From contig CALVUS010000001.1 in NCBI GenBank assembly GCA_944363665.1, positions 1 through 52,462 on the forward strand: a stretch of DNA of 52,462 bases. The letters are read 5' to 3'. This DNA is from an uncultured Bacilli bacterium (lineage in GTDB: Bacteria > Bacillota_I > Bacilli_A > RF39 > UBA660). Below the pieces are notes generated by a model. It ran no database searches and was not told the DNA's origin. It saw only the letters and a list, made by a program, of their open reading frames with translations. This document shows positions 1-52,462 of this stretch, one piece after another. A program made the translations under genes and the position numbers. Positions within the stretch are counted from its first letter, which is position 1. Each line of letters opens with the position of its first letter.

Positions 1-22
1 AAAAAATCAACCTTGCGGTTGA
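1..22 (-). terminator. Rho-independent terminator after the carboxypeptidase gene
   Basis: Minus-strand hairpin TCAACC-GCAA-GGTTGA (7-22) followed by T6 (rc of 1-6), 3 nt past the stop at 26. Confidence 0.6.
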
Positions 23-25
23 AAT

Positions 26-1189
26 TTATTTTCTTTTCTTCTTTCTAAACAAAAGTCTAATTATTAATGTAATTAGCAAAAAAATTACTATTATCCATAG
101 AATGGGGTTATAATACTCAATATCTTCATTAAGTATAACATCACTAGTATAAATAACATCATTATCATGTATTACTTGAATCGTTCCTAATTTGGTTCCT
201 TTTTCCGTTCCTTTTTCTATTTGAGTTACACCATCAAATACATATTCTAAATTTTCACTTGTTTTATTTTCTAAATATTGTATAACATTTTCTGTTACTA
301 CAATATTGTACTCTTTTTCTTTACTCCACATTATTGGAATACTAGCAATTATATCTCCTTTTTCTAAAATAGTTTGATAACTATAATTTTCATTATAATA
401 ATCATAAATAGTTAAAGAATCTAAAACTGCACTATATATCGGTTCTATTGATGATTTAATAACTACCAGCAAGTAATCAACATCATTTAAAGTAGTAATT
501 GATGCTAAGCATCGTCCTGCACCTTTTGTAAATCCACTTTTAGAACCTATAATTTTATCAATTTCTAAAAAGTCTTTATAAGGAGATAGTGTACTTTCTA
601 AATTAAGACCATTGGTAGTAGTATATTCTTTGGTAGTAAATATGCTTCTAAAAACTTCATTTTTTAAAGCATACTTTAATAAAATTGCTATATCATAAGC
701 AGTCGAATAATTATCAACATCATCTTTACCTATTGGATTAGAAAAACTTGTATTTTCCAGTCCAATTGTATCAGCCAAGGCATTCATTTGTAAAACAAAA
801 TCATCATACCCTAAAGTATTATTAACGATCGCATTTACAGCATCAGCTCCACTTGGTAATAAAATACCATAAAGCAAATCTAAATAAGTAACTTTGTCTC
901 CAACTTGAAATCCTGCTTTAGAATAACCATTAGTCCCCACAAAATCTTGAGATGTAATAGTAATGTAATCATTTAAATCATCAATATTATCAATTGCCAC
1001 TAAAGCCGTCATTATTTTAGTTAAACTAGCAATATTTGTTTGTTCTTGACTGTTTATTTCATATAAAATGGTATCATCATTTAAATTATAAAGAATAACA
1101 TTTTCGCCACTTATATCAAAGTTAGAAGCATATACATAAATAGGAAAACATAAAAAAAGAAAAATTAAAAATTTAAGACACTTTTTCAT
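26..1189 (-). CDS. Serine-type D-Ala-D-Ala carboxypeptidase (peptidase S11, PBP5-like), membrane anchored
   Basis: 387 aa; N-terminal signal peptide; SxxK (SLTK), SGxD-type (PSGADA) and KSG (KSGFT) penicillin-binding motifs; C-terminal TM helix plus KKKRK. Confidence 0.85.
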   Translation of the reverse strand: MKKCLKFLIFLFLCFPIYVYASNFDISGENVILYNLNDDTILYEINSQEQTNIASLTKIMTALVAIDNIDDLNDYITITSQDFVGTNGYSKAGFQVGDKVTYLDLLYGILLPSGADAVNAIVNNTLGYDDFVLQMNALADTIGLENTSFSNPIGKDDVDNYSTAYDIAILLKYALKNEVFRSIFTTKEYTTTNGLNLESTLSPYKDFLEIDKIIGSKSGFTKGAGRCLASITTLNDVDYLLVVIKSSIEPIYSAVLDSLTIYDYYNENYSYQTILEKGDIIASIPIMWSKEKEYNIVVTENVIQYLENKTSENLEYVFDGVTQIEKGTEKGTKLGTIQVIHDNDVIYTSDVILNEDIEYYNPILWIIVIFLLITLIIRLLFRKKKRK

Positions 1190-2573
1190 CTAATTCGTAT
1201 ATTGTCCCTTCTCTAGTGTCTTTTAAAACAATGCCTTGTTTTAATAAATTATCTCTTATTTCATCAGCCAATTTGTAATCTTTAACTTTTTTAGCATCAT
1301 CTCTTTTTTTTATCATTTCCATTATATAATCTTCATTTTGAGCTTTTTTTTCTTCTTTTTTTAATAAATCTAAACTAAAAACTTCATCCCATTTGCTAAT
1401 TAAATGATATTTAGTATCGTTATCTACATCACTTTTTAATAAGTCATAAAGTACTGTTAATGCATTAGCTGTATTTAAATCATCTTCTAGACAAATCTTA
1501 AATTTATTATTCCAAATATTATAAATCTCATCATTAACATTATCACCATATTTAATAGTACTCGTCTTATTTAGTAATTTTTTATAAGCATTTAAAGCAC
1601 CATCTAAAGCTTCATAAGAAAATACTAACTGACGACGATAATGACTCATCAAACACATAAATCTAAAGGCTAAAGGATTATATTCTTTTTCTTTTAAAAC
1701 ACTTACTGTAAGTATTGCCCCACTACTTTTACTCATTTTACCAGATTCATCGTTTAGATGTTCATTATGAAACCAATAATTGCACCATTTATGACCTAAA
1801 TATGCTTCACTTTGAGCTATTTCATTAGTATGATGAGGAAAGATATTATCTACTCCACCACCATGAATATCTAAGTATTCTCCAAGAAATTTAATACTAA
1901 TACCAGTACATTCAATGTGCCATCCAGGATAACCTAATCCCCAAGGACTATCCCATTTTAATTCTTGATCCTCAAACTTTGATTTAGTGAACCATAAAAC
2001 AAAATCATTTTGATTTTTTTTAGCTTGATCTTCTTCAACACCAGCCCGTACTCCAACTACCATCTCATCAGCTTTATGATTAGTAAGTTTATAATAATCA
2101 TCTAATTTTGTTGTATCAAAATAAATATTGCCTCCTGATTTATAGGCATATCCAGTTTCCAATAATTTGGTAATTATTTTTATATATTCAGCAATATTTG
2201 CTGTTGCAGGACTTACTATATCAGGCATACGATTATTTAATAATTCAAAATCTCTAAAAAAAGCATCGGTATAAAATCTAGCTATATCCATAACTGTTTT
2301 ATGCTCTTTTTTAGCACTTTTAACCATTTTATCATCACCAGAATCAGAGTCACTAGTTAAATGTCCTACATCAGTAATATTCATAACTCTTTTAACATTA
2401 TATCCTAAATATCGTAAAGTTTTATCTAAAATGTCATGCCCAATATAGTTGCGCATATTGCCAATATGAGCATAATGATAAACCGTTGGTCCACAAGTAT
2501 AAAAGCTTACACAATCTTCATTCCAAGGAACAAAATCTTCTACTTGTCTAGTTAATGTATTATATATTTTCAT
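1173..2573 (-). CDS. cysS: Cysteinyl-tRNA synthetase
   Basis: 466 aa; class I aaRS HIGH-type motif (HYAHIGNMR) and KMSKS; length and layout typical of CysRS; AAGGAG RBS upstream. Confidence 0.95.
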   Translation of the reverse strand: MKIYNTLTRQVEDFVPWNEDCVSFYTCGPTVYHYAHIGNMRNYIGHDILDKTLRYLGYNVKRVMNITDVGHLTSDSDSGDDKMVKSAKKEHKTVMDIARFYTDAFFRDFELLNNRMPDIVSPATANIAEYIKIITKLLETGYAYKSGGNIYFDTTKLDDYYKLTNHKADEMVVGVRAGVEEDQAKKNQNDFVLWFTKSKFEDQELKWDSPWGLGYPGWHIECTGISIKFLGEYLDIHGGGVDNIFPHHTNEIAQSEAYLGHKWCNYWFHNEHLNDESGKMSKSSGAILTVSVLKEKEYNPLAFRFMCLMSHYRRQLVFSYEALDGALNAYKKLLNKTSTIKYGDNVNDEIYNIWNNKFKICLEDDLNTANALTVLYDLLKSDVDNDTKYHLISKWDEVFSLDLLKKEEKKAQNEDYIMEMIKKRDDAKKVKDYKLADEIRDNLLKQGIVLKDTREGTIYELDEKVS

Positions 2574-2589
2574 AATTTAATTCTCCTTG

Positions 2590-2973
2590 TTATTTTTTTG
2601 TAACTTCCAATGTAGCACCTTTTTCATCTACTCTGATAAGTTCAACTGCATAATCAGTATCCTTGACTGTTTTTTTACTTTCTTCTAAAGTACCTAGTTT
2701 AATATATGCAATTTCATGTTCGTTCATAATTAAAAACTTAACAACATCTTGGCCTTCATAATCGCAATTATTATCTAAACACTTATTTTCATCGATTGCT
2801 AATAATTTTAATGTAACTTCATCTCCTATTACCGCATAATCCATCTCTTGTAAAGTAAAATATTTAGCAAATTCAGTATTTACTTTTTGACAATCAAAGA
2901 AAAATTTGTAAATTCCAAAAACTATTAATCCTACCAGCAGTAACCCCAAAATTATTCTAATTATTTTTTTCAT
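2590..2973 (-). CDS. Hypothetical membrane-anchored protein
   Basis: 127 aa; single N-terminal TM helix; ATGA-type start/stop overlap with gltX indicates translational coupling; no recognisable motif. Confidence 0.6.
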   Translation of the reverse strand: MKKIIRIILGLLLVGLIVFGIYKFFFDCQKVNTEFAKYFTLQEMDYAVIGDEVTLKLLAIDENKCLDNNCDYEGQDVVKFLIMNEHEIAYIKLGTLEESKKTVKDTDYAVELIRVDEKGATLEVTKK

Positions 2974-4391
2974 TTATTAATCCTATCCAAAATCGTATTT
3001 TTTCCAATTAAATATAGAGTATCTGCTAGTTCTGGTCCATGCATAAAACCACTAGCCACAATTCTTATTGGCATGTAAAGTAATTTACCTTTTACACCCA
3101 AATTATTTTTAACATTATTTATTGCATTATTGATATTAGCTATTTGCCAATCATCAATATTAGCTATTTCTTTACTATATTCTTCTAATATAGCTGGTAT
3201 TTTTTCATCACTTTTTAAAAATTCCATTTCTTCTTCATCTAAAGATATATCTTTTATAAAAAAATTTTTAGTTACTTCATTTATTTGTTCACCATAGTTT
3301 AAATGATCTTTATAAATCAATAATAATTTATCTAACCAGACTTCATCTTTATCACTGACATCTTGTTTAAAATATTTTTTTATCCAGTCTAAATACTTGT
3401 CATCTTCCAGTTTAGTTATATATTGATGATTAAACCATTCTAATTTTTTGACATCATATTGACTAGATGATTTACTTATTCTTGACTCATCAAAATTAGC
3501 AATTAATTCTTCCATACTGAACAATTCTTGATTATTATTAGGACTCCAACCAAGTAAACTTAAATAATTAACAATAGCTTCTGGTAGAAAACCAACATTA
3601 TATAAATCCATAAATGATGCATCACCATTTCGTTTAGAAAGCTTATTACCATCTTCTCCAAGAACCATGGCAACATGAGCATAAATTGGCTTTTCCCAAC
3701 CAAATGCTTCATATAACAAGTTATATTTAGCAGTTTGATCTAAATATTCTTTTCCGCGAATTACATGGGTAATTGCCATTAAATGATCATCTACTACATT
3801 AGCAAAATTATATGTTGGAAGACCATCACTTTTTAGAAGTATTTGATCATCTAAAATACTATTGTCAATTTTTATTTTACCATATACTAAATCTTCTACA
3901 ATAGTTACACCAGTTTTAGGCATTTTTTGCCTAATTACATATGGTACTCCATTTTTTAAATTTTCAGCTATTTTTTCGGCACTTAAATGACTACATCTAC
4001 CATCATATAAAAATGGTCTTTTACGTGCTGCTGCTTTTTTTCGCATTTCTTCTAATTCTTCTTCTTTACAAAAGCAATAATATGCTTTTCCTTTTTCCAC
4101 TAATTCTAAAGCATATTTTTTATAAATATCTTTTCTTTCACTTTGAATATAAGGTCCATATCCCTTTTCGTTCATTGGTCCTTCATCAATCTTAAAATTA
4201 CAAAGCTCTAAAGTTTTATAAATAAATTCAATTGCTCCAGGTACTGCTCTTTCTTGATCAGTGTCTTCAATTCTTAGTATAAAATCTCCATTATATTTTT
4301 TTGCTAATAAATATTCAAATATAGCTGTCCTTAAATTTCCTATATGCATATATCCAGTTGGACTAGGGGCAAAACGTGTTCTTACTTTCAT
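2970..4391 (-). CDS. gltX: Glutamyl-tRNA synthetase
   Basis: 473 aa; RFAPSPTGYMHIGNLRTA (HIGH region) and KLSKR (KMSKS variant) characteristic of GluRS; TGA stop. Confidence 0.95.
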   Translation of the reverse strand: MKVRTRFAPSPTGYMHIGNLRTAIFEYLLAKKYNGDFILRIEDTDQERAVPGAIEFIYKTLELCNFKIDEGPMNEKGYGPYIQSERKDIYKKYALELVEKGKAYYCFCKEEELEEMRKKAAARKRPFLYDGRCSHLSAEKIAENLKNGVPYVIRQKMPKTGVTIVEDLVYGKIKIDNSILDDQILLKSDGLPTYNFANVVDDHLMAITHVIRGKEYLDQTAKYNLLYEAFGWEKPIYAHVAMVLGEDGNKLSKRNGDASFMDLYNVGFLPEAIVNYLSLLGWSPNNNQELFSMEELIANFDESRISKSSSQYDVKKLEWFNHQYITKLEDDKYLDWIKKYFKQDVSDKDEVWLDKLLLIYKDHLNYGEQINEVTKNFFIKDISLDEEEMEFLKSDEKIPAILEEYSKEIANIDDWQIANINNAINNVKNNLGVKGKLLYMPIRIVASGFMHGPELADTLYLIGKNTILDRINK

Positions 4392-4433
4392 AACTTCAAC
4401 TCCTATCTTATTTTATCAAATTATTGATTTTTA

Positions 4434-5279
4434 TTAAATATATTTTTGTAATGTTTGTTGTAAATATGTTGCTTTTGCTGCCAAATTGGGATATTTATAT
4501 AAATTTATCCCTAAACATAAATATTCAAATATTCGTGCTCGATCTTCCATAGCACTACTACGAGCATAATTATCAATAAAATATACTTCCGAATAATATT
4601 TATTACCATCGATAGTATCCGAAAAAATTTGATTTGTGTAAAAAGTTTGTGAATAACTAAAGTCTTTAGGGTTTAAACTATCCCATTCAACAAAAAATTC
4701 GTTATGCATTTTTAAATATTCTTCAATTGCATGCATCGTTTCATGAAAGGCAATATTAACAATATTTTCATTACTATTTACTTTAATAATTATCATATAT
4801 TTATTACTTTTTTTAAAAAATAAACCAACAATATCTGCATTATTAGAATCTGCTTTATCTTTATTTTTTATTTCACTAACTAGGTATATTTCTAATCCTT
4901 GCATATTATATTTATAAAAATTATTAAACAAATCACTACCTAAAGTACTAAAATAGGTTCCTAATTGATTTAAAGAACTTATAATAACATTACTATTTTT
5001 TATTGTTTCTAATTGATAACTAATATTTAAGTTTTCTGCTATATCGTAAACGTTTATATTAACATTATAATTTTCTTTATAATAATTTAATTGATCACTT
5101 ATAATATTAGTATCTTCATTAATACTTCTACTTACACTAGCCATATCTAAATATGTAGTATCAACATTTTCAGAATTTATTTCTGTATTTATTGTTAATA
5201 AATCACTACTTATCAACAATAAAGCTATAAATATAAGTGAAAACAGCAAAACTAATTCATTACTTTTTTTCATTTTCAA
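4434..5279 (-). CDS. Membrane-anchored protein with HExxH motif (putative zinc metallopeptidase-like)
   Basis: 281 aa; N-terminal TM helix; HETMH motif followed by a downstream conserved-looking E/D (MEDRARIFEY); family not identified. Confidence 0.45.
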   Translation of the reverse strand: MKMKKSNELVLLFSLIFIALLLISSDLLTINTEINSENVDTTYLDMASVSRSINEDTNIISDQLNYYKENYNVNINVYDIAENLNISYQLETIKNSNVIISSLNQLGTYFSTLGSDLFNNFYKYNMQGLEIYLVSEIKNKDKADSNNADIVGLFFKKSNKYMIIIKVNSNENIVNIAFHETMHAIEEYLKMHNEFFVEWDSLNPKDFSYSQTFYTNQIFSDTIDGNKYYSEVYFIDNYARSSAMEDRARIFEYLCLGINLYKYPNLAAKATYLQQTLQKYI

Positions 5280-5321
5280 CTCACCATAGCTAGTATACTA
5301 ACATGAAATTTTTGGCAAGTC

Positions 5322-5344
5322 AAAAAAAATCGCGTTAAGCGATT
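5322..5344 (-). terminator. Rho-independent terminator after trxB
   Basis: Minus-strand AATCGC-TTAAC-GCGATT hairpin overlapping the trxB stop, followed by T8 (rc of A8 at 5322-5329). Confidence 0.65.
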
Positions 5345-6218
5345 AATTCATATTATATATGACTCTAGCCCCATCAGATGTTGCTGTTACTAATTGATAT
5401 ACGTCTTTTTGGATAATGTCACCAATTGCATATACATCTTTAATTGGAGTTTGCAATTTATCGTTTACTATTATATATCCATTATCATCTAAAATTGATT
5501 TATCAACTATTTCTGTTGCTGGTCTATAACCAATATATATAAATACTCCTGCAACATTTAAATTTTTTCCATTATCTAAAGTTATAGATTCTAGCTTTTC
5601 ATCTTTAGTATTATATTTTTTTATATTGGCATTATATATTATTTCTACTTTAGGATTATTTTTAATTTGTTCAACTAATAATTCCTCTCCTCTAAAGCCA
5701 TCTCTTCTATTTATGAGATAAATCTTTTTTGCGATGTTAGATAAATACATAGTTTCTTGTAAAGCACTATTACCAGTTCCAACTACAGCTATATCTTTAT
5801 CTTTATAAAAAAATGCATCACACATGGCACAAGTAGATAATCCTCTTCCTAATAAATCATCTTCATTATCTAAACCTAAAAATTTTGGTTTTCTACCCAT
5901 AGCTAGAATCACTTTTTGAGTTTTATATTCATTATTAATTGTTTTAATTGTCTTTACTTTACTTTGTAAATCAAGAGATATAACCTCTTCTAAAATATAA
6001 GGTATTTCCATAGATTCGACTTGTTCCAATAATTTTTGGGCAAAATCAGGACCAGTTATATCCTTCAATCCTGGATAATTACTGATTAAATCTATATTAT
6101 TAAGTAAGCCTCCTGGCATTCCTTTATCAATTAATAATACTTTCTTATTGCTCCTTTTGGCATAAATAGCTGCTGTAATACCGCTAATGCCCATGCCAAC
6201 AATTATTATATCATACAT
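5343..6218 (-). CDS. trxB: Thioredoxin-disulfide reductase
   Basis: 291 aa; N-terminal FAD GxGxxG (VGMGISG), redox CxxC (CAMC) followed by the NADPH-binding GTGNSA. Confidence 0.85.
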   Translation of the reverse strand: MYDIIIVGMGISGITAAIYAKRSNKKVLLIDKGMPGGLLNNIDLISNYPGLKDITGPDFAQKLLEQVESMEIPYILEEVISLDLQSKVKTIKTINNEYKTQKVILAMGRKPKFLGLDNEDDLLGRGLSTCAMCDAFFYKDKDIAVVGTGNSALQETMYLSNIAKKIYLINRRDGFRGEELLVEQIKNNPKVEIIYNANIKKYNTKDEKLESITLDNGKNLNVAGVFIYIGYRPATEIVDKSILDDNGYIIVNDKLQTPIKDVYAIGDIIQKDVYQLVTATSDGARVIYNMN

Positions 6219-6229
6219 AAATAGCCTCC

Positions 6230-7039
6230 TTAAAATCTGACAGTTTGATTTTCATCTTGATTATACAAATCTTCATAACGACCTTTACGACTGGTAATCA
6301 TTATTATTATTACCCCAATTACAATCATTATAACTGAAACTATTTGAGCGACTTTAAACCCACCAAGCATTAAAGAATCAGTCCGCATCGATTCAATAAA
6401 GAAACGAATTAAACCATACCACATTAAATAAATTGCTGTTGGTTGGCCAACTTTAGTTATTTTAAGACGACGTACAATTAATATAATTATTAATCCTACT
6501 AAACATAATAATGATTCATATAAAAATGTCGGTTCATAATATATTCCGCCAATATTCATACCTTCGATTATAAAATTGGGAATATGTAGATTTTGTAAAT
6601 GAGTCAGAGTTGTTGCTGCTCCATGTGCTTCTTGATTAAAAAAGTTTCCCCATCTGCCAATAGCCTGTGCTAATAATAATGCTGGAACAATAAAATCTAA
6701 AAAACGAATAGTTCTTACTTTATACTTTTTACAATATAAAATACAGGTAATAAGGCCAAAAATTATGCCTCCATGAATGGCTAATCCACCTTCCCATATT
6801 TTAAATATATCCCAAAAGTTTGAATATAATTCTAAATTAAACAAAACATAATATATTCTAGCACCAATTATACCAACAATAATCGACCAAAAACACAAAT
6901 TAAAGGCAAAATCAGTAGGATAATTATATCTTTTAGCTTCTCTTATTATCATTATTATCGCAATGATGGCTCCAATTACTATTAGCAATGAATACCATTC
7001 AATTTTAACATTACCTATACTAAAAATATATCGATCCAT
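6230..7039 (-). CDS. lgt: Prolipoprotein diacylglyceryl transferase
   Basis: 269 aa polytopic; GGLAIHGG and GRWGNFFNQEAHG signature blocks of Lgt. Confidence 0.9.
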   Translation of the reverse strand: MDRYIFSIGNVKIEWYSLLIVIGAIIAIIMIIREAKRYNYPTDFAFNLCFWSIIVGIIGARIYYVLFNLELYSNFWDIFKIWEGGLAIHGGIIFGLITCILYCKKYKVRTIRFLDFIVPALLLAQAIGRWGNFFNQEAHGAATTLTHLQNLHIPNFIIEGMNIGGIYYEPTFLYESLLCLVGLIIILIVRRLKITKVGQPTAIYLMWYGLIRFFIESMRTDSLMLGGFKVAQIVSVIMIVIGVIIIMITSRKGRYEDLYNQDENQTVRF

Positions 7040-7062
7040 TAATCGTCCTCCCTATAATATTA

Positions 7063-9870
7063 TTATAGCATCTTTTTTAAGAATTCTCCAGTATAAGATT
7101 TAGTACATTTTGCCACTTCTTCTGGTGTTCCTGTTGTAACAATTTTTCCACCGTTTTTGCCACCATCAGGGCCTAAATCAATAATATAATCGGCAACTTT
7201 TATAACATCTAAATTATGTTCTATAACTATAACTGTATCCCCATTATCTACAATTCGATTTAATATTTCCAATAATTTTTTTATATCATCTGTATGTAAT
7301 CCCGTTGTTGGTTCATCCAAAATAAATAAGGATTTCCCAGTTGCCTTTTTTTGCAATTCTTTAGCTAGTTTAACTCGGCCAGCTTCACCACCAGATAATG
7401 TTGGTGCTGATTGACCTAATTTAATATAGGAAAGGCCGACATCCATCATAACTTTTAATTTATTATATATTTTCGGAACATTTTGAAAAAACTCAATAGC
7501 TTCACTAACTCGCATATCTAAAACTTCACTAATATTTTTTCCTTTATATTTTATTTCTAAAGTTTCTTTATTATATCTTTTTCCTTTACAAACATCACAA
7601 GGTACATATACATCTGCTAAAAAGTGCATTTCAATTTTTTTTACTCCATCGCCCCAACAATTTTCACATCTTCCACCTTTAACATTGAAAGAAAACCGAC
7701 TTTTATCATATCCACGTAATTTAGCTTCTTTGGTGCTAGCATATAAATCTCTTATATCATCAAATACTCCGACATAAGTTGCAGGATTACTTCTTGGAGT
7801 TCTCCCAATAGCATCTTGAGTAATTTGCACTACTTTATCAATGTTTTCAAGCCCCGTAACTTCTTTACATTTTCCTGGTACAACTTTACTTCGATATAAT
7901 TTATTGGCTAATGTTTTATATAAAACTTCATTTATTAAAGAAGATTTCCCAGAACCAGATACACCAGTTATACATACAAATTTATTTAATGGTATATCTA
8001 CTGAAACATTTTTTAAATTATTTTCTTTAGCACCCTTAATACTAATTTTTAAACCATTTCCCTTTCTTCTAGTTTTTGGAACTGCAATTTTTTCTATTCC
8101 ACTTAAATATCTTCCAGTTAAGCTTTCAGGATTATGCATAACTTCTTCTGGAGTACCAGCAGCCATAACTCGGCCTCCAAACTCTCCAGCACCAGGACCA
8201 ATATCTATTAAATAATCGGCTGCTAACATAGTATCAGTATCATGTTCAACAACAATTAAAGAATTACCTAAATCTCGCATTTCTTTTAATGAATTAATAA
8301 GCTTTTCATTATCTTTTTGATGTAAACCGATACTAGGTTCATCCAAAACATATAAAACACCTGATAAATGTGAACCAATTTGAGTTGCTAGTCTAATTCT
8401 TTGAGCTTCTCCACCTGATAAAGTACCAGCACTACGAGTAAGAGTTAAATAAGAAAGACCTACATTATTTAAAAACTCTAATCTAGAAATAATTTCTTTT
8501 AAAATTAAACCACTAATCTCTTTTTCTTCGTTTGTTAATTTTAATTTTTTAACAAATTCTAATAAATCACCGATTGACATGTCAGTCATATCGTAAATGT
8601 TTTTCCCATTAATGTAAACCGATAAAACGGATTTTTGTAATCTTTTACCTTTACAAACTGGGCATTCAGTTTCAACCATGAATCCTGCTAACCAATCTCT
8701 AATCCAACCACTTTTAGTTTCGATATATCTTCTTTCTAATGCTGGTATAACACCTTCATAACTACTTTTAGTATTTCTAGTATTACCATTTTTAGATACA
8801 TAATTAAATTCCATTATTTCATCAGTTCCATATAATATATAGTCCAACTTTTCTCTCGGTATATCTTTTAGTGGCAGATTCATGTCAATATCATAATGTT
8901 TACACACAGTTTCTATTTGTGTAAAATAAGTGGTTGAATCCATACTTATGGCAGTTATCCCACCATCGATTATTGATTTATCCCAATTGGGAATAAGTAA
9001 ATCTTCACTTATTTTTAATTTAGTACCAAGTCCTTTACACTCAGGACATGCTCCGTATGGAGCATTAAATGAAAATATTCGTGGTTCTAATTCCGGCATT
9101 GAAAAATTACATTTAACACATGCATATTTTTCACTCATTAAAATTTCTTCATCATCTACTAAAATTACCACTTTTCCATCTGCTTTTTTAGTGGATGCTT
9201 CAATTGCTTCAAATATACGGCTTCTTTCCGCATCATCAACGGTAATTTTATCCATGACAATATCAATATTATCTTTTTTATTTTTTTCTAATATTATTTC
9301 ATCATGTAAACTAACTATTTTTCCATTAACACGAACTTTAGAATATCCTTCTTTTCTAAGTTCATCAAATAAGTCTTTATGAGTTCCTTTTTCGCCATGG
9401 ACAATAGGGGATAAAATTGTCACAGTCTTTCCTATATACTCCATAACTTTATTAGTCATCTCTTCAATACTTTGACTAGTTATAGGAATTTTATGATTCG
9501 GACAATATGGAATACCTATACGAGCAAATAATAATCGTAGATAATCATATATTTCTGTAATAGTACCTACTGTTGAACGCGGATTTTTATTCGTCGATTT
9601 TTGATCTATAGAAATAGAGGGACTTAATCCTTCAATTGAATCAACATCAGGTTTTTCATTAACTCCAATAAACTGCCGAGCATAAGCTGATAATGATTCA
9701 ACATATCTTCTTTGACCTTCGGCATAAATTGTATCAAAAGCTAAACTGCTTTTACCACTTCCAGATACTCCAGTCATAACTACTAATTTATTTTTAGGAA
9801 TTTCTAAATCAATATTTTTTAAATTATTTTCTCTTGCTCCCTTAATTATTATTTTATCTATATTTGCCAT
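7063..9870 (-). CDS. uvrA: Excinuclease ABC subunit A
   Basis: 935 aa; two ABC modules (Walker A GVSGSGKSS twice, LSGGE signature twice) and CxxC zinc modules; AAGGAGG RBS. Confidence 0.97.
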   Translation of the reverse strand: MANIDKIIIKGARENNLKNIDLEIPKNKLVVMTGVSGSGKSSLAFDTIYAEGQRRYVESLSAYARQFIGVNEKPDVDSIEGLSPSISIDQKSTNKNPRSTVGTITEIYDYLRLLFARIGIPYCPNHKIPITSQSIEEMTNKVMEYIGKTVTILSPIVHGEKGTHKDLFDELRKEGYSKVRVNGKIVSLHDEIILEKNKKDNIDIVMDKITVDDAERSRIFEAIEASTKKADGKVVILVDDEEILMSEKYACVKCNFSMPELEPRIFSFNAPYGACPECKGLGTKLKISEDLLIPNWDKSIIDGGITAISMDSTTYFTQIETVCKHYDIDMNLPLKDIPREKLDYILYGTDEIMEFNYVSKNGNTRNTKSSYEGVIPALERRYIETKSGWIRDWLAGFMVETECPVCKGKRLQKSVLSVYINGKNIYDMTDMSIGDLLEFVKKLKLTNEEKEISGLILKEIISRLEFLNNVGLSYLTLTRSAGTLSGGEAQRIRLATQIGSHLSGVLYVLDEPSIGLHQKDNEKLINSLKEMRDLGNSLIVVEHDTDTMLAADYLIDIGPGAGEFGGRVMAAGTPEEVMHNPESLTGRYLSGIEKIAVPKTRRKGNGLKISIKGAKENNLKNVSVDIPLNKFVCITGVSGSGKSSLINEVLYKTLANKLYRSKVVPGKCKEVTGLENIDKVVQITQDAIGRTPRSNPATYVGVFDDIRDLYASTKEAKLRGYDKSRFSFNVKGGRCENCWGDGVKKIEMHFLADVYVPCDVCKGKRYNKETLEIKYKGKNISEVLDMRVSEAIEFFQNVPKIYNKLKVMMDVGLSYIKLGQSAPTLSGGEAGRVKLAKELQKKATGKSLFILDEPTTGLHTDDIKKLLEILNRIVDNGDTVIVIEHNLDVIKVADYIIDLGPDGGKNGGKIVTTGTPEEVAKCTKSYTGEFLKKML

Positions 9871-9928
9871 TGTATTCCTCCTTAAGCATTAAATATTCTA
9901 TCATATTTTAAAATTAAAATACATAAAT

Positions 9929-9957
9929 AATTTACACCAAACTATAGTTTGTGTCAA
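9929..9957 (-). promoter_or_regulatory. uvrA promoter TTGACA-N17-TAAATT with a LexA-box-like palindrome CAAAC-TATA-GTTTG (9938-9951) filling the spacer
   Basis: Read on the minus strand: -35 = rc of 9952-9957, -10 = rc of 9929-9934; perfect 14-bp palindrome with the 5-4-5 geometry of the Firmicute Cheo box CGAAC-N4-GTTCG. Confidence 0.55.
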
Positions 9958-10015
9958 TAAAATTATTTTTTTGACAAATTTATCGTAAAATAGTTATGTA
10001 GCACAAAATATCAGT

Positions 10016-10044
10016 TTGACAAAAAATGATAATTATGCTAAAAT
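10016..10044 (+). promoter_or_regulatory. Sigma-A type promoter TTGACA-N17-(TGc)TAAAAT for the 10093 gene
   Basis: Consensus -35 at 10016-10021, 17-nt spacer, extended -10 TGCTAAAAT ending at 10044; RBS AAAGGGGG at 10078-10085. Confidence 0.6.
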
Positions 10045-10092
10045 ATAGGCGATTTAAAAGATATATTTTTGCTATGTAAAGGGGGTACTAAT

Positions 10093-11613
10093 ATGTACGA
10101 AGATGGAAGCAAAAAAATAAATTTCAATTGGGGGTCACTTGCTATTAAATTAGCAATATTAGCAGTAATTATATTTATTATTTGTTTTATAATTACCAAA
10201 TTAACTGGAAACAAATCCAATAGTACTTCAACTTTAGCTATTAGTAATAACGATTACATTACTAATATTACATCAATGAAAGATGCAGCTTTTGAATACT
10301 TTACACCTTCCAAGTTACCAGAAAATATTGGTGGAACTGAACGACTAACATTGTCTGAAATGCTAAATCAAAAATTACTAATTGATTTTACAAATGATGG
10401 GGATACTTGTGATATTGACTCTAGTTATATTCAAGCTACCAAAACCGCTGATGGCAATTATGCACTGAAAATTAGTCTTGATTGTGGTGATAAATCAGAT
10501 TTCATTATAACCACTATTGAAGAACAATCCTGTGTAATTGATGGAAATTGCAATGAAACTACAAATACTGATGTTGTAATAAATGATGATGAAAAAACAA
10601 ATGATACCAATACTAACAATAATGACAACAACAATAGTAATAGTAGTAATAACAGCAATACAAATAGTGGCAGTAGCTCAACAACTACTACTGGCAGTTC
10701 TTCAAATACAAGTAATAAAGTAACTACTACAGTAAAAACTACTGTTAATATTAAAATAAGCTGCTCAATAAATGGTTGCACAACTAGTAAGCCAAGTGAG
10801 CCAAGTAAACCTAGTGAACCAACCGAACCTGAAGATCCGACACCTGATACACCAGAAGATCCTGATAAAGATGATACAACAAATGATGAAAAAACTAAAT
10901 ATTATAAATTAGTTAAATGGTCTGATTGGGAAGAAGGATATTCATCAAAAAGTAATACAGAAAATAAAAAAGAAACTGTGACAACTTATGATTATTGTGA
11001 ATATACTGATAAAACCTATTACACTACTAGTTGGGTAAGTGCATCAAAAAGTTCCCAAAATTACAATTATGAAATCGAGTTACAAAATATAGATGCTAGA
11101 GATATAGTTGATAATGAAATTTCGATAACGGATAAATCTTATTTTTCAAGTTCAACTACAGATTATAAAAAATATATGGATCAAACTAATGCTCTACATA
11201 TGACTGGTAATGTAAGTTCTCATAATATTAATATTTCTAGTGCATCTGCATTTAGAAATTCATCATTAACTGAAAACAATTTCAACTATGCAATAAGTAG
11301 TTTATATAAAGATGGTAATAGTTATAAAACATTAATAACAATTAATTATCGAAATAGTAATGGTGTAAGTCGTTATTATGCAAATAATATTGGCAGTTAT
11401 ATATACTTTGTACCACTTAAATTTACTGTAACATACGTTGATGAAGACGATTGTACTAGAGATACCTATGAAAATAGAAATGATTATAAAGGATATTATA
11501 GAACAAATAAAGATACTGAAAGCATTTGGTATCACAGAACAGCTACATATAAATGGAGCACAAATAAAAATCTAAGTGGTTGGGATTATACTGGAGAATA
11601 CGAATACAGATAA
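10093..11613 (+). CDS. Membrane-anchored surface protein with Asn/Ser/Thr low-complexity region and PSEPSKPSEPTEP linker
   Basis: ORF track starts at TTG 10069, but ATG 10093 sits 7 nt after a strong RBS. One TM helix, a Cys-containing domain, an N/S/T-rich stretch (DNA 10600-10720), a Pro/Glu/Asp linker, then a Tyr/Asn-rich C-terminal domain of unknown family. Confidence 0.7.
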   Translation: MYEDGSKKINFNWGSLAIKLAILAVIIFIICFIITKLTGNKSNSTSTLAISNNDYITNITSMKDAAFEYFTPSKLPENIGGTERLTLSEMLNQKLLIDFTNDGDTCDIDSSYIQATKTADGNYALKISLDCGDKSDFIITTIEEQSCVIDGNCNETTNTDVVINDDEKTNDTNTNNNDNNNSNSSNNSNTNSGSSSTTTTGSSSNTSNKVTTTVKTTVNIKISCSINGCTTSKPSEPSKPSEPTEPEDPTPDTPEDPDKDDTTNDEKTKYYKLVKWSDWEEGYSSKSNTENKKETVTTYDYCEYTDKTYYTTSWVSASKSSQNYNYEIELQNIDARDIVDNEISITDKSYFSSSTTDYKKYMDQTNALHMTGNVSSHNINISSASAFRNSSLTENNFNYAISSLYKDGNSYKTLITINYRNSNGVSRYYANNIGSYIYFVPLKFTVTYVDEDDCTRDTYENRNDYKGYYRTNKDTESIWYHRTATYKWSTNKNLSGWDYTGEYEYR

Positions 11614-11628
11614 TAAAGCAAATCTGAT

Positions 11629-11663
11629 AGAGATGATCATAATATCTTATCATCTCTTTTTAT
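11629..11663 (+). terminator. Rho-independent terminator of the 10093 gene
   Basis: AGAGATGAT (11629-11637) / ATCATCTCT (11649-11657) stem followed by TTTTTAT. Confidence 0.7.
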
Positions 11664-11710
11664 ATGCAATAATGACGTTTTTGATTATACAACAATATAT
11701 ATTTAATATT

Positions 11711-11751
11711 TAAAACAAAAAAGTAGTTCATATAAAAGATATGAACTACTT
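11711..11751 (-). terminator. Rho-independent terminator closing the Tad-like operon
   Basis: 12-bp stem AAGTAGTTCATA / TATGAACTACTT (11721-11732, 11740-11751) followed on the minus strand by TTTTGTTTTA. Confidence 0.75.
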
Positions 11752-11768
11752 TACTATTTAAATTTTAT

Positions 11769-12122
11769 TTAGTCTCCAAAATTTTCGTTATAAGCATCTG
11801 TGCAAACGTCACCACCAGGACTAGAAATACATCTAGCACAAACTTCGTATTTATCACTTGTTGAAGTATCAACTAAACGAATAACAAATGATACAATTGT
11901 CGGTACAAAGAATATTGCTACAGCAGCAATACAACGCATTAATAATGATTTTGCTGCTTTAGATACTTCTTTATTATCACTCGAAATTACAGCCTTTCCT
12001 AAGTCTACCATTCCCAAAATAATCAAAATTATAGGAATTACAATTTTAAATACTAATAAAAAATATCCAACTGTTCGCCATATATTAGCAGTATCTGCGC
12101 AAAAAGTATCAACATTCCCCAT
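11769..12122 (-). CDS. VirB2/TrbC-like two-TM hairpin protein (pilin-like), paralog A
   Basis: 117 aa; two TM helices joined by a GKAVISSDNKEVSKAAKSL loop; Cys-containing C-terminal tail; clear paralog of 12179-12532 and of 49753-50205. Confidence 0.55.
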   Translation of the reverse strand: MGNVDTFCADTANIWRTVGYFLLVFKIVIPIILIILGMVDLGKAVISSDNKEVSKAAKSLLMRCIAAVAIFFVPTIVSFVIRLVDTSTSDKYEVCARCISSPGGDVCTDAYNENFGD

Positions 12123-12178
12123 AATTCTAACACTCCTCTCTTTTTCTAACTATATTTTACTCTATTACTCGTTTAAAG

Positions 12179-12532
12179 TCAATCTTTATTGGTAAAAATG
12201 CCTTCATTGTGACTAGTATCACATTTATCATTTGGTGAAGTAAGGCAATCAACACAATTTAAATAATCATCTTGTACTTCAGAAAAGCCACCTATAAAAT
12301 TAAAAAACACATTTATTATTGTGGGAATAAAGAAAATAACTATAGCAATTATAAATTTCTTTAATAATGATGATGCAGTTTTTGACATAGCTTTAGCATC
12401 ACTGTCCATTATAGCTTTAAAAAAATCTATCATTCCTAAAATTATCAAAACTAATGGCACTATAATTTTAATAATCATAATTGCATAACCTACAATTTGC
12501 CAAACCTTTGCTGTTTTGTAACAAAATTCCAT
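12179..12532 (-). CDS. VirB2/TrbC-like two-TM hairpin protein (pilin-like), paralog B
   Basis: 117 aa; same architecture (FKAIMDSDAKAMSKTASSL loop, FFIPTI second helix, CVDC...C tail). Confidence 0.55.
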   Translation of the reverse strand: MEFCYKTAKVWQIVGYAIMIIKIIVPLVLIILGMIDFFKAIMDSDAKAMSKTASSLLKKFIIAIVIFFIPTIINVFFNFIGGFSEVQDDYLNCVDCLTSPNDKCDTSHNEGIFTNKD

Positions 12533-12546
12533 ATTTTACACCCCCA

Positions 12547-13533
12547 TTATTTAAAAATACTAAATATTCCTGAGCCATTAGGATCTATTCTACTAAACCC
12601 TAAGGCAGATAAAAATGCATTAATAATTGGTTGATTATCCAATTTGTCATCCAAATACGGTAAATTGTAAAATACTTTACTTCCACTTTCTTTTTCAAAT
12701 TCCGATACATCTTTTTCCGATAATATACTCCGATTTAATACAATTTTTTTGCCTTTAAGTTCTTCAAAAATCATGTTATCTTTTCTAATTAATTTATTTA
12801 ATTGAATACGTCCAGGTTCTATTAGATAAATAATATCGTTACAATAATTAGTAACATCGCTATTATTTAAATCTACTAGTATAACATCACAATTAGAATT
12901 GCTAGCAATATAATCACTAAAATTCATACTGGAAATGCTATCTAAACTGGAATCATTAAAATATTCAAAATCATTTGCATCTATTTCTACTGCTTTTACT
13001 TTATACACTTTGTCCAAATGAATTTTCATCAAATATGTTAAAGTTGTTGCTCCAGCATGATCCGTAACATTTTTGATACCAATAACTTTTTGAGATATTT
13101 TACCTCTTGTTGTATCAACCGCATTTTCATTTAAAGCTGGTCTTTTGTAGCCATTAATATTATGAAAATTTGCTACATCTTTATAAGAATTTGGGTTATC
13201 TATCAAATATCTTATAACATTAATATCATTTGTAAAATTATATATCCCCATCGATATTAATTGTGAAATATACATTGGTGAATTTACAACCTCAGAATCA
13301 TCTAATAACAATATTACTTTGGACATATCAAAATTAACTGACAAATTTTGCATGGTTTTTATATCTTGATAATTTTTAATAGCAGTTATATCAATAATCA
13401 TTTTATTAAAATAGAAATTAGAAAACTGAGCTATTAATTCATCAACCGAAAACTCTCCATTTATACTTTTAATAATATCAATATCTAAACTAGCCAGTAA
13501 AGCTTGATATTTATTAGAAATTATTACATTCAT
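12547..13533 (-). CDS. tadZ: TadZ/CpaE-like protein: receiver-like N-domain plus ParA/MinD-like domain with degenerate Walker A
   Basis: 328 aa; position in the locus; P-loop-like VIGIKNVTDHAGATTLTY lacks the canonical GK[ST] lysine; a later hhhhD (VILVDLN) resembles a Walker B. Confidence 0.55.
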   Translation of the reverse strand: MNVIISNKYQALLASLDIDIIKSINGEFSVDELIAQFSNFYFNKMIIDITAIKNYQDIKTMQNLSVNFDMSKVILLLDDSEVVNSPMYISQLISMGIYNFTNDINVIRYLIDNPNSYKDVANFHNINGYKRPALNENAVDTTRGKISQKVIGIKNVTDHAGATTLTYLMKIHLDKVYKVKAVEIDANDFEYFNDSSLDSISSMNFSDYIASNSNCDVILVDLNNSDVTNYCNDIIYLIEPGRIQLNKLIRKDNMIFEELKGKKIVLNRSILSEKDVSEFEKESGSKVFYNLPYLDDKLDNQPIINAFLSALGFSRIDPNGSGIFSIFK

Positions 13534-14009
13534 ATTATTCCTCCGATCAAATTATTGCTGCCAACAAAGGAATTAGTTCTTCCATTTACATTAAATGTTG
13601 CTATATCTCCCAAAAAAGGTAAATTAAATCTATAAAATACAATTATATCGTAATAAATATAGTCACGTGAATCACTAGGTTGACTAACTTGAGAAAAACA
13701 ATAATAATATCTTGTTGCTCCATCAGCTTCTTCATAATTGCCTTCTAAGTCTATTGCTCCGTACCATTTTACGTTATCATCTTGAGGACAATTTCCCGTA
13801 GTAGTATAACTTTGACCTACTAAATAATTATTAATTATATCACTAGATTGGGAAGTTAAACCCTCATATTTTTCAATAATAGATAGCATTTCATTTTTTA
13901 CACGATAAGCTTTAGAATAGTTTAAAACAAGGGTTAAAAAACATGCAAAAATTAAAATGAATAAAATCATTATTTGAAAAACCCAAGTAGAACCTGATAC
14001 TTCTCGCAT
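13530..14009 (-). CDS. Pseudopilin-like (TadE/TadG-position) membrane-anchored protein, paralog 1
   Basis: 159 aa; short polar N-terminus (MREVSGS) then a hydrophobic helix; paralogous to 14024-14524 (shared ...VKNE(M/I)L(S/N)IIE... and ...YTTTGNCP/YRTTGTCP blocks). Confidence 0.45.
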   Translation of the reverse strand: MREVSGSTWVFQIMILFILIFACFLTLVLNYSKAYRVKNEMLSIIEKYEGLTSQSSDIINNYLVGQSYTTTGNCPQDDNVKWYGAIDLEGNYEEADGATRYYYCFSQVSQPSDSRDYIYYDIIVFYRFNLPFLGDIATFNVNGRTNSFVGSNNLIGGII

Positions 14010-14023
14010 AATCTTATCTCCTT

Positions 14024-14524
14024 TTAATTTTTATATATTATTCTAGTTTCACCTTTTGTTTGAAAATTATATAGTTGTTTAATAACTGGAATATCTAATT
14101 GATAAAACACCACTATTTGAACATAAGATCCATCAACAAAATCATCAGTAGCTACTGTTCCAGCACCTAGTTCTCCTTCCAGGTAACCATCTAATTCTGA
14201 AGTAACATTAACTTTTCTTATACAAACAGATGCTTCTTGGCCAGATGTCACTGGAGATCCATTACGTTGATATCCTTGATATTCATCAGGGCAGGTTCCC
14301 GTAGTTCGATAAGATGTTTCATTGATTGTATCAATTATATCTTCACTTAAATTGCCATTATCTCCTTCATATACTCCATTATTAGCTTCAATTATATTTA
14401 AAATTTCGTTTTTTACACCAAAAGCATTTGAATTATTAATTGTTAAGCACATAATTGCTGTAAATAGCAATACAAATAATATAAATATTTGAAAAATAGT
14501 TGTAATACTTATTGATTCCTTCAT
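14024..14524 (-). CDS. Pseudopilin-like membrane-anchored protein, paralog 2
   Basis: 166 aa; same architecture as 13530-14009. Confidence 0.45.
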   Translation of the reverse strand: MKESISITTIFQIFILFVLLFTAIMCLTINNSNAFGVKNEILNIIEANNGVYEGDNGNLSEDIIDTINETSYRTTGTCPDEYQGYQRNGSPVTSGQEASVCIRKVNVTSELDGYLEGELGAGTVATDDFVDGSYVQIVVFYQLDIPVIKQLYNFQTKGETRIIYKN

Positions 14525-14533
14525 TAAAACTCA

Positions 14534-14812
14534 CTATCCTCTATAAAGACAATCAAAGCTATTATCACTAGATCTGTCTTCCTCTTCATCATCCCAACAT
14601 GTGCAATACATTATTCCTTCTACTTCATGCAAACCAGGTAATCCTCTAATAGATTCTTCACTACAGTTGCAAACTGCCTTATTACATTGTGCAGTACTTG
14701 TAAAGTTAAAATCTAGCATTGGCCACAAAACACCGAAAAAAAAGGCCATCAAGACCCCAATTGATATCATAACAATTACTGCTAGATTTATTTCTCCTGT
14801 AGCCTCTTTCAT
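14534..14812 (-). CDS. Pilin-like protein with Cys-rich C-terminal extension
   Basis: 92 aa; MKEATGE leader-like N-terminus followed by a 22-25 residue hydrophobic helix; six Cys in the C-terminal half. Confidence 0.55.
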   Translation of the reverse strand: MKEATGEINLAVIVMISIGVLMAFFFGVLWPMLDFNFTSTAQCNKAVCNCSEESIRGLPGLHEVEGIMYCTCWDDEEEDRSSDNSFDCLYRG

Positions 14813-14829
14813 AATTCTTTACCAACTAT

Positions 14830-15087
14830 CTATTCAGAATCATCAGCTGCATCATCATATTGAATTGGATCACCTTCAGCACAGTAACATATCTTTTGAT
14901 CAGTATCAACTCCGCCAGATCCTTGTGTTGAATCTAATTTTCCACCAGGACACATATTAGAACATGTACTTCTTGCCAAACTAGTTTGAATACCAGGCCA
15001 AACTACAGCATAGAAGAATGCTCCTACAGCAACTATCGCAACGACAGTAACAACAGTCATATTTAATTCACCAGTCGCTTCTTTCAT
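14830..15087 (-). CDS. Pilin-like protein (probable major subunit) with Cys-containing acidic C-terminus
   Basis: 85 aa; identical MKEATGE N-terminus; hydrophobic helix; four Cys; strong RBS AAAGGAGGAA; its own promoter immediately upstream. Confidence 0.55.
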   Translation of the reverse strand: MKEATGELNMTVVTVVAIVAVGAFFYAVVWPGIQTSLARSTCSNMCPGGKLDSTQGSGGVDTDQKICYCAEGDPIQYDDAADDSE

Positions 15088-15119
15088 ATTAAATAAATTC
15101 CTCCTTTTACCATATTTTT

Positions 15120-15148
15120 ATTATAACTTATTTTTAAGTAAATATCAA
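15120..15148 (-). promoter_or_regulatory. Internal promoter TTGATA-N17-TATAAT in front of the pilin-like genes
   Basis: Minus strand: -35 = rc of 15143-15148, 17-nt spacer, consensus -10 = rc of 15120-15125, within the 84-nt gap between the tadC-like gene and the first pilin-like gene. Confidence 0.55.
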
Positions 15149-15171
15149 TTTTTTTTATTATGTAATGTCAA

Positions 15172-15960
15172 CTAAACATTCATCATTTGAACAACTGCAA
15201 GGATTAGCAAAACCATCAGTCCAGCTCCTGTAGCAATTAACATGCTCATAGTTTTGCCTTCCATCTTCTCCAAGCGATTTTTATAACGTGTCTCTCTAGC
15301 TTTTTGTTGCAAACTAGATATAGATCTTGAAAACATTAAAATTTGTTCTTGTTTACGTTCTTGACGACCTAAACTTAAACGATATAAAAGTCGCATCATT
15401 CTCATTGAATCACGAACAGGATATTTACGAGCAAATTCCATATAAGGTTCAATTGTATCATCACCAGCATTTATAGCATCAATCATTTCTTGTAACCCAT
15501 CTTTAAATATTTCCGGAGCATCTGCCATTGATTTACCAATTGCAACTGGAACAGTATAATGTTGAATAAGAATTTCTAAATTCTTTAAATAATGCGGTAA
15601 CATAGCATCTATTTGATGCATATGACGTGTATAGAATTTTTTAATATCACTATAAGGTTGCTTAAATATAAATATTCCCACAACAGCAATAATTAGTAAC
15701 TTTACAGCATTTAAGTCTTGAATCATGTATAAAAATAATAACACCATAACAATCAATGCATTTTTAATTCTTTTATTAAATAATACATCAGGATTCATAG
15801 CTGTACCATATTTAGCTCGAACATAAAAATCCCAATCACTTTCTTTAAGCCTTAAAAATAGCATTTGATTATCGCTAATCATTTGATTAATATTAATTTG
15901 TCCTGAAACTGTCATAATAAGAAAAACAATTACCGCTATAATAATAATTTCTACTTGCAT
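15172..15960 (-). CDS. tadC: TadC-like platform protein (T2SS-F/GspF-like fold)
   Basis: 262 aa; TM helices at the N-terminus, around residues 70-100 and at the C-terminus, flanking a cytoplasmic domain of about 130 aa; directly follows the tadB-like gene with a 1-nt overlap. Confidence 0.55.
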   Translation of the reverse strand: MQVEIIIIAVIVFLIMTVSGQININQMISDNQMLFLRLKESDWDFYVRAKYGTAMNPDVLFNKRIKNALIVMVLLFLYMIQDLNAVKLLIIAVVGIFIFKQPYSDIKKFYTRHMHQIDAMLPHYLKNLEILIQHYTVPVAIGKSMADAPEIFKDGLQEMIDAINAGDDTIEPYMEFARKYPVRDSMRMMRLLYRLSLGRQERKQEQILMFSRSISSLQQKARETRYKNRLEKMEGKTMSMLIATGAGLMVLLILAVVQMMNV

Positions 15961-16865
15961 TATTCCACCCCTACATCTTCATTATAATACTTTTCTCCAG
16001 AAAGAAGGAAAAAAGAATTGATAAGAACAACTGCATGTAGTATTAACTGAACGTACCAAATTTCGATAAGTTCAATATAGTTTTCTTCACCTAACATATA
16101 TCGTAAAACAACAACTAATAAATATAATGTTAAACCAAATTTGATAAAACGGCCATGAAAATTTTTACGATCCATTTGGTCACGATAAACACCTTCAACA
16201 AGAGCATCGATATCCATTGACATATTTTCTAAAGCTTGTCCTGAATCACGAGCACCTTCTTTAGTTATTTGTAAAAATAATTGATGCATATTTTTGACCA
16301 TATAATATGGGTACTTATTATTAAAATATTGAATAGATTCATCTATCGTTCCATTTTGATAAGACATTTCAATCATTTTTTTGACATCTTCTAAAACTGG
16401 ATTTTCTAAAATACCCGAATCTCTTACTCCTTCTAAAGCTTTTACAAAACTTTGAGTAGTATTAAATTCCATTATAACATTGGTTGTATAGGTTTGAATT
16501 TGTTCAAATAAAAATTCACTATAAATTCTTTGGCAACGTAAATATGCTAAATATGGAATAAAAGAAATAGCAACAATTGCATATATAGCAGCTATAATGA
16601 TACTGTAAAAATAAAAGTATCCTATTAAAACTGCAAAACCACCAAATAATAATACTTGTGTTATATATTGCCTAGTGGTATATTCTTGACCTAATTCAAT
16701 AGCTTTTTCGCGAACCATTTTGAATGAATAAGGAGCATATTTATCATATATTTTGGTTGCATTTCCCGCTACAAACTTATAAACGTTTTCACCAGGATTA
16801 CGACGATAAATTAAAACAAAAGCCGCTATAAGCAATAATATTACTAATTCTAAAAGTGTTCCCAT
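15960..16865 (-). CDS. tadB: TadB-like platform protein (T2SS-F/GspF-like fold)
   Basis: 301 aa; same TM/cytoplasmic-domain/TM layout; immediately downstream of the secretion ATPase. Confidence 0.55.
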   Translation of the reverse strand: MGTLLELVILLLIAAFVLIYRRNPGENVYKFVAGNATKIYDKYAPYSFKMVREKAIELGQEYTTRQYITQVLLFGGFAVLIGYFYFYSIIIAAIYAIVAISFIPYLAYLRCQRIYSEFLFEQIQTYTTNVIMEFNTTQSFVKALEGVRDSGILENPVLEDVKKMIEMSYQNGTIDESIQYFNNKYPYYMVKNMHQLFLQITKEGARDSGQALENMSMDIDALVEGVYRDQMDRKNFHGRFIKFGLTLYLLVVVLRYMLGEENYIELIEIWYVQLILHAVVLINSFFLLSGEKYYNEDVGVE

Positions 16866-16878
16866 ATTTACTCCTTTC

Positions 16879-17994
16879 TTATAAACTTTCTATTCCCATA
16901 ACCTCTGTATTATTGGCAATACTATTTTCTTCTTTAACAAAGTAATTAGGATCCATATCTACTCCTTGAACACCTAAATAAGCAATTAAATACTTACTAG
17001 GATTATTAAAAGAAAATTTGCCATCTAAGCTTTTTTTAAATAAAATATTTGATTTTGCTTCATTATTATCATCAACATAAAATTCTACTACTTCTATTAT
17101 TTCTCTTTGGAATCTTCCTAATTCTTTACTCATATAGCCTTTAACATGAATACCAATCTGAACATAACGATGAATAGATTTTAAAAATTGATCTATATCT
17201 TGACTACTTTCTAACAAACTATACATCCGCATTGGAATATTTAAAGCTCTATCTGAGTGAATAGTAGAAATAATATTATGCCCAGAGGAAATAGAGTTAC
17301 GAACAGCAGTAACTGCCTCTGCAGAACGAACTTCTGATAACAATATCCATCTTGGATTTTGCCGCATACAAGTAACTAAAACATCAGAATATGAAGCAAT
17401 ATTATTAGTTTTCATAGCAACTATATCACGATGGGGAAAAATTTTATCCAAATGTAATTCTAGTGTATCTTCAATGGTAATTATTTTTTCATTTTCTTTA
17501 GTATGACTGGCTAAATATTTAACTAGTTCTGTTTTCCCACTCCCAGTTTCACCACTAACAATTATATTGCAGTGTCCTTCTACACAAGTCATTAAAAAAT
17601 CATGAAGATTTTCAGTAACATATTGTTCATTTAACAACTTTTCTTTATTTAGACGGATTTTGGCAGGCGTCTTTCTTATTAAGCAAGCAATTCCATTTGT
17701 AGCAATTGAATCATGAACAAAATTAAGACGTAATTCTGCAGATTCGGCATCCAAAAAAGGATGAGCCATATTAAAAGTTTTACCCATAACATTTGAACAT
17801 TGAAAAGCTAATTTTTCCATTAATGCATTATTTATTTCTGGTCTTTCAACACGATAAACACCCTTATTAAGAGTTTTTAGCCAAACTTGACCACCATTAG
17901 AATATGAAACGTCAGTTATATTATCTTCTTCTAAAAACTCTTTTAAAGGTCCAAAATCTATTTGTGAAAATATTGCATCATTCACACTTGTCAC
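16879..17994 (-). CDS. tadA: CpaF/TadA-family secretion ATPase (VirB11/GspE superfamily)
   Basis: 371 aa; Walker A SGETGSGKTE, ITIEDTLEL Asp box, MRQNPRWILLSEVR Walker B region, STIHS His box. The true start may be the second in-frame GTG (17985), 6 nt after GAGGTG. Confidence 0.85.
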   Translation of the reverse strand: MTSVNDAIFSQIDFGPLKEFLEEDNITDVSYSNGGQVWLKTLNKGVYRVERPEINNALMEKLAFQCSNVMGKTFNMAHPFLDAESAELRLNFVHDSIATNGIACLIRKTPAKIRLNKEKLLNEQYVTENLHDFLMTCVEGHCNIIVSGETGSGKTELVKYLASHTKENEKIITIEDTLELHLDKIFPHRDIVAMKTNNIASYSDVLVTCMRQNPRWILLSEVRSAEAVTAVRNSISSGHNIISTIHSDRALNIPMRMYSLLESSQDIDQFLKSIHRYVQIGIHVKGYMSKELGRFQREIIEVVEFYVDDNNEAKSNILFKKSLDGKFSFNNPSKYLIAYLGVQGVDMDPNYFVKEENSIANNTEVMGIESL

Positions 17995-18000
17995 CTCTTT

Positions 18001-18765
18001 TTAATTATTAATATCTAATACCATACTATCAATTAATTGATTTAATGCTAAATTAGAGTAAGCAGTTTCAGCACCTTCAATTGTATATAATTTATTCCTT
18101 GGAACTGGATATAAATCCCAATTTAAATATTCAATCCAACTTAGATACTCAAACATTTCGGTTGGTACTGCAAAAGATAACCATGCAGGTGTTCTTACTT
18201 CATTGCCGTCAAATACATTTTGACCATTAGAATCTTTTACAGAAACCACATCTATACTAGTAATAAATTCATCATAAACAATTTGACCGTCAAGACTTGC
18301 TCTTAACCATAAATCTATTTTATCTCCTGGATATATTGAATTTGCATAAGTACTAGTATTATCAACCTTTAACCAATATAAAGTATACCCATTTGGTAAG
18401 TCTTCTTGTTCTCTTTCTTTTAAATCTTCTCGATCTACTACTTGACTAGTATAAAACATAGCACCTTCCTTAATCGATGTTTCATTCTTGACATATCTAC
18501 CAACTAATTGCGATGTAGAAGTAATAACACTAGCATTTTTTAAAAATTCACTATTTACTTCTACAAATTCAAAATCTTCTGAAGTAATTTCCTCTGTAGC
18601 TGTTATATCTCGAGTAGCAACTGGTACTCGTTGTGGATTTACAGCATTACTTACTGTCATATTATAGAAAAACCATAGCACTATTACTCCTGCTAGAACT
18701 GCTAAAATTGTCACTGTATTACGATTTAATAAAAATTTTCGCAAATTATTAATAATATTTCCCAT
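18001..18765 (-). CDS. cpaB: CpaB/RcpC-like Flp pilus assembly protein (SAF domain), paralog 1
   Basis: 254 aa; N-terminal TM helix, then RVPVATRDITATEEITSEDFEFVEV... typical of the CpaB SAF domain. Confidence 0.7.
   Translation of the reverse strand: MGNIINNLRKFLLNRNTVTILAVLAGVIVLWFFYNMTVSNAVNPQRVPVATRDITATEEITSEDFEFVEVNSEFLKNASVITSTSQLVGRYVKNETSIKEGAMFYTSQVVDREDLKEREQEDLPNGYTLYWLKVDNTSTYANSIYPGDKIDLWLRASLDGQIVYDEFITSIDVVSVKDSNGQNVFDGNEVRTPAWLSFAVPTEMFEYLSWIEYLNWDLYPVPRNKLYTIEGAETAYSNLALNQLIDSMVLDINN
18307..18354. repeat. 48-nt tract identical to 19095-19142 inside the two cpaB paralogs
   Basis: ccataaatctattttatctcctggatatattgaatttgcataagtact occurs in both genes (encodes STYANSIYPGDKIDLW), while the flanking DNA is diverged. 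Confidence 0.9.
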
Positions 18766-18767
18766 TT

Positions 18768-19553
18768 TTATCCTCCGTTTGAGTAATCAGCACCCATATC
18801 CATAGTTTTATCTTTAATTATCTGTAAAAGTTGCTCATTAGATATTTCCGTTGCCCCACTTTCAGTATTATACAATTTATTTCTTGGGACTGGAGTTATA
18901 CTAATGTCTGATATAAATTCTGCAATTTTTAAATAACGGTACATATCAGTAGGAACCGCAAATAACAACCAAGCAGGTGTTCTTCCACTTGTTACATCAA
19001 ATACATTTTGGCCAGAAGAATCTCTTACTGCCAATACTTCAATTCCCGAAATAAATTCACTAAAAACTAGTAAACCGTTTTGTCTAGTTTGCATCCATAA
19101 ATCTATTTTATCTCCTGGATATATTGAATTTGCATAAGTACTTACATTATTAACTTGCAATTGATAAATAGTATATCCATCTGGAATTTCATCAAATATC
19201 GAATTTGGCAACTCTTCCTTTTCAACTACTTGAGTTGTATAAAACATACCACCTTCAGGAATGGATGTACCTGTACTAACATATTTACCAACTAAATCAT
19301 TGACATTTGTTATAACATCAGCATCACTTAAAAAACGATTGCTAATTTCTACCATTTCTATATCATCTTGAGTAATTTCCGAAGTTGCAGATAAATCTTT
19401 ATTTGCCACCGGAACTCGTCTTGGATTAACGGCATTGTTAACTCGATATGTATAAAAACCAAACAATACCGCTACTCCAACAACAAATCCTAAAATAGTT
19501 ACTGTTGTCTTATTGGTAAAAAATCTTTTAAAAGTTCCTATTAGACCTCCCAT
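18768..19553 (-). CDS. cpaB: CpaB/RcpC-like Flp pilus assembly protein (SAF domain), paralog 2
   Basis: 261 aa; RVPVANKDLSATSEITQDDIEMVEI...; collinear paralog of 18001-18765. Confidence 0.7.
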   Translation of the reverse strand: MGGLIGTFKRFFTNKTTVTILGFVVGVAVLFGFYTYRVNNAVNPRRVPVANKDLSATSEITQDDIEMVEISNRFLSDADVITNVNDLVGKYVSTGTSIPEGGMFYTTQVVEKEELPNSIFDEIPDGYTIYQLQVNNVSTYANSIYPGDKIDLWMQTRQNGLLVFSEFISGIEVLAVRDSSGQNVFDVTSGRTPAWLLFAVPTDMYRYLKIAEFISDISITPVPRNKLYNTESGATEISNEQLLQIIKDKTMDMGADYSNGG

Positions 19554-19571
19554 TTTATTCCTCCATTTTTA

Positions 19572-19979
19572 TTAAAGTGCATTACCTTCAATTATTGCAT
19601 CAATTCTTTCTACCATATCAAACGATTCTGGATCTCCAACAACATTAAAGGTATTTGATTTACTTTTAACCTCAACACTGACCTTTGGTGGCGCTTCATA
19701 AACCCCATAAAAACTTACAGTATATGTTGTAGATAAAGAAGCAGTTTCAGCAAATCTTCTCAAAAAGCTTTCATAAAATTTTTCTTTATTAATTTTAATT
19801 TCGCCATAACTTCGATAATAAGAATAATCTACCGCATCTACTAAAGCTGCTTCTGTTATTTCTTTTATCAAATAATAATCTTGAGTACTAGAAGTAGTTA
19901 AGTTTTGTACTAATAACATTATAACTACCACAAATATTCCGAGTAATATTAGCCAGTATCCCCAAAATGCATTTTTCAT
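19572..19979 (-). CDS. Hypothetical membrane-anchored protein of the Tad-like operon
   Basis: 135 aa; one N-terminal TM helix; no recognisable motif. Confidence 0.5.
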   Translation of the reverse strand: MKNAFWGYWLILLGIFVVVIMLLVQNLTTSSTQDYYLIKEITEAALVDAVDYSYYRSYGEIKINKEKFYESFLRRFAETASLSTTYTVSFYGVYEAPPKVSVEVKSKSNTFNVVGDPESFDMVERIDAIIEGNAL

Positions 19980-19992
19980 TACTTATTCACCC

Positions 19993-22900
19993 CTACTTCC
20001 ATGATGGACCACCAATAACTGTTAGAGCACCAGAATTTTCTTGTAAAGTTGGCATTTCCCATGTACTCCATAATGTCCAATATCCATCAGCATTAGCAGC
20101 ATCATTGTCATCAGATCTACTACCAACTGGAGTTCTATTATATACAGTAATATCATCACCATAATCAGCAATTAACTCATCAATTACTTCACTATAACAG
20201 TATATATCAGGAACTACTGTACCATCTTCCAAAGTAGCATCATAACATGTTAACGTATCATTAGCATAGCCACCAGAGCCTTCAGCAGAAGCATTAATGC
20301 TTTTCAATTCATTAATTAAATCAGATGTAAGTCTAACGCTAAATGCTAAAGATGAATCATCACCAGTTTTATCATAAATCATTTCATTTTCAGTTTCTAT
20401 TTCATCGATCGTAGCCTCAGCTTTATCAACTAAAAGTTGTAATGGAGCCATACTAGTAGTAATATTCCAATTTGTCCAATCTTCAGCAGTTGTCCAGTTA
20501 TATCCAGGTTGTCTATCTACAGAATTGACATCTGTTGATATGATTGGTTTTACATTAATGTCTAATTCATCTAAATTAAATATGCAGTTTACACAATCAA
20601 ACACACATTCTGGACAGTCAACCCATTCACAGCCATCTTCATCACATTCAAAATCACAATTTGGACATTCAGGGGAACGACAATCACTTTCATAATAACA
20701 TAAATAATTACCATCAAAAGTTTCTTCGTCAATACCTTTAGCATATGCAACACTTTCGTCATTTATTTCGATTTCAGTAGTTCCATCTGGATTAACGTCT
20801 AATCTTACAACATCTATTAATCTACCTAATTCACCATCATCATAAAATTCACCAAGGTCTTCAATTAATAATTGATATATTCCTCCACCAACAACACTAG
20901 TAGATACTGGCAATACATTTTCTAAAGCTTCCAATTGCAATTTATCGCCAGCATAATCATTTACAATCGTTATTTTGCCATTAGCAGCTATTTGATAAAA
21001 CACAGTTGGAGTTTCATAGCTTTGAGCTTTTTTAACAGTTTTTCTAATAAATCTTGCTTGAGAAATATCTCTAGAATCGGTTTCACAGCCATCACCAGCA
21101 AAACAAACAACATAATCACGATTTTCATAAGCACCAGATACATTAGATGCATAATTCCATTCATCTATATCTTGAATATCTTGAGTAATATTTCCAGCTT
21201 CTGTTGGATCGTCACTATCTGTTTCACCAGTCATATCAAATACATCACTAGCGCCTTCACAAACATATTTATCATCCGCAGTTTCATAACAAACTTCAAT
21301 TTCACTTTCATATTCAAATTCATCTTCAATAGGAATTAAATAATCAGCATCAGTTATAGATGATTGTTTTAACAAATCATAATATGTTGTGAACATTGGT
21401 TCATCTTCACCACGGAATTCATTATAGAAATATTTAATTTTTTGATTAAATTGATATACATTTTCCCACATTCCAGTACATGCATTTAAATCTGTAATCA
21501 ATTTTTGATAATCTTCATAAGCTTCCTCTAAATCTTCTTCTGCTTGATCACGTTTTTCTTGCCAATCTTCTAACCAGTCATCATATTTCTCATTCGCTGA
21601 TTCATCTATTCCGCCGCAACAATGCTTTGTACATCCTCCTTCAGGTGATACATCACAGCAATAATGATTATGACTATCCGTAAATGATGTTCCTGAATCA
21701 TCTATATTTTCTGAAGAAAAATATCCATTTTCATTAACAAATGAAAATTCATAACTTAAATAATCATCCCACTCAATTTCTATAGTGTCTCGTTTAGTAC
21801 CGTAACCGCATTCCCCTTCTATTGTATTTTCAATCCAACTTTCTACTCTAGCATTTGCAGCATTCCATCTATTCATGGCATCTACCATTCTACTTTGAGC
21901 ACTTTCAATTTCATCAAGATATTTTTCTATATCTATTCCCATATCATCTACTGTACCTGCTGTATAACAATCTTTTTTACCTTCAACTCGTGCTGTTAAT
22001 TTGAAATTTGTACCACAGTTTACATCAGAAATAATTGGATCTAATGTAATTCCGCCTAAAGCTTCTTCATTATCTGTCCAACTAATATAATCTTCTTTAC
22101 AGTAAACTGAACAAAATTCATTGTCTGAATTTACACCACCATTTTCTTCAGAAAGTAAATAACTATTTTGAGCTTCATCAGTATTATTTAATATACATTT
22201 TTTGATTTCTTCTGAAGTATAAACATTGGCAACAGCATCTTCTTCATCATCACTACAAACCGGAACTTCTATAACAGTTTCACAAATTTCGCTTTGTTCT
22301 GCACATGTAATTCTGCCACTAACTTCACCAGTTTGAGCTCCACCTTCTTCATCAGCTTTAGCTACCACGAAAAATCTTTGAGTATTTGTTGTACTAGGTC
22401 TTAATAAAGCACCGTAATATTCAACACTTGTATCATGATAATCATAGCTTAAAGTAAAATCTGCTGCTGTACATTCTTCAATAGTCAAATCTTTAGAAAC
22501 TAAAATACGAATTCTAATTATTCCACTTCTTTTATCTTGAGTACCAGTCAAAGATCCAGTTGGCAAAGCCTTAGAAATATCTGTACTAGCATCCAATGTA
22601 GCCCAGTCAGTAGTTTCGGTAGAATATTCAATGGATTCAATTGTAATTCCATTAGCATTACATTGTGGACAATCCAATTGAACATTATTTATATATCCAT
22701 CTTCAGCAGCAATATTGTTGACTTCCATATTGATATAAACATATTCAGTTGCTGTAGTTTCATTTTGTTCTACAGATTCTGTATCGCCAACTCTCGCATC
22801 AATAGAAAAAGCTAAATTTTTGTTTCTATAATAATCTGATGCTGCTTCAACTCCTAATCTAAACAATTTTTGAGCAGCATAGATAACGTTATAAGAAGTA

Positions 22901-23577
22901 CTTCCTTCTGCTCCATAAATCATAACAATATTAGGATCATACCAGCTACCATACTTTCCAGCGATATATCTTTGGATGCATGCTTGATCATTTGTCGTAC
23001 AGCTATTTAATCCAGGAACTATTTCTGTAGCTCCCATGCCACTATAAATTGTTGCCCAATGAACACCTAGATTTATTAAAGATGATCCTTTTGCTCGATA
23101 TGCGGCAGATAATGTTGCATTACCACCCCAACCATAAAGTCCCATTGTAAATGCCCGTTGAGCTATACTTGTAGCTAAATAAAGGTCATTGCCACTAACA
23201 ACAGTTCCGTTATCTAAAGTTAAACTAGAATTAAATTGATTATATCCATTTGCTAAAATAGCTAATATCCCATGATCATATGAATTTACTTCATCATGTT
23301 GGCTATCTGCTCCTAAAATACGATCTATTGTATATGAGCCTCCACCTTGAAGATGTGGATCTTCACAGTATGTTACATAATCTTTACCATTTACACTACT
23401 ATGATATTTTATTTCACCATTATAAGTATAATTCCCATATCTAAGACCATCAGCTGTTACAGTCCCATCTTTTACAATAGAAAAGCTAGCACCTTCACTA
23501 AAATCAATAGCTTTAACTTCATTAAAGCCTACAATAAACATTAAACCTAATATTAATAATTTTACACTTTTTTTCAT
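19993..23577 (-). CDS. Large secreted Cys-rich acidic protein, putative adhesin with an N-terminal thioester-(TQXA)-like domain
   Basis: 1194 aa; signal peptide ...NEVKA/IDF; YCEDP (Cys71), ANGY, then LYLATSIAQRAF (Gln140), resembling the YC..P / GY / ATQxA(I/V)W pattern of Cys-Gln thioester domains; 10 Cys in 39 residues at DNA 20584-20700; no LPXTG motif or C-terminal TM helix. Confidence 0.6.
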   Translation of the reverse strand: MKKSVKLLILGLMFIVGFNEVKAIDFSEGASFSIVKDGTVTADGLRYGNYTYNGEIKYHSSVNGKDYVTYCEDPHLQGGGSYTIDRILGADSQHDEVNSYDHGILAILANGYNQFNSSLTLDNGTVVSGNDLYLATSIAQRAFTMGLYGWGGNATLSAAYRAKGSSLINLGVHWATIYSGMGATEIVPGLNSCTTNDQACIQRYIAGKYGSWYDPNIVMIYGAEGSTSYNVIYAAQKLFRLGVEAASDYYRNKNLAFSIDARVGDTESVEQNETTATEYVYINMEVNNIAAEDGYINNVQLDCPQCNANGITIESIEYSTETTDWATLDASTDISKALPTGSLTGTQDKRSGIIRIRILVSKDLTIEECTAADFTLSYDYHDTSVEYYGALLRPSTTNTQRFFVVAKADEEGGAQTGEVSGRITCAEQSEICETVIEVPVCSDDEEDAVANVYTSEEIKKCILNNTDEAQNSYLLSEENGGVNSDNEFCSVYCKEDYISWTDNEEALGGITLDPIISDVNCGTNFKLTARVEGKKDCYTAGTVDDMGIDIEKYLDEIESAQSRMVDAMNRWNAANARVESWIENTIEGECGYGTKRDTIEIEWDDYLSYEFSFVNENGYFSSENIDDSGTSFTDSHNHYCCDVSPEGGCTKHCCGGIDESANEKYDDWLEDWQEKRDQAEEDLEEAYEDYQKLITDLNACTGMWENVYQFNQKIKYFYNEFRGEDEPMFTTYYDLLKQSSITDADYLIPIEDEFEYESEIEVCYETADDKYVCEGASDVFDMTGETDSDDPTEAGNITQDIQDIDEWNYASNVSGAYENRDYVVCFAGDGCETDSRDISQARFIRKTVKKAQSYETPTVFYQIAANGKITIVNDYAGDKLQLEALENVLPVSTSVVGGGIYQLLIEDLGEFYDDGELGRLIDVVRLDVNPDGTTEIEINDESVAYAKGIDEETFDGNYLCYYESDCRSPECPNCDFECDEDGCEWVDCPECVFDCVNCIFNLDELDINVKPIISTDVNSVDRQPGYNWTTAEDWTNWNITTSMAPLQLLVDKAEATIDEIETENEMIYDKTGDDSSLAFSVRLTSDLINELKSINASAEGSGGYANDTLTCYDATLEDGTVVPDIYCYSEVIDELIADYGDDITVYNRTPVGSRSDDNDAANADGYWTLWSTWEMPTLQENSGALTVIGGPSWK

Positions 23578-24338
23578 ATTTCACTACTCCTACGTCTTTT
23601 TATAATTACAACCACTACTATCCCCACTATTACAACTAAACTAATTCCTCCTACTATAAAAGGAACTTTATGTTCAGATATAAATTTTCCTATAGACTCC
23701 AACCAAGATAAATCTTCTTCATCATTAGCATCACCGTTTTGGATTCTATCTACCTCAGCAGTAACATTATCAATAAAATCTGCAAAATCTATATCACCAA
23801 ATGTAACATATTCTTGACATAAATAATAATCAGATGCCACTTCACACATACCATAAGTTGAATAACTATTATATCTTGGCAATGTCAAAGTCATTGTCCT
23901 TATAGTGTCATCTTGACATCCATTATTGCCAGTTGATTTGACAGTTATTGTCAATCTTGCAACTTCGGACACGTCATTCCATTCAATAGCCAATGTGCCA
24001 TTATTAGTATCTGAAAAATTATATCTTGTTACATCGCTAGATTTATCACTACTTACTTCGATATAAAGATTTTCAGTTAAATTTAAAATGTTAATTTGCA
24101 AATAATCTGTCTTTGGAACCCAAGTTTCTTCTTCTTCGGTTCCTAAAATAGAATCTGGAGGCCCATATAAATTAGGATCTAATTCTTTTTCTTTAATTTC
24201 ATAATTTGCTCTTATCTCACTAGCTTCATTATTTAAAGTTGCCCTTTGGGTATAATCACAAGTACCAACCGCCTTTGCTGTACCAATAAACATTCCAAAA
24301 ACAGCTAGTGATAAAAATATATATTTCAATCTATACAT
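23574..24338 (-). CDS. Secreted, C-terminally tail-anchored protein (first gene of the operon)
   Basis: 254 aa; signal peptide ...GTAKA/VG; C-terminal TM helix plus KRRRSSEI; ATGA overlap with the 1194-aa gene. Confidence 0.55.
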   Translation of the reverse strand: MYRLKYIFLSLAVFGMFIGTAKAVGTCDYTQRATLNNEASEIRANYEIKEKELDPNLYGPPDSILGTEEEETWVPKTDYLQINILNLTENLYIEVSSDKSSDVTRYNFSDTNNGTLAIEWNDVSEVARLTITVKSTGNNGCQDDTIRTMTLTLPRYNSYSTYGMCEVASDYYLCQEYVTFGDIDFADFIDNVTAEVDRIQNGDANDEEDLSWLESIGKFISEHKVPFIVGGISLVVIVGIVVVVIIKRRRSSEI

Positions 24339-24359
24339 TTTGCCACCTACCTATGATTT

Positions 24360-24388
24360 AGTTTAACATAAATGCATTTAATTTTCAA
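24360..24388 (-). promoter_or_regulatory. Candidate operon promoter TTGAAA-N17-(TGt)TAAACT
   Basis: Minus strand: -35 = rc of 24383-24388, -10 = rc of 24360-24365, followed by RBS GGTAGGTGG and ATG 24338. AT-rich context lowers specificity. Confidence 0.4.
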
Positions 24389-24461
24389 TGGTATTTATTA
24401 ATTTATTCAAAGCAAAAAAATCTTTTATTACCATATCTTTTCTAATAGACAATTTAAACTT

Positions 24462-24505
24462 CAAAATAAAAGGATTGCCTCCTGTAAATCACGAGTTACA
24501 ATCCT
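24462..24505 (-). terminator. Terminator after the flavodoxin gene
   Basis: AGGATTG / CAATCCT stem (24471-24477, 24499-24505) with a partly paired interior, followed on the minus strand by TTTATTTTG. Confidence 0.5.
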
Positions 24506-24551
24506 CTAATTAAAAATTAATAATATACTTGGCTAAATTATTATGTCTACT

Positions 24552-25112
24552 TTAAACTTCAAGCCAATTACCGGTACCTGCAGCATCCGCTAGTAATTCA
24601 CCACTTTGTCCTAAGCCAGATGATGAAGATGTACAGAATGGAATAACTGTCTTACCACTAAAGTCATTAGCTTCAACAAATGTATTTACTGGCCAAGCAG
24701 CAATACCCCACCATATTGGGTAACCAATAATTATAGTATCATAATCATCCCAATTAGGTACTTCTGTTGAGAGTAATTCAACATCACGTAATGATTCATC
24801 TTCATGTTCACGAGAAACTCGAGAGTCATCATCTGTCCAATCTAAATCATCAGATGTATATTCATCTACAGGCACTATTTCAAAAATATCTGCTTCAATA
24901 TTGTTAGCAATTTGCTCTGCAACAGCCTCTGTATGTCCTTGAGCTGAGAAATAAACAACTAAAGTTCTTTCACCAGAAACATTTACATTTTCATTACTAT
25001 TGCTATTATTATTATTTTCATTATTATCTTTATTATTTAAGAAAAGAATTAAAACTATTCCAACAATAATTACCACTAATACAATTAATACAACAGCTAT
25101 TTTTTTATTCAC
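24552..25112 (-). CDS. Flavodoxin-like protein with N-terminal TM anchor and poly-Asn linker
   Basis: 186 aa; KK-TM helix, NNKDNNENNNNSNSNEN linker, then LVVYFSAQGHTEAVAEQIA... and a WW/CTSSS flavodoxin-like core. Confidence 0.75.
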   Translation of the reverse strand: MNKKIAVVLIVLVVIIVGIVLILFLNNKDNNENNNNSNSNENVNVSGERTLVVYFSAQGHTEAVAEQIANNIEADIFEIVPVDEYTSDDLDWTDDDSRVSREHEDESLRDVELLSTEVPNWDDYDTIIIGYPIWWGIAAWPVNTFVEANDFSGKTVIPFCTSSSSGLGQSGELLADAAGTGNWLEV

Positions 25113-25137
25113 TTATTTTTTCCTCCTTTCTTTGAAC

Positions 25138-25166
25138 TTGACAATAGTTCAATTGTTTTTTACAAT
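25138..25166 (+). promoter_or_regulatory. merR-family gene promoter TTGACA-N17-TACAAT
   Basis: -35 at 25138-25143, 17-nt spacer, -10 at 25161-25166; overlaps the divergent MerR-type promoter back-to-back. Confidence 0.6.
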
Positions 25167-25169
25167 TTA

Positions 25170-25200
25170 AATATACATGACGGGTGTTACTCCCGGTCAA
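25170..25200 (-). promoter_or_regulatory. MerR-type promoter TTGACC-N19-TATATT driving the flavodoxin gene, with dyad CGGGAGT-A-ACACCCG in the spacer
   Basis: Minus strand: -35 = rc of 25195-25200, 19-nt spacer 25176-25194, -10 = rc of 25170-25175. A 19-bp spacer is the hallmark of MerR-activated promoters. A near-identical copy lies at 28071-28101. Confidence 0.7.
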
Positions 25201-25225
25201 CTATTTTTTAAAGGAGATGTTAAAT

Positions 25226-25633
25226 TTGCCATATACAATGAAAGAAACTTGTAAAAAAACTGGTTTAAATTATGACACTTTAAAATTTTACTGTAATGAA
25301 GGACTAGTTCCAAACGTCAAAAGAGACAAACATAACTATCGCATTTTTGATGACAATAATATTGCTTGGATAAAAAGTTTATCTTGTTTAAAAAACTGCA
25401 ACATGAGTATTGGAGAAATGAAAAAATATTTAAATCTTTGTCTTGATGGCGAACAAACCATTCCTGAAAGACAAGTAATACTAGATATTAAACTAAAAGA
25501 ATTAGAAAATAGAATGCAAGAAATTCAAAAAAGTATTGATTATATCCATTGGAAACAAGGATTTTACAATGATGTGTTAAACGGTAAAACTAAGTATTAT
25601 AGTAATCTTATAAGCATCAAAAATGATGACTAA
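25226..25633 (+). CDS. MerR-family transcriptional regulator, AdhR/NmlR-like (thiol-based electrophile or aldehyde sensor type)
   Basis: N-terminal HTH (M)PYTMKETCKKTGLNYDTLKFY...; LSCLKNCNMSIGE aligns by eye with the Cys52 region IKCMRNAGLSIE of B. subtilis AdhR. TTG 25226 lies 9 nt after GGAG, whereas the ORF-track start 25184 would overlap the promoter. Confidence 0.8.
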   Translation: MPYTMKETCKKTGLNYDTLKFYCNEGLVPNVKRDKHNYRIFDDNNIAWIKSLSCLKNCNMSIGEMKKYLNLCLDGEQTIPERQVILDIKLKELENRMQEIQKSIDYIHWKQGFYNDVLNGKTKYYSNLISIKNDD

Positions 25634-25642
25634 CAAGCACCA

Positions 25643-26749
25643 TCATTTTCGATCAATAATTATTAAAGGAATATACACTTCATCATCACTATATCCGGCA
25701 TGATGTGAATAAAGCATTGAACTATCATGAGTAACTAAAGCTTTGTTCGAGTCCTCTGCAATTGCTATGAAATCCCCAATAGCACTTTCAAATAATGGAT
25801 TTTCTTCACCATCCCCAAATAACTTACTAGCAATTACTTCATCCTTAGTATACAACCTGAAGTACTCTCCAAATAATTTTTTAAATAATTTAGCAAACTC
25901 ATCATGCATTCCAGTCTTTACTTTAAATGAAACTGCTCTTTCTTCTAGAGATGGAACTCTTTCTAGCATAGCCATTAAGTCGGGATAATCATCAAGTAAT
26001 ATATTATCAACAACAATATGCCCATGGTCAGCTACTACAAAAACTAATGTATCATTAAGATTCTTACAAAACTTTTCAACTTTATCATTACGTTCTTTAA
26101 TTAACTTTCTTACTTCATTACTATCTGGTCCAAAATCATGCATCGTATAATCCGGTTCATCATTATATGCATAGATATACTTTTTCCCATCATTAGCACA
26201 TTCTCTAGCAATAATATTAAACATTTCATCTAAATTTTTATAAGCAGTATCCCCAAAAGGAAACAATGAAACTCCACTATATTCACCATTATCATTAATT
26301 TCTTCCGTAATATCTTTATAATTAAAGTATTTCTTTTTTACACTATCAAAACCACTATTATATTCCCCATCATCTTTATTAGTTCCAAAAAACATTTTTA
26401 TTGTTTTATCAAGTGGTTCAATATATGTATACCACCCCAAATATCCGTGTTCTACCGGATTAAGTCCTGTTCTCATTGAAATTGTTGCTGCCGTAGTTGT
26501 TGCTGGAAAAACAGTTGTTATTTCCCTAGCCATATGCTTAACTAAAAATGCATCCTTATCTAAATTTCTTTTAAGTATTTTAGAACCCATTCCATCAAAT
26601 AAAATTACTACTACATTTTTAGGTTTCTTTTCACTCAACAACTTATCAACATAATCTAATGTATTATGTTGATATTCTAGCCCAAAATATTTTCTAATTG
26701 AACAAGCTAAATTTGTAATACATTCATTATAGTTATTTTTTACAATCAT
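25643..26749 (-). CDS. Alkaline-phosphatase-superfamily nucleotide pyrophosphatase/phosphodiesterase-like protein
   Basis: 368 aa; VVILFDGMGS metal site, FPATTTAATISMRTG nucleophile region, VVADHGH. Confidence 0.7.
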   Translation of the reverse strand: MIVKNNYNECITNLACSIRKYFGLEYQHNTLDYVDKLLSEKKPKNVVVILFDGMGSKILKRNLDKDAFLVKHMAREITTVFPATTTAATISMRTGLNPVEHGYLGWYTYIEPLDKTIKMFFGTNKDDGEYNSGFDSVKKKYFNYKDITEEINDNGEYSGVSLFPFGDTAYKNLDEMFNIIARECANDGKKYIYAYNDEPDYTMHDFGPDSNEVRKLIKERNDKVEKFCKNLNDTLVFVVADHGHIVVDNILLDDYPDLMAMLERVPSLEERAVSFKVKTGMHDEFAKLFKKLFGEYFRLYTKDEVIASKLFGDGEENPLFESAIGDFIAIAEDSNKALVTHDSSMLYSHHAGYSDDEVYIPLIIIDRK

Positions 26750-27087
26750 TATAAATCTTCCTCACTTAATAATGGTATTATATCAATGCCAGGCTCTTCA
26801 TATGGATGAACCTCTCTTATTACTTCAATTATTCCTTTGGCATCTTCAATATTACATTGTACTTCTAATTTTTCTTCATTAACATATTCCACATTTCCCA
26901 CATTACCTAAAAATGGATTAGCATCTTTATTAGGTTTAAATGTTCCAATAATTTTTGAAGAATTTGAACAATGAGTATAATTACCAATTATTCCTGCACC
27001 AGCATCAAGAATAGCATTTCTAACAACATCTAAATAATCTTCTGGAATATTTACAACAATCTTTACTTTATTTATATTTATATGCAT
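26749..27087 (-). CDS. Small ferredoxin-fold protein resembling the NIF3/YqfO insert domain
   Basis: 112 aa; pattern ...KIVVNIPEDYLDVVRNAILDAGAG.IGNY.HC...HPYEEP recalled from stand-alone YqfO-like proteins; 1-nt overlap with the downstream gene. Confidence 0.4.
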   Translation of the reverse strand: MHININKVKIVVNIPEDYLDVVRNAILDAGAGIIGNYTHCSNSSKIIGTFKPNKDANPFLGNVGNVEYVNEEKLEVQCNIEDAKGIIEVIREVHPYEEPGIDIIPLLSEEDL

Positions 27088-27128
27088 AATTACCTCACTT
27101 ATCTAAAGTGTACCATATATTTTTCCAC

Positions 27129-27161
27129 TTAAAAAGCATTAAAAGCAAAATCTTTTAATGC
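27129..27161 (-). terminator. Rho-independent terminator after the aldo-keto reductase gene
   Basis: 10-bp stem GCATTAAAAG / CTTTTAATGC (27136-27145, 27152-27161) followed on the minus strand by TTTTT. Confidence 0.75.
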
Positions 27162-27168
27162 CTATAAA

Positions 27169-28029
27169 TTATTTATCTCTTCTTTCGTAAACCATTTTAT
27201 CAAACCATTCAACCATGTTAGGATCTTGATGGTTAAAGAATAATGAATCACTCGTATCAAGTGCTTTTATTGCATCCATGTCTTCACTTGATAATTCAAA
27301 ATCAAATACATTGAAGTTTTCTTCCATTCTTTCAATATGTGTTGATTTACAAGCAATAATTACTCCTCTTTGAATTAACCAACGAAGTATTACTTGAGCA
27401 GCACTCTTATTATATTTCTTACCAATTTCCACTAAAGTCGGATTACTAAACATATTGTTTTTACCTTCACCAAATGGTGCCCATGCTTCAATATGTACCC
27501 CATATTTTTCCATATTTTCTTGGGCCTTAAATTGAGCATTTAGGGGATTTGTTTCCACTTGATTAACGGCAGGTACAACTTTTCTACCAAATAAACACAT
27601 ATCAGTAAGTCTATCTGGATAAAAATTACTTACTCCAATTGCTCTAATTTTTCCTTCCTCATATAAATCTTCTAGTGCTCTATATGCTCCATAATAATTA
27701 CTAAATGGTTGATGTAATAAAACTAAATCGATATAATCAGTTTTAAGTTTTTTTAGCGATTCTTCAACAGATGCCTTACATTTTTCATAACCATAATTAT
27801 CAATCCATACTTTCGTAGTTATAAAAAATTCTTCTCTTGGTATACTACTTTCTTTAATAGCATCCCCAACTTCTGCTTCATTAAAATAACTTTGTGCTGT
27901 ATCAATTGCTCTAAAGCCTACGTTTATTGCATCCATTACACATTTTTTAGTATCACTCGCAGGTATTTGATAAACACCAAAACCAAGTATTGGCATTTCT
28001 ACCCCATTATTTAATTTTACATATTCCAT
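27169..28029 (-). CDS. Aldo/keto reductase (2,5-diketo-D-gluconate reductase-like)
   Basis: AIDTAQSYFNE, LLHQP and IAWAPFGEG-type blocks. ATG 28029 (MEYVKL...) lies 7 nt after GGAAGGAG, while the ORF-track ATG 28035 is too close to the RBS. Confidence 0.9.
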   Translation of the reverse strand: MEYVKLNNGVEMPILGFGVYQIPASDTKKCVMDAINVGFRAIDTAQSYFNEAEVGDAIKESSIPREEFFITTKVWIDNYGYEKCKASVEESLKKLKTDYIDLVLLHQPFSNYYGAYRALEDLYEEGKIRAIGVSNFYPDRLTDMCLFGRKVVPAVNQVETNPLNAQFKAQENMEKYGVHIEAWAPFGEGKNNMFSNPTLVEIGKKYNKSAAQVILRWLIQRGVIIACKSTHIERMEENFNVFDFELSSEDMDAIKALDTSDSLFFNHQDPNMVEWFDKMVYERRDK

Positions 28030-28070
28030 AAACATTCTCCTTCCATACTATTTTTTTCTAGTACAATTTA

Positions 28071-28101
28071 AATATACCACTTAGGAGTTACTCCCGGCCA
28101 A
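28071..28101 (-). promoter_or_regulatory. Second MerR-type promoter TTGGCC-N19-TATATT driving the aldo-keto reductase gene, with dyad GGAGT-A-ACTCC in the spacer
   Basis: -35 = rc of 28096-28101, 19-nt spacer 28077-28095, -10 = rc of 28071-28076. Shares the blocks CCGGGAGTAAC and TATATTTAAATTGTA with the 25161-25200 site. Confidence 0.7.
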
Positions 28102-28157
28102 TACCTTTTTTTTAAAAAACAAGCAATCTTTATATTTCAATAATTAAATATATTTAA

Positions 28158-28787
28158 TTAAAACTCTTTTTTTAAATAAATCCTTTTAGAAACAAAATAA
28201 GATATTACTAATAAGATTATAGATAATAAAGGTAATAATAAATAATAATATTTGTTAAAAAATTCAACAAAACCGCTTGCATTTTCTAAATCGATACCTG
28301 TAAAAATGAAACCAAGCAATGCGACAATAACAAACACACCTACAAATACTCCAATACGTCCCTTTTCAACTCCAAATTTAAATATTAAAGGAAACATCAA
28401 TGATTCAAATAATACAATAGCAAACACACATCCTAGTATCATTCCAAACATTTCTGAATAGTTAATATTTTGTTCAAAAAATCCCATAATCACTGCGATA
28501 ACAACAGTTACCAAAAGTGCAATCAACCATAAAATTATACTAGCAACATATTTGGATTTAACTATATTTTTTCTTAAAACTGGCAAAGTTATGGCATAAG
28601 CTTCCCACTTGTTATACTCATCATAACTAAATGTTGTCATAAATACCATCATTGAAACAAATACTGGTACAATTACTATAACGTTATTTTCTTGCAAAGC
28701 AATGATTACAAATACTACTAAAAATAATAATACATTTCTAAGATTTCCTTTAATCATGAGTAAATCTTTTTTTACTAAACCTAACAT
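28158..28787 (-). CDS. ABC-2 type transporter permease
   Basis: 209 aa with about 6 TM helices; overlaps the ATPase gene stop; third gene of a GntR-ATPase-permease operon. Confidence 0.7.
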   Translation of the reverse strand: MLGLVKKDLLMIKGNLRNVLLFLVVFVIIALQENNVIVIVPVFVSMMVFMTTFSYDEYNKWEAYAITLPVLRKNIVKSKYVASIILWLIALLVTVVIAVIMGFFEQNINYSEMFGMILGCVFAIVLFESLMFPLIFKFGVEKGRIGVFVGVFVIVALLGFIFTGIDLENASGFVEFFNKYYYLLLPLLSIILLVISYFVSKRIYLKKEF

Positions 28788-29647
28788 GTTTTTTCCCCCT
28801 TTATCATAATTACCATCAATTCTTCTAAAGTTATTTTATCTACTACCATATTTTTATATTTTTTACCTACCTTTTCTTTATCACTTACTAATATTTCATA
28901 ATTGTATTTATTCTTTTTATAAGTAATACAATCATTTTTATCTATTTTATTAAATTCTTCTTCACTGCATTTAAGTATGCCATAATTATCCAAAATATCA
29001 TCCTTAGATTTATTTAATAATACTTTACCATTATCAATAAAAACAATTTCATCAGCAATATGTTCCAAATCACTAGTTATATGAGTTGAAAATAAAATAG
29101 TATGTTCCTCATCTTCAATAAATTTTAAAAATATATCTAAAACTTCATTTCTAACTACAGGATCAAGTCCACTCGTTGGTTCATCAAGTATCAATAACTT
29201 AGGTTTATGAGCTAAAGCTGTAGCAATTTCTAACTTCTTTTTCATTCCTTTTGATAACTTTTTAATACTACTTGTAATAGGTATATTAAATTTTTCCAAA
29301 TAATCATAATATAGTTTACTATCCCAAGTTTTATAAATACTTTGCATTATTGAATTAATATCTTTGGCATTTAATACTTCTGGAAAAAAAGAATTATCTA
29401 AAACTACACCAATATCTTCTTTTATATTTATTTCTTTATTCTTAAGATTTTTGCCAAATATTTTAATTTCACCCTTATTAATTATTAAAATATCTAATAT
29501 AGATTTAATTAAAGTTGTCTTGCCTGCACCATTTTCACCAATTAAACCGATAATTTCCCCAGCTGGAATATCTAAAGAAAGTTCTCCTAATTGAAAGTTA
29601 TCATCATATCTTTTAACTAAATTTTTTATTTCTACTACCTTATTCAT
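28781..29647 (-). CDS. ABC transporter ATP-binding protein
   Basis: Walker A GENGAGKTT, signature LSKGMKKK, Walker B LILDEPTSGLD. Start taken at MNKVVEIKNL (ATG 29647), overlapping the GntR stop. Confidence 0.9.
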   Translation of the reverse strand: MNKVVEIKNLVKRYDDNFQLGELSLDIPAGEIIGLIGENGAGKTTLIKSILDILIINKGEIKIFGKNLKNKEINIKEDIGVVLDNSFFPEVLNAKDINSIMQSIYKTWDSKLYYDYLEKFNIPITSSIKKLSKGMKKKLEIATALAHKPKLLILDEPTSGLDPVVRNEVLDIFLKFIEDEEHTILFSTHITSDLEHIADEIVFIDNGKVLLNKSKDDILDNYGILKCSEEEFNKIDKNDCITYKKNKYNYEILVSDKEKVGKKYKNMVVDKITLEELMVIMIKGEKTC

Positions 29648-30023
29648 TGTTATCATCTCCATAAAATATATCAATTAATTCTTTAAGATCTTCTTTTTTT
29701 ATTTTAAATTGTTTAGCTATATCTACTACATCTTCAATATGTCTTTCAATATCTTTATTTGCTTGTTCTTTCGCAAGCTCAGTATTTTTCGGAGCTACAA
29801 AAGTCCCTTTCCCTTGCCTAGATATTATGTAACCTTCACTTTCTAGCTCATCGTATGCTTTTTTTATTGTCATTACACTTATTTTAATATCCTGCGCTAA
29901 ATTTCTAATCGAAGGTAAAGCTTCATCTTCTTTTAATTCTCCATTCATTATCTGCTCAATCATAGCTTTTTTTATTTGCTCATAAATAGGTACCGAACTA
30001 CTATTACTGATAATTAACTTCAT
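29640..30023 (-). CDS. GntR-family transcriptional regulator, YtrA-like short subfamily
   Basis: 127 aa; winged HTH PIYEQIKKAMIEQIMNGELKEDEALPSIRNLAQDIKISVMTIKKAYDELESEGYI. Confidence 0.85.
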   Translation of the reverse strand: MKLIISNSSSVPIYEQIKKAMIEQIMNGELKEDEALPSIRNLAQDIKISVMTIKKAYDELESEGYIISRQGKGTFVAPKNTELAKEQANKDIERHIEDVVDIAKQFKIKKEDLKELIDIFYGDDNNE

Positions 30024-30033
30024 ATTGCCTCCT

Positions 30034-30070
30034 TGTTATACAGTATATAACACTATATGACAGTTGTCAA
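30034..30070 (-). promoter_or_regulatory. GntR operon promoter TTGACA-N17-TATACT overlapped by the 19-bp palindrome TGTTATA-N5-TATAACA (30034-30052)
   Basis: -35 = rc of 30065-30070, -10 = rc of 30042-30047; perfect 7-bp inverted arms cover the -10/+1 region, consistent with an autorepression operator. Confidence 0.6.
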
Positions 30071-30090
30071 TAAATATTAAAAAAAGAAGA

Positions 30091-31080
30091 TCATTTTCTA
30101 ATCTCCTTATAAATTCTTTGTAATCTTTCTTTTACTTCATTATTAGCAAATATATATGGTATTGAACCAATATTACACTCTAGTAAATCATTTATATCTA
30201 AATTAGTTTCATTTAATATTTTTTCATATTCTTTATTTATATCTATATTAGATACTGTATCATTATCTGTACTAATATTTATTTTTACCCCATCTTTATA
30301 TAATTTTTCTATTGGATGTTTACCGCTTATTGCTTCTGTTTGATAATTACTAGTTACACATACTTCTAGTAGTATCTCTTCATCAATTATTCTTTTTTCT
30401 GTGGCATTATCATCAATACATCTAATTCCATGCCCTATTCTTTTAGTACCAACATCTAAAGCAGCATTAATACTATCAACACTTGCTGCCTCACCAGCAT
30501 GAATTGTGTAAGGAATACCTTCACTTTTAGCATATTTAAATAAACTAGCATAATCCCTTGTTGGATATATAGCTTCTGCACCAGCTAAATCTATGCCAAC
30601 AACTCCTTTACCCAAATACTTTTTAGCAATATTTATAATATTTAAATTATCTTCTTTTGTATCTCCGCGCATCATACAAAGGATAATTCCACCCATAATG
30701 CCCATTTCAAGATTTGCTTTATTAAACCCATTAATAACAGATATTACCACATCATCCAAATTTAAATTATTATCTAAATGTTTATTCGGAGCAAATCTGA
30801 CTTCTGCATATATAACATTTAGTTTGGCAAGTTTCATAAAAAGATTATAGCTAGTTTGTTCCAATCTTCTACAAGTTTGTAGTAACTTACAAGATAAATT
30901 AAATTTTTCTAAATAGTCATTTAAACTTTTAACATTTTCATCAACTTGTAGTTCTTTAAGCAGATCTTTTTTAGTATAATTGATACCATCTTCCAAAGCC
31001 CATTTGAAAGCATCATTTATATCTATTGAACCATCCAAATGTAAATGCAAAACTATTTTGGGGATATCTTCTACAGTCAT
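30091..31080 (-). CDS. add: Adenosine deaminase
   Basis: 329 aa; HLHLDGS, HAGE and STDND metal/catalytic motifs. Confidence 0.9.
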   Translation of the reverse strand: MTVEDIPKIVLHLHLDGSIDINDAFKWALEDGINYTKKDLLKELQVDENVKSLNDYLEKFNLSCKLLQTCRRLEQTSYNLFMKLAKLNVIYAEVRFAPNKHLDNNLNLDDVVISVINGFNKANLEMGIMGGIILCMMRGDTKEDNLNIINIAKKYLGKGVVGIDLAGAEAIYPTRDYASLFKYAKSEGIPYTIHAGEAASVDSINAALDVGTKRIGHGIRCIDDNATEKRIIDEEILLEVCVTSNYQTEAISGKHPIEKLYKDGVKINISTDNDTVSNIDINKEYEKILNETNLDINDLLECNIGSIPYIFANNEVKERLQRIYKEIRK

Positions 31081-31360
31081 TATTTTTCACCAATATCATT
31101 TTATCATAATTTTATAGGTTATTCTATTTTAAATTTATGTGCTAGATAAACGATATTATCGGAAATCTACGCTAATATTGTGTACATTTACATTTTTTTG
31201 TTTTTGCTTTTTAAATAAATGAATATTTCATTATTTATCTCTTTATAATCATAAACAATATAATTATTGTTATCAAAAAGCACTGTGTTTATACTTTTTC
31301 TATATATTTCGCTACTATCAGCCTCGCATTATATTCAATATCATAACATATTTATTTAAT

Positions 31361-31386
31361 ACAAAAACAGGGTTCAAATAACCCTG
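31361..31386 (-). terminator. Rho-independent terminator downstream of the 39-codon ORF
   Basis: CAGGGTT-ATTTG-AACCCTG hairpin (31368-31386) followed on the minus strand by TTTTTGT. Confidence 0.7.
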
Positions 31387-31460
31387 CCTTTACATCCATT
31401 ATACTTAAACTTTCGGAAGAACCGTTATTCAGACTTAAGTTAAACTAATCTTATTGAAAT

Positions 31461-31580
31461 CTATTTATTTAAACAATGTTCATATGTTTTTCTTTCTTTA
31501 GTTCTTATTATTCCTAATACAATCATAAATAATAAAAATATTGTAATTATTATAAAAGGAATTAAAAAAATTAAAAACAT
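31461..31580 (-). CDS. Unannotated 39-aa hydrophobic peptide (small membrane protein, type I toxin-like)
   Basis: Not in the ORF track. ATG 31580 lies 7 nt after GGAGGG (31588-31593). Translation: MFLIFLIPFIIITIFLLFMIVLGIIRTKERKTYEHCLNK, one TM helix plus a basic tail; its own terminator lies 75 nt downstream. Confidence 0.45.
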   Translation of the reverse strand: MFLIFLIPFIIITIFLLFMIVLGIIRTKERKTYEHCLNK

Positions 31581-31687
31581 AAATTATCCCTCCATATAAA
31601 TTATAACAAAAAAACCTAAAAAAAATACTATAATAAATATTTATTGTGAAAAATGAATTTACATTTTATAATATTTTTGGTGATAAA

Positions 31688-32167
31688 ATGTTAGTCAATC
31701 ATGAATTAAAACCAATTTATGATAAAAATTCTCAAATATTAATCCTTGGAAGTATGCCAAGTGTTAAATCTAGAGAAGAAAAATTTTATTATGCTAATAA
31801 AAATAATCGTTTTTGGGAAATATTTGAAATATTATTCAATGTTCAATTTAAAAATAATTATCATAAACAACAATTTCTACTTGAAAATCATATAGCTTTA
31901 TGGGATGTTTTTAAAACATGTGAAATAAATGGATCAAGCGATGCATCCATAAAAAACTATGAATTAAATGATATCGATATGATTATAAATGCCTCAAATA
32001 TTCAAGTTATTTTTTGCACGGGTAAAACTGCATATCAAAGTTTGCTTAAAAATTATAAAACGATTTTGCCTATATTTTATTTGCCCAGTACATCTAGTGC
32101 CAATGCCGCATATAAATTAGGGGATTTAACAAGGGAATATCAAATAATCAAAAAGTATTTATACTAA
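31688..32167 (+). CDS. DNA-deoxyinosine (hypoxanthine) glycosylase, UDG family 6-like
   Basis: LILGSMPS, FYYANKNNRFWEI and LPSTSSANA blocks. Start at ATG 31688 after GGTGA, whereas the ORF-track GTG 31646 lacks an RBS. Confidence 0.7.
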   Translation: MLVNHELKPIYDKNSQILILGSMPSVKSREEKFYYANKNNRFWEIFEILFNVQFKNNYHKQQFLLENHIALWDVFKTCEINGSSDASIKNYELNDIDMIINASNIQVIFCTGKTAYQSLLKNYKTILPIFYLPSTSSANAAYKLGDLTREYQIIKKYLY

Positions 32168-32758
32168 AGTGTTATTTATTTTTTTAGAATAATATTCATC
32201 TAATGTCATATTTGTTTTATATAATTTTTCAGCTAGTTTTAAACCAACAAATCTAAAATGCCATGGTTCATATTGAAATCCTGTTATATTTTCTTTATCT
32301 TTAGGGTATCTAAGTATAAAACCATATTTATATGAATTATTAGCTAACCAAATAGCTTCTTTATCTTCACCTTTTACATTATCATCATAAACACCATTAT
32401 GATAGTAAGCAATATCAATTGCTAAGCCCGTTTGATGCTCACTAGAGCCAGGAAGTGCTATCAAAGTATAAGCTTCAGCTCCTTTTTCTTTAATTAAATT
32501 ATCTAATAACACTTGTTGATAATTATAAGATCTATATCCACTATCAATGATAAATTCAACACCATCCCTTTTAGCATCATTTATCATCAGTTGAATATAG
32601 GGATAAATATCTGCTCTTACCATAGGTTTTAAATTAGGATCCTTATATTTGTGAAAATTATTTTCATTTTGATCCGTAACAACTAAATTTTTAGGACAAT
32701 AATTACGTGGTAATAAATTTTTTTTATTAACTAAAATATCTATTGGTAATTCATTCAT
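32159..32758 (-). CDS. M15B (VanY-like) D-alanyl-D-alanine carboxypeptidase
   Basis: SGYRSYNYQ, SEHQTGLAIDI and EPWHFRF zinc-ligand blocks. Confidence 0.85.
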   Translation of the reverse strand: MNELPIDILVNKKNLLPRNYCPKNLVVTDQNENNFHKYKDPNLKPMVRADIYPYIQLMINDAKRDGVEFIIDSGYRSYNYQQVLLDNLIKEKGAEAYTLIALPGSSEHQTGLAIDIAYYHNGVYDDNVKGEDKEAIWLANNSYKYGFILRYPKDKENITGFQYEPWHFRFVGLKLAEKLYKTNMTLDEYYSKKINNTLV

Positions 32759-33969
32759 AAATTAAACTCCCCATTTTTAAATATTAGCATTTTACCATTT
32801 TTAGTTTCAGCAACAATATTTAAATCATCAGTCCCAATCATAAAATCAACATGGTTATTGGAGTGATTTAGACCTTTTTTTCTTCGCATCTCAACATTTT
32901 CATCTTCAGCTCCTTTTAAACATTCTGGAAATGCATCACCCAGTGCTATATGACAAGAAGCATTTTCATCTAAACAAGTTTCGCCATAAATGAAATTAGT
33001 TTGGGCTATCGCCGTATTCTTATCAACTAATGCACATTCTCCTAAGAAACATGAGTATTCATCACTTTCAATAATACCTTTTAATATTTCTTTACCTACT
33101 TCTGCATCATAATCTACTACTTTACCATTTTTAAATTTAACCCAAAATTTATCGACAAGTGCTCCCCCATACATAAGAGGTTTTGATGCATAAACTACTC
33201 CCTCTGTTAATCTATAATCTGGTGAAGTAAATGCTTCATAAGTTGGCATATTAACTATGACATCACTACCATCATATCCCGCACATTGCCATAAGGCATC
33301 CGGAGAAAGTCCAATAACCAAATCAGTTCCTAAAGAATTTGTATAATGCATTTTTGTAATTTGCAATTCGTTCAATTTACTTACTAACATTCTTTGTCTA
33401 TCCAAAAATTTGTTCCACTCTTCTATCGGATTTTCCCTATCGACCATTGTACAATGACACATCAATTTAAAGTATTCATTATAAGCATCATCTTCGCTTA
33501 AATCTGGAAACTTTTCCTTTGCCCATATCTTATTGGGAATAACTGCAATACACCAGGAAATTTCATTTTTTAATTGTTTTTCTTTATAAATTGGTTTACT
33601 TGTCCTTGTTTTAAGAGAAGCTGCAGTCATATTTTCTGATGGAATATCTGCAAAATAGCCAGGAAATTCTGTTGACAACATCAAGAATGCTGCATCCTTC
33701 TTAGCATATTCATCCCAAATAGCATCATCAAAGTAATCATCATTATTTATTTCTTCAACACTTTGAAGTAATTTTTGATGTCTTTCTTCTTTATCATTTC
33801 TATCCAAATAAATATCTTCTATTCCTCTTGATTTTGCTTTATTGACTAGTTTTTCTACAAAAGCATCATTATCACTATAATAATTAATAAACAAAGAATT
33901 ACTCTTTTTAAAACACAAACATCTATCGATTAATAAATCGACATATTTATTTTCTAATTCTTCAATCAT
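32755..33969 (-). CDS. Peptidase M29 aminopeptidase (AmpS/PepS-like)
   Basis: 404 aa; HIALG... and NHSNNHVDFMIG C-terminal metal-binding blocks typical of M29. Confidence 0.8.
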   Translation of the reverse strand: MIEELENKYVDLLIDRCLCFKKSNSLFINYYSDNDAFVEKLVNKAKSRGIEDIYLDRNDKEERHQKLLQSVEEINNDDYFDDAIWDEYAKKDAAFLMLSTEFPGYFADIPSENMTAASLKTRTSKPIYKEKQLKNEISWCIAVIPNKIWAKEKFPDLSEDDAYNEYFKLMCHCTMVDRENPIEEWNKFLDRQRMLVSKLNELQITKMHYTNSLGTDLVIGLSPDALWQCAGYDGSDVIVNMPTYEAFTSPDYRLTEGVVYASKPLMYGGALVDKFWVKFKNGKVVDYDAEVGKEILKGIIESDEYSCFLGECALVDKNTAIAQTNFIYGETCLDENASCHIALGDAFPECLKGAEDENVEMRRKKGLNHSNNHVDFMIGTDDLNIVAETKNGKMLIFKNGEFNL

Positions 33970-34016
33970 TTCTTCACCCTAATAAAAGTATAGCACAAAA
34001 ATATAATAAAATTCTA

Positions 34017-34466
34017 TTATTCTATTGTAAATTCGGCAGCTACATGTCTATTATCATATGGATTTTTTTTACTTGAAAAATCTTTAACAATTCTATACTT
34101 TCCGTTTTCTAATGAACCATAAAGCCATTTCCAATCAACTTCCATAGTTAACTTATTGTCCTCTCCAACAGAATGACCAATCGCATGCCAGCCGACATTA
34201 CCTTCCACAATATCTTCAAGTTCATACCACTTACCATCTTCTAGTTTATCAATTCTATACCATTCACCATAAGTATTATCTTCTCCGGATAAATCAGTAA
34301 TAACAATTACTGCACCTGTATTTGTAAGTGTTCCTTCAACAATTTCCATAGTAACGTTATCCACCGGATTAAATTCCGCCTCGTTACTTTTTAATTGTGA
34401 CATCACTATAACCCCTACAATACATATAACCAACACCACACATATAACAATAATGCTCTTCCTCAT
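34017..34466 (-). CDS. Hypothetical membrane-anchored protein
   Basis: 149 aa; N-terminal TM helix and a beta-rich extracytoplasmic domain; family not recognised. Confidence 0.5.
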   Translation of the reverse strand: MRKSIIVICVVLVICIVGVIVMSQLKSNEAEFNPVDNVTMEIVEGTLTNTGAVIVITDLSGEDNTYGEWYRIDKLEDGKWYELEDIVEGNVGWHAIGHSVGEDNKLTMEVDWKWLYGSLENGKYRIVKDFSSKKNPYDNRHVAAEFTIE

Positions 34467-34523
34467 AGCTCCTCCTTATAAAAATTATAACAAAAAGGAT
34501 ATGTTTTTTATTAAACACACCTT

Positions 34524-35549
34524 TTACTTATTTGGATCTACTAAAATTTTAACTGCAGCATCTTTGCCACTTGTAAGACGTTCATATGCATCCTGTACTT
34601 TTTCTAAAGGTACAATGTCATCAACAAATTTTAAAACATCAATTTTTTTATTCGCAATTAAATCGATACAAGATTTAAATTCATTATAAGTATAAGCAAT
34701 TGCTCCTTGAACTACTAATTCTTTCATAACAGCCATTACCGTATAAGTAGGAACAGCATCAGTGGCAACTCCAACTAATACTACAATGCCCCCAGGTTTT
34801 ACCATAGATATAGCACTATTAACAGCAGCACTATTTCCCACACATTCAATTACTACATCAAATCCACCATTAGTTTTATCGATTAACTTTCCTGCTAAAT
34901 CTTTATCCGTAGCATCATAATATTCATCAGCTACCTTTAAATCTACAGCCTTTTTTCCTCTTGCTTCATTGGTTTCTGTAATAGCTACATAACTTGCTCC
35001 TTCTTTTTTAGCAAATTCTGCTGAAGCTAGACCAATTATACCAGCTCCAATAACTAAAACATCATCACCAACAGCAATTCTTCCTAAATGAGCCGCATGA
35101 AGTCCAACTGAAATAGGCTCAACCATGGCAGCTTCCTCATCTTTCATATTATCGGGAACTTTTAAAACCATGTCACTTCTAACAGCAATTTTTTTAGTCA
35201 AACCGCCAGGATTGTCAATTGATAATCCAATTGCTTCACTCCATGTTTTAGGGCAAAATTGAACATCACCATTACGACATGCTTCACATTCTCCACATGG
35301 TGAGATTGGTAAAGCCGTAACACGATCACCTTTAACTAAGTCTAACCTATCTCCGGGATCAACAACTACTCCAACAAATTCATGCCCCATTACTAGTCCT
35401 TTTGGTTCACCATTAACCCAATAATGGATATCAGATCCACAAATACCTGTTTTGGTAACTTCAACAATTACTTTTTTGCCGTCAGCAACAGGTTCAGAAA
35501 TTTCTTTAATTTCAAATTTTTTTACATCTTTTATAGCAACCGCTTTCAT
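34524..35549 (-). CDS. Zinc-dependent medium-chain alcohol/polyol dehydrogenase
   Basis: GICGSDIHYW, GHEFVGVV, structural-zinc Cys cluster CGECEACRNG, GAGIIG NAD-binding fold. Confidence 0.85.
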   Translation of the reverse strand: MKAVAIKDVKKFEIKEISEPVADGKKVIVEVTKTGICGSDIHYWVNGEPKGLVMGHEFVGVVVDPGDRLDLVKGDRVTALPISPCGECEACRNGDVQFCPKTWSEAIGLSIDNPGGLTKKIAVRSDMVLKVPDNMKDEEAAMVEPISVGLHAAHLGRIAVGDDVLVIGAGIIGLASAEFAKKEGASYVAITETNEARGKKAVDLKVADEYYDATDKDLAGKLIDKTNGGFDVVIECVGNSAAVNSAISMVKPGGIVVLVGVATDAVPTYTVMAVMKELVVQGAIAYTYNEFKSCIDLIANKKIDVLKFVDDIVPLEKVQDAYERLTSGKDAAVKILVDPNK

Positions 35550-35662
35550 GTATTCCTCCTTATCATAAAAATTATATCATAAATTCAAGCATTAATTATA
35601 AATATATCCAAATATATTTACAAAATATTGTCACTTATAATATAATTGTTGCGGAGGAAAAA

Positions 35663-36415
35663 ATGATAAAAGTTGATAAAGTAACAAAAAAATTTTTAAA
35701 AACCAATAAGAAAAAAGAAAAAATAGAATTTATAGCAGTAAACAATTTATCATTTAATGTTAATGAAGGAGAAATTTTAGGCATACTTGGACCAAATGGA
35801 GCTGGGAAAACAACACTACTTCGCATGATAGCTGGCATTATGCAGCCCGATAGTGGTTTTATAACAATAGATAACTTAGATTATAAAAATAACGAAATTG
35901 ATATTAAAAAGAAAATTGCCGATCTATCTGGTAACACTAAAATTTATGGAACTATATCTCCTTATGAATTGCTTAAGATGTGTGCTGAAATTTATGATGT
36001 AGATAAGGAAGAAATAGAAAAAAAAATTAAAAATATAAGCAAAATACTAAACATGGATAACTTTTTATATAATCGCATTGAAAAATTATCTACCGGCCAA
36101 ACTCAAAGAGTAAATATTGCTAGATGCTTAATTCATAACCCAGAATATTATATTTTAGATGAGGCAACAAGCGGGCTTGATATTGTAACTAGTCAAATTA
36201 TTTTAAACTTTATTAAAAATGAAAAGGTAAAAGGTAAAACTATTCTTTATTCTACTCATTATATGGAAGAAGCGGAAAATATTTGTGACATGATAATAAT
36301 GATTAACAAAGGTAAAATTATAACTACCGGTACCCCAGAAGAAATTAAGAAAAAAACTAAAACTACAAATCTCCGAGATGCCTTTTTTAGTTTAGTAGGT
36401 GAATCAAATGAATAA
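35663..36415 (+). CDS. ABC transporter ATP-binding protein (NatA-like)
   Basis: Walker A GPNGAGKTT, signature LSTGQTQR, Walker B ILDEATSGLD. Confidence 0.85.
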   Translation: MIKVDKVTKKFLKTNKKKEKIEFIAVNNLSFNVNEGEILGILGPNGAGKTTLLRMIAGIMQPDSGFITIDNLDYKNNEIDIKKKIADLSGNTKIYGTISPYELLKMCAEIYDVDKEEIEKKIKNISKILNMDNFLYNRIEKLSTGQTQRVNIARCLIHNPEYYILDEATSGLDIVTSQIILNFIKNEKVKGKTILYSTHYMEEAENICDMIIMINKGKIITTGTPEEIKKKTKTTNLRDAFFSLVGESNE

Positions 36416-37556
36416 TAAAACATTACTTATATTAAAAAAAGAATTACGAGAACTATTTAGAGATAAAAAATCTTTATCAATGATGTTAATAATACCTATA
36501 TTTATTCCTTTGATTATAATTGGTATGTCGGCTTTATTTGAATCACAAAATAATGTAGATATCGAAACATATAATAAAATTGGATTTGATTATGAATTAA
36601 GTGATACCGAAATAGAAATACTAAAATCATTAGATATAGATTATAACATTAAAGAGACTGACGAATTGAAAGAAGATTTTAATAATAAAGAAATTAATAG
36701 TTACATTACAAAAGATGGAAATAATTATATTATAAATTATGATGAAGCAAATATTGAAAGTAGTTATGCCGCTGAAATGGCTAGAAATTATTTAGAAGCA
36801 TATAAGAGTATTTTAGAAGAAAGTTATTTAACTTTAAATAATGTCGATATAGAAAATTTTAATAATTTATTAACGTATGAATCAAAAAGTATTGAGCAAC
36901 AAAACTTTTATGCTAATTACATTGTCAATTATGCCTTTTTATTTATATTAATGGCAATAACAGTATCTGCAACTTATCCAGCAACAGATGCCACCGCTGG
37001 AGAAAAAGAACGTGGAACATTAGAAACATTACTTACATTCCCAATTAAAAGCAAAGATATAATTATTGGAAAATTATTAAGTGTAACATTATCATCCATA
37101 ATTACTGGCTTACTTAGTCTGATACTTTCTATTATAGCAATCGCCTATGTTGGTAATGCATTTAGTATTTATGAAGGTACTACACTTTTAAATAGTACTA
37201 TTATAATATGCTCTATAATAATTATTATTGCTTTTTCTATAATGATAAGTGGATTATGTATAGCAATAGCTAGTATGTCAGCATCTTTTAAAGAAGCACA
37301 AAGTGCCCTAACACCACTGACATTTATTGCATTTTTTCCTGGTATGATTGTATTTTTATTAAATATAAGCAATAATGCTATTTTATCAATTATACCATTT
37401 ATAAATTTTAGTATAATATTTACAGATATAGCTAACGGGAATTTAAATATTTTATATTTAGCTCTTATGTTTATATCAACTATAATTATAATAATTTTAG
37501 TTATTCATCATATCATAAAGCAATATAAATCAGAAAAAGTATTATTCAATAATTAA
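36399..37556 (+). CDS. ABC-2 permease with large first extracytoplasmic loop (NatB-like)
   Basis: 385 aa; TM1, a loop of about 140 aa, then 5 TM helices; overlaps the ATPase gene. Confidence 0.7.
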   Translation: MNQMNNKTLLILKKELRELFRDKKSLSMMLIIPIFIPLIIIGMSALFESQNNVDIETYNKIGFDYELSDTEIEILKSLDIDYNIKETDELKEDFNNKEINSYITKDGNNYIINYDEANIESSYAAEMARNYLEAYKSILEESYLTLNNVDIENFNNLLTYESKSIEQQNFYANYIVNYAFLFILMAITVSATYPATDATAGEKERGTLETLLTFPIKSKDIIIGKLLSVTLSSIITGLLSLILSIIAIAYVGNAFSIYEGTTLLNSTIIICSIIIIIAFSIMISGLCIAIASMSASFKEAQSALTPLTFIAFFPGMIVFLLNISNNAILSIIPFINFSIIFTDIANGNLNILYLALMFISTIIIIILVIHHIIKQYKSEKVLFNN

Positions 37557-37560
37557 AAAT

Positions 37561-37588
37561 GCTCATCTCTAATGATGAGCTATTTTTT
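37561..37588. terminator. Bidirectional intrinsic terminator between the ABC operon and the MscS gene
   Basis: GCTCATC-N6-GATGAGC hairpin (37561-37580) with a T-run on the plus side (37582-37588) and ATTTTTAATT on the minus side. Confidence 0.75.
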
Positions 37589-38431
37589 ATTTTTATTATT
37601 TTTTTCAATAATTTCAACATGTGGATATGGTATTTCAATTCCCTCTTTAGGAAATCTATTATTAATAACATAGTTTAATTGATACATATTTTCAAACACA
37701 TCACTATTATTATCTCCCCACACCCAAGCAGTTAAAGCAATACCAGAATCATCTAATTTTGATACACGGACTTTAGGAAATTCAACATCTCTATTTTTAC
37801 CTTTAGAATTTGGATGATATAATTTATTCATTTCTTCTTTGAGTATATTTATTGCTTTATCAACATCAGATTCATAAGATATATTAAATGTTACTAATTT
37901 TACATTTTCATTATCACTATAGTTAAAGTTTTCTATAGTATATGTATTCATCTCACAATTTGGTATTATTACTCTTCTATTATTAATAGTTCTAATTATC
38001 GTATGACGCATAGTAATGTCTTCAACTGTTCCACTAACATTTTTATCTACACATTCTATAAAGTCACCAACTTCATAGGGATTACCCACAACAATTGCAA
38101 TACTACCAAAAAAATTTTTTAAACTTTCTTGAGCAGCAAGACCTACAACAACTGAACCAATGCCTAGACCAGATAATATAGTCACGGAAAACGAATTAAA
38201 CACTTCAAATTGAGTAAGACACACTAGAATGGCTAATGAACAAATCACTACTTTTTTAATCCTTTTTATAAACATCAATAAAGTTGTAATATTCTTTTTT
38301 CTTTTTAATTTAATAGTTCTATTAATTATACTGTCAAGTATTTTATTTACAACAAATGATATTATAATTATGACAATAACTGCTATTAATTTGTCTAAGT
38401 AATTTTCCCAAAAATTATCCAATTTTATCAC
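37580..38431 (-). CDS. Small-conductance mechanosensitive channel (MscS family)
   Basis: 283 aa; 3 TM helices followed by GSIAIVVGNPYEVGDFIE... beta-domain typical of MscS; GTG/TTG start ambiguous. Confidence 0.8.
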   Translation of the reverse strand: MIKLDNFWENYLDKLIAVIVIIIISFVVNKILDSIINRTIKLKRKKNITTLLMFIKRIKKVVICSLAILVCLTQFEVFNSFSVTILSGLGIGSVVVGLAAQESLKNFFGSIAIVVGNPYEVGDFIECVDKNVSGTVEDITMRHTIIRTINNRRVIIPNCEMNTYTIENFNYSDNENVKLVTFNISYESDVDKAINILKEEMNKLYHPNSKGKNRDVEFPKVRVSKLDDSGIALTAWVWGDNNSDVFENMYQLNYVINNRFPKEGIEIPYPHVEIIEKNNKNKK

Positions 38432-38516
38432 CTAATCTAATTATAACAATTTTACTTTGACATTACAAATAAATCAAAGTATAATAAAGAAAATTTTACA
38501 GAAGAGAGGTTTTATA

Positions 38517-39284
38517 ATGTTTACGTTTTTAAATGTAGGTTCTGATTTATTATTAAAAGATTTTTTTCTTCCCATTAAAAATGATAATATAAAACCTAAA
38601 GGGGGTCTTTGGGCAACTTATCAAAATGAAAGAAATGTTTTTTTTAACGAATGGGTGGATTATTTAAGTATCAAACCATACATTTTATTTTATAAAAGGC
38701 AAACCAAAGATCCTTTTAAAATTCCTGCAACTTTTATTACTCTTAAAGAAAATGCCAAAATATTTATTGTTAATAATGAAAATACCCTAAATTTTTTGAT
38801 AAAGTATTATAATGATGGAAAAGGGTGGATAGACTTTGAAATATTAAGTAAAGATTGTGATGGTATATTTATAAAAATAAGAAATTTACTTAATTCTAAA
38901 TATTTTGATAAACTAAAATTGTTTGCTGTAAATTCTCTTATTTTATTTAATTTAGATTGTATATCATATTATCAAAAGGCAAATATCGAAATTGCCCCAT
39001 ATGATTTTTTTGACAATTCGCATTTTACTGATTATGAAATCAAAATTCAAAAACAAAAAAACAAAATTGATGATGCCAAATATTATGTTTTCATTAAGGA
39101 TATTATACATTACTTATCAAACAAAAATATAAGTAATCCAGATCAAATATCTACAATTATAAATACTGAATTATCTGAACAAATAAAATCATTAATTACA
39201 AAACTAAATTTAGAATATAATTATAATAAAGAAAATGAAGACATTGAAAATCTATTAATTCGCAAATTATTACATACCATATAA
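38517..39284 (+). CDS. Hypothetical cytoplasmic protein
   Basis: ATG 38517 lies 7 nt after AGAGAGG (ORF-track start 38457 lacks an RBS); no recognisable motif. Confidence 0.5.
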   Translation: MFTFLNVGSDLLLKDFFLPIKNDNIKPKGGLWATYQNERNVFFNEWVDYLSIKPYILFYKRQTKDPFKIPATFITLKENAKIFIVNNENTLNFLIKYYNDGKGWIDFEILSKDCDGIFIKIRNLLNSKYFDKLKLFAVNSLILFNLDCISYYQKANIEIAPYDFFDNSHFTDYEIKIQKQKNKIDDAKYYVFIKDIIHYLSNKNISNPDQISTIINTELSEQIKSLITKLNLEYNYNKENEDIENLLIRKLLHTI

Positions 39285-39878
39285 CTAATTAATTTTAAAA
39301 ATTTTCTTAATGATTAAACTGAGTATATAGGCAATTATTACCATTAAAATTACTGTTATTATACTGCTAGGATTTTGAAAACTTTCTACTATACCAGTAC
39401 CAACTTCCCCCCAGAAATACACTAAAAATATTTTACTAATTAAAATAGCTATAAAAAACTTCTTAAAATTCATATTTACTAAACCTGCAGCAATATTCAT
39501 CATAAATGCTGGAGTGAATGGTATTGATAAAATAACTGTAATTTTAGTTAAAGATAAATTTTCTATATAATTCATACATTTATTTAAAAGTTCAATATTT
39601 TTAATTTTTTTTACTACCCAATTTCTCAAGAATTTTTTTACAACAAAATAAGAAATAAGACAACCAATTATTGTACAAATCCACGAAATAATAAATCCTA
39701 AAATGTGTCCAAAAGCTATAAAATTAATTGTTATAAATACAAATAATGGTAATGCTGGTATTATCGATTCTAAAATAATTAGCAGACAACCTAAAAAAGG
39801 GCCATAAAAGCCCAATGAGTCAATAGTATCCATAATAAAATTATAAAAATCTTTAAATACTTCTCCCATAAAAATCAC
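39285..39878 (-). CDS. TVP38/TMEM64 (DedA-related, VTT domain) membrane protein
   Basis: 197 aa polytopic; YGPFLGCLLIILESIIPALPLFVF... matches the VTT-domain pattern. Confidence 0.7.
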   Translation of the reverse strand: MIFMGEVFKDFYNFIMDTIDSLGFYGPFLGCLLIILESIIPALPLFVFITINFIAFGHILGFIISWICTIIGCLISYFVVKKFLRNWVVKKIKNIELLNKCMNYIENLSLTKITVILSIPFTPAFMMNIAAGLVNMNFKKFFIAILISKIFLVYFWGEVGTGIVESFQNPSSIITVILMVIIAYILSLIIKKIFKIN

Positions 39879-39939
39879 TATTCTTATTATAGTACAAAAA
39901 TAGGAAAAATACTATTACAATTTCTTATAACTAATTTAG

Positions 39940-40200
39940 CTATTTACATTGAACAACTTGAGTAACATCATAACCGTAAAATTCTAGCATTGCTACAACT
40001 TTTTGACTTAAATGGCCTTTATTACAAATAATGTAATATTTTTTAGAATAATCTAAGCAAGATTTATAACTCATAAGAAGTTTATCTGCATAAATATTAA
40101 TACTATTTGGTGTTGGATTTTTTTGATAATCCAAAGGATGCTGAACATCTATTAGAATACCCATGCTTGGATTATATTCACTTAATTTAATTTTTTTCAT
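39940..40200 (-). CDS. Single-domain rhodanese-like protein
   Basis: 86 aa; active-site-like loop ICNKGHLS in rhodanese context. Confidence 0.6.
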   Translation of the reverse strand: MKKIKLSEYNPSMGILIDVQHPLDYQKNPTPNSINIYADKLLMSYKSCLDYSKKYYIICNKGHLSQKVVAMLEFYGYDVTQVVQCK

Positions 40201-40249
40201 AATACCACACTATATTTTATGTTTTTAAATTAAAATAAAAGATGACAAA

Positions 40250-42427
40250 TTAATCATCATCTCCAAAAAAATCATCAAAAAATTCATCATCAGAAATAAT
40301 ATTATCATCTATTATTTTACTATCAGAATCAATGTTTATCTTTGGTTTATCATTTTTAGCATTAACATTTTTTATGATATCATTATCATTACCTTTTTCC
40401 AAAGTTTCTTTATTTAATACCGAATCTTTAGTTTTTGGTAAATTTAGATCTTCAATATCAAATAATACATTTTTACCTGATTCTATATTTAAATTATTAA
40501 TTTGATTTTTACTTTCTTGTTCTTGCTTATCCAATTCTTTAAATTTTTCATCCAAATCTTTTAACATCTTATCTATATCCAAAGTGTTAAGGGCATTATC
40601 AGGATTAGGCATGCTATATGGATTTACTTCATTAAAGCCCATAAATGGTGATGCAGGCCTAAATGGATTGGGACTTCTAAACGGATTATCCCCTAATTCA
40701 GCCATCTTTTTACTTTTTTCTTCAGTAACAAATTTTTTTAAATCAAATATTTCTACTTCTTGTTTCATTCTCGTTGGATATGCTTCTTCTTTTCTTTCTA
40801 TTCCCCAATTCATTTTAAAATCAGGTTCTAATTTTGTTCTAAATGGATTCGTTCTAAGCCTTATGATAATTGCCTCAAATAACTTCATTTTTTGTAAATC
40901 AGTCACAGTGATAAGTGGTCTTGTTGCACTCTTATCTTTTTCATCAGTAATTTTAACTTCTCCACACATTTTACTAATTTCTTCTAAGGCTTTCATTTCT
41001 GTACTTATTAAATATACCCAGTTACCACAGTTACCTTTAATTATTTCAGCTACGTTATCACCATAAACATCATTTAATTGAGCAAAGTTTTGAATTATAA
41101 ATGTAAAACGTATATCTCTACTTCTAGCTGCTGATACCATAGCATCAACATCTTTAAGTGGAGGCATATTTGCAAATTCATCTAAAATGAAATTAGTTCT
41201 AAATGGTAATTTGCCACCATTTTCCTGAGCAACATCAATTAAAGTTTCATAACATTGTTTAATAAATATAGTCATTAAACTATGATATGTTTTCTTTTCA
41301 TCATGAATAATCATAAAAACAGCAGTTTTACCATTACCAATTTCTTTCATGTCAAAATCACTGTATGAAAGCATCTCACTTAAAGCTTCACCAGTTGCAA
41401 ATTTTCTAATTTTTTGTCTAAATGTAGATAGTTGGCCTCCTTTAGTTTCACTCGGAGCATTTATTACAGCAGATGCAAAAATGTATTCGTTAGACTTTTC
41501 GCCCTTCATTCCAAAATACTCTTTAATGTAATTACTAGTTGCATATCTTTCTTCACCAACAGTACTCATTACATTAATACTATTTAAATTTACTTCTCTT
41601 TCTTTTGCATCTTTAAATAAACCTAAAGCTAGACCGGAAAAATAGTCTGCTGAAGATTTTTCCCAGAAATCAGACTCTGACTTATTATTTGGATCATACA
41701 ATATATTTAAAGCTACATCATCTAACAATTCTATTGCTTTATCTTGATTACCACTACGATAATATTTTAAAGGTAGTGTTAAAGGATTCCAAGAATTACC
41801 ACGTAAAGGTTCTCGAAAATTTAAAACAATTATTTTATATCCCTTTTCTTTTAAATATGAAGCACTGTATTTATAAATTTCTCCTTTAGGGTCAGTAATT
41901 ATCATACTTTCACCCTTCTTAGCAAGTAAATTTACCATTGGTTTAACTATGGTTTGAGTTTTACCACTACCAGTAGAACCAATAACTAAATTATGATATT
42001 CTCCATTATCTACCCATATTTCCTTACCATTATTAATTAACGGAATACCTGCAGCATCTAAAGTTTCACTTTGAGGCAATACTTTAACTACATCACTTTG
42101 ACTTTTAATATCTTTATCACTAGCCCACTTAGAATAACCATCATTGGATTTTTCTTTAAATTTTATACCAATACCATGGCCACCTTTATCTTTTTTAAAA
42201 ATATATGAAGAAACACTAGAAAAAATTGCTACTAAAGCCGCTATAAATAAAAACAATGTAACTGGTAAATACATCCCCGTAAAAGCTTTAAAAGGAAGCA
42301 AACCATAAAAAGTTCCTTCATTTGCAAGAGATGCTACATTTAATACTGCAATGGCACAAAGATATAATAATAAAACACAATAAATGCAAAATAATAAAAA
42401 ATCTTTTGGCTCAATTTTAAATTTCAT
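40250..42427 (-). CDS. virD4: Type IV coupling protein (VirD4/TraG family)
   Basis: 725 aa; two N-terminal TM helices, Walker A GSTGSGKTQT, Walker B FILDEFANMP; 151-aa low-complexity C-terminal tail ending DDEFFDDFFGDDD. Confidence 0.9.
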   Translation of the reverse strand: MKFKIEPKDFLLFCIYCVLLLYLCAIAVLNVASLANEGTFYGLLPFKAFTGMYLPVTLFLFIAALVAIFSSVSSYIFKKDKGGHGIGIKFKEKSNDGYSKWASDKDIKSQSDVVKVLPQSETLDAAGIPLINNGKEIWVDNGEYHNLVIGSTGSGKTQTIVKPMVNLLAKKGESMIITDPKGEIYKYSASYLKEKGYKIIVLNFREPLRGNSWNPLTLPLKYYRSGNQDKAIELLDDVALNILYDPNNKSESDFWEKSSADYFSGLALGLFKDAKEREVNLNSINVMSTVGEERYATSNYIKEYFGMKGEKSNEYIFASAVINAPSETKGGQLSTFRQKIRKFATGEALSEMLSYSDFDMKEIGNGKTAVFMIIHDEKKTYHSLMTIFIKQCYETLIDVAQENGGKLPFRTNFILDEFANMPPLKDVDAMVSAARSRDIRFTFIIQNFAQLNDVYGDNVAEIIKGNCGNWVYLISTEMKALEEISKMCGEVKITDEKDKSATRPLITVTDLQKMKLFEAIIIRLRTNPFRTKLEPDFKMNWGIERKEEAYPTRMKQEVEIFDLKKFVTEEKSKKMAELGDNPFRSPNPFRPASPFMGFNEVNPYSMPNPDNALNTLDIDKMLKDLDEKFKELDKQEQESKNQINNLNIESGKNVLFDIEDLNLPKTKDSVLNKETLEKGNDNDIIKNVNAKNDKPKINIDSDSKIIDDNIISDDEFFDDFFGDDD

Positions 42428-42484
42428 TGGATTACTTCCTTTCTTAACAAATATTATACAACATTTTCTTAATTATGAAAATTG

Positions 42485-43306
42485 CTAATTTCCATCAAAT
42501 GTTAGACTATAAGTATTATCAGTATATTCATATATTAAATATGTTGTTTCACCAGCATTACTAAAATAACCTTTTTGTATAAATATACTATCATATTGAG
42601 AATCTAATAAATTTATAAAATAACCTATCCTATATGTTGGAGACACTAATATATTTGCTGAATTTACAAGCTCTTTTTCTAATACTATTATTTCTCCGTT
42701 TAAATTTACATATAATAAATTAAAATATACAGATTGATCTATCTCACTAAATATATTTGATAGAGATATTACTTTATCCATTATTCCGTTACTATCTAAA
42801 TCAAGCATTACTTTTTGATTTGTTGACAATGACATCATATCAATGTTATTTTCTAAAATTGTGGAAGCTTCTTGTAAATCAATAGAATCTACAACAGAAA
42901 TATTATTATTTCTAACATTCATTTTTAATCCACTTGTTCCTGCAACTAAATCTCCATCATAATCTATATAATTATTATTTTCATCAAATATATTCCAATT
43001 TACTCCTTTTTTTAAATAATAATTTCCAAAAAATGTTTTATTTACATAAATATCAAATAAGACTTCATCAAATTCTTCATTACTAGCTAGTGACCATATT
43101 CCACCATTATTTTTTAATTGAATTATATTGTTTATTTCCAAATAATCATATGTAATTTCCACTGGATCATTATCAATATCAATATTCGACCCGTTATTAT
43201 CGGGATTATCATTTGGTTCTTCTTTAACCATAAATATAATGCCAACTATTAAAGCATATCCCAATAATAATATTAAAATTAATATACAAGCTGCCTTTTT
43301 ATTCAT
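42485..43306 (-). CDS. Membrane-anchored T4SS-associated protein in the PrgL/VirB8-like position
   Basis: 273 aa; N-terminal TM helix; call based on position between the hydrolase and coupling protein genes; no motif evidence. Confidence 0.35.
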   Translation of the reverse strand: MNKKAACILILILLLGYALIVGIIFMVKEEPNDNPDNNGSNIDIDNDPVEITYDYLEINNIIQLKNNGGIWSLASNEEFDEVLFDIYVNKTFFGNYYLKKGVNWNIFDENNNYIDYDGDLVAGTSGLKMNVRNNNISVVDSIDLQEASTILENNIDMMSLSTNQKVMLDLDSNGIMDKVISLSNIFSEIDQSVYFNLLYVNLNGEIIVLEKELVNSANILVSPTYRIGYFINLLDSQYDSIFIQKGYFSNAGETTYLIYEYTDNTYSLTFDGN

Positions 43307-44912
43307 TTATATCCTCCACATTAAATAATCTTATTCCATCAACATCTGAAACATTTATATTAGAAATTTTACCACCAGCAGGATCTCTAGTAACAAAAGT
43401 ATTGCCTGCCATTCCGGTATAAACGACAAAATGTCCTGCAACATGCTCAGAATTTACAAAATGCAATAAAATAATTTCGTAATCTTGAGCATAGGATTGA
43501 ACTGTTGAAATTTTATTTTCATTGCTTCCCATTAGTGCAACAGATGCAACAAAGTTTAACGATGGTACTATTTCTTTTAATTTTGAACAGCTCCAATTTA
43601 TATTACCACCGGCATTAAAACAAGATCCTTCATTCAATTCGGTTACAAAAGTACCTGCATTAAAATTTTCTATACTAGTATCTAATTCTAAACAAGATAT
43701 TGCTATAGCAAGTGATGTCACTGCACAACCAGCAGCCCCCATTGTGCTAGAAGAATTACCTAAATGAATTCCTGACCAATTAGGATCACTTTGAGAATAT
43801 AAGGTGCAAGTATTAGAATAAAAATTACATACTGCTGGATTTAAATTAAATATATTATATCTAACTTCGGACATCGAAGATACTTGCCACTTAGCATATG
43901 CTAATTGATCTTCATCAGTAGTAGCTACACAATTAGTACCTCCGCCTGCATCACAGTAGGAATTACTGGAACATATTTGAGCAACTTCGTTGGCTCTAGA
44001 TGAACTCATATATTCTTTTATAACTTCGTAATATTTACATCCACCTAGGCTATAACTACCTGGATTATACCAATAAGATCCGATATAAGCATATCGTGAC
44101 ATCATCTCATCTACACTAATATATTGAGAAACATTTTCTATAAATGCGAGTACTCCCTCATCAAAGCTAGGATAACTATCACAACTTGAGGAACCATTAA
44201 AGCATCCTATTCCCCAATAATTGTTAGTTTGTCCTCCTGGTGATCCACCTTCTTTAATTGCTCTAACAATAACTAATTCCGGATTTATATTATTTTTAAC
44301 TGATAAATCATAAATTGAATCTGCATTTTCTATAAATGTACTAGCATATGAGTAATTACTACCTGTAAAGTAATCTTCTACATAACTTATAAAATCACTT
44401 TTAGAAAGAGAGGTTGTGTTTAAAGGAAATTCAGAACAATTTTCTAAATACGAAGAACTATATGAATTATTATCTTCTATGCTACCACCCAATATTACTA
44501 AAATAATTATTAATAATATAACAATAATAACTATAACTACTAAAATCCATGGGTTTGCTGCTATTAAAGCACCTATTTTAGCTGCAACTGCACCAGTAGC
44601 TTTTGTTGCTGCTTTACCAGCAGCTTTTCCAGCTTGCTTTGCTCCCTCTTTTACAGCTGTTTTGGCAACTTCTTTACGGGTACTATTTGTATCTTCCTTA
44701 GTTTCTGATTGACCAGCATTATCTTTTATATTTTCATTAGATTCTGGTGTTTCTTCAATAGAATCTTCCTCTGTATTTTCTGTTTCTTCTGGAGTTTCTT
44801 CCTCATCTAGATCTTCTTGCATAGAAAAAGTGCCTAATCGTCTTTCTTTATCATGATTAGGATCATAAAGTAATCTATTATTAGAATTATTTATACTACT
44901 TTTTCTATTCAA
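43299..44912 (-). CDS. Bifunctional cell-wall hydrolase (VirB1 analog): GH73-like glucosaminidase plus C39-like cysteine peptidase
   Basis: 537 aa; acidic N-terminus, Ala/Lys-rich segment, TM helix; NINPELVIVRAIKEGGSPGGQTNNYWGIG (GH73-like); MGAAGCAVTSLAIAI and AGHFVVYTG (Cys/His of a C39_2-like peptidase). Confidence 0.65.
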   Translation of the reverse strand: MNRKSSINNSNNRLLYDPNHDKERRLGTFSMQEDLDEEETPEETENTEEDSIEETPESNENIKDNAGQSETKEDTNSTRKEVAKTAVKEGAKQAGKAAGKAATKATGAVAAKIGALIAANPWILVVIVIIVILLIIILVILGGSIEDNNSYSSSYLENCSEFPLNTTSLSKSDFISYVEDYFTGSNYSYASTFIENADSIYDLSVKNNINPELVIVRAIKEGGSPGGQTNNYWGIGCFNGSSSCDSYPSFDEGVLAFIENVSQYISVDEMMSRYAYIGSYWYNPGSYSLGGCKYYEVIKEYMSSSRANEVAQICSSNSYCDAGGGTNCVATTDEDQLAYAKWQVSSMSEVRYNIFNLNPAVCNFYSNTCTLYSQSDPNWSGIHLGNSSSTMGAAGCAVTSLAIAISCLELDTSIENFNAGTFVTELNEGSCFNAGGNINWSCSKLKEIVPSLNFVASVALMGSNENKISTVQSYAQDYEIILLHFVNSEHVAGHFVVYTGMAGNTFVTRDPAGGKISNINVSDVDGIRLFNVEDINE

Positions 44913-44926
44913 TTAAACCACCTTAA

Positions 44927-46711
44927 CTAATAACCTCCACCGTAGCCAAATGAGTCCAATTCTTCTTGAGTTATTAAAACTCTTATTTGCATTCTTTTAT
45001 TTCCACAAATAAATAATGCTTGTCCTTGTTCATAATATTTAATTGCTTGCTTTTCAGTTTCATTTAAATCTATTAATTTTGATAAATCTTCTACAGCTTG
45101 TTTTCTAAGTCCCATAACTATGTAGTAAGAAGCATTATCAAATATTGCTTTTCCATGTGTAATTATATTTGGTGCAGCAAAGTCTGTTGGTTGTTGAGTA
45201 ATAATAATTGTCCCTGTATTATATTTTCGACTACGACGTTGTATTTGAGCCAAAAATTCAGCTCCTAATTCATTGTGACCTGATAATAAAACATGTGCTT
45301 CATCAACCATCATAACAGTATTAACTGATTTATCTAGACATAGACCCCATGCATATTTTAAGACATTAAAGAACAATGCATTTTTAATGTTTTCATCACT
45401 ATTCATTAGTTCTTTTATATTAAATACTATAAAATCACTTTCAAAATGTAATGTAGTATGCCCAGTAAAATAATATCTAAGTTCTTTTACTAAAGGTCTA
45501 ATCTTAAGTTCTAGTCTTTCCATTACATCTCTTTCATGGGTTGCATCAGTCATTGATAACAGTCTTCCTCTAATTGTAGCATATACGTCATCAAATGTTG
45601 GATAATCAGCACTGGTAAGTTTAGTAAAATCCGTATCATAATCTATTTTATATCTTTTATATGTATCTTGTACAACTTCACTAAACATTGTTAATACATC
45701 ATCTTCTATACTTGGAGAATAATACTTCATAAATGCTTTTATTTGTTGAATTGTTCTAGTTAAAACGGTGTAACCTAATCCTTGAGCAATTTCATCTTCA
45801 TCAGCATCGATAACTATTTCGAGAGGATTAATCATACCAAACTCTCCACCTTTACCTAAATCGATAAAATCGCCACCAAAAGAATTTGTCATTTCTTCTA
45901 GCTCGCCTTCAGGGTCGACACATACAATCTTAAAACCATTTCTAATATGAGTTCTTAAAAGTACTTTGGCAGCTGTTGATTTACCACTACCTGACATACC
46001 AAGTAATATTAAATTAGCATTATTTCGATTATTTTCTTTTTGTATTTGGTATAAAAATTGATTAAATAATATAACTCCCCCAGATGCATCTACACCTAAA
46101 AGTGTAGCATTTCCTGGATCTTTAATATTATCAAATATAAAAGGATACATTGCAGCAATTGTAACTGAGGGAATCGGGGTTCCAATTCTATTTTCTATAT
46201 CTTGCGGAGGAAATATCGGAAGTATCGATTTTAATGCCTTTTCTTGTTCAAACATTAAAGATACTGCTCGCATTCCCATTGCATCTAAATAACTTCTCAC
46301 TTGAATTTTACGTAACTCTAATTCTTCTTTATTATCAGCTGTAATCATTAAATGCATTTGAAAATCAAATATTCTTGCTTGTGTTGCTGCAAGCATTTGA
46401 ATAAATTGTTCCAAAGACTCATAATCTTGACGTATTTTTTCTTGCATTGTTTGATCTTTTTCGCTTTGATAACGAACTTTTAAATCAGCAATTTCCTTGT
46501 TAAGCATTTTTTGTAATACTGAAAATTGAATCGGAATATGCTTTATTGCAACTTTTACACCATTAATATTTGTTAAATCTGACAAATATCCTGGTGGTAT
46601 ACTTCTTGGAAAAGCAATTACTGTCATAATAGTAGAATATTTACCACCAATAACAAATTCAGTTGGTTTAAACTCCATCCCTTTTGGAGCAACTTCACTT
46701 TTTAATTTCAT
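44927..46711 (-). CDS. virB4: VirB4-family conjugation ATPase, C-terminal (ATPase) part
   Basis: 594 aa; Walker A GMSGSGKST, Walker B MMVDEAH; begins at the ATG directly after the in-frame TAA that ends the preceding ORF. Confidence 0.85.
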   Translation of the reverse strand: MKLKSEVAPKGMEFKPTEFVIGGKYSTIMTVIAFPRSIPPGYLSDLTNINGVKVAIKHIPIQFSVLQKMLNKEIADLKVRYQSEKDQTMQEKIRQDYESLEQFIQMLAATQARIFDFQMHLMITADNKEELELRKIQVRSYLDAMGMRAVSLMFEQEKALKSILPIFPPQDIENRIGTPIPSVTIAAMYPFIFDNIKDPGNATLLGVDASGGVILFNQFLYQIQKENNRNNANLILLGMSGSGKSTAAKVLLRTHIRNGFKIVCVDPEGELEEMTNSFGGDFIDLGKGGEFGMINPLEIVIDADEDEIAQGLGYTVLTRTIQQIKAFMKYYSPSIEDDVLTMFSEVVQDTYKRYKIDYDTDFTKLTSADYPTFDDVYATIRGRLLSMTDATHERDVMERLELKIRPLVKELRYYFTGHTTLHFESDFIVFNIKELMNSDENIKNALFFNVLKYAWGLCLDKSVNTVMMVDEAHVLLSGHNELGAEFLAQIQRRSRKYNTGTIIITQQPTDFAAPNIITHGKAIFDNASYYIVMGLRKQAVEDLSKLIDLNETEKQAIKYYEQGQALFICGNKRMQIRVLITQEELDSFGYGGGY

Positions 46712-47278
46712 TTACATCACCGCCCCAAAGTTTGTTTGTTCGCCACCATTTAAGAAATTATCCAAAATAACTCTTAAATCGTTATTAGAAGCTTGTGTTG
46801 ATTGCAAACCAGCACTAGCAAGACCACTGATTAAATTATGAATTTTTTTCTGAACAAGCTCTAATCTTTTTTCTTTAAATAATATATAGTATTCAGTATC
46901 AACAACATTGTATTCAACACTTGTAAATAAATTTGCTTTATTTATATCTTGCATAATTAATTTTTTAATTGCATTATTTTGAGAATTATTATACATAAGC
47001 TGCAATTGTGATACATAAACATCAATATCAACAGGACGATCTGCAATAAGTAACCAAAACTCAAAATCAATACTATTATAAAAATTTCTTAAATTATAAA
47101 TAACATTATTTTGAGTTCCAGCATCTAAAATGAATATATTTCTTGGTGTTATTTTAACACCAGTAACATAAGATCCATCTTGTAATTGAATCATTCCATT
47201 TATTATTTGTCTTATAGGAAGCCAATCCTCTGTATAATTTTTACTATTATCAACTGCACTATTCAACTTCTGAGTCAT
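46712..47278 (-). CDS. virB4: VirB4 N-terminal domain encoded as a separate ORF
   Basis: 188 aa; DWLPIRQIINGMIQLQDGSYVTGVKITPRNIFILD resembles the N-termini of PrgJ/TcpF-type VirB4 proteins; same frame as and contiguous with 44927-46711. Confidence 0.6.
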   Translation of the reverse strand: MTQKLNSAVDNSKNYTEDWLPIRQIINGMIQLQDGSYVTGVKITPRNIFILDAGTQNNVIYNLRNFYNSIDFEFWLLIADRPVDIDVYVSQLQLMYNNSQNNAIKKLIMQDINKANLFTSVEYNVVDTEYYILFKEKRLELVQKKIHNLISGLASAGLQSTQASNNDLRVILDNFLNGGEQTNFGAVM

Positions 47279-47573
47279 ATTTCACACACCAACCTCTCCA
47301 ATAATATTTTCTAGGACTAAGTATAAACGTTATTACATTTATGATAAATTGTAAAACATTATGGTAATACATAACAGGTGTTACTAAGAAACCAGTTATT
47401 AATGCAGGAAGCAAAATGAGAACCATTTCTACTGCCGATGCCTGATTAACAAGTATTAATAATAGCAATGTAATACCACAACCAGAACCAAATAATATTA
47501 AATCGACTGGTGTAAAAAATCCTAGTATTAATTGCGATTTTTTAGAATTTGCAGGTATTATATAATTATTCAT
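47259..47573 (-). CDS. PrgI/TcpE-family (VirB3-like) small membrane protein
   Basis: 104 aa; two TM helices, C-terminal RKYYWRGW; sits immediately upstream of and overlapping virB4, as in Gram-positive T4SSs. Confidence 0.65.
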   Translation of the reverse strand: MNNYIIPANSKKSQLILGFFTPVDLILFGSGCGITLLLLILVNQASAVEMVLILLPALITGFLVTPVMYYHNVLQFIINVITFILSPRKYYWRGWCVKYDSEVE

Positions 47574-47591
47574 TCCTTTTTATCCTTTCTT

Positions 47592-49742
47592 TTATTTATT
47601 TCCTTCTTTTTGTTTCTTTTCTTGCACTAACTTAGCAATTTCCGTAGTTACATCACCATTCTTATTCTTAAATTGTTTATCATTATATAGAATTCCACCC
47701 ACAGAACTTTCAAGAGTTTTCTTAGCAGCTTCAATATCACTAAAATTATTTGTACTTAAAGCTTGATTAATTAAATCCAATTGAGTTTGATCAATATCTT
47801 TCATTGATAAAGAATTAACTAATTCATTATCAGCATGTTGTCTCTTATATGTTTCAAATTTTTCAAATTGTGCTGTGAATCTTCCATCTCCACTTTGCAA
47901 TTTTTCGTGTATAGCACGCATTGAAGCCAACTTCACAGCAGTATCATATTTTTCAATTTCTTGTGTTTTTGTAAATATTGCAGCTGCCTCGGCATTTTTA
48001 AAGACATTACCATCCTTATCTTTCAAAATAGCTCCATTACGTTTATCATAAACTTCACCATTAGCATTTAATTTATAGAAATTAGTATATTCTGATAAAT
48101 CTCTCTCTTGAGCAGATTTTTTTAAACCTTGATAAGCCATTACACTTTCATTATCTGAAACCAAATCAAACAAATCTTTTTTAAATCCCATACCTTCTTG
48201 ATAAATAGCTTGTTCAGCTTGTAAATGTTCAAGACTAGTATTTTTACCAGCCCATTGGCTTATACCATATTTCAAGTCATCAACATGGCCAGCACCAACA
48301 CTAATCGCTCCACCAACGAATGGAATTTTACCAACATTATGTCCAAAAACCGTTTGATTTTGATGACTAGCTTTATAAGCTGCTCTTTTAGCCTTAGCCG
48401 CTCCAGCTGCTGCGGCACCTTTACTAGCTGCACTACGAACATCGCCAAATTTCTTTGCACCTCGAGCAGTATAACCTGATCTCACAGCAGCAGAGCCAGC
48501 TCCACCAATAGCACTCTTTATTGAAGAGAATAATCCGCCACCAGCTGCTCTAGTAGCATTATAATTTCTAATTCCAGCAGTTACTAGACCTCCAGCCGCG
48601 GCTCCAGCAATTAATCCACCACCCATGGTAAGCTTATCCATAATACCAAGCTTCATACCGCCAGTATCAAGACCAAATAATTCTCCAATTAATTTTGGAC
48701 ATTGTCTTATAAATATAACTACTCCCATTATAAGTAATGCTTGAACTATTTGTTCTTGAGCAAATCCACCTAGTAGATCAAAATCAATAGTTGAAAAATT
48801 ATCAATTATTTTAGTTAATAATAATACACCAATGCACATTACACCAATGCGAATAAATACTTCTAAAAATAAACTTATTACTTGTTTAGTCCATTTTGAA
48901 AAGGTATCTTTTAATTTTCCACCAGGTAAAATTCGACATACAACTGGTATTGGAGCAATTATTTGATAAAAAGCAAGTTTAACAACCCTAACAGCCAAAT
49001 CAAAGCAAAATGATAAAAGCACATAAGCTAAAAACAATCCAGCTAATGTAGAAATAATAAACATATAATCTATCTGTCCTTCATTAACTGCCGATGCAAA
49101 AGATGAATAAGCTGAAAATGATCTTGTTCCACTATAAACCTGATTATCAACAGTCATTAAATCTTCCCCATCACTATTTGTAATAAAATTCTTACAATCA
49201 TCAGAAAGTGATCCATCCGTTCTTAAAGTGCCTACTGAATAATTATTTCCATCACTAGTACACCACTCCTCGCTTTCATGAAAAAAGGCTCGAAACGTAT
49301 AATAAGACATTTGTCCACCTGATTTTTCAATTGTATCAGTACTACTATTATCACCTAAAATTATTTTAAAAATTGTATTATTATTTAAAAATACATTTTG
49401 TATATTAAAAGCTACACTAAATACTGTAGGTAGTAAAATAATGATAATTAAAGAGGTTAAAATGTTTTTCACTAAATTTGGAAATGAGCTTTCTCCTTTA
49501 GCAAAACTGTCAGGATTTATTATAGCTTTTAGTAAAGAATAAGCTAAAATAAATAGCATTATTACTCCTAAAACAATATATATGCTTTGCACAATTTCTT
49601 CATAATCATTATTGCTAAAAATATTAATTTTTGCTAAAAAAAGAAATATTTCATAAAAATAGTTGACTAAATTGTAAACAATTCCATCTAAAATTAATAA
49701 AAGTGTATACACTCCTGTAATAAGTGTCCCTACTATGTCCAT
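47592..49742 (-). CDS. VirB6-like polytopic channel protein (PrgH/TcpH/ConG analog)
   Basis: 716 aa; at least 6 TM helices, a Gly/Ala-rich segment (GGGLIAGAAAGGLVTAG...) and a soluble C-terminal region of about 270 aa. Confidence 0.65.
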   Translation of the reverse strand: MDIVGTLITGVYTLLLILDGIVYNLVNYFYEIFLFLAKINIFSNNDYEEIVQSIYIVLGVIMLFILAYSLLKAIINPDSFAKGESSFPNLVKNILTSLIIIILLPTVFSVAFNIQNVFLNNNTIFKIILGDNSSTDTIEKSGGQMSYYTFRAFFHESEEWCTSDGNNYSVGTLRTDGSLSDDCKNFITNSDGEDLMTVDNQVYSGTRSFSAYSSFASAVNEGQIDYMFIISTLAGLFLAYVLLSFCFDLAVRVVKLAFYQIIAPIPVVCRILPGGKLKDTFSKWTKQVISLFLEVFIRIGVMCIGVLLLTKIIDNFSTIDFDLLGGFAQEQIVQALLIMGVVIFIRQCPKLIGELFGLDTGGMKLGIMDKLTMGGGLIAGAAAGGLVTAGIRNYNATRAAGGGLFSSIKSAIGGAGSAAVRSGYTARGAKKFGDVRSAASKGAAAAGAAKAKRAAYKASHQNQTVFGHNVGKIPFVGGAISVGAGHVDDLKYGISQWAGKNTSLEHLQAEQAIYQEGMGFKKDLFDLVSDNESVMAYQGLKKSAQERDLSEYTNFYKLNANGEVYDKRNGAILKDKDGNVFKNAEAAAIFTKTQEIEKYDTAVKLASMRAIHEKLQSGDGRFTAQFEKFETYKRQHADNELVNSLSMKDIDQTQLDLINQALSTNNFSDIEAAKKTLESSVGGILYNDKQFKNKNGDVTTEIAKLVQEKKQKEGNK

Positions 49743-49752
49743 TTTAACTCAC

Positions 49753-50205
49753 CTAACCAATTCCACATGTACCATATACACCAAGCAAACTCATAATAAA
49801 ATTTACTAATATTGGCAAGAAAAATAGTATAATGCAATATACAAATCTCAATCCAGTTGTCTTACCAGCTTTTTTTAATGCATCTTTGTCATTAGATACT
49901 ATAGCCTTCAAAAATTCAATTGTGCTTAAAACTAATAGTGCTGCAATAGCAATATATTTCATTATATCTAATACAAATTGGATCCAATAAGCCGGTTGTT
50001 GATCATTCCTTGGATCTCCAAGTATTCCTTCACAATCAAGACTTTCATATTCGGTAATATCTGAATCAACAACTTTTTCTACATAATTTTTAGATTCATT
50101 TATTGTATAATTTTCAAATACTGATGCACTTACTGTATTAGAAAAAGTAAAAAAAGATAAAAGTATTATAACACTTAGCAAAAATTTATTTTTAAAAATT
50201 GCCAT
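49753..50205 (-). CDS. VirB2/TrbC-like pilin-like protein, paralog C
   Basis: Signal peptide then two TM helices with an FLKAIVSNDKDALKKAGKTTG loop, paralogous to 11769-12122 and 12179-12532. Start taken at MAIFKNK (ATG 50205) after GGGAG. Confidence 0.55.
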   Translation of the reverse strand: MAIFKNKFLLSVIILLSFFTFSNTVSASVFENYTINESKNYVEKVVDSDITEYESLDCEGILGDPRNDQQPAYWIQFVLDIMKYIAIAALLVLSTIEFLKAIVSNDKDALKKAGKTTGLRFVYCIILFFLPILVNFIMSLLGVYGTCGIG

Positions 50206-50249
50206 TATAATCACTCCCATCTTTACTATTTGTGCAATTTCACACGTAA

Positions 50250-50278
50250 ATTATATCATTAATTTATTAATGTGACAA
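50250..50278 (-). promoter_or_regulatory. T4SS module promoter TTGTCA-N17-(TGa)TATAAT
   Basis: Minus strand: -35 = rc of 50273-50278, 17-nt spacer, extended consensus -10 = rc of 50250-50255. Confidence 0.55.
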
Positions 50279-50292
50279 TCCCTTTTCCACAT

Positions 50293-50323
50293 CAAAAAAC
50301 TCTATAAAAATTGATTTATAGAG
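50293..50323 (-). terminator. Rho-independent terminator of leuS
   Basis: CTCTATAAA / TTTATAGAG stem (50300-50308, 50315-50323) directly after the leuS stop, followed on the minus strand by TTTTTTG. Confidence 0.75.
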
Positions 50324-52462
50324 CTATTTAACTACAATATTTATTAATTTATTTGGTACAACAATAGTCTTAACTATATTTTTTCCATCAGTATAATTTT
50401 TTACGTTTTCTAAAGTCAATGCCTTTTGTTTTATTTCTTCTTCAGAAATTTCACCATTTGTCGGAATTTTACCTCTTATTTTACCATTTACTTGAACTAC
50501 TATTTCACAAATTTCTGCAATTATTTTACTTTCATCATAACTTGGCCACATCGATTCACAGATTGGCTTATAACCTAATTCTTCATTTAACTCTTCTGTG
50601 ATATGAGGAGCTATTGGATTAAGAAGGGTTAACAACAGTTGATAATCTTTTTTAGTTATATTTTTTTGATCATCATATGAATTAGCTAAAATCATAAGTG
50701 TTGAAATGGCTGTATTATAGGAAATATTTTGTAAATCATGATCTACTTTTTTGATACTTTTATTAATAATACTTTCTAATTTAGGAGAATATTCTTCACC
50801 AGCAATTACTTTATTTTTTAATCGTATTACTTTATCAATAAATCTTTTACATCCCTTTAATGAATCTGTACTCCATGGACAATCCATTTGATAATCCCCC
50901 ATAAATAATTCATAAGTTCTTAATGTATCAGCACCATATTCTTTCACAATATCATCAGGATTTATAACATTTCCTTTTGATTTACTCATTTTTTGATTAT
51001 CTGAACCTAAAACCATTCCGTGACTAACTCTCGTCCAAATCATTTCTTTATGTGGTACTAAACCGATATTATATAAAAATTGTACCCAAAATCTCGCATA
51101 AAGTAAGTGTCTAGCCGTATGTTCCATTCCACCATTATACCAATCGACTCTTCGCCAATACTTCATAGCATCCATTGATGCAAATTCTTTATTATTGTGT
51201 GGATCCATAAATCTTAAAAAATACCAACTTGACCCAGCCCAATTTGGCATAGTATCAGTTTCACGTTTTGCAGGTCCTCCACATTTAGGACAAGTTGTAT
51301 TAACCCAATCCGTAATTTTAGCAAGTGGACTTTCACCATTCTCAGTTGGTTCATATTCGGCAACATCAGGTAAAAGCAAAGGCAAATCTGCTTCATTCAT
51401 CGGTTGCCAGCCACATTTTTCACAATAAATCATTGGAATAGGTTCTCCCCAAAATCTTTGTCTTGAAAAAATCCAATCTCGCATTTTATAATTTATTTTT
51501 TTCTTACCACATTTATGCTTTTCTAAAAATTCTAGCATTTTATTTATGGCATCTTCTTTATTTAAACCATCTAAAAATCCCGAATTAATATGAATGCCAT
51601 CACCGGTATATGCTTCTTTAGAAATATCACTAGAATCAGAATATAATACTTGAATGATTGGAATATTGTATTTAATTGCAAATTCGTAGTCTCTCTCATC
51701 ATGGGCTGGAACAGCCATAATAGCACCAGTTCCATAACTAGCAAGAACATAATCGCTTATATAGATTGGAATTTTTTCTCCATTTACTGGATTTATGGCA
51801 TAAGCTCCCGTAAATACACCAGTTTTTTCCTTATTAAGTTCCGTTCTTTCCATTTCATTTTTTAATGTACAAGCCTTTTTATATGCTTCTACTTCTTCTT
51901 TTTTATCTTTAGTTGTAATTTTATTAACTAACTCTTGTTCTGGTGCTAAAACACAATATGTTGCTCCAAATAAAGTATCACATCTCGTTGTAAATACAGT
52001 AAATTCATAATCACTATTAGCTACTTTAAATATAACTTCTGCACCTATAGACTTACCAATCCAATTTATTTGGCCTAATTTTACTTTTTCGGCAAAATTA
52101 GTATCATCTAATCCCTTCAACAAATCTTCAGAATAATCACTCATTCTAAGCATCCATTGACTTTGCTCTTTTTGAACAACTTGAGTTCCACATCGCTCAC
52201 ATACTCCACCAGCAGCATCTTCATTAGATAAAACAGTTTTGCAATTTGGGCACCAATTAACTGGAGCAGTTGCCTTATATGCCATGCCATGTTTATAAAA
52301 CTGTAGAAATTGCCATTGTGTCCATTTGTAATATTCTGGATCAGTTGTGGAAAATTCTCTATCCCAATCAAATGAAAAACCTAAAGTTTGCATTTGTCTT
52401 TTAAAAGTCTTAATATTTTCTTTTACTGCTTCCTTAGGATGAATATGATTTTTTATTGCATA
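50324..52462 (-). CDS. leuS: Leucyl-tRNA synthetase (5' end outside the window)
   Basis: The frame stays open from M 52393 to the window edge (…YAIKNHIHPKEAVKENIKTFKRQ-MQTLGFSFDWDREF); KMSKS (QKMSKSKGN), CP1 editing region, Zn-binding CxxC pairs. Confidence 0.95.
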   Translation of the reverse strand, partial: YAIKNHIHPKEAVKENIKTFKRQMQTLGFSFDWDREFSTTDPEYYKWTQWQFLQFYKHGMAYKATAPVNWCPNCKTVLSNEDAAGGVCERCGTQVVQKEQSQWMLRMSDYSEDLLKGLDDTNFAEKVKLGQINWIGKSIGAEVIFKVANSDYEFTVFTTRCDTLFGATYCVLAPEQELVNKITTKDKKEEVEAYKKACTLKNEMERTELNKEKTGVFTGAYAINPVNGEKIPIYISDYVLASYGTGAIMAVPAHDERDYEFAIKYNIPIIQVLYSDSSDISKEAYTGDGIHINSGFLDGLNKEDAINKMLEFLEKHKCGKKKINYKMRDWIFSRQRFWGEPIPMIYCEKCGWQPMNEADLPLLLPDVAEYEPTENGESPLAKITDWVNTTCPKCGGPAKRETDTMPNWAGSSWYFLRFMDPHNNKEFASMDAMKYWRRVDWYNGGMEHTARHLLYARFWVQFLYNIGLVPHKEMIWTRVSHGMVLGSDNQKMSKSKGNVINPDDIVKEYGADTLRTYELFMGDYQMDCPWSTDSLKGCKRFIDKVIRLKNKVIAGEEYSPKLESIINKSIKKVDHDLQNISYNTAISTLMILANSYDDQKNITKKDYQLLLTLLNPIAPHITEELNEELGYKPICESMWPSYDESKIIAEICEIVVQVNGKIRGKIPTNGEISEEEIKQKALTLENVKNYTDGKNIVKTIVVPNKLINIVVK

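Follow-up and report, generated by a model that had tools for sequence, protein, structure and literature searches.

We analysed a 52,462-nucleotide stretch of DNA from an uncultured gut bacterium of the Bacilli (the window) and found in it an operon of fifteen genes which we read, with a probability of about 0.72, as a divergent type IVc-related (Tad-like) filament machine serving as a contact module in cooperation with a type IV secretion system (T4SS). DUF5411 and DUF4320-type proteins are the hallmark of the class in Firmicutes to which the operon belongs. In the present lineage the operon lies on the chromosome, is inherited vertically and has as its partner a T4SS (VirB2-like, VirB6, VirB4 and VirD4) without detected relaxase. 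The gene content suggests a contact or adhesion pilus that probably cooperates with the T4SS, the evidence for the cooperation being gene linkage in relatives and on plasmids. All 15 co-directional ORFs, located from 24338 to 11769 on the minus strand, were present as given in a preliminary description of this DNA; they are listed here with the associated sites and the T4SS module.

g01, 23574..24338, minus strand: ORF of 254 aa with a signal peptide, an extracellular part with 4 Cys and a C-terminal membrane anchor followed by KRRR
g02, 19993..23577, minus strand: ORF of 1194 aa, a secreted, acidic, Cys-rich giant protein in the "adhesin slot" just upstream of the DUF5411 gene
g03, 19572..19979, minus strand: 135-aa DUF5411 protein (Pfam DUF5411, 9.3e-58) with a pilin-like leader (MKNAFWG) and a hydrophobic helix
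g04, 18768..19553, minus strand: 261-aa CpaB/RcpC-like protein with a SAF domain (SAF 1.5e-6, RcpC 3.4e-4, TIGR03177 3.7e-9)
g05, 18001..18765, minus strand: second CpaB/RcpC-like protein, 254 aa (SAF 1.3e-6, TIGR03177 1.9e-10)
g06, 16879..17994, minus strand: 371-aa secretion ATPase (motor) of the CpaF/VirB11 clade (Pfam T2SSE, 6.6e-28)
g07, 15960..16865, minus strand: 301-aa polytopic membrane protein, TadB-like platform (remote T2SSF, by profile comparison with a Priestia protein)
g08, 15172..15960, minus strand: 262-aa polytopic membrane protein, TadC-like second platform (family HMM matches)
Internal promoter, 15120..15148, minus strand: sigma-70-type, before the pilin genes (TTGATA-17-TATAAT, 11/12 consensus positions)
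g09, 14830..15087, minus strand: 85-aa pilin-like protein with leader MKEATG, a hydrophobic helix and a variable Cys-containing C-terminus (by leader conservation)
g10, 14534..14812, minus strand: second pilin-like protein, 92 aa, 6 Cys (hhalign with g09, 99.9%)
g11, 14024..14524, minus strand: 166-aa minor-pilin-like protein, N-terminal helix and globular part (hhalign with g12, 100%)
g12, 13530..14009, minus strand: 159-aa minor-pilin-like protein, distant DUF4320 relative (family HMM; leader MREVSG)
g13, 12547..13533, minus strand: 328-aa protein predicted to be cytoplasmic and two-domain (AF2 and Foldseek)
g14, 12179..12532, minus strand: 117-aa two-helix hairpin, T4SS_pilin (VirB2-like; with g15, hhalign 100%, BLASTP 4e-28)
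g15, 11769..12122, minus strand: 117-aa T4SS_pilin (VirB2-like) hairpin (PF18895, 1.5e-4)
Terminator, 11720..11752, minus strand: intrinsic, 3' of g15 (14-bp stem, 5-nt loop, T run)
T4SS module, 40250..50220, minus strand: separate module (VirD4, VirB4 and VirB6-like family matches)

By their coordinates, neighbouring genes overlap by up to 4 bases or lie up to 18 bases apart, except for gaps of 84 bases between g08 and g09 and 56 bases between g14 and g15. Most of 83 related loci contained orthologs of all 15 genes in unchanged order, a gene order maintained in dozens of gut Bacilli MAG species. The flanking adhesin-like and VirB2-like genes were syntenic with the core in relatives, the opposite of the outcome that the preliminary description had named as refuting its reading. 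Each of the four proposed tandem paralog pairs (g04/g05, g09/g10, g11/g12 and g14/g15) was supported by hhalign probabilities of 99.9-100%. The dN/dS ratios were below 1 for all 15 genes, with saturated dS: the core genes are under strong purifying selection (0.03-0.13 for g03, g06, g07, g08 and g13), and values of 0.36-0.58 were obtained for g01, g02 and g09.

The assignment of g06 as a CpaF/TadA ATPase with four NTPase boxes was borne out by its T2SSE match and by the Walker A (GETGSGKT), Asp, Walker B-like (RQNPRWILLSEVR) and His boxes read from the translation. The NCBIfam models VirB11, TadA and TrbB all matched it below cut-off. Its best PDB match was CpaF (70 bits), followed by VirB11 and FlaI at 61 bits, values much exceeded by the 160-195 bits reached with "CpaF/VirB11" proteins of Firmicutes plasmids, to whose homologs, Priestia included, it was ~32-33% identical; pLS20 gene 37 matched at 1.7e-49. 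The SAF domains of g04 and g05 upheld the CpaB assignment, with the RcpC and TIGR03177 matches below cut-offs, and the g04 family HMM recognised a B. cereus plasmid "RcpC/CpaB family" protein at 1.6e-26. Comparison of g05 with g04 gave an hhalign probability of 100%; g05 is a duplication confined to closer relatives: only 27 orthologs were assigned to it and more distant loci have a single CpaB copy. Apart from the ATPase and the SAF domains, no window protein reached the curated thresholds of the Tad, T4P and T2SS models.

The GspF-like nature proposed for the 301-aa and 262-aa proteins found no backing in direct searches (no Pfam, NCBIfam or PDB match for g07, no Pfam or NCBIfam match for g08 itself), but was supported by profile comparison through Priestia and Bacillus relatives. 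The g07 family profile matched a Priestia "T2SS F family" protein at 1.2e-13 (hhalign 93.9%), and Pfam T2SSF matched the same region of this protein and two Bacillus homologs (3.4e-5, 1.8e-4 and 0.014). The g08 family HMM matched hyp279 of Priestia (3.4e-16), hyp279 of B. thuringiensis (5.6e-14) and pLS20 gene 39 (1.7e-5). With broadened profiles, the g08 and g07 families aligned over 220 columns (hhalign 95.9%, E 5.2e-9), consistent with two distantly paralogous T2SSF-like platform proteins. The AF2 model of g07 was of low confidence (pLDDT 57.6), and Foldseek found no matches with it.

Five small proteins (g03, g09, g10, g11 and g12) share an M[KR]E..G-type leader and a hydrophobic helix. 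The pilin-like character claimed for the 85-aa and 92-aa proteins was likewise not seen by direct HMM searches (no Pfam or NCBIfam match for either, and none for g09 to Flp, N_methyl or TadE of Pfam); the invariant leader, a conserved promoter and plasmid counterparts speak for it. The N-terminal MKEATGEL of g09 was identical in 58/58 orthologs and its C-terminus was hypervariable, as would be anticipated of the outer face of a filament. This N-terminus lacks the Flp motif and has its Glu at +1 instead of +5. The leader motif of g10 was present in 47/55 orthologs, and at the same position Bacillus plasmids carry tandem genes for 67-82 aa with leaders ending NG/M or SG/M. The -35, -10 and AAGGAGG elements of the internal promoter were conserved in 45 relatives with varying flanking sequence, and a strong promoter reserved for the pilins is in keeping with a subunit of high stoichiometric abundance. 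Among the other regulatory sites proposed, the terminator stood, but the upstream promoter candidate (24388-24360) was weak, with only a 9/12 consensus match, and promoter-like sites overall were no more frequent than chance predicts for DNA so rich in AT (78 found vs 84 expected).

The g03 family HMM matched pLS20 gene 36 at 8.5e-8 (hhalign probability 82.9%) and pXO1 hyp149 at 2.7e-8. That of g12 matched plasmid DUF4320 proteins (6.2e-6 and 5.3e-5), pZB18 hyp120 (1.3e-4) and pLS20 gene 40 (1.4e-3), and g12 scored 0.09 with Pfam "Tad" (PF13400). Weak links to DUF4320 proteins were found for g11, whose ortholog in three loci (L001-L003) is a 507-aa fusion with Peptidase_M15 (PF01427); orthologs of 505-524 aa occurred in four further loci.

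The TadZ-like identity suggested for g13 was retained in part. The predicted structure has an N-terminal alpha/beta domain and a C-terminal MinD/ParA-class fold, a TadZ-like architecture, but TadZ itself was absent from the top 50 Foldseek matches. These included SIMIBI NTPases such as ParA (3cwq) and ParF (4dzz), with E 1e-5 to 1e-3 and TM about 0.5, for an AF2 model of low confidence (pLDDT 62.7, pTM 0.51). The P-loop is degenerate (TDHAGATT), without the P-loop lysine, and no Pfam, NCBIfam or PDB sequence match was found; comparison with plasmid AAA_31 proteins in the TadZ position gave an hhalign probability of 24.7% (E 7.9e-4, 167 columns). As the preliminary description had it, the locus encodes no prepilin peptidase: the G.GD.K peptidase-A24 motif was found neither in the 52-kb window nor in any ORF of the 83 loci, and the polytopic window ORFs checked or read were Lgt, a VTT-domain protein, MscS and ABC permease-like proteins. 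In monoderm Tad systems the platform proteins are a pair of paralogs, and the peptidase may sit at another locus (PMC6916266).

The operon opens, as described, with an anchored secreted protein and a 1194-aa Cys-rich secreted one. Orthologs of g01 always come first but are only 23-51% identical, and it has no family match (dN/dS 0.36-0.51). The giant g02 has a Sec-type signal peptide, 37 Cys and 19% Asp+Glu, and no Pfam, NCBIfam or PDB match; on plasmids its position is taken by unrelated large surface proteins (Ig-like, SpaA-like, PQQ-propeller, and Tie of pLS20).

The VirB2-like nature of the two closing genes was supported by PF18895 (T4SS_pilin) matches in 45/70 members of the g14/g15 family (best 4.9e-8) and by the similarity of g15 to the 155-aa protein adjoining VirB6 in the same window (49753-50220; BLASTP 5e-10); g15 also scored 0.011 with NF045849, a pilin-like conjugal transfer protein. 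The separate T4SS module encodes, in order, this VirB2-like protein (155 aa), a VirB6-like protein (716 aa), a protein of 188 aa, VirB4 (594 aa), proteins of 537 and 273 aa, and VirD4 (725 aa), with matches to the VirD4 CD1115 family (1.9e-87, above cut-off), VirB4 NF045975 (7.4e-106) and VirB6-like NF045848 (5.9e-18). Its orthologs lie directly 3' of the operon in seven loci (L046, L048, L049, L050, L067, L073 and L078) and partly so in L038, L057 and L066. The module thus follows the operon in about ten relatives. The most satisfactory reading of g14/g15 is that they form the margin of such a module, and the module at 40250-50220 is likely their functional partner. VirB2-like proteins adjoin virB6 in Gram-positive T4SS (bioRxiv 10.64898/2025.12.18.695078).

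In the mechanism that we propose, an unlinked prepilin peptidase would cut the leader after Gly, and the g06 hexamer would rotate the platform of g07 and g08, thereby assembling g09/g10 into a thin filament, with g11/g12 and perhaps g03 as its primers. A ring or conduit across the wall zone may be formed by g04/g05, as for RcpC, which a passage of PMC12307814 describes as forming a conduit, while g13 could be a non-catalytic scaffold. The adhesin would be the fast-evolving secreted g02 with the membrane-anchored g01. In its probable role, the pilus establishes contact with another cell or surface and thereby lets the T4SS channel act.

A possible but doubtful alternative is that the operon encodes an ordinary Tad/Flp adhesion pilus that is complete in itself and serves to colonise the gut, like that of Bifidobacterium breve, the VirB2-like genes and T4SS being neighbours without functional relation to it. 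The ATPase, CpaB, two platform proteins, and small and minor pilins make up a complete minimal monoderm Tad set (compare PMC6916266), g01/g02 evolve fast like colonisation factors, and no VirB6/VirB4 gene is reached before the operon ends, either here or in 26-30 close relatives. However, g14/g15 are kept inside the operon, 5' of the terminator, in most relatives, and in about ten the T4SS genes continue on the operon's strand; for the ATPase, DUF5411 and the platform proteins, plasmid transfer regions hold the nearest homologs, and canonical Tad HMMs were not reached.

We regard as unlikely a DNA-uptake (competence-like) apparatus, in which the pilus captures DNA and the T4SS imports it, comparable to the Micrococcus luteus Tad or the archaeal Ups/Ced pair. 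A relaxase was detected neither in the T4SS module nor in the rest of the window, and several matching genome records were labelled Tenericutes or Mollicutes; gut lineages of this type have small genomes. In M. luteus, DNA is taken up by means of Tad pili (PMC6916266), but no ComEA, ComEC, DprA or DNA-binding domain was found among the window proteins scanned, the presence of VirD4 is no less compatible with export than with import, and the pilins are acidic (Asp+Glu 14-16% vs Lys+Arg 5%), which is unfavourable for DNA binding.

It is improbable that the operon is a mobile element's mating-pair module, not a host organelle, within a piece or decaying remnant of an integrated conjugative element. 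Homologous modules do occur on conjugative or mobilizable plasmids, the window contains VirD4, VirB4 and VirB6, and the usual substrate of a coupling protein is relaxase-bound DNA. Nevertheless, no relaxase, integrase or recombinase was found among the window ORFs checked, base composition showed no shift in the window, and housekeeping genes (cysS, gltX and leuS, all three by reading, lgt and uvrA) surround and separate the operon and the T4SS module. The position next to uvrA (assigned by match to related-locus genes carrying UvrA domains) is kept in about 30 relatives, and the ATPase keeps an identity of 78% or more over 80 loci from species-level genomes in the collection, which together with the low core dN/dS fits vertical inheritance under selection. 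Least probable is a type II-secretion-like pseudopilus exporting g02 (and g01) through the wall without a long external filament: although g01/g02 always come first, a Clostridial DUF5411 operon was classed as "secretion-related" (PMC9523054) and a passage of PMC8460266 presents Tad machines as potentially contact-dependent devices, not long pili, g02 has its own Sec-type signal peptide, the hypervariable g09 C-terminus fits an exposed filament surface, and the strong pilin promoter fits an abundant subunit.

Compared with the monoderm Tad/Flp systems of B. breve, M. luteus and Bulleidia extructa, the filament machine shares a CpaF/TadA-clade ATPase, CpaB/RcpC, two paralogous single-domain platform proteins, very small pilins with two larger minor pilins, a MinD/ParA-class accessory protein and possibly, as in B. 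breve, a peptidase at another locus. It differs in reaching only the generic ATPase and SAF models among the curated Tad models, in the pilin leader (MKEATG/E, without the Flp G/XXXXEY motif), in having DUF5411 and DUF4320-type proteins, a duplicated CpaB and a g13 without P-loop lysine, and in the giant Cys-rich protein with its anchored partner at the start and VirB2-like genes at the end. The relaxase-less MPF_FATA-type T4SS of Patescibacteria is similar as a chromosomal VirB4/VirB6 module of reduced-genome uncultured bacteria, with tandem T4SS_pilin (PF18895) genes and type IV pili on which host contact depends (PMC12102498); that phylum is a different one, its pili are neither Tad-like nor co-operonic with VirB2-like genes, and VirD4 coupling protein is present here.

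The preliminary description had taken this gene combination to be undescribed, which did not hold. A Clostridial operon with CpaF, PilC and DUF5411 was flagged in 2022 (Miller et al. 2022, PMC9523054); compared by its description, it shares the ATPase, a PilC/GspF platform protein, DUF5411 and a large adhesion/invasion-type protein, and is abundant in gut Firmicutes and uncharacterised, but it comprises eight to nine genes, is found in Roseburia, Ruminococcus and Eubacterium, and was reported without VirB2-like genes or a T4SS link. The same layout exists on Bacillus cereus-group/Priestia plasmids (NZ_CP053963.1, pSY27.1_9, pXO1 and NZ_CP061869.1), with a collinear large surface protein, DUF5411, CpaB, ATPase, TadB-like, TadC-like, tandem pilins (roughly 70-80 aa) and DUF4320, and significant profile matches for g03, g04, g06, g07, g08 and g12. 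There, an AAA_31 (TadZ-like) gene lies between CpaB and the ATPase, where our operon has the second CpaB, its g13 coming after the minor pilins; plasmid pilin leaders have about 20 residues vs 6 here, identities are low (ATPase ~32-33%), and our operon is chromosomal.

The conjugation operons of pLS20 and pZB18 are also collinear and run on into VirB2-like, VirD4 and VirB6 genes. Genes 34-45 of pLS20 comprise the Tie adhesin, DUF5411 (36), an ATPase named "putative VirB11" (37), membrane proteins (38, 39), DUF4320 (40), a duplicated tiny helix protein (41) and gene 45, followed by VirD4, VirB6 and VirB4; gene 45 (76 aa) was read as a two-helix hairpin, and Enterococcus faecium pZB18 has an annotated TrbC/VirB2 there. 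Genes 38-40 are weakly linked to the operon (E 6e-4 to 1e-3 within a set of 37 sequences, hhalign 2-12%), pLS20 lacks CpaB and a g13-like gene, and it is a plasmid typed with a MOBP relaxase, whereas none was found in the window ORFs checked. In the pLS20 paper genes 36 and 38-41 are listed as unknown, no pilus genes are reported, and Tie, which occupies the adhesin slot, is required for efficient mating in liquid (PMC8557374). We infer that the region of genes 36-41 is Tad-like and that the operon class would be the contact-forming module of Gram-positive conjugation-type T4SS, as on pLS20, pZB18 and pXO1-like plasmids; the class also sits, mostly unannotated, in DNA-transfer regions of Bacillus and Enterococcus plasmids.

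The fifteen co-directional ORFs of the preliminary description, here called g01 (first) to g15 (last), were confirmed as a head-to-tail series on the minus strand (24338 to 11769). According to the coordinates, neighbouring ORFs overlap by at most 4 bases or are 2-18 bases apart, with two exceptions, the g08-g09 gap of 84 bases and the g14-g15 gap of 56 bases. The window is AT-rich (G+C ~28%) with no composition break at the operon, and no tRNA genes or Rfam families were found in it. Orthologs of all fifteen genes were present in the same order in related contigs, i.e., the conservation that the preliminary description had proposed to look for. The dN/dS ratios were below 1 for all fifteen genes, a range of 0.03-0.13 showing that the membrane and cytoplasmic core is under strong purifying selection and one of 0.36-0.58 that exposed parts evolve fast; these ratios are rough because dS was saturated near 1. 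Judged from the sequences, all fifteen ORFs are real genes. The four tandem pairs (g04/g05, g09/g10, g11/g12 and g14/g15) are true paralogs (hhalign 99.9-100%). Pfam and NCBIfam searches gave matches for g03, g04, g05, g06 and g15 and none for the remaining proteins.

The 84-base gap is filled by the internal promoter (15148-15120, minus strand), TTGATA-17-TATAAT, matching at 11/12 positions. Its -35 and -10 hexamers and an AAGGAGG ribosome site were kept in 45 related loci, where the surrounding bases vary. A hairpin-like terminator with a 14-bp stem and a T run (11752-11720, minus strand) follows g15. The upstream promoter candidate (24388-24360) matches at only 9/12 positions; a further candidate lies at 24549-24522 (10/12). 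Both weigh little, because promoter-like matches were no commoner in the window than in shuffled sequence (78 vs 84).

Thousands of close homologs of the g06 ATPase were found in gut metagenomes. In a collection with one genome per species, at least 559 stretches matched. The best 80 were 78-93% identical to the window ATPase; their source MAGs bear the labels uncultured Bacilli, Tenericutes or Mollicutes, Clostridium sp. CAG:609, or Candidatus Onthocola, placed by NCBI in Bacilli incertae sedis. Searches with g06, g07 and g13 each returned thousands of homologs, those listed being unannotated close relatives (at least 79% identical for g06 and g07, at least 74% for g13) that gave little alignment depth, and an exact-sequence look-up of the window ATPase gave no record. 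The window also carries the housekeeping genes cysS, gltX, trxB and leuS (assigned by reading) and lgt (Pfam), together with the peptidoglycan enzymes VanY and a PBP5-type carboxypeptidase, and no relaxase or integrase domain was found in the scanned ORFs of its 52 kb. The operon therefore lies on a chromosome, that of a wall-bearing monoderm. The 935-aa ORF downstream is uvrA: it was 69-91% identical to the matching genes of related loci, and the copies in L001-L003, three of the 83 related loci compared, carry UvrA domains. The same position, i.e., the operon, a convergent ORF of ~510 aa and then uvrA, was kept in about 30 relatives. The convergent ORF of the window (514 aa; 10069-11613, plus strand) has an N-terminal membrane anchor, a linker rich in Asn, Ser and Thr and of PSEP type, and 10 Cys; it matched no family. 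Its place between operon and uvrA is shared by 28 related loci, and it may be a further surface protein belonging to the system. The gene directly upstream of the operon (24552-25112, minus strand) encodes a flavodoxin (Flavodoxin_4, 2.9e-39), whose domain would be extracellular in view of a membrane anchor at the N-terminus and a linker rich in Asn; the gene was syntenic with the operon in none of the related loci.

Pfam T2SSE (6.6e-28) marks the g06 product as a secretion ATPase, for which CpaF was the best PDB match (70 bits vs 61 for VirB11 and FlaI). Against the NCBIfam VirB11, TadA and TrbB models it scored 95-117 bits, all far under the cut-offs, with no equivalog threshold reached. Membership of the CpaF/VirB11/FlaI clade as a whole is certain. 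The best matches in a tblastn search of plasmids with g06 were 'CpaF/VirB11 family' genes of Firmicutes plasmids (31-34% identity), and this search was the decisive lead for the identity of the platform proteins. The gene sets of the plasmid loci are listed here in order.

Gene sets of the plasmid loci compared with the operon
Priestia koreensis plasmid: Ig-like protein of 993 aa, DUF5411, SAF, hypothetical protein of 274 aa, ATPase, T2SS F family protein of 305 aa, 279 aa, 128 aa
B. cereus NZ_CP053963.1: large beta-propeller protein, 159 aa, RcpC/CpaB, AAA_31 protein, ATPase, T2SSF protein, 279 aa, 80 aa, 82 aa, DUF4320, 222 aa, 335 aa
B. thuringiensis pSY27.1_9: set closely similar to that of NZ_CP053963.1
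pXO1: set closely similar to that of NZ_CP053963.1
pLS20-like pNARUSE: Tie adhesin (gene 34), gene 36 (DUF5411, 1.4e-5), gene 37 ('putative VirB11'), genes 38 and 39, gene 40 (DUF4320, 5.8e-3), two identical 47-aa copies of gene 41, 76-aa gene 45, VirD4, VirB6
E. faecium pZB18: plan as in pNARUSE; the large protein is SpaA-like (1209 aa), and a gene annotated TrbC/VirB2 is followed by VirD4 and VirB6

The platform-like proteins g07 and g08 had no direct match in Pfam or NCBIfam, and their profiles, as well as a broadened g07 alignment, gave chance matches only against PDB sequences. An exhaustive search of representatives with the g07 profile recovered a small family (273 representatives, mostly fragments), whose distant full-length members contained no Pfam domain. 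The AF2 model of g07 (pLDDT 57.6; shallow alignment, 79-96% identity) was of low confidence and returned only GPCR-like noise in Foldseek, which was therefore disregarded. The g07 family profile matched the Priestia koreensis 305-aa 'type II secretion system F family' protein at 1.2e-13 (hhalign 93.9%, 236 columns) and the g08 profile matched the 279-aa protein of the same plasmid at 3.4e-16 (hhalign 96.8%). Overall, the plasmid homologs gave E-values, referring to sets of 32-37 sequences, of 1.7e-49 to 3.5e-60 for g06, 6.4e-19 and 1.2e-13 for g07, and 3.4e-16 and 5.6e-14 for g08, and the ATPase, TadB-like and TadC-like genes were collinear and homologous between the operon and the plasmid loci. 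Pfam T2SSF (PF00482) matched the g07 homologs of Priestia (3.4e-5, 24.2 bits vs a cut-off of 25.2), B. cereus (1.8e-4) and pXO1 (0.014), in each case in one common central region and slightly under the gathering score. When lineage and plasmid sequences were combined, the g07-like and g08-like families proved to be distant paralogs (hhalign 95.9%, E 5.2e-9, 220 columns); the paralogy was seen only once the plasmid homologs were added, the lineage-only profiles giving a probability of 2% and BLASTP being negative. Since two paralogous single-domain platform proteins are a hallmark of type IVc systems (PMC6916266), the earlier GspF-like call is supported; the support is transitive, via the plasmid homologs, g07 itself having neither a Pfam nor a PDB match.

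Likeness to the plasmid loci extended beyond these three genes. A DUF5411 gene just upstream of the CpaB/ATPase genes is common to the operon, the compared loci L084 and L089, and pLS20. Bacillus plasmid homologs were matched significantly by the window families g03, g04, g06, g07, g08 and g12, and pLS20 genes 38-40 were matched weakly; gene 45 of pLS20 can be read as a two-helix hairpin. The plasmid pilin-like genes are tandem, with leaders ending NG/M or SG/M. Directly after the two platform-like genes stand tandem tiny genes of 47 aa in pNARUSE (L086:14568-14711, 14738-14881), 67/68 aa in pXO1 (L087:12671-12874, 12947-13153) and 80/82 aa in L088 (10829-11071, 11129-11377), each with a polar leader and a single hydrophobic helix; they look like unannotated Flp-sized pilins. 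This likeness implies that the 'VirB11' region of pLS20 and pXO1 would encode a Tad-like pilus. In the paper on the pLS20 family, genes 36 and 38-41 carry the label 'unknown' and pilus components are said to be absent (PMC8557374), and a Clostridial operon of CpaF, PilC and DUF5411 was flagged in 2022 as an uncharacterised secretion-related system (PMC9523054). In a literature search of incomplete coverage we found no paper joining pLS20 or pXO1 with Tad/CpaF or DUF4320. The view that the combination of genes was undescribed is refuted, because Firmicutes plasmids and Clostridia commonly carry homologous systems with a collinear gene order, nearly all of them unannotated and unstudied.

The small proteins g09 and g10 start with MKEATG, then Glu and ~20 hydrophobic residues. 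The first eight residues of g09 were identical in 58/58 orthologs; in the C-terminal half, which is hypervariable, the cysteines alone were kept. Short leaders of the same kind (M[KR]E..G or MK..(Y/F/L)WG, then a hydrophobic stretch) were found in g11, g12 and g03, the last a clear DUF5411 protein (PF17424, 9.3e-58). One leader type in five proteins, of which two are tiny and encoded behind a strong conserved promoter, matches what is typical of a type IV set of major and minor pilins that are processed after Gly. In Pfam, Flp_Fap matched neither g09 nor g10 nor any of 115 family members; the 115 orthologs gave scattered, weak matches with E of at least 0.01, i.e., archaeal Pilin_N in 4 (0.013) and Tad (PF13400) in 3 (0.04-0.09). 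The MKEATG leader is followed by ELN, with Glu at +1, not +5, and the Flp motif G/XXXXEY is absent. Because of this missing motif, the acidic residue at +1 and the unconvincing pilin HMMs, we call g09 and g10 pilin-like and not Flp; what resembles pilins is their size, the hydrophobic helix and a short leader that ends in Gly. The g12 family HMM matched plasmid DUF4320 proteins (6.2e-6 and 5.3e-5; hhalign only 5-24%), and Pfam DUF4320 gave no direct match to g11 or g12. As the preliminary description had noted for the locus, there is no A24 prepilin peptidase (TadV/CpaA) in the window, nor is there one in the ±10 kb flanks of the 83 loci; in B. breve the prepilin peptidase is encoded at a separate locus (PMC6916266).

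Some relatives differ in this half of the operon. The g11 ortholog is 505-524 aa long in several of them (L001:13484-15007, L010:13445-14962, L011:13461-15035, L017:13449-14993, L024:13497-15020), and in L001-L003 a Peptidase_M15 domain lies behind the pilin-like N-terminus; a fusion of this kind would combine a minor pilin and a peptidoglycan peptidase in 'modular' form, perhaps for crossing the wall. Downstream of g08, tblastn detected no g09-g15 matches in L027, L028, L029, L037, L040, L055, L061-L063, L076 and others, where the pilin and VirB2-like half may be elsewhere in the genome or divergent past detection.

The SAF domains of g04 and g05 were over cut-off; both proteins also matched RcpC and the TIGR03177 CpaB model (1.9e-10 to 3.4e-4, under the cut-offs), and the CpaB family HMM matched an annotated RcpC/CpaB plasmid protein at 1.6e-26, which agrees with their description as CpaB with a SAF domain. 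No Pfam or NCBIfam match was found for g13, and since its profile gave only chance matches against PDB sequences it has no sequence match to a solved TadZ. Its consensus (GxKNVTEHAGATTL, then VDLN and VLNRS motifs) reads to us as a MinD/ParA-type layout without the P-loop (Walker A) lysine. The AF2 model (pLDDT 62.7, pTM 0.51) has two alpha/beta domains, the C-terminal one resembling SIMIBI NTPases in Foldseek (SRP54/FtsY, HypB, UreG, ParA 3cwq and ParF 4dzz; E 1e-5 to 1e-3, TM ~0.5 for ParA-size targets), and g13 aligned over the whole domain with plasmid AAA_31-type proteins in the TadZ position (hhalign 24.7%, E 7.9e-4). The predicted two-domain MinD/ParA-class fold makes a TadZ-like architecture plausible; the TadZ sequence match and the Walker A lysine are absent.

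The giant protein g02 had no PDB relative. Its residues 960-998 (window 20600-20700) form a dense cluster, CRSPECPNCDFECDEDGCEWVDCPECVFDCVNC, of ten Cys in 39 residues, which matched no known domain and could be metal-binding or a disulfide knot. In every replicon the slot directly upstream of DUF5411 is taken by a large secreted protein, each time of a different family; in pLS20 it is Tie, an adhesin required for efficient mating in liquid (PMC8557374). Judging by its place, g02 most likely serves as the system's adhesin and the anchored secreted protein g01 as its partner, as far as one can infer from analogy.

The last two genes, g14 and g15, were described as VirB2-like, and this proved correct: they encode small two-helix hairpins of the PF18895 (T4SS_pilin) family, matched by 45/70 family members (best 4.9e-8) and by g15 slightly under cut-off (22.2 vs 26.6 bits), and in relatives they adjoin virB6, lying immediately 5' of it in L048, L073 and L078. 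Such hairpins adjoin virB6 in most Gram-positive conjugative plasmids (bioRxiv 10.64898/2025.12.18.695078), and Patescibacteria have a T4SS without relaxase and with tandem PF18895 genes (PMC12102498). The reading of the operon as Tad-like with VirB2-like genes is upheld. A T4SS module occurs elsewhere in the window.

Genes of the T4SS module
Window 40250-50220, minus strand: VirD4 of the CD1115 family (1.9e-87, over cut-off)
Window 40250-50220, minus strand: VirB4, 594 aa (7.4e-106)
Window 40250-50220, minus strand: VirB6-like protein, 716 aa (5.9e-18)
Directly upstream of VirB6, minus strand: VirB2-like protein, 155 aa, with signal peptide, aligning with g15 (5e-10)
Window 40250-50220, minus strand: proteins of 273 and 537 aa and an ORF of 188 aa

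The 188-aa ORF probably represents the N-terminal part of VirB4, split off, since the 594-aa protein matches NF045975 over positions 294-891 only. Housekeeping genes flank the module, with leuS immediately beyond. T4SS orthologs lie downstream of g13-g15 on the same strand in L046, L048, L049, L050, L067, L073 and L078, and a partial continuation was found in L038, L057 and L066; VirB4 in those loci was 72-78% identical to the window copy. Since T4SS genes follow g13-g15 in relatives, the 'unusual' end of the operon is a junction between the Tad-like and T4SS modules, which are contiguous in some species and ~28 kb apart in the window. In some relatives the VirB2-like hairpin forms the last ~100 residues of proteins of 340-491 aa (L046:15984-17006, 17083-18312; L048:15972-17075; L057:17272-18648, 18679-20154; L078:11290-12468), which have a signal peptide and a large extracellular N-terminal part and are located between the operon and VirB6.

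Taken together, we propose a Tad-like machine of the DUF5411 class working with the T4SS, a statement to which, mechanism included, we give a probability of about 0.7. An unlinked peptidase would cleave the five leaders after Gly, and the g06 motor would polymerise g09/g10 on the g07/g08 platform, with g11/g12 and perhaps g03 priming the filament. The g04/g05 proteins would form a ring across the wall zone, as the conduit formed by RcpC suggests (PMC12307814); g13 would be a non-catalytic scaffold and g02/g01 the adhesin, and in some relatives the Peptidase_M15 domain fused to g11 would aid wall remodelling. The filament machine would cooperate with the VirB2/VirB6/VirB4/VirD4 channel in contact-dependent transfer. 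That the operon is a Tad-like filament machine of the DUF5411 class is very probable; for its functional coupling to the T4SS the odds are about even.

Three alternatives agree with this proposal on the nature of the machine and differ in its use alone. A stand-alone adhesion pilus is possible, if on the unlikely side. A DNA-uptake device is doubtful, and a secretion pseudopilus, the third use of the machine, is the least probable. A remnant of a mobile element is also improbable; relaxase and integrase were not found in the scanned ORFs. A Com pilus was rejected (ComGA model 79 bits vs a cut-off of 300; no ComG-type pilins), as were an archaellum (no FlaJ-type fused platform) and a phage or defence-island origin (supporting genes absent).

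Beyond the proposed Tad-like machine cooperating with a T4SS, pilus and channel might tentatively be seen as one domesticated conjugation-derived organelle of partner-dependent use, for which the chances are rather low. It would be a core feature, inherited vertically, of a lineage of uncultured gut Bacilli with reduced genomes, whose cells would attach to others and take or exchange DNA or other macromolecules, in a partner-dependent lifestyle parallel to that of Patescibacteria; as a corollary, pLS20, pXO1 and related Gram-positive plasmids would encode in their 'VirB11' regions an unrecognised type IV, Tad-like mating pilus. To our knowledge, cell contact in Gram-positive conjugation, especially in liquid, is still under study. 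The comparison defines a coherent, very widespread and uncharacterised class of Tad-like machines in Firmicutes, linked to Gram-positive conjugation operons, and in these uncultured Bacilli the conserved pilus and T4SS, with relaxase not found, point to contact-dependent exchange as a core trait.

The operon resembles Tad/Flp systems in its two paralogous platform proteins and RcpC/CpaB, but differs from them in having neither a G/XXXXEY Flp pilin nor a linked TadV/CpaA peptidase, and it offers a minimal monoderm model with an unusual Gly/Glu pilin leader. What is new is a chromosomal version that a lineage of uncultured gut Bacilli has conserved and in which relaxase was not found. In it CpaB is duplicated, the pilin leader has six residues and ends Gly/Glu, the MinD/ParA-class protein is relocated and lacks a P-loop, a giant Cys-rich protein is present, and the VirB2-like genes are retained.

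Follow-up and report, generated by a model that had tools for sequence, protein, structure and literature searches.

Two-helix hairpin proteins shared by a Tad-like operon and a T4SS module in an uncultured Bacilli bacterium

Genes of the Tad-like operon and the T4SS module

The window is a 52,462-nucleotide stretch of the genome of an uncultured Bacilli bacterium (GTDB lineage RF39, UBA660; assembly GCA_944363665.1, contig CALVUS010000001.1, positions 1 to 52,462), and carries a Tad-like operon and a T4SS module (Table 1). Two 117-aa ORFs on the minus strand, paralogs A and B, are the last genes of the Tad-like operon (14- and 56-bp gaps) and are ~38 kb from the T4SS genes; paralog C heads the T4SS module, with the VirB6 gene directly downstream after a gap of 10 bp. 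All three are located where the first-pass annotation had put them (C at 49753-50205), and the three motifs quoted for them are found verbatim. The start codon of C is likely the one at 50205, since the closest homologue, P0121, begins MAIFKNK. A terminator-like hairpin beyond A is predicted from the sequence to mark the end of the Tad-like/B/A transcription unit.

Table 1. Positions of the hairpin genes, the Tad-like operon, the T4SS module and the associated signals in the window
Feature	Coordinates	Strand	Remarks
Terminator-like hairpin	11720..11752	-	14-bp stem and T run; 17 nt past the stop codon of A
Paralog A	11769..12122	-	117 aa; short hairpin protein without signal peptide
Paralog B	12179..12532	-	117 aa; architecture as in A
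328-aa protein	12547..13533	-	TadZ/CpaE-like position; degenerate P-loop by eye
Two pseudopilin-like proteins, 159 and 166 aa	13530..14524	-	N-terminal hydrophobic segments; TadE match E 0.09
Two small pilin-like proteins, 92 and 85 aa	14534..15087	-	MKEATGE start, hydrophobic helix, Cys-rich C-termini
Two polytopic membrane proteins, 262 and 301 aa	15172..16865	-	TadC/TadB position
CpaF/TadA/VirB11-family secretion ATPase, 371 aa	16879..17994	-	PF00437 at 6.6e-28
Two CpaB/RcpC-like SAF-domain proteins, 254 and 261 aa	18001..19553	-	SAF domain above cut-off
DUF5411 protein, 135 aa	19572..19979	-	PF17424 at 9e-58; N-terminal membrane anchor
Operon head: 254-aa protein, then 1194-aa Cys-rich protein	19993..24338	-	
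VirD4-type coupling protein, 725 aa	40250..42427	-	PF02534 at 7e-53
537-aa membrane-anchored putative wall hydrolase and 273-aa protein without family match	42485..44912	-	
VirB4 ATPase as two ORFs, 188 aa (N-terminal part) and 594 aa	44927..47278	-	
VirB3/TcpE-like protein, 104 aa	47259..47573	-	PF12648 weak, E 5e-4
VirB6-like protein, 716 aa	47592..49742	-	PF04610 weak
Paralog C	49753..50220	-	155 aa from first ATG, probably 150 aa from 50205
Promoter-like site	50250..50278	-	11/12 matches and TG; upstream of C

The 328-aa protein is considered TadZ-like from its position; it has no Pfam, NCBIfam or PDB match, and its gene always lies immediately upstream of the first A-like gene. The two small proteins that begin MKEATGE have no pilin-family match in Pfam or NCBIfam and are not counted among the Flp-type pilins. 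The TadB/TadC-like assignment of the 262- and 301-aa proteins rests on position, topology judged by eye and weak blastp matches to their counterparts on the Bacillus thuringiensis plasmid pBMB68 (1e-3 and 5e-5); neither has a T2SSF match in Pfam or NCBIfam. In NCBIfam the 371-aa ATPase matches VirB11 (1e-33) and the TadA family (2e-29) about equally, both far below the cut-offs, and in the PDB its top match, CpaF (1.7e-18), scores slightly better than VirB11 (8.5e-16); homologues occur on 618 Firmicutes plasmids, 363 of which are predicted to be conjugative. The SAF-domain proteins also match RcpC (3e-4) and TIGR03177 (4e-9 and 2e-10), below the cut-offs. The DUF5411 family is found in the Tad-like modules of pBMB68 and pLS20 as well, and the window protein itself has no PLSDB plasmid match by tblastn. 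At the head of the operon, the 254-aa protein has hydrophobic segments at both ends, which read as a signal peptide and a C-terminal anchor; the 1194-aa Cys-rich protein begins with a hydrophobic segment, also read as a signal peptide, and is a candidate adhesin. A scan of nearly all larger ORFs of the window found no peptidase A24 (TadV) gene.

The T4SS module encodes VirB6-, VirB3- and VirB4-type components, a putative wall hydrolase and a coupling protein, and genes for VirB5, VirB7, VirB9 and VirB10 are absent here. The VirB6-like protein matches the NCBIfam families MMCAP2_0566 (6e-18), Mbov_0396 (3e-10) and pLS20_p028 (3e-7), and the T4SS proteins of the window do match families of Mycoplasma ICEs. 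The two VirB4 ORFs cover positions 95-276 (1e-14) and 294-891 (7e-106) of NCBIfam VirB4_plasma. The 537-aa putative hydrolase has weak glucosaminidase and C39-like peptidase matches; the proteins at this position in relatives have NlpC/P60 and CHAP, or M23 and lysozyme, domains. Pfam scanning of nearly all larger window ORFs revealed no relaxase, integrase/recombinase or replication gene, and the neighbours outside the system are housekeeping genes, such as those for CysRS, GluRS, Lgt, UvrA and LeuRS; for both reasons the machine appears to be chromosomal and vertically inherited, not part of a mobile element. In relatives dnaB, the L9 gene and femAB adjoin the module.

Homology, shape and family assignment of the hairpin proteins

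A and B are 43% identical (E 4e-28), while C is 29-31% identical to each of them over 52-68 residues (E 5e-10 to A and 3e-11 to B); comparison of the family profiles A1 and A2 by hhalign gives a probability of 98.6% (E 5.8e-16, 73 columns). In shuffles that preserved hydropathy, the composition of TM1, loop and TM2 each being kept separately, the observed similarity to C was reached in 0 of 2000 cases (z = 11.2 and 9.2). Judged by their sequences, A, B and C are homologous, with a resemblance far above that expected from composition, and the common architecture and alignable sequence noticed at first pass are thereby confirmed. The family is large, comprising 6,949 clusters at E 1e-10 or better from 473 species-level genomes.

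AlphaFold2 models A as a long helical hairpin (helices 4-46 and 50-84, pLDDT 80.7) and C likewise (helices 76-109 and 112-146); both models have the ~70-residue two-TM helical hairpin expected of PF18895 (T4SS_pilin). The loop carries a net charge of +2 to +3, with 5-6 Lys/Arg, and the tails are net negative in 5/6 cases, with values of +1 for the N-tail of B and 0 for the short C-tail of C. By the positive-inside rule, the Lys-rich loop and acidic ends fit a predicted topology with the ends outside and the loop inside; the same arrangement is known from canonical TrbC/VirB2 proteins (T-pilin, RP4 TrbC), which are two-helix hairpins with outside ends and a cytoplasmic loop. Compared with VirB2, the helices are longer and the loop region is larger and Lys-rich. 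C has a putative N-terminal leader, in which it would resemble TrbC/VirB2 pro-pilins, whereas A and B have none and start 16 and 12 residues ahead of TM1. The putative leader of C is a hydrophobic helix (residues 3-27), which reads as a signal peptide, followed by VSA/SV; an N-terminal extension of ~45 aa precedes the hairpin, and the protein ends with YGTCGIG. Searching the models of A and C against the PDB with Foldseek was uninformative, returning generic hairpins (HtrII, ATP synthase c, ESCRT-III) and no pilin, with best E values of 1.7-3.7.

The invariant cysteines of the A/B family are C8, C95 and C98; A has an invariant Cys ahead of TM1 and three Cys in the C-terminal tail. The Cys-containing tails reported earlier as lacking in C are indeed missing in so far as C has no long Cys-rich tail; however, it keeps one conserved Cys before TM1 and one conserved C-terminal Cys (in YGTCGIG), a placement that parallels C8, C95 and C98. 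The T-pilin and RP4 TrbC are cyclised head to tail; here the outside ends are possibly tied by a disulfide instead.

PF18895 is the sole recurrent, non-trivial Pfam match of the hairpin family. A aligns to profile positions 15-71 of 71 with 22.2 bits (E 1.5e-4), below the curated cut-off of 26.6 bits, and B and C have no PF18895 match in the Pfam scan; at the E threshold used, the profile is matched by 18 of 28 relatives (best E 1.4e-7) and by 33 of 145 more distant ones, and several relatives come with a precomputed PF18895 annotation. Two relatives also touch T4SS_CagC. No match to PF04956 (TrbC/VirB2) was obtained for A, B, C or relatives in any Pfam scan, and an hhalign comparison with 17 VirB2 sequences, a narrow set of Agrobacterium-type proteins only, gives the A/B/C profile a probability of 0.3%. 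The description VirB2/TrbC-like therefore holds for the hairpin topology and for the recurrent "T4SS pilin" match, but finds no counterpart in similarity to TrbC/VirB2 itself. Nothing significant is seen by hhalign against PrgF (probability <1%), and pBMB68 hyp126 shows no significant similarity to A/B/C by the same method; in that alignment the loop of hyp126 is nonetheless in register. A search of PDB sequences with the A/B family profile yields only GPCR TM5-TM6 noise, which is also what the Pfam side-matches of A/B/C and their relatives consist of. A link of the hairpin to a Mycoplasma family was not borne out: A has a single NCBIfam match to MAG4940_fam (E 0.009), which is not reproduced by ten other array members.

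Gene order in relatives and in known systems

In 21 loci of related uncultured gut Bacilli, the Tad-like operon, the hairpin array and the T4SS genes follow one another without a break on one strand, in the order Tad-like operon, A-like array, C, VirB6, VirB3, VirB4, hydrolase and VirD4. The claim that the paralogs tie the two distant loci of the window together is thus upheld, since both loci are one continuous cluster in these bacteria. With layouts judged on flanks of 10 kb or less, the first survey gave 17 continuous loci, 34 split loci and 12 with array and T4SS but no Tad genes nearby; a separate, independent scan that started from C added four further continuous loci. The hairpin genes are encoded inside the T4SS cluster both in the window (C) and in 33 related loci, where A-like genes lie upstream of C and VirB6. 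T4SS-linked arrays have up to eight members, namely one short, ectodomain-less first member, which in every array is conserved better than any other element, and longer ones that end in the hairpin; most array members are 130-744 aa long and comprise a signal peptide, a variable ectodomain and a hairpin at the extreme C-terminus. Many family members have N-terminal ectodomains of 100-600 residues, some of them enzymatic, and those among the 145 more distant relatives include GDSL lipases, esterases and C39-like peptidases. In the loci examined the gene directly upstream of VirB6 is strictly a hairpin gene (C), and an A-like gene directly follows the 328-aa gene in every locus with visible Tad genes, continuous or split. 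In a midpoint-rooted neighbour-joining tree of one protein, the 328-aa protein, the split loci form one clade that branches from within the continuous-layout lineages; because the split layout is a single nested clade, A and B probably are former array genes that remained beside the Tad genes. Literature searches on RF39 Bacilli with T4SS or Tad returned nothing relevant.

The occurrence of a Tad machine beside a T4SS, considered unexpected at first pass, is the layout of pLS20-, pBMB68- and pAW63-type conjugation operons. The pLS20-type B. subtilis plasmid NZ_CP032868.1 has a same-strand conjugation operon combining a Tad-like module with a T4SS, as in the relatives of the window; it contains a surface adhesin, a DUF5411-like protein, two polytopic membrane proteins, a DUF4320-like pseudopilin, small Flp-like genes and a CpaF/VirB11-family ATPase that is 32% identical to that of the window (5.5e-46). 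Its 76-aa two-TM hairpin is a PF18895 member (32.1 bits against the cut-off of 26.6), and the gene lies downstream of the Tad-like/Flp-like genes and ahead of VirD4, VirB6, VirB3-like and VirB4 genes; the VirB6 is of the p028 family, which the window VirB6 also matches. The overall gene order is the same as in the continuous clusters; however, VirD4 precedes VirB6 rather than ending the cluster, the plasmid carries a MOBP relaxase, unlike the window, and there is a single short hairpin gene with no array and no ectodomain-bearing members. No Cys pattern is seen in this hairpin, and members of the A/B/C family are undetectable by HMM on the plasmid; tblastn of A likewise found the hairpin family on no PLSDB plasmid.

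The conjugative plasmid pBMB68, which has a MobP3 relaxase, carries a T4SS block (VirD4, a 126-aa hairpin with an N-terminal signal-like segment, TrbL/VirB6, PrgI, split VirB4 and NlpC/P60) ahead of a same-strand Tad-like block (a large protein, DUF5411, SAF, a ParA-like ATPase, a T2SSE ATPase, two membrane proteins and small proteins). Blastp against the window matches VirD4 (8e-73), VirB4 (1e-89), the N-terminal part of VirB4 (2e-17), the SAF proteins (4e-20), the ATPase (7.5e-42) and the TadB/TadC-like proteins (5e-5 and 1e-3), and VirB4 is split alike in both. The hairpin gene hyp126 is directly upstream of TrbL/VirB6, ~12 kb from the Tad-like genes, and its product matches PF18895 only at E 0.023. 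In the pAW63/pXO2/pBT9727 tra region, a pAW63 gene labelled "VirB11" occupies a comparable neighbourhood (PMC1196294).

Of 174 representative Gram-positive plasmids, 95% encode VirB2-like proteins near virB6, which are proposed to stack on a VirB6 pentamer, and the VirB2-like PrgF is essential for transfer of pCF10 (bioRxiv 10.64898/2025.12.18.695078, December 2025); this preprint challenges the first-pass premise that Gram-positive T4SSs are pilus-less. The PrgF(B2) class, defined as proteins of 50-150 aa with two TM helices and a charged cytoplasmic loop encoded next to virB6, resembles A/B/C: A and B (117 aa) and C (150 aa) agree with it in size, two-TM composition and predicted topology, and C also in proximity to virB6, which A/B share only in relatives with the continuous layout. 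The hairpin tips look alike (MSNDDP in PrgF, ISSDNK in A, VSNDKD in C); however, PrgF weakly matches Maff2/DUF4134 and not PF18895, is a single plasmid gene, and is the only member of the class with a demonstrated function. Canonical TrbC/VirB2 genes head a VirB6/VirB3/VirB4 block, as does C.

In Patescibacteria (CPR), arrays of 2-11 divergent VirB2-like genes, detected with PF18895 and PF04956, lie near virB4; these T4SS are similar to that of the window in being chromosomal, monoderm-type and mostly without relaxase, and their hosts are genome-reduced and rely on type IV pili as well (PMC10633639, PMC12102498). Differences are that the system of S. epibionticum, from this different phylum, lacks a recognisable coupling protein while the window has VirD4, that fusion to a Tad-like operon or large ectodomains are not reported for the CPR arrays, and that T4SS essentiality has been demonstrated only in CPR (PMC10633639, PMC12102498).

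A putative VirB2-like component and competing readings

The best explanation, with a probability of roughly 0.6, is that A, B and C belong to one large two-helix hairpin family which provides a putative VirB2-like, PF18895-type pilin component of a Gram-positive T4SS, encoded in a cluster that was later split. The ancestor of the lineage would have had a single cluster of the conjugation-operon type, which a rearrangement may have cut between the array and C; A and B would have stayed behind the Tad-like genes under the Tad promoter and terminator, and C would have kept the T4SS module under its own promoter. The Tad/T4SS "cross-talk" proposed in the first-pass annotation is better read as common descent from this one cluster. 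By analogy with VirB2 and PrgF, the hairpins would insert in the membrane and then be extracted and stacked on a VirB6 platform, where they could form a wall-spanning tube or short pilus with a lumen lined by the charged loop. The Cys before TM1 and those of the C-terminal tail may join the two outside ends by a disulfide, which would be a functional echo of the cyclisation of T-pilin and RP4 TrbC, and the Tad-like filament together with the large Cys-rich protein might make or hold cell contact. Counted against a pilin are the sub-threshold PF18895 score of A and the lack of any match for B and C, the lack of similarity to VirB2, PrgF or hyp126, the missing signal peptide of A/B, the longer helices and the generic Foldseek matches; ectodomains of 100-600 residues weigh in the same direction, as they are unusual for a polymerising pilin.

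These ectodomains would be accounted for if the hairpin were a non-polymerising membrane anchor or docking module that displays surface proteins, such as adhesins, lipases and peptidases, at the T4SS or close to it, with short A and B as ectodomain-less scaffolds or regulators. Such a role is rather unlikely, though it has several observations in its favour: most T4SS-linked array members carry their hairpin C-terminally behind a signal peptide and variable ectodomain, enzymatic ectodomains occur among the 145 relatives, similarity to canonical VirB2 is undetectable, and a family this large and diverse fits variable surface proteins. It is opposed by the conservation of the short, ectodomain-less first gene in every array, by the recurrent PF18895 matches and by the membership of the pLS20-type conjugation hairpin in that family. 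Both termini face outward in solved conjugative pili (summarised in bioRxiv 10.64898/2025.12.18.695078), and N-terminal ectodomains are therefore geometrically compatible with a decorated filament. The family could also be a shared adaptor of two interacting machines, A/B being accessories of the Tad filament and C their T4SS-side counterpart. The constant position of an A-like gene right after the 328-aa Tad-operon gene would suit this arrangement, as would the retention of A/B after the split in the Tad transcription unit, at short spacing and with a shared terminator; it is nevertheless quite improbable, as at least 12 loci combine array and T4SS but show no Tad gene in the 3-10 kb upstream, the pBMB68 hairpin gene sits next to VirB6 and away from the Tad-like genes, and no hairpin component of the A/B/C type is known from Tad systems elsewhere.

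It is very improbable that A, B and C resemble pilins through generic two-TM topology only and are in fact small membrane proteins of an unrelated kind, for example holins or bacteriocin-immunity proteins. The generic Foldseek hairpins and the GPCR-type side-matches would be expected of such proteins; however, the holin-like placement named at first pass as a refutation did not appear, with no holin family among the Pfam matches of A, B, C or 173 relatives and no immunity family matched, the neighbourhood contains no lysis or bacteriocin genes, every locus examined keeps the hairpin gene immediately upstream of VirB6, and the charge distribution predicts both ends outward.

Until 2023-2025 the textbook view was that the T4SSs of single-membrane bacteria lack a pilin. 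The exceptions known so far are the Patescibacteria arrays and the PrgF-type proteins of conjugative plasmids, to which the putative pilin component described here would add a third setting: PF18895-type hairpins encoded on the chromosomes of uncultured gut Bacilli, in clusters for which the examined DNA shows no relaxase and in which ectodomain-bearing arrays are physically joined to a Tad/VirB11-type filament module. That VirB2-like proteins occur in most Gram-positive conjugative plasmids is already known (bioRxiv 10.64898/2025.12.18.695078); the chromosomal setting without relaxase in the window, the arrays with ectodomain-bearing members and the split look new. Tad-like modules are apparently part of pLS20- and pBMB68-type operons, and probably of pXO2/pAW63-type operons, a feature that is under-described, the ATPase being labelled "VirB11". 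This raises the question of whether two filaments, one type IV-like and one VirB2-like, operate in one Gram-positive conjugation system, and the presence of Tad-like modules in the conjugation operons of Bacillus plasmids makes it testable in cultivable hosts.

More speculatively, and unlikely on present evidence, the joined cluster may be no remnant of a conjugation system but a contact machine that gut Bacilli have domesticated and inherit vertically, convergent with the essential T4SS and pilin array of Patescibacteria, in which the hairpins build a wall-crossing filament and the variable members carry ectodomains to a partner cell. If true, adhesin or enzyme (lipase, esterase, peptidase) ectodomains would act at the partner surface, and material would be taken up or exchanged. 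The host gut Bacilli possibly have reduced genomes as well.

Kinship, shape and family of the hairpin proteins

The window (G+C ~28%) carries nearly all of its genes on the minus strand; outside the T4SS module and the Tad-like operon these are housekeeping genes, and Pfam scans of nearly all the larger ORFs found no relaxase, integrase or replication gene in it. The hairpin genes A and B are separated by 56 bp, with B starting 14 bp past the ORF of the 328-aa protein, the last of a 13-gene operon. Hairpin gene C opens the T4SS module, in the order C, VirB6-like, VirB3/TcpE-like, VirB4 (two ORFs), hydrolase, 273-aa protein, VirD4; the VirB6-like gene begins 10 bp downstream of C.

Features of the window, with the T4SS genes that have no listed position placed by their neighbors
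Feature	Position	Strand	Remark
514-aa protein	10069-11613	+	convergent with A
Terminator-like hairpin	11752-11720	-	after A
A	11769-12122	-	117-aa ORF
B	12179-12532	-	117-aa ORF
Operon upstream of B	12547-24338	-	
328-aa protein	12547-13533	-	
Two small pilin-like proteins	14534-15087	-	
1194-aa Cys-rich protein	19993-23577	-	N-terminal signal-like segment
VirD4			
Protein without known family			273 aa; between putative hydrolase and VirD4
Membrane-anchored putative wall hydrolase	43299-44912	-	537 aa; marginal glucosaminidase and C39-like matches only
VirB4, two adjacent ORFs	44927-47278	-	~188 aa + ~594 aa
VirB3/TcpE-like			104 aa; after VirB6-like
VirB6-like			716 aa; after C
C	49753-50220	-	likely start 50205, as in closest homologue
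Promoter-like site, strong	50278-50250	-	upstream of C

The kinship of A, B and C claimed in the first-pass annotation is borne out, and the motifs quoted for them were all found in the sequences. A and B share 43% identity (E 4e-28), while A/C and B/C show 29-31% identity across 52-68 residues (E 5e-10 and 3e-11). Because composition alone can make membrane proteins look alike, TM1, loop and TM2 of C were each shuffled separately; the observed scores (z = 11.2 and 9.2) were attained by 0 of 2000 shuffles. The family profiles (A1, 28 sequences; A2, 25 sequences) align with an hhalign probability of 98.6% (E 5.8e-16, 73 columns). AlphaFold2 models of A and of C feature a long helical hairpin; its loop is rich in Lys, with a net charge of +2 to +3, and both ends are mostly acidic, a charge pattern that predicts the ends outside and the loop inside. 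In both sub-families a Cys just ahead of TM1 and Cys residues after TM2 are fully or almost fully invariant, so the absence from C of the Cys-containing tails holds only in part: Cys around the hairpin are kept in its sub-family.

The proposed VirB2/TrbC likeness stands as to architecture and T4SS-pilin character; membership of TrbC/VirB2 is not supported. PF18895 (T4SS_pilin, cut-off 26.6 bits) is the only recurrent, non-trivial Pfam match of the family: A scores 22.2 bits, under the cut-off, B and C have no match to it in the Pfam scan, and it is matched by 18 of 28 relatives (best E 1.4e-7) and by 33 of the best 145 matches of an exhaustive profile search. PF04956 (TrbC/VirB2) was never among the family's Pfam matches, comparison with a profile built from 17 real VirB2 sequences, all Agrobacterium-type, gave an hhalign probability of 0.3% (no relation), and PDB sequence and Foldseek searches returned generic hairpins only; these results therefore support calling the proteins PF18895-type and, judged by architecture and context, VirB2-like. 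With 10,514 clusters at E <=1e-3 and 6,949 at E <=1e-10 in the exhaustive search, this is a very large family. Two hairpin proteins of relatives (L004 13257-13724 and P0241) weakly match Mycoplasma VirB6-like families (E 0.006-0.011); the matches fall in the N-terminal transmembrane region of Mbov_0396 and MMCAP2_0566 and may reflect TM noise or hint at a pilin-like hairpin inside VirB6.

Related loci and the probable split of one cluster

When one genome per species was scanned, 473 genomes proved to hold relatives; each of the 80 loci listed comes from uncultured gut 'Bacilli' or 'Tenericutes' MAGs, among them Ca. Onthocola (in NCBI, Bacilli incertae sedis), Ca. Ventrenecus (Bacteria incertae sedis), CAG:460 and CAG:609, which belong to GTDB order RF39. 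Layouts were scored by mapping the window proteins onto these 80 loci and loci L001-L005. In 17 loci the layout is continuous, one strand carrying the Tad-like operon, 328-aa protein, hairpin array, C, VirB6, VirB3, VirB4N, VirB4 and hydrolase (and VirD4); 34 are split as in the window, with the 328-aa protein, B and A followed by the convergent 514-aa gene and uvrA; 12 have array and T4SS only, with no Tad gene within 3-10 kb upstream. An independent scan starting from the C family added four continuous loci, two spanning CpaB-like genes to VirD4 inside 20 kb, and many split-type loci with C alone ahead of T4SS genes; one further split-clade example was found separately.

The link claimed between the two loci is confirmed by the continuous same-strand clusters, and is most simply read as shared descent from a single cluster of conjugation type. 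In a midpoint-rooted neighbor-joining tree built from the 328-aa protein, the split loci group in a single clade that is nested among continuous-layout lineages; most simply, a single ancestral cluster would have been cut once, between array and C, with A and B being array genes that remained on the Tad side. Such a cut would account for pilin-like genes at the end of a Tad-like operon, with 'their' T4SS 38 kb away.

In T4SS-linked arrays a short A-like protein is always first, followed by one to seven genes with products of 130-744 aa. By inspection, the longer members at L004 have an N-terminal signal-like segment, a variable ectodomain and a C-terminal hairpin; some ectodomains N-terminal to the hairpin are GDSL lipase, alpha/beta-hydrolase/esterase or Peptidase_C39_2 (C39-like) domains (relatives P0241-P0385). 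A fourth context for the family is a solitary A-like gene (L052 9965-10351) located downstream of a leuS-like gene at a distance of a few kb; neither 10-kb flank holds a recognizable Tad or T4SS gene. The 514-aa protein occupies the same place beside A in nearly all split-type loci; it is Asn/Ser/Thr-rich, contains Cys and an N-terminal membrane anchor, lacks a family match, and could belong to the system as a further surface component.

Among NCBIfam models, VirB4 and VirB6 come closest to Mycoplasma ICE families and to the pLS20_p028 family, and the VirB4 ORFs correspond to positions 95-276 and 294-891 of one Mycoplasma VirB4 model. Two-ORF VirB4 recurs at L004 16112-18462, L087 13150-15508 and L120 19245-21830; the split is kept in distant relatives and on a B. 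thuringiensis plasmid and is thus not a sequencing frameshift. At the hydrolase position, NlpC/P60+CHAP or M23+lysozyme domains are clear in relatives; given these differences from the window, lytic domains appear to have been exchanged between lineages.

The Tad-like operon and its plasmid precedents

The first genes of the operon encode a protein of 254 aa, with hydrophobic segments at its two ends, and the 1194-aa Cys-rich protein; after these come one DUF5411 and two SAF/CpaB-like proteins. The operon also encodes a CpaF/TadA/VirB11-family ATPase (best PDB match CpaF, marginally), two polytopic membrane proteins, two small pilin-like and two pseudopilin-like proteins, and the 328-aa protein. 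Several defining Tad parts (T2SSF domain, Flp pilin, prepilin peptidase) were not confirmed for it: a prepilin peptidase (A24/TadV) gene is missing from the operon and its surroundings, nor was one seen elsewhere in the window; the label 'Tad-like' is reasonable. The putative pilins begin MKEATG/E..., with Glu directly after the presumed cleavage Gly and not at +5. Cys are abundant, some in CxxC-like spacings, in the two small pilin-like proteins and in the 1194-aa protein, and they are likewise abundant in the A and B tails; this suggests heavy reliance on extracytoplasmic disulfides in a presumed gut anaerobe.

The Tad/T4SS combination, called unexpected in the first-pass annotation, is itself not new. 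The conjugative B. thuringiensis plasmid pBMB68, reached through the window's VirB4, encodes a MobP3 relaxase, VirD4, TrbL/VirB6, PrgI, split VirB4 and NlpC/P60, with a 126-aa protein (signal segment plus hairpin; PF18895 E 0.023) between VirD4 and TrbL/VirB6; a few genes on, on the same strand, are an 851-aa protein, DUF5411, SAF, a ParA-like ATPase and a T2SSE ATPase, then two membrane proteins and small proteins. Blastp gave matches between individual genes of the window and of pBMB68. On the pLS20-type B. subtilis plasmid NZ_CP032868.1 (L121) a Tad-like block leads (thioester adhesin, DUF5411-like protein, ATPase, two membrane proteins, DUF4320-like protein); a 76-aa hairpin (PF18895 32.1 bits, over the cut-off) lies two small ORFs beyond Flp-like genes and is followed by two ORFs, then VirD4, VirB6 (p028), VirB3-like and VirB4. 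Those Flp-type-pilin-like genes, two identical tandem 47-aa copies (MLDQNADRMYWVIGAVLVVGALIGL..., 19140-19453), sit between the Tad-like membrane proteins and the hairpin gene. Firmicutes plasmids with a homologue of the window's ATPase number 618 (363 predicted conjugative) and include records of pXO1 and pXO2 size; the pAW63/pXO2 paper names such an ATPase 'VirB11' (PMC1196294).

VirB2 has been considered absent from monoderm T4SSs (Guglielmini et al. 2014, PMC4027160; December 2025 review, PMC12857230), save for pilin arrays of Patescibacteria (PMC10633639, PMC12102498). The premise that Gram-positive T4SSs are pilus-less is outdated by a December 2025 preprint (10.64898/2025.12.18.695078), in which PrgF of pCF10 is VirB2-like and essential for transfer. 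Of 174 representative Gram-positive plasmids in that preprint, 95% encode VirB2-like proteins beside virB6, and these proteins are modelled as pili on VirB6 pentamers; no sequence link between PrgF and A, B or C was obtained. By analogy the hairpin proteins might form filaments. The T4SS might depend on the Tad-like filament. New here are the chromosomal setting with no relaxase within the window, the expansion into arrays with ectodomain-bearing members, the size of the hairpin family, and the split layout.

Follow-up and report, generated by a model that had tools for sequence, protein, structure and literature searches.

Organization of the pilin-like operon

The window, a stretch of 52,462 nucleotides from an uncultured Bacilli bacterium, carries on its minus strand two small genes in tandem, whose products share the start MKEATGE and which are surrounded by genes resembling the components of a Tad system. 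The features of this region, listed by position, are as follows:

12547..13533, minus strand: conserved operon protein of 328 aa, found at the same position in related loci
13530..14009, minus strand: larger pilin-like protein 2, 159 aa, MREVSGSTWVFQ followed by a hydrophobic helix; starts MREVSGS
14024..14524, minus strand: larger pilin-like protein 1, 166 aa, MKESISITTIFQ followed by a hydrophobic helix; starts MKESISI
14534..14812, minus strand: pilin-like gene 2, putative accessory subunit, 92 aa, starts MKEATGEINLAVI
14830..15087, minus strand: pilin-like gene 1, putative major subunit, 85 aa, starts MKEATGELNMTVV
15100..15106, minus strand: strong Shine-Dalgarno sequence AAGGAGG of the first pilin gene, read from the sequence
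15120..15148, minus strand: promoter of the pilin genes, internal and of the sigma-70 type, TTGATA-N17-TATAAT, score 11/12
15172..15960, minus strand: polytopic membrane protein at the TadC position, 262 aa, no Pfam or PDB sequence match
15960..16865, minus strand: TadB-like platform protein, 301 aa, no Pfam match, AF2 model compared to EpsF
16879..17994, minus strand: CpaF/VirB11/FlaI-type secretion ATPase, T2SSE E 6.6e-28
18001-18765 and 18768-19553, minus strand: two tandem CpaB/RcpC-like genes, SAF domain over the cut-off in both, RcpC weak
19572..19979, minus strand: DUF5411 protein with N-terminal hydrophobic helix (MKNAFWGYWLILLG), PF17424 E 9.3e-58

The open reading frames bear out the features that a preliminary description had drawn from the nucleotide sequence. 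In both small proteins the MKEATGE start leads into a hydrophobic helix, which is manifested in an uncharged run of 24 residues (residues 10-33) with Trp-Pro at its end, and both contain acidic C-terminal extensions with four and six cysteines, respectively. The cysteines of the gene 1 product are found at positions 42, 46, 67 and 69 and its tail contains 10 Asp/Glu compared to 3 Lys/Arg, while the tail of the gene 2 product, which terminates with CLYRG, contains 13 compared to 4. Sixteen of the 33 N-terminal residues are identical between the two proteins and their tails are unrelated. The starts MREVSGS and MKESISI, which had been assigned to the two larger pilin-like proteins encoded downstream, are equally found in the respective reading frames. 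The 328-aa protein following further downstream has no match in Pfam, NCBIfam or the PDB, and a scan of the window with Rfam returned no match.

Conservation of the MKEATGE family

Homologues of the gene 1 product were identified in a word-indexed search, which retrieved 938 relatives, and in a profile search of 1.84 billion representatives, which yielded 618 cluster representatives at E <= 0.001. Both procedures favour a conserved N-terminus and were read from their best 120 and best 150 matches. Among 271 distinct members, Met1-Lys2-Glu3-Ala4-Thr5 is nearly invariant and Pro31 is kept in 271/271. The listed relatives contain no Pfam domain and are named solely 'hypothetical' or 'unknown', the family is covered by neither a Pfam nor an NCBIfam model and our search of the literature found no paper describing it. 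The MKEATGE family is real, strongly conserved and unannotated.

The preliminary description had suggested to inspect whether Gly6 and Glu7, which flank the candidate cleavage site, are invariant. This is the case for proteins of the first-gene type, with Gly6 found in 215/216 and Glu7 in 216/216 of the listed members, and in all of 64 species-level loci, but not for the second-gene type, whose tails end in CxYKG. In these proteins, position 6 is occupied by Gly in 47 of the 55 listed members, by Ser in seven and by Val in one. Gln6-Asp7, Ser6 or Val6 are encountered in several species, and the start of the second protein is MKEATQDLN or MKEATQEVN in six or more species-level loci. The residues specified by codons 1-8 are identical across the 64 loci except for a single replacement of Thr5 by Ser, while Ala4, Thr5 and Gly6 are each specified by three or four synonymous codons with a free third position. 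This synonymous variation places the constraint on the protein and not on the RNA, indicating that selection on the common N-terminus acts at the level of the protein.

The family is present in 161/201 sampled genomes and in 80/98 genera of the order to which the window belongs. In many of these genera the match spans only profile positions 1-40, and the corresponding genes encode proteins of 49-57 aa with the same start and devoid of cysteines (e.g. MKAATGELNLTVITIIAIAAVIAFFWVMWPNIQKTINSQWSNISTYKGN), whose tail in many cases encompasses only about 20 residues. The family core is therefore Flp-sized, and the genus of the window and its neighbours have added the Cys-rich tail to it. The lengths of 85 and 92 aa, which the preliminary description had set against the size of Flp pilins, thus hold for the proteins of the window but do not constitute a trait of the family. 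The pair of pilin-like genes is conserved in 48 species loci. In these, the first protein is on average 84% identical over residues 1-33 compared to 29% in the tails, and the number of cysteines is even in 95 of the 96 proteins. A conserved helix preceding a hypervariable tail is the classic pattern of pilins.

Transcription and translation signals of the pilin genes

The sequence TTGATA-N17-TATAAT directly upstream of the pilin genes, which had been described as consensus promoter, is real and is found as exact motif no more than 110 nt upstream of the gene for the major pilin in 52/64 species-level loci, where the spacer varies. It ranks first among 78 promoter-like sites in a region of 13 kb (11500-24700), a number at chance level (78 compared to 84 +/- 9), and it occupies the sole real intergenic gap. 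An alignment of four loci shows both hexamers unchanged, with spacer and flanks being variable, and it is this conservation across loci that renders the promoter credible. Of the 48 species pairs, 45 contain a full AGGAGG in front of gene 1, but only four in front of gene 2, whose ribosome binding site is weak. The pattern of promoter and ribosome binding sites fits the assignment of gene 1 as candidate for the major and gene 2 for the minor subunit.

The N-terminal signal and its candidate peptidase

The N-terminus shared by both proteins is non-canonical, as had been proposed. Neither of them matches the Flp model PF04964 at E <= 1 in Pfam, nor N_methyl, nor any model in NCBIfam, whereas the canonical pilins of the same genome, with the sequence MNKG/FTLVEL, are recognized by N_methyl (PF07963) with E values of 3.5e-8 to 5.3e-8. 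The N-terminus of the gene 1 product has the sequence MKEATG-ELNMTVV and lacks a Glu-Tyr pair at +5/+6, and counted from Gly6 the family members among the listed matches contain Glu at +1 and Thr or Ala at +5. The preliminary description had also considered the short leader as unusual. Type IVa prepilins normally contain a 6-residue leader ending in Gly and this part of the argument does not stand, while the presence of Glu at +1, its absence from +5 and the invariant residues 1-5 persist as unusual features.

The similarity to type IVa and Com prepilins, which are cut by PilD or ComC, thus encompasses a Gly-ended leader of about six residues followed by a hydrophobic helix, a single bifunctional PilD-type peptidase available in trans and the existence of larger 'modular' members with an extra functional domain. 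Conversely, the MKEATGE proteins differ from them in the absence of an N_methyl match, the residue at +1, which is Glu instead of Phe, the missing Glu at +5, a leader that is invariant and carries a net charge of zero and the replacement of the Gly in some accessory members.

As noted previously, the locus contains no gene for an A24 peptidase. The genome-wide search that had been suggested identified a single, unlinked gene on contig C48, which adjoins pilC and encodes a bifunctional enzyme of the PilD type containing an A24_N_bact domain. A PilD-type A24 gene is found, alongside canonical G/FTLVE pilins, in 199/201 genomes of the order, irrespective of whether the MKEATGE family is present, and since the peptidase is near-universal its phyletic pattern cannot decide on cleavage. 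A cut after Gly6 is favoured by the leader length and terminal Gly, both as in type IVa prepilins, by the fixation of Gly6 in the major subunit, by the signature M-[KR]-E-x-x-G common to four proteins of the operon and by the availability of the one PilD-type peptidase. Against such a cut speak the replacement of Gly6 by Gln, Ser, Val or Glu in accessory members of several species, the invariance of residues 1-5, which would not be expected for a discarded leader, the absence of a hydrophobic residue such as Phe at +1 and of Glu at +5, and the presence of Ala or Thr at position 6 of the g41 family of the plasmid pLS20. We consider it a roughly even choice whether MKEATG serves as a class-III-type leader that would be removed after Gly6 by the unlinked PilD-type peptidase, or whether the tag would be retained or read by something else.

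Larger pilin-like proteins of the operon

The combination of M-[KR]-E-x-x-G and a hydrophobic helix found in four operon proteins across species includes the two larger pilin-like proteins. Their relation to Gly6 is a partial one, with position 6 occupied by Gly in 48 of 75 proteins, by Ser in 19 and by Glu in eight, so that the residue is replaced in some species. When scanned with Pfam, 40 larger pilin-like proteins returned only two weak matches to Tad (PF13400) and two to DUF4320. Larger pilin-like protein 2 of the window shows only a weak match to PF13400 (E 0.09), and a profile built from the alignment of larger pilin-like proteins found no match among PDB sequences. In sister species, the orthologue of the protein encoded at 14024-14524 is extended to 505-524 aa and combines the same N-terminus with a C-terminal Peptidase_M15 domain (31.6 and 43.6 bits, over the Pfam cut-off). 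A cell-wall peptidase acts outside the membrane, and the fusion thus supports a topology with the N-terminus inside and the C-terminus outside. By analogy, this architecture recalls the modular pilins known from Streptococcus sanguinis.

Predicted structures and relation to Tad machinery

To the best of its prediction, the gene 1 product resembles a small pilin in its lollipop-like shape. The AF2 model, based on 114 sequences and with a pLDDT of 83.6, consists of a coil (residues 1-9), a single helix (residues 10-45) and a small beta tail. A Foldseek comparison of this model to the PDB gave no match (best E 5), which for a small and helical protein is little informative. The pilin-like character proposed in the preliminary description thus agrees with the gene context and the predicted shape, while its arguments concerning leader length and size are corrected by our data.

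Among the adjacent genes, the secretion ATPase scores 70 bits for CpaF and 61 bits each for VirB11 and FlaI in a PDB search, and its matches to VirB11 and TadA-family models of NCBIfam all remain below the respective cut-offs. The CpaB-like proteins match TIGR03177 (pilus_cpaB) at E 1.9e-10, below the trusted cut-off. The TadB-like gene is present in 53/61 genomes of the order and adjoined by the gene at the TadC position in 73 loci. Neither of the two polytopic proteins matches PF00482 (T2SSF), whereas the PilC of the same genome does at 5e-52; both are also without match in NCBIfam, and their alignment profiles have none among PDB sequences. The AF2 model of the TadB-like protein (38 sequences, pLDDT 72) finds as its best Foldseek match in the PDB the cytoplasmic domain of EpsF (2vmb_A), with a probability of 0.99 but an E value of 0.97, a TM score of 0.70 on the target and an rmsd of 3.1 Å over 116 columns, and it relates to domain I of OutF with a probability of 0.51. 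The model thus lends moderate support to the assignment as a platform of the GspF/TadB type. An hhalign comparison of the TadB-like and TadC-like proteins gave a probability of 4%, which, with alignments of low diversity (Neff 1.6), leaves room for paralogy.

The resemblance to Flp pilins of type IVc, such as Caulobacter PilA and Aggregatibacter Flp1, is reflected in the small size of the MKEATGE proteins with one dominating long hydrophobic helix, and in a core within the Flp size class of about 45-60 aa. The organization of the locus, in which genes for larger pilin-like proteins follow the tandem pilin genes and a CpaF-type ATPase, two membrane proteins at the platform positions and CpaB-like proteins are encoded next to them, also resembles a Tad locus. 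Conversely, the MKEATGE proteins lack the PF04964 match and the G/XXXXEY site and display an invariant five-residue start, a Glu directly following the candidate Gly and a residue other than Glu at +5. Further differences comprise the absence of a TadV/CpaA peptidase from the locus, the Cys-rich acidic tails in the genus of the window, platform proteins that escape the T2SSF model and the monoderm host.

Putative subunits of a divergent Tad-like filament

The features described above, including the sequence of the pair and its conservation, the gene context and the conserved promoter, are observed directly. New to this study are the short forms devoid of Cys, the statistics on position 6, the survey of the peptidase in the order, the fold match to EpsF and the counts of promoters and ribosome binding sites. 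From these features we infer assembly, topology, cleavage and function of the pair. With an estimated probability of about 0.62, the first gene would code for the major subunit and the second for an accessory one of a Tad-like filament, which would be very divergent and connected to a monoderm type IV secretion system (T4SS).

In the mechanism that we propose, the gene 1 product would be the major subunit and the gene 2 product an accessory subunit of lower abundance, either of a filament or of a short pseudopilus. The internal promoter and the perfect Shine-Dalgarno sequence would provide for the high output of gene 1 that is expected for a major subunit. The subunits would enter the membrane via the hydrophobic helix 10-33 with their N-terminus inside and their C-terminus outside. 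The machine building the filament would consist of the CpaF/VirB11-type ATPase, the proteins at the TadB and TadC positions, the two CpaB-like and two larger pilin-like proteins and the DUF5411 protein. ATPase and platform would extract the subunits, whose conserved helices would stack as core of the filament, with the fast-evolving, Cys-stapled acidic tail facing the outside. Maturation is the least certain step of this proposal. The module may be an ancient partner of the monoderm T4SS, for which it would likely mediate contact between cells or to surfaces, or the crossing of the wall.

Several observations run counter to a filament. The system is known from the genes of an uncultured organism in which no filament has been seen, the pilins match no model in Pfam or NCBIfam and no fold in the PDB, and the platform proteins are missed by the T2SSF model, with a weak E value for the match to EpsF. 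With respect to the tails, a search of the 89%-complete genome found no gene for DsbB, VKOR, Thioredoxin_4 or a clear DsbA-type protein, which argues against a stapling by disulfides, and the tail cysteines might either form disulfides or bind metal.

A different account of the same data views both proteins as unprocessed single-pass membrane proteins with cytoplasmic tag, which would act as stationary parts of a Tad-like or T4SS complex or as small surface anchors and would not form a filament. It is compatible with the invariance of residues 1-5 across genera, the non-Gly residues at position 6 of accessory members and of the positional relatives in the g41 family, the absence of pilin HMM or fold matches and the published view of a Gram-positive conjugation proceeding without pili (PMC8557374, PMC11730352, PMC12102498). 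We nevertheless regard it as unlikely, although deserving serious consideration, since a dedicated strong promoter combined with a perfect ribosome binding site suits a structural subunit made in bulk, the conservation of the helix next to a hypervariable tail is that of pilins, the M15 fusion resembles modular pilins and the arrangement of four proteins with the same signal beside an ATPase, a platform and CpaB is the layout of a type IV filament.

A further relation is suggested by the genes for VirD4, a VirB4-like ATPase and a VirB6-like protein, which are also found in the window and which in most related genomes are separated from the TadB-like gene by about 8-10 kb. The two small proteins could thus be conjugative pilins of the VirB2/TrbC type belonging to this T4SS instead of subunits of a type IV filament. 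We consider this very improbable and have rejected it, since the proteins contain one hydrophobic helix instead of the two-helix hairpin of VirB2-type pilins, do not match the TrbC/T4SS_pilin models (PF04956, PF18895), and since a separate pair of 117-aa proteins encoded at 11769-12532, with a weak match to PF18895, is better suited for this role. Moreover, the VirB4-like gene is present in 59/61 genomes of the order, including seven where the TadB-like gene was not found, which implies that the two modules are separable. Least plausible of all appears a role as precursors of secreted Cys-rich peptides of the bacteriocin or RiPP kind, where a conserved leader would precede a variable core. Although the conserved N-terminus, the hypervariable C-terminus and the even number of cysteines in 95/96 proteins would conform to such precursors, this reading was also rejected, as the conserved part contains a membrane-spanning stretch of 24 residues, many orthologues have no Cys and a tail of only about 20 residues, and the operon contains neither a modification enzyme nor a double-glycine site, a C39 or ABC exporter or an immunity gene.

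If the pair indeed constitutes filament subunits, widespread gut Bacilli with small genomes would build a Tad-related pilus that breaks known rules of processing, and would offer a new system for testing how pilins are recognized and assembled. The exposed surface of a common gut organism would then be formed by the hypervariable Cys-bearing tips and would evolve rapidly.

Relation to pLS20-type conjugation operons

The closest plasmid relatives of the ATPase, at 31-33% identity, are genes annotated as 'CpaF/VirB11 family' in pLS20-type Bacillus plasmids and in E. faecium pZB18 and similar plasmids. In the opening part of these operons, the Tie adhesin is followed by g36, the ATPase g37, g38, g39, g40 and g41/42, two 47-aa single-helix proteins. 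Genes 34-42 of the pLS20 family (B. subtilis; pBatNRS213; E. faecium pZB18) thus show the same order as the MKEATGE locus, with a thioester-type adhesin, a DUF5411-like protein, an ATPase, two polytopic proteins and small proteins with N-terminal helix. The product of g36, at the same position as the DUF5411 gene, weakly matches DUF5411 (E 6.3e-5), and hhalign comparisons of the proteins at the platform positions to g38 and g39 are weak but colinear, with E values of 0.038 and 0.003, the latter obtained for the TadC-position protein and g39 over 162 columns. The register of g41 is as in the MKEATGE family, with acidic residues at positions 3 and 7 within the polar residues 1-9, a hydrophobic stretch at positions 10-29 and an aromatic-Pro pair at 30-31. 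With Ala or Thr at position 6 it differs from our family, to which hhalign found no homology (probability 0.2%), and a tblastn search of 72,556 plasmids with pilin 1 gave no match. The connection of the module to conjugation operons of the pLS20 type is one of synteny and not of pilin sequence.

In the description of these plasmids, g36 and g38-41 are listed as unknown and pilus components are stated to be missing (Val-Calvo et al., 2021; PMC8557374), as Gram-positive conjugation systems in general are held to lack pili (PMC8557374, PMC11730352, PMC12102498). A bolder extension of our proposal would regard MKEATGE as a new signal of filament subunits, either retained or cut by a rule that puts Glu at +1 and dispenses with Glu at +5, for an overlooked Tad-like pilus that is integral to monoderm T4SS and conjugation machines including pLS20. 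This generalization is tentative, and we would at present rather doubt it. If true, it would challenge the textbook claim of a pilus-free conjugation in Gram-positive bacteria and could also account for efficient mating in liquid. The two systems further differ in that no CpaB-like genes are annotated in the examined pLS20-type stretches and in that these reside on a plasmid with a relaxase, whereas the locus described here is chromosomal and syntenic across species, being flanked by the same neighbours (a metallophosphatase gene, uvrA, lgt and trxB) in related assemblies.

Further features of the Tad-like operon

The first larger pilin-like protein of the Tad-like operon has orthologues of 505-524 amino acids in sister species, which share with the window protein an N-terminal M[KR]ES.S followed by a hydrophobic part and which carry at their C-terminus a Peptidase_M15 domain (D-Ala-D-Ala dipeptidase-like) above the Pfam cut-off. 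The long orthologues amount to a cell-wall hydrolase fused to a pilin-like module. The genes concerned are:

14024-14524 (-), window protein
L076:8353-9906 and L074:8317-9831, its orthologues in sister species
L007:10575-12131 and L008:10575-12119, further long versions of this kind from sister species

At the end of the operon lies a pair of small proteins, whose tails both carry cysteines in a C-x2-C-x5-7-C pattern:

11769-12532, two 117-aa two-helix proteins

One of the two shows a weak match to T4SS_pilin (PF18895, E 1.5e-4), and the pair provides better candidates for VirB2-like proteins than the two MKEATGE proteins. Like this pair, the 1194-aa adhesin, the larger pilin-like proteins and the tails of the pilins have cysteines in parts that are presumably extracytoplasmic, yet a search of the whole genome (89% complete) revealed neither DsbB nor VKOR, nor a clear gene of the DsbA type.

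A terminator-like hairpin followed by a T-run is located at 14742-14758 within the second pilin gene, in its 5' part, where it overlaps the AFFFG codons. Such matches occur in the region at chance level and the hairpin may be without significance; a genuine terminator here would reduce the transcription that continues into the accessory genes.

Other secretion and pilus genes

Components of a type IV secretion system are encoded in the window about 23 kb away from the Tad-like operon:

40250-42427, VirD4
44927-46711, VirB4-like ATPase
47592-49742, VirB6-like protein

Of 61 genomes from the order, 59 carry the VirB4-like gene (64-89% identity), and in seven of these no TadB-like gene was found. 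In most genomes the two genes are just 8-10 kb apart.

Apart from the operon, the genome also holds a canonical set of the type IV pilus or Com-like kind. Its members are PilC (T2SSF, 5e-52), PilD, which is bifunctional, and four pilins with an N-terminal MNKG, MQNKKG or ..NVRG followed by FTLVEL; one of these pilins, at 524 amino acids, has a long, repetitive, Gly/Asn-rich tail:

C48 (L001 30-1953), C21, C30, C38 and C87, contigs carrying this set

In related assemblies, the interval between uvrA and lgt either lacks (L005) or contains a type III toxin-antitoxin gene:

L004 18025-18516 and L006 18028-18519, ToxN_toxin

Follow-up and report, generated by a model that had tools for sequence, protein, structure and literature searches.

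A probable, very divergent Class II-type thioester domain in a cysteine-rich secreted protein encoded in a Tad/VirB11-like operon of uncultured gut Bacilli

A stretch of 52,462 nucleotides from an uncultured Bacilli bacterium (GCA_944363665.1 CALVUS010000001.1:1-52462; hereafter the window) carries on its minus strand a gene for a secreted protein of 1194 aa. Thioester domains (TEDs) bond bacteria covalently to their targets and form the basis of protein-ligation tools, and an initial annotation of the locus had read the N-terminus of this protein as such a domain, of the TQXA kind, with a bond between Cys71 and Gln140. The locus raises the questions of whether the protein is a TED adhesin, which residues would form its bond, and what would hold it at the cell surface. 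We consider it fairly likely that the protein is a Sec-exported adhesin with a very divergent Class II-type TED and a Cys71–Gln400 pair, held by docking to the machinery encoded in its operon.

The gene, its family and its operon

The open reading frame was confirmed in the ORF list and by translation, with AGGAG located 9 nt 5' of the start codon, and the signal peptide was found as annotated (MKKSVKLLILGLMFIVGFNEVKA followed by Ile); every homologue has an equivalent n-h-c region (Table 1). The family comprises 482 representatives at 50% clustering, nearly all of approximately 1000–1400 aa. Scans of the full-length protein against Pfam and NCBIfam returned only noise (ALIX, SigW), with no Cna or isopeptide domain in the Pfam scan, and phmmer found no match in the PDB. 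An annotated search yielded 15 homologues, all of them lacking both a source name and a precomputed Pfam domain, and a second and third round of homologue searching, each run with an alignment, contributed nothing useful. As the initial annotation had noted, the protein lacks an LPXTG motif and a TM anchor: nothing LPXTG-like was found, nor any hydrophobic run of 17 residues or more. It ends in GGPSWK; the features of sortase-anchored TIE/MSCRAMM-type proteins are absent.

Table 1 Features of the 1194-aa protein gene and its operon in the window (positions counted from the first nucleotide of the window).
Feature	Position	Strand	Evidence
Gene for the 1194-aa secreted protein (TED-like head and Cys-rich body)	19993..23577	-	ORF list and translation
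Sec signal peptide, aa 1–23	23509..23577	-	Read from sequence
Upper (α/β) lobe of the TED-like domain, aa 24–262	22792..23508	-	AF2, Foldseek, Pfam TED in relatives, hhalign
Codon of Cys71, the predicted thioester Cys, in [YF]C[LIM]DP	23365..23367	-	Conservation and alignment
T136-S-I-A-Q-R141, degenerate counterpart of the TED helix motif TQXXΦW, with Gln140 at Φ	23155..23172	-	Column counts, alignment
β-sandwich insert and terminal β-hairpin of the Class II-like TED, aa 263–424	22306..22791	-	AF2, Foldseek
Codon of Gln400, the predicted thioester Gln, in xQRFF (ΦQζΦΦ)	22378..22380	-	Conservation and hhalign
Most conserved family core, aa 425–580 (C..C..P.CS, IKKCILNN.D.AGNSY, C.V[FY]CKEDY, CYT)	21838..22305	-	Identity
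Cys cluster, aa 960–998 (10 Cys; three CxxC pairs account for six)	20584..20700	-	Sequence, conservation
Extreme C-terminal motif GGPSWK-COOH (consensus GP[SA]WK)	19996..20013	-	61 homologues
Translationally coupled upstream gene: 254-aa protein with signal peptide, ectodomain and C-terminal TM anchor	23574..24338	-	Translation, ATGA overlap
Rest of the operon	11769..19979	-	Pfam, synteny in 63 loci, independent gene calls
Terminator-like hairpin 3' of the last operon gene (14-bp stem, then a T run)	11720..11752	-	Consensus match only

The gene is part of a 15-gene Tad/VirB11-like operon that shows strict synteny in 63 species-level loci from gut Bacilli MAG species. Directly upstream of it, in nearly all of these loci, lies the gene for a 254-aa protein that matches no Pfam family. 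The initial annotation had noted the ATGA overlap between the two genes correctly, but it had placed the partner downstream and called it tail-anchored; on the minus strand the partner is upstream, and since its product has both a signal peptide and a C-terminal TM helix, it is a type I membrane protein. The remainder of the operon encodes an ATPase of the TadA/VirB11 type, a DUF5411 protein and a protein of 328 aa, along with two each of the following: SAF/RcpC (CpaB-like) proteins, polytopic membrane proteins, small pilin-like proteins, TadE-like proteins and VirB2-like small membrane proteins. All exported products of the operon are rich in Cys, which makes thiol and disulfide chemistry a theme of the system. 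The gene is chromosomal and adjoins uvrA in several species, and VirB4 and VirD4 genes occur in the same genome region.

The operon resembles Tad/Flp (type IVc) systems in its CpaF/TadA-family ATPase (a T2SSE match), its two SAF/RcpC proteins, the membrane proteins in the TadB/TadC position and the small pilin-like proteins, together with a weak TadE/G match (E 0.09). By contrast, it gave no Pfam-level match to TadB/C, Flp, TadV or TadZ, its two membrane proteins and pilin-like ORFs had no Pfam match, no peptidase A24 was found in it, and the VirB2-like small proteins are additional. DUF5411 likewise occurs in operons of pilus/T2SS-like type that have been predicted for gut Clostridia (Miller et al. 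2022, PMC9523054). Among the ten top-ranked papers of a literature search, none was found in which "thioester domain" occurred together with Tad terms.

The order of genes 34–41 of plasmid pLS20 is shared with the operon, namely a TED protein, DUF5411, an ATPase, two membrane proteins and small TM proteins. In both, the TED gene is the first large gene and the two membrane proteins are of approximately 250–300 aa, and the DUF5411 protein and ATPase of the operon are homologous to the products of pLS20 genes 36 and 37; pLS20 lacks the two CpaB/RcpC-like proteins. Gene 34 encodes TIEpLS20, a Class II thioester-domain adhesin needed for conjugation in liquid (Gago-Córdoba et al. 2021, PMC8092201). 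Given the strict synteny, the annotated idea that the secreted protein depends on its operon partner or on a filament for retention is plausible.

Fold and relatives of the N-terminal domain

The AF2 model of aa 24–440 had a pLDDT of 85 and a pTM of 0.70, with aa 263–424 assigned entirely to β structure. When this model was searched against the PDB with Foldseek, the only matches with E < 1e-3 were two chains of 6FWY, the Class II TED of E. faecium EfmTIE86 (6fwy_C, E 4.5e-8; 6fwy_A, E 8.2e-8; probability 1.0), the next match having E 2.4e-3. The alignment spans 418 columns, and its TM-scores are low (0.32 and 0.42, rmsd 10 Å), indicating that the match covers a core only. The architecture of the Class II TEDs of TIE proteins, namely EfmTIE86 (6FWY), BaTIE (6FWV) and SaTIE, has been described (Miller et al. 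2018, PMC6194298), and the domain shares with them an α/β lobe with an inserted β-sandwich, a Cys in the motif [YFL]CΦζ and a Gln in ΦQζΦΦ near the end of the sandwich. These TIE proteins carry CnaB isopeptide domains and an LPXTG sortase signal, whereas the 1194-aa protein has neither.

Sequence models recognized the domain in some relatives of the protein. Neither PF08341 (TED) nor PF20610 matched the 1194-aa protein itself at E ≤ 1, and TIGR03934 (TQXA) did not match this protein or, at E ≤ 10, the N-terminal domain of any of 53 family members. PF08341 matched 14 of the 53 domains (best E 9.4e-6) and TED_2 matched one. A single member exceeded the curated Pfam TED cutoff, a homologue with 40% identity whose match (24.9 bits against a cutoff of 22) begins at the Cys motif; in a detailed Pfam scan of ten divergent members, none matched TED. 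The absence of an HMM match, which the initial annotation would have counted against a TED, would have given a false negative for this protein, whose domain has diverged too far for these models to detect. Mean pairwise identity of the domain within the family is approximately 22–23%. A search of the N-terminal lobe profile against the PDB returned only designed helical repeat proteins, which were rejected as spurious matches to one Ala-rich helix.

A profile comparison was made with hhalign between 54 family sequences and 11 pLS20-type TEDs, the latter alignment being built from plasmid records, with reversed or shuffled alignments as controls. The family matched the pLS20-type TEDs with E 7.6e-6 (local) and 7.9e-8 (global) at 84–92% probability, against 0.05–0.86 for the controls; the default confident core pairs query residues 46–119 with TED residues 32–96 and leaves Gln400 outside. 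In TIEpLS20, too, a signal peptide at the N-terminus precedes a Class II-type TED, and the TIEpLS20 motifs YC[I/M]DP, Y-D-x-G-x-x-A-I-L-x-x-G-[YF], a degenerate TQXXΦW helix and YQR[LM] align with those of the family. Identity to TIEpLS20 is below phmmer detection, and phmmer with the pLS20 TED did not reach the solved TEDs in the PDB.

Judged from these profile and model comparisons, the N-terminus is a thioester-domain homologue; the annotated assignment holds at the level of fold and family and fails as TQXA. Residues 24–424 would form a divergent Class II-type TED, in which an α/β upper lobe is joined by an inserted β-sandwich and a β-hairpin leads back to the lobe.

The predicted cysteine–glutamine pair

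The annotated motifs VTYCEDP, with Cys71, and ILANGYNQF are both present in the sequence. Cys71 is invariant (54/54 and 59/59 homologues), and in a set of 53 diverse homologues the N-terminal lobe has no other invariant residue, A139, R141 and A235 being nearly so; conservation of Cys71 is thus more than chance would give. It lies in a sequence that fits the TED Cys motif [YFL]CΦζ (Y70-C71-E-D73) and aligns in hhalign, with high posterior, with Cys68 of TIEpLS20, which is essential there, the C68S mutant being non-functional (Gago-Córdoba et al. 2021, PMC8092201). An odd number of Cys residues was counted in 54 of 59 mature homologues (29 to 77 Cys each), a parity affected by shared ancestry and crude signal-peptide trimming, and this fits one Cys outside disulfide pairs.

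An invariant Cys followed by a conserved acidic residue (D73, 50/61 homologues), together with a nearly invariant Arg141, would also suit an enzyme, a papain- or transglutaminase-like Cys hydrolase or transferase acting with Cys71 as nucleophile on cell wall or target surface polymers. The lobe contains no conserved His or second catalytic residue, and the peptidase reading of Cys71 was dropped for lack of that His; no peptidase or transglutaminase family appeared in the Pfam or Foldseek results, and all positive evidence indicates a TED. We regard an enzymatic role as very unlikely.

The annotated segment DLYLATSIAQRAFT, with Gln140, is present in the sequence, and a Class I-like TQXA domain with a Cys71–Gln140 thioester had been read from it, with ATSIAQ replacing ATQ by a 2-residue insertion. 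The local motifs are indeed present in the right order and inside a helix. The insertion is needless, however, as T136-S-I-A-Q-R141 aligns gap-free with T-Q-X-X-Φ-W and puts Gln140 at Φ. Of 61 homologues, 47 have I, L or V at position 140 and just 2 have Q; at position 137 S predominates (Q in 4/61), and position 141 is R in 53/61, so that the family has a degenerate T-S-x-A-Φ-R in place of the TQXXΦW motif of helix α2. In hhalign the segment (ATSIAΦR) pairs at high posterior with TYVALN, within the KTYVALNNW and ATSLALDS segments of pLS20-type TEDs, which also lack the TQXXΦW Gln. That Gln is dispensable and is not the bond-forming residue in any TED, and the motif is reported to be non-essential for the bond; the bonding Gln is a different residue far downstream, on β-strand Q of a β-hairpin (Miller et al. 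2018, PMC6194298). With TIGR03934 matching none of the 53 members as well, a Cys71–Gln140 bond is almost certainly not what this domain forms.

The reactive pair is most likely Cys71–Gln400, judging by conservation and profile alignment. Gln400 is kept in 53 of 54 family sequences, the exception (L054) having Glu, and its context Q400-R-F-F fits the TED motif ΦQζΦΦ. It pairs with Gln256 of TIEpLS20 (SSYQRLM) in the extended and global hhalign alignments only; the C-terminal half aligned alone gave the same Gln register with E 0.005, against 0.26–0.96 for shuffles, at a probability of only 7%. The Cys–Gln spacing is 329 residues, compared with approximately 170–205 in solved Class II TEDs and 188 in TIEpLS20, whose upper lobe and sandwich are smaller.

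This unusual spacing would also be compatible with a relic that keeps the TED fold and has no thioester, binding its target non-covalently, with Gln400 structural and Cys71 either a free thiol or in a disulfide (intermolecular, for example with the Cys-rich pilins, or with Cys369 or Cys425). The loss of the TQXXΦW Gln and Trp, which hydrogen-bond the thioester Cys in most known TEDs and are replaced in the family by Ser and Arg, points the same way, as do the lack of an HMM match in the 1194-aa protein and the Cys-rich character of the exported operon proteins, and the odd Cys count equally fits a free or an intermolecularly bonded Cys. Against this stands the joint near-invariance of exactly Cys71 and Gln400, the bond-pair columns of TEDs, in a domain of approximately 23% identity. 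Gln400 also keeps the canonical ΦQζΦΦ context, close to the YQRLM of pLS20, and pLS20-type TEDs lack the TQ..W Gln too, yet C68S is non-functional. Loss of the thioester is thus unlikely, though well short of negligible, and the N-terminal TED can probably bond to a target covalently.

The cysteine-rich body, a proposed mechanism and its meaning

The region of aa 425–580 has a mean pairwise identity of 43%, against 22–23% for the TED, and matches in the most distant loci are confined to it; it matched nothing in the PDB or Pfam. In the Cys cluster nearer the C-terminus, the annotated extent and 10 Cys were confirmed, with three CxxC pairs (starting at C971, C988 and C995) rather than the four claimed. 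C960, C971, C974, C988, C991, C995 and C998 are conserved in 59–61 of 61 homologues, and the mean identity of the cluster is 49%. As between disulfides and bound metal, the parity of the Cys counts favours paired Cys. The motif GP[SA]WK occurs within the last 8 residues in 61/61 homologues and at the very C-terminus in 59, the other two being extended by 2–3 residues (VG or VGK).

AF2 modelled aa 424–1194 poorly (pLDDT 47), and Foldseek of that model returned nothing below E 1.6. Profiles of aa 425–580 and aa 835–1194 searched against the PDB gave nothing significant, the best being a zinc-finger protein (E 0.14) and ComGC (E 0.17). By these sequence and structure searches, the remaining approximately 770 aa, Cys-rich and ending in GP[SA]WK, have no detectable relative. 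In per-member Pfam scans of the same two regions, a weak recurrent match to PF20953 (phage baseplate insertion domain) was seen in 12 of 59 members (best E 0.012), which we note as a lead and not a finding.

The preferred reading, a TED adhesin with a Cys71–Gln400 pair, suggests the following mechanism. After folding, Cys71 and Gln400 would form an internal thioester unaided, which a nucleophile on the target surface, typically a Lys amine, would attack to give a covalent isopeptide link. Such a link via a TED thioester is known for SfbI-type TEDs and has been proposed for TIEpLS20. The fast-evolving TED may be the distal, target-specific head, and the body of aa 425–1194, probably disulfide-bonded, together with the invariant GP[SA]WK, may stand in for the CnaB stalk and LPXTG of classical TIE proteins. 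The body would dock the adhesin to the membrane-anchored 254-aa protein, to the Tad/VirB11-type pilus apparatus, or to both. The target may be a second bacterium, as it is in pLS20 mating, or material of the host. TIEpLS20 differs in being a plasmid-borne protein of 778 aa with a predicted Cna-type stalk, whereas the protein described here, of 1194 aa with a 770-aa Cys-rich body and GP[SA]WK, is chromosomal and clade-wide.

The family, with its approximately 480 sequence clusters, extends the known TED sequence space, since TED and TQXA models miss the 1194-aa protein and its annotated-search homologues carry neither name nor Pfam domain. It adds TEDs with Ser and Arg for the TQ..W Gln and Trp and with a 329-residue Cys–Gln spacing, and also a TED that has no sortase anchor and is fused to a novel Cys-rich module. 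From the link between a covalent adhesin and a Tad/VirB11-like filament operon comes a concrete hypothesis for pLS20 genes 36–41, which are uncharacterised, and one for how abundant uncultured gut Bacilli may attach to partners or hosts.

A broader reading, tentative and as a whole rather doubtful, is that a clade of uncultured gut Bacilli with small genomes ("Tenericutes", CAG:609, Onthocola-type MAGs) has a pLS20-like mating apparatus, a Tad/VirB11-type filament module with VirB4/VirD4, as vertically inherited core chromosomal genes. The 1194-aa protein would then act in this apparatus as the adhesin, at the tip or the surface, that bonds covalently; a new Cys-rich docking module ending in GP[SA]WK, and not sortase, would keep it in place. 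If so, a domesticated conjugation-type machine would serve obligate cell–cell (or cell–host) attachment and exchange in these bacteria, comparable to what has been proposed for the T4SS of Patescibacteria.

Probable thioester-domain fold of the N-terminus

The secreted 1194-aa protein encoded in the window was described in the initial annotation as carrying a thioester-like (TQXA) N-terminus with a Cys71–Gln140 bond. Its translation contained the reported signal peptide and all three reported motifs, and the ORF was preceded by AGGAG 9 nt 5' of its start, which the neighbouring 254-aa ORF overlaps via ATGA. The protein matched neither TIGR03934 nor the Pfam thioester domain (TED), the profiles named for it in the initial annotation, and a sequence search against the PDB gave no match.

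The N-terminus was nevertheless TED-like, as proposed. An AlphaFold2 model of residues 24–440 was confident (pLDDT 85, pTM 0.70). Its significant PDB neighbours were limited to the two 6FWY chains (E 4.5e-8 and 8.2e-8, both at probability 1.0), from the Class II TED of Enterococcus faecium TIE86; the next structural match had an E value of 2.4e-3. The TM-scores to 6FWY were modest (0.32 and 0.42), and we therefore read the match as a common core inside a larger domain. Individual scans of the N-terminal domain in 53 family members gave 14 that matched PF08341 (TED; best E 9.4e-6) and one that matched TED_2, and no family besides TED recurred in more than two. One member, 40% identical to the window copy, scored 24.9 bits for TED against a curated cutoff of 22, with the match beginning at the Cys motif. 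Comparison by hhalign of 54 family sequences with 11 pLS20-type Class II TEDs from plasmid records gave E values of 7.6e-6 (local) and 7.9e-8 (global), versus 0.05–0.86 for reversed or column-shuffled templates. These three independent lines, the modelled structure, the Pfam matches of relatives and the profile alignment, support assignment to the TEDs in both fold and family. Reading the domain as a cysteine enzyme lacks support, as there was neither a conserved His nor a supporting match.

Features of the 1194-aa protein and its surroundings
Feature	Position	Strand	Remarks
D-Ala-D-Ala carboxypeptidase gene	26-1189	-	Peptidase_S11 and PBP5 C-terminal domain
514-aa ORF just past operon end	10069-11613	+	N-terminal TM helix, long Asn/Ser/Thr/Pro-rich low-complexity linker, Tyr-rich C-terminal domain
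Terminator-like hairpin after operon	11752-11720
Operon	24338 to 11769	-	15 tightly packed genes; 1194-aa protein gene second
1194-aa protein gene	19993-23577	-	ORF of 1194 residues
Typical Sec signal peptide	N-terminus of 1194-aa protein		MKKSVKLLILGLMFIVGFNEVKA; read from sequence
Motifs of 1194-aa protein			VTYCEDP (Cys71); ILANGYNQF; DLYLATSIAQRAFT (Gln140)
Cys cluster of 1194-aa protein	20584-20700		aa 960-998; 10 Cys
254-aa protein gene	23574-24338	-
VirD4/TraG coupling protein	40250-42427	-	cluster 40250-50220
VirB4-like ATPase	44927-46711	-	cluster 40250-50220
155-aa protein	49753-50220	-	cluster 40250-50220; paralogous to the VirB2-like 117-aa proteins of the operon

Candidate residues of the thioester bond

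Miller et al. 2018 (PMC6194298) describe three motifs in TEDs. Of these, [YFL]CΦζ contains the Cys of the bond, and a weak ΦQζΦΦ motif, located on β-strand Q, contains the Gln. In Class II domains this Gln follows the Cys by ~170–205 residues, on a hairpin from the inserted β-sandwich, and in the helix motif TQXXΦW the Gln and Trp only hydrogen-bond the Cys backbone and are not needed for bond formation (PMC6194298). Cys71 was universal across 61 homologues. Position 140 was I, L or V in 47 of them and Q in only two. T136-S-I-A-Q140-R141 aligned gapless with T-Q-X-X-Φ-W, which places Gln140 at the hydrophobic Φ position and makes the two-residue insertion previously postulated in ATSIAQ superfluous. 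The segment thus reads as the third, non-bonding TED motif, and a Cys71–Gln140 thioester is contradicted by both residue conservation and TED biology.

Gln400, in TNTQRFF, was conserved in 53/54 sequences and paired with Gln256 (SSYQRLM) of TIEpLS20, the product of pLS20 gene 34, in the extended and global hhalign alignments; Cys71 aligned with Cys68 of the same protein. The default confident core (query 46–119) covered the Cys motif and helix and stopped short of Gln400, and the C-terminal half by itself recovered this Gln register only weakly (E 0.005 versus 0.26–0.96 for shuffles). Published modelling of TIEpLS20 places Gln256 close enough to Cys68 for a bond, and a C68S mutant of that protein is non-functional (PMC8092201). 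Mean pairwise identity across the TED-like domain was 22–23%, with Cys71 and Gln400 among the few near-universal positions, which resembles the pattern described for TEDs. By homology, Gln400 is the candidate bond partner of Cys71, a correction to the residue-level chemistry of an otherwise largely correct annotation.

After crude signal-peptide removal, the Cys count (range 29–77) was odd in 54 of 59 homologues; this appears supportive of one Cys outside disulfide pairs, with no probability attached since the sequences are related. A TED relic, in which Cys71 would be free or disulfide-forming and no thioester would exist, seems rather unlikely. Alongside the candidate Cys71–Gln400 pair, we observed one locus (L054, region 9863–9961) in which Glu replaces the Gln400 equivalent and the Cys is retained; its MAG carries a Muribaculaceae label that probably stems from faulty binning or labelling. 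The Glu could be genuine, giving a natural variant that lacks the thioester, or could result from misalignment or a sequencing error.

Conserved body and family distribution

The model of residues 425–1194 was poor (pLDDT 47), and no relative of this region was detected; Foldseek gave none, and profile searches against the PDB and Pfam gave sub-threshold matches only. For aa 835–1194 (19996–21075), PF20953, the C-terminal insertion domain of a phage tail baseplate attachment protein, appeared weakly in 12/59 homologues (best E 0.012), and the PDB profile search returned a zinc-finger protein over the Cys cluster (E 0.14) and ComGC (E 0.17), none of them significant. Mean pairwise identity was 43% for aa 425–580, 49% for the Cys cluster and 42% for aa 1001–1194, all above the TED. 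The motif GP[SA]WK lay ≤8 residues from the end in all 61 homologues and formed the exact C-terminus in 59. Such a contrast, with the head variable and the body conserved, would be expected if the TED encountered a range of targets and the C-terminal part docked onto conserved machinery. The Cys cluster held the ten Cys initially reported, with three CxxC pairs rather than four. Pairwise gain and loss of Cys among homologues suggests that they are paired; the cluster may form disulfides or bind metal.

None of 15 full-length homologues from a word-indexed search carried a source name or precomputed Pfam domain. An exhaustive profile search gave 482 cluster representatives, nearly all about 1000–1400 aa, and a genome scan gave 63 species-level loci. 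Nearly all of these were labelled as uncultured gut MAGs of Bacilli, Tenericutes, Mollicutes or Erysipelotrichaceae; Clostridium sp. CAG:609 and Candidatus Onthocola (Bacilli incertae sedis in NCBI) were also included, three records bore a Muribaculaceae label, and one homologue came from Hadza human-gut metagenomes. Three species had tandem paralogue pairs of the large protein (L031 2053–10366, L042 6315–14134, L053 2053–9349), some with a copy of the 254-aa gene in between, which suggests adhesin duplication and diversification.

Operon context and likeness to pLS20

The operon begins with the genes for the 254-aa membrane-anchored protein, the 1194-aa protein, DUF5411, two SAF/RcpC (CpaB-like) proteins and a T2SSE-family ATPase, followed by two polytopic membrane proteins, two small pilin-like, two TadE-like, a 328-aa and two VirB2-like small proteins. 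The 254-aa protein had been taken for a downstream, tail-anchored partner; the ATGA overlap was confirmed, the gene lies upstream, and the product is not tail-anchored because it has a signal peptide besides its C-terminal TM helix. The gene order was maintained in essentially all 63 loci, also in independent gene calls. In the window, as in six other species, uvrA came next after the operon, a placement that favours vertical inheritance. The window is chromosomal (uvrA, several tRNA synthetase genes and a PBP5-type carboxypeptidase gene), with a GC content of about 28%. The 514-aa ORF matched no Pfam family; many loci have a homologue of it at the equivalent site.

All small exported proteins encoded in the operon were Cys-rich (14534–15087, 11769–12532 and 23574–24338, all minus strand). 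The two pilin-like ORFs, of 85 and 92 aa, open with MKEATGE(L/I)N and a hydrophobic helix, and their short C-terminal portions contain 4–7 Cys; conserved-looking Cys also occur in the VirB2-like 117-aa pair and in the 254-aa protein. Cys-rich secreted proteins are unusual in Bacillota, and their presence hints at disulfide cross-linking across the system.

The same order was found in pLS20 (NC_015148, 6444–12971, genes 34–40): the TED adhesin (gene 34), a 126-aa DUF5411-like protein (gene 36; E 1e-5), the tadA ATPase annotated 'putative VirB11' (gene 37; E 1.5e-46 to the window ATPase), two ~250-aa membrane proteins and small TM proteins, including one of 120 aa. Genes 36 and 38–41 are listed as unknown in the literature, according to which Gram-positive elements make no conjugative pili; homology to the window operon suggests a Tad-like filament module in pLS20. 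Previous mention of DUF5411 was confined to predicted pilus/T2SS-like operons from gut Clostridia (PMC9523054), and 'thioester domain' and Tad terms did not occur together in any of the ten top-ranked matches of a literature search. VirD4- and VirB4-like genes lie 16–23 kb upstream, in a T4SS-like cluster on the minus strand between leuS and metabolic genes that also encodes 716-aa and 537-aa proteins without assigned function. This cluster and the TED/Tad-like operon together appear to recapitulate the pLS20 conjugation operon as two chromosomal clusters.

We regard the 1194-aa protein as a new and strongly diverged form of an established adhesin type; its body is novel, and its operon context is informative. 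Following Sec export, as read from the sequence, its Class II-like TED would fold, as the model and homology support, and a Cys71–Gln400 thioester would form autocatalytically; attack by a target amine would then yield covalent adhesion. Such adhesion by nucleophilic attack is established for SfbI-type TEDs and has reportedly been proposed for TIEpLS20. By analogy with pLS20, the target may be another bacterial cell. The protein has no LPXTG-like motif and no hydrophobic anchor, as first annotated; given this lack of a sortase signal, the synteny and the conservation gradient, the Cys-rich body and GP[SA]WK tail may hold the adhesin on the upstream membrane protein or on a Tad/VirB11-type filament. 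The carboxypeptidase gene makes peptidoglycan probable in this 'Tenericutes'-labelled lineage, which bears on how an adhesin is retained without sortase.
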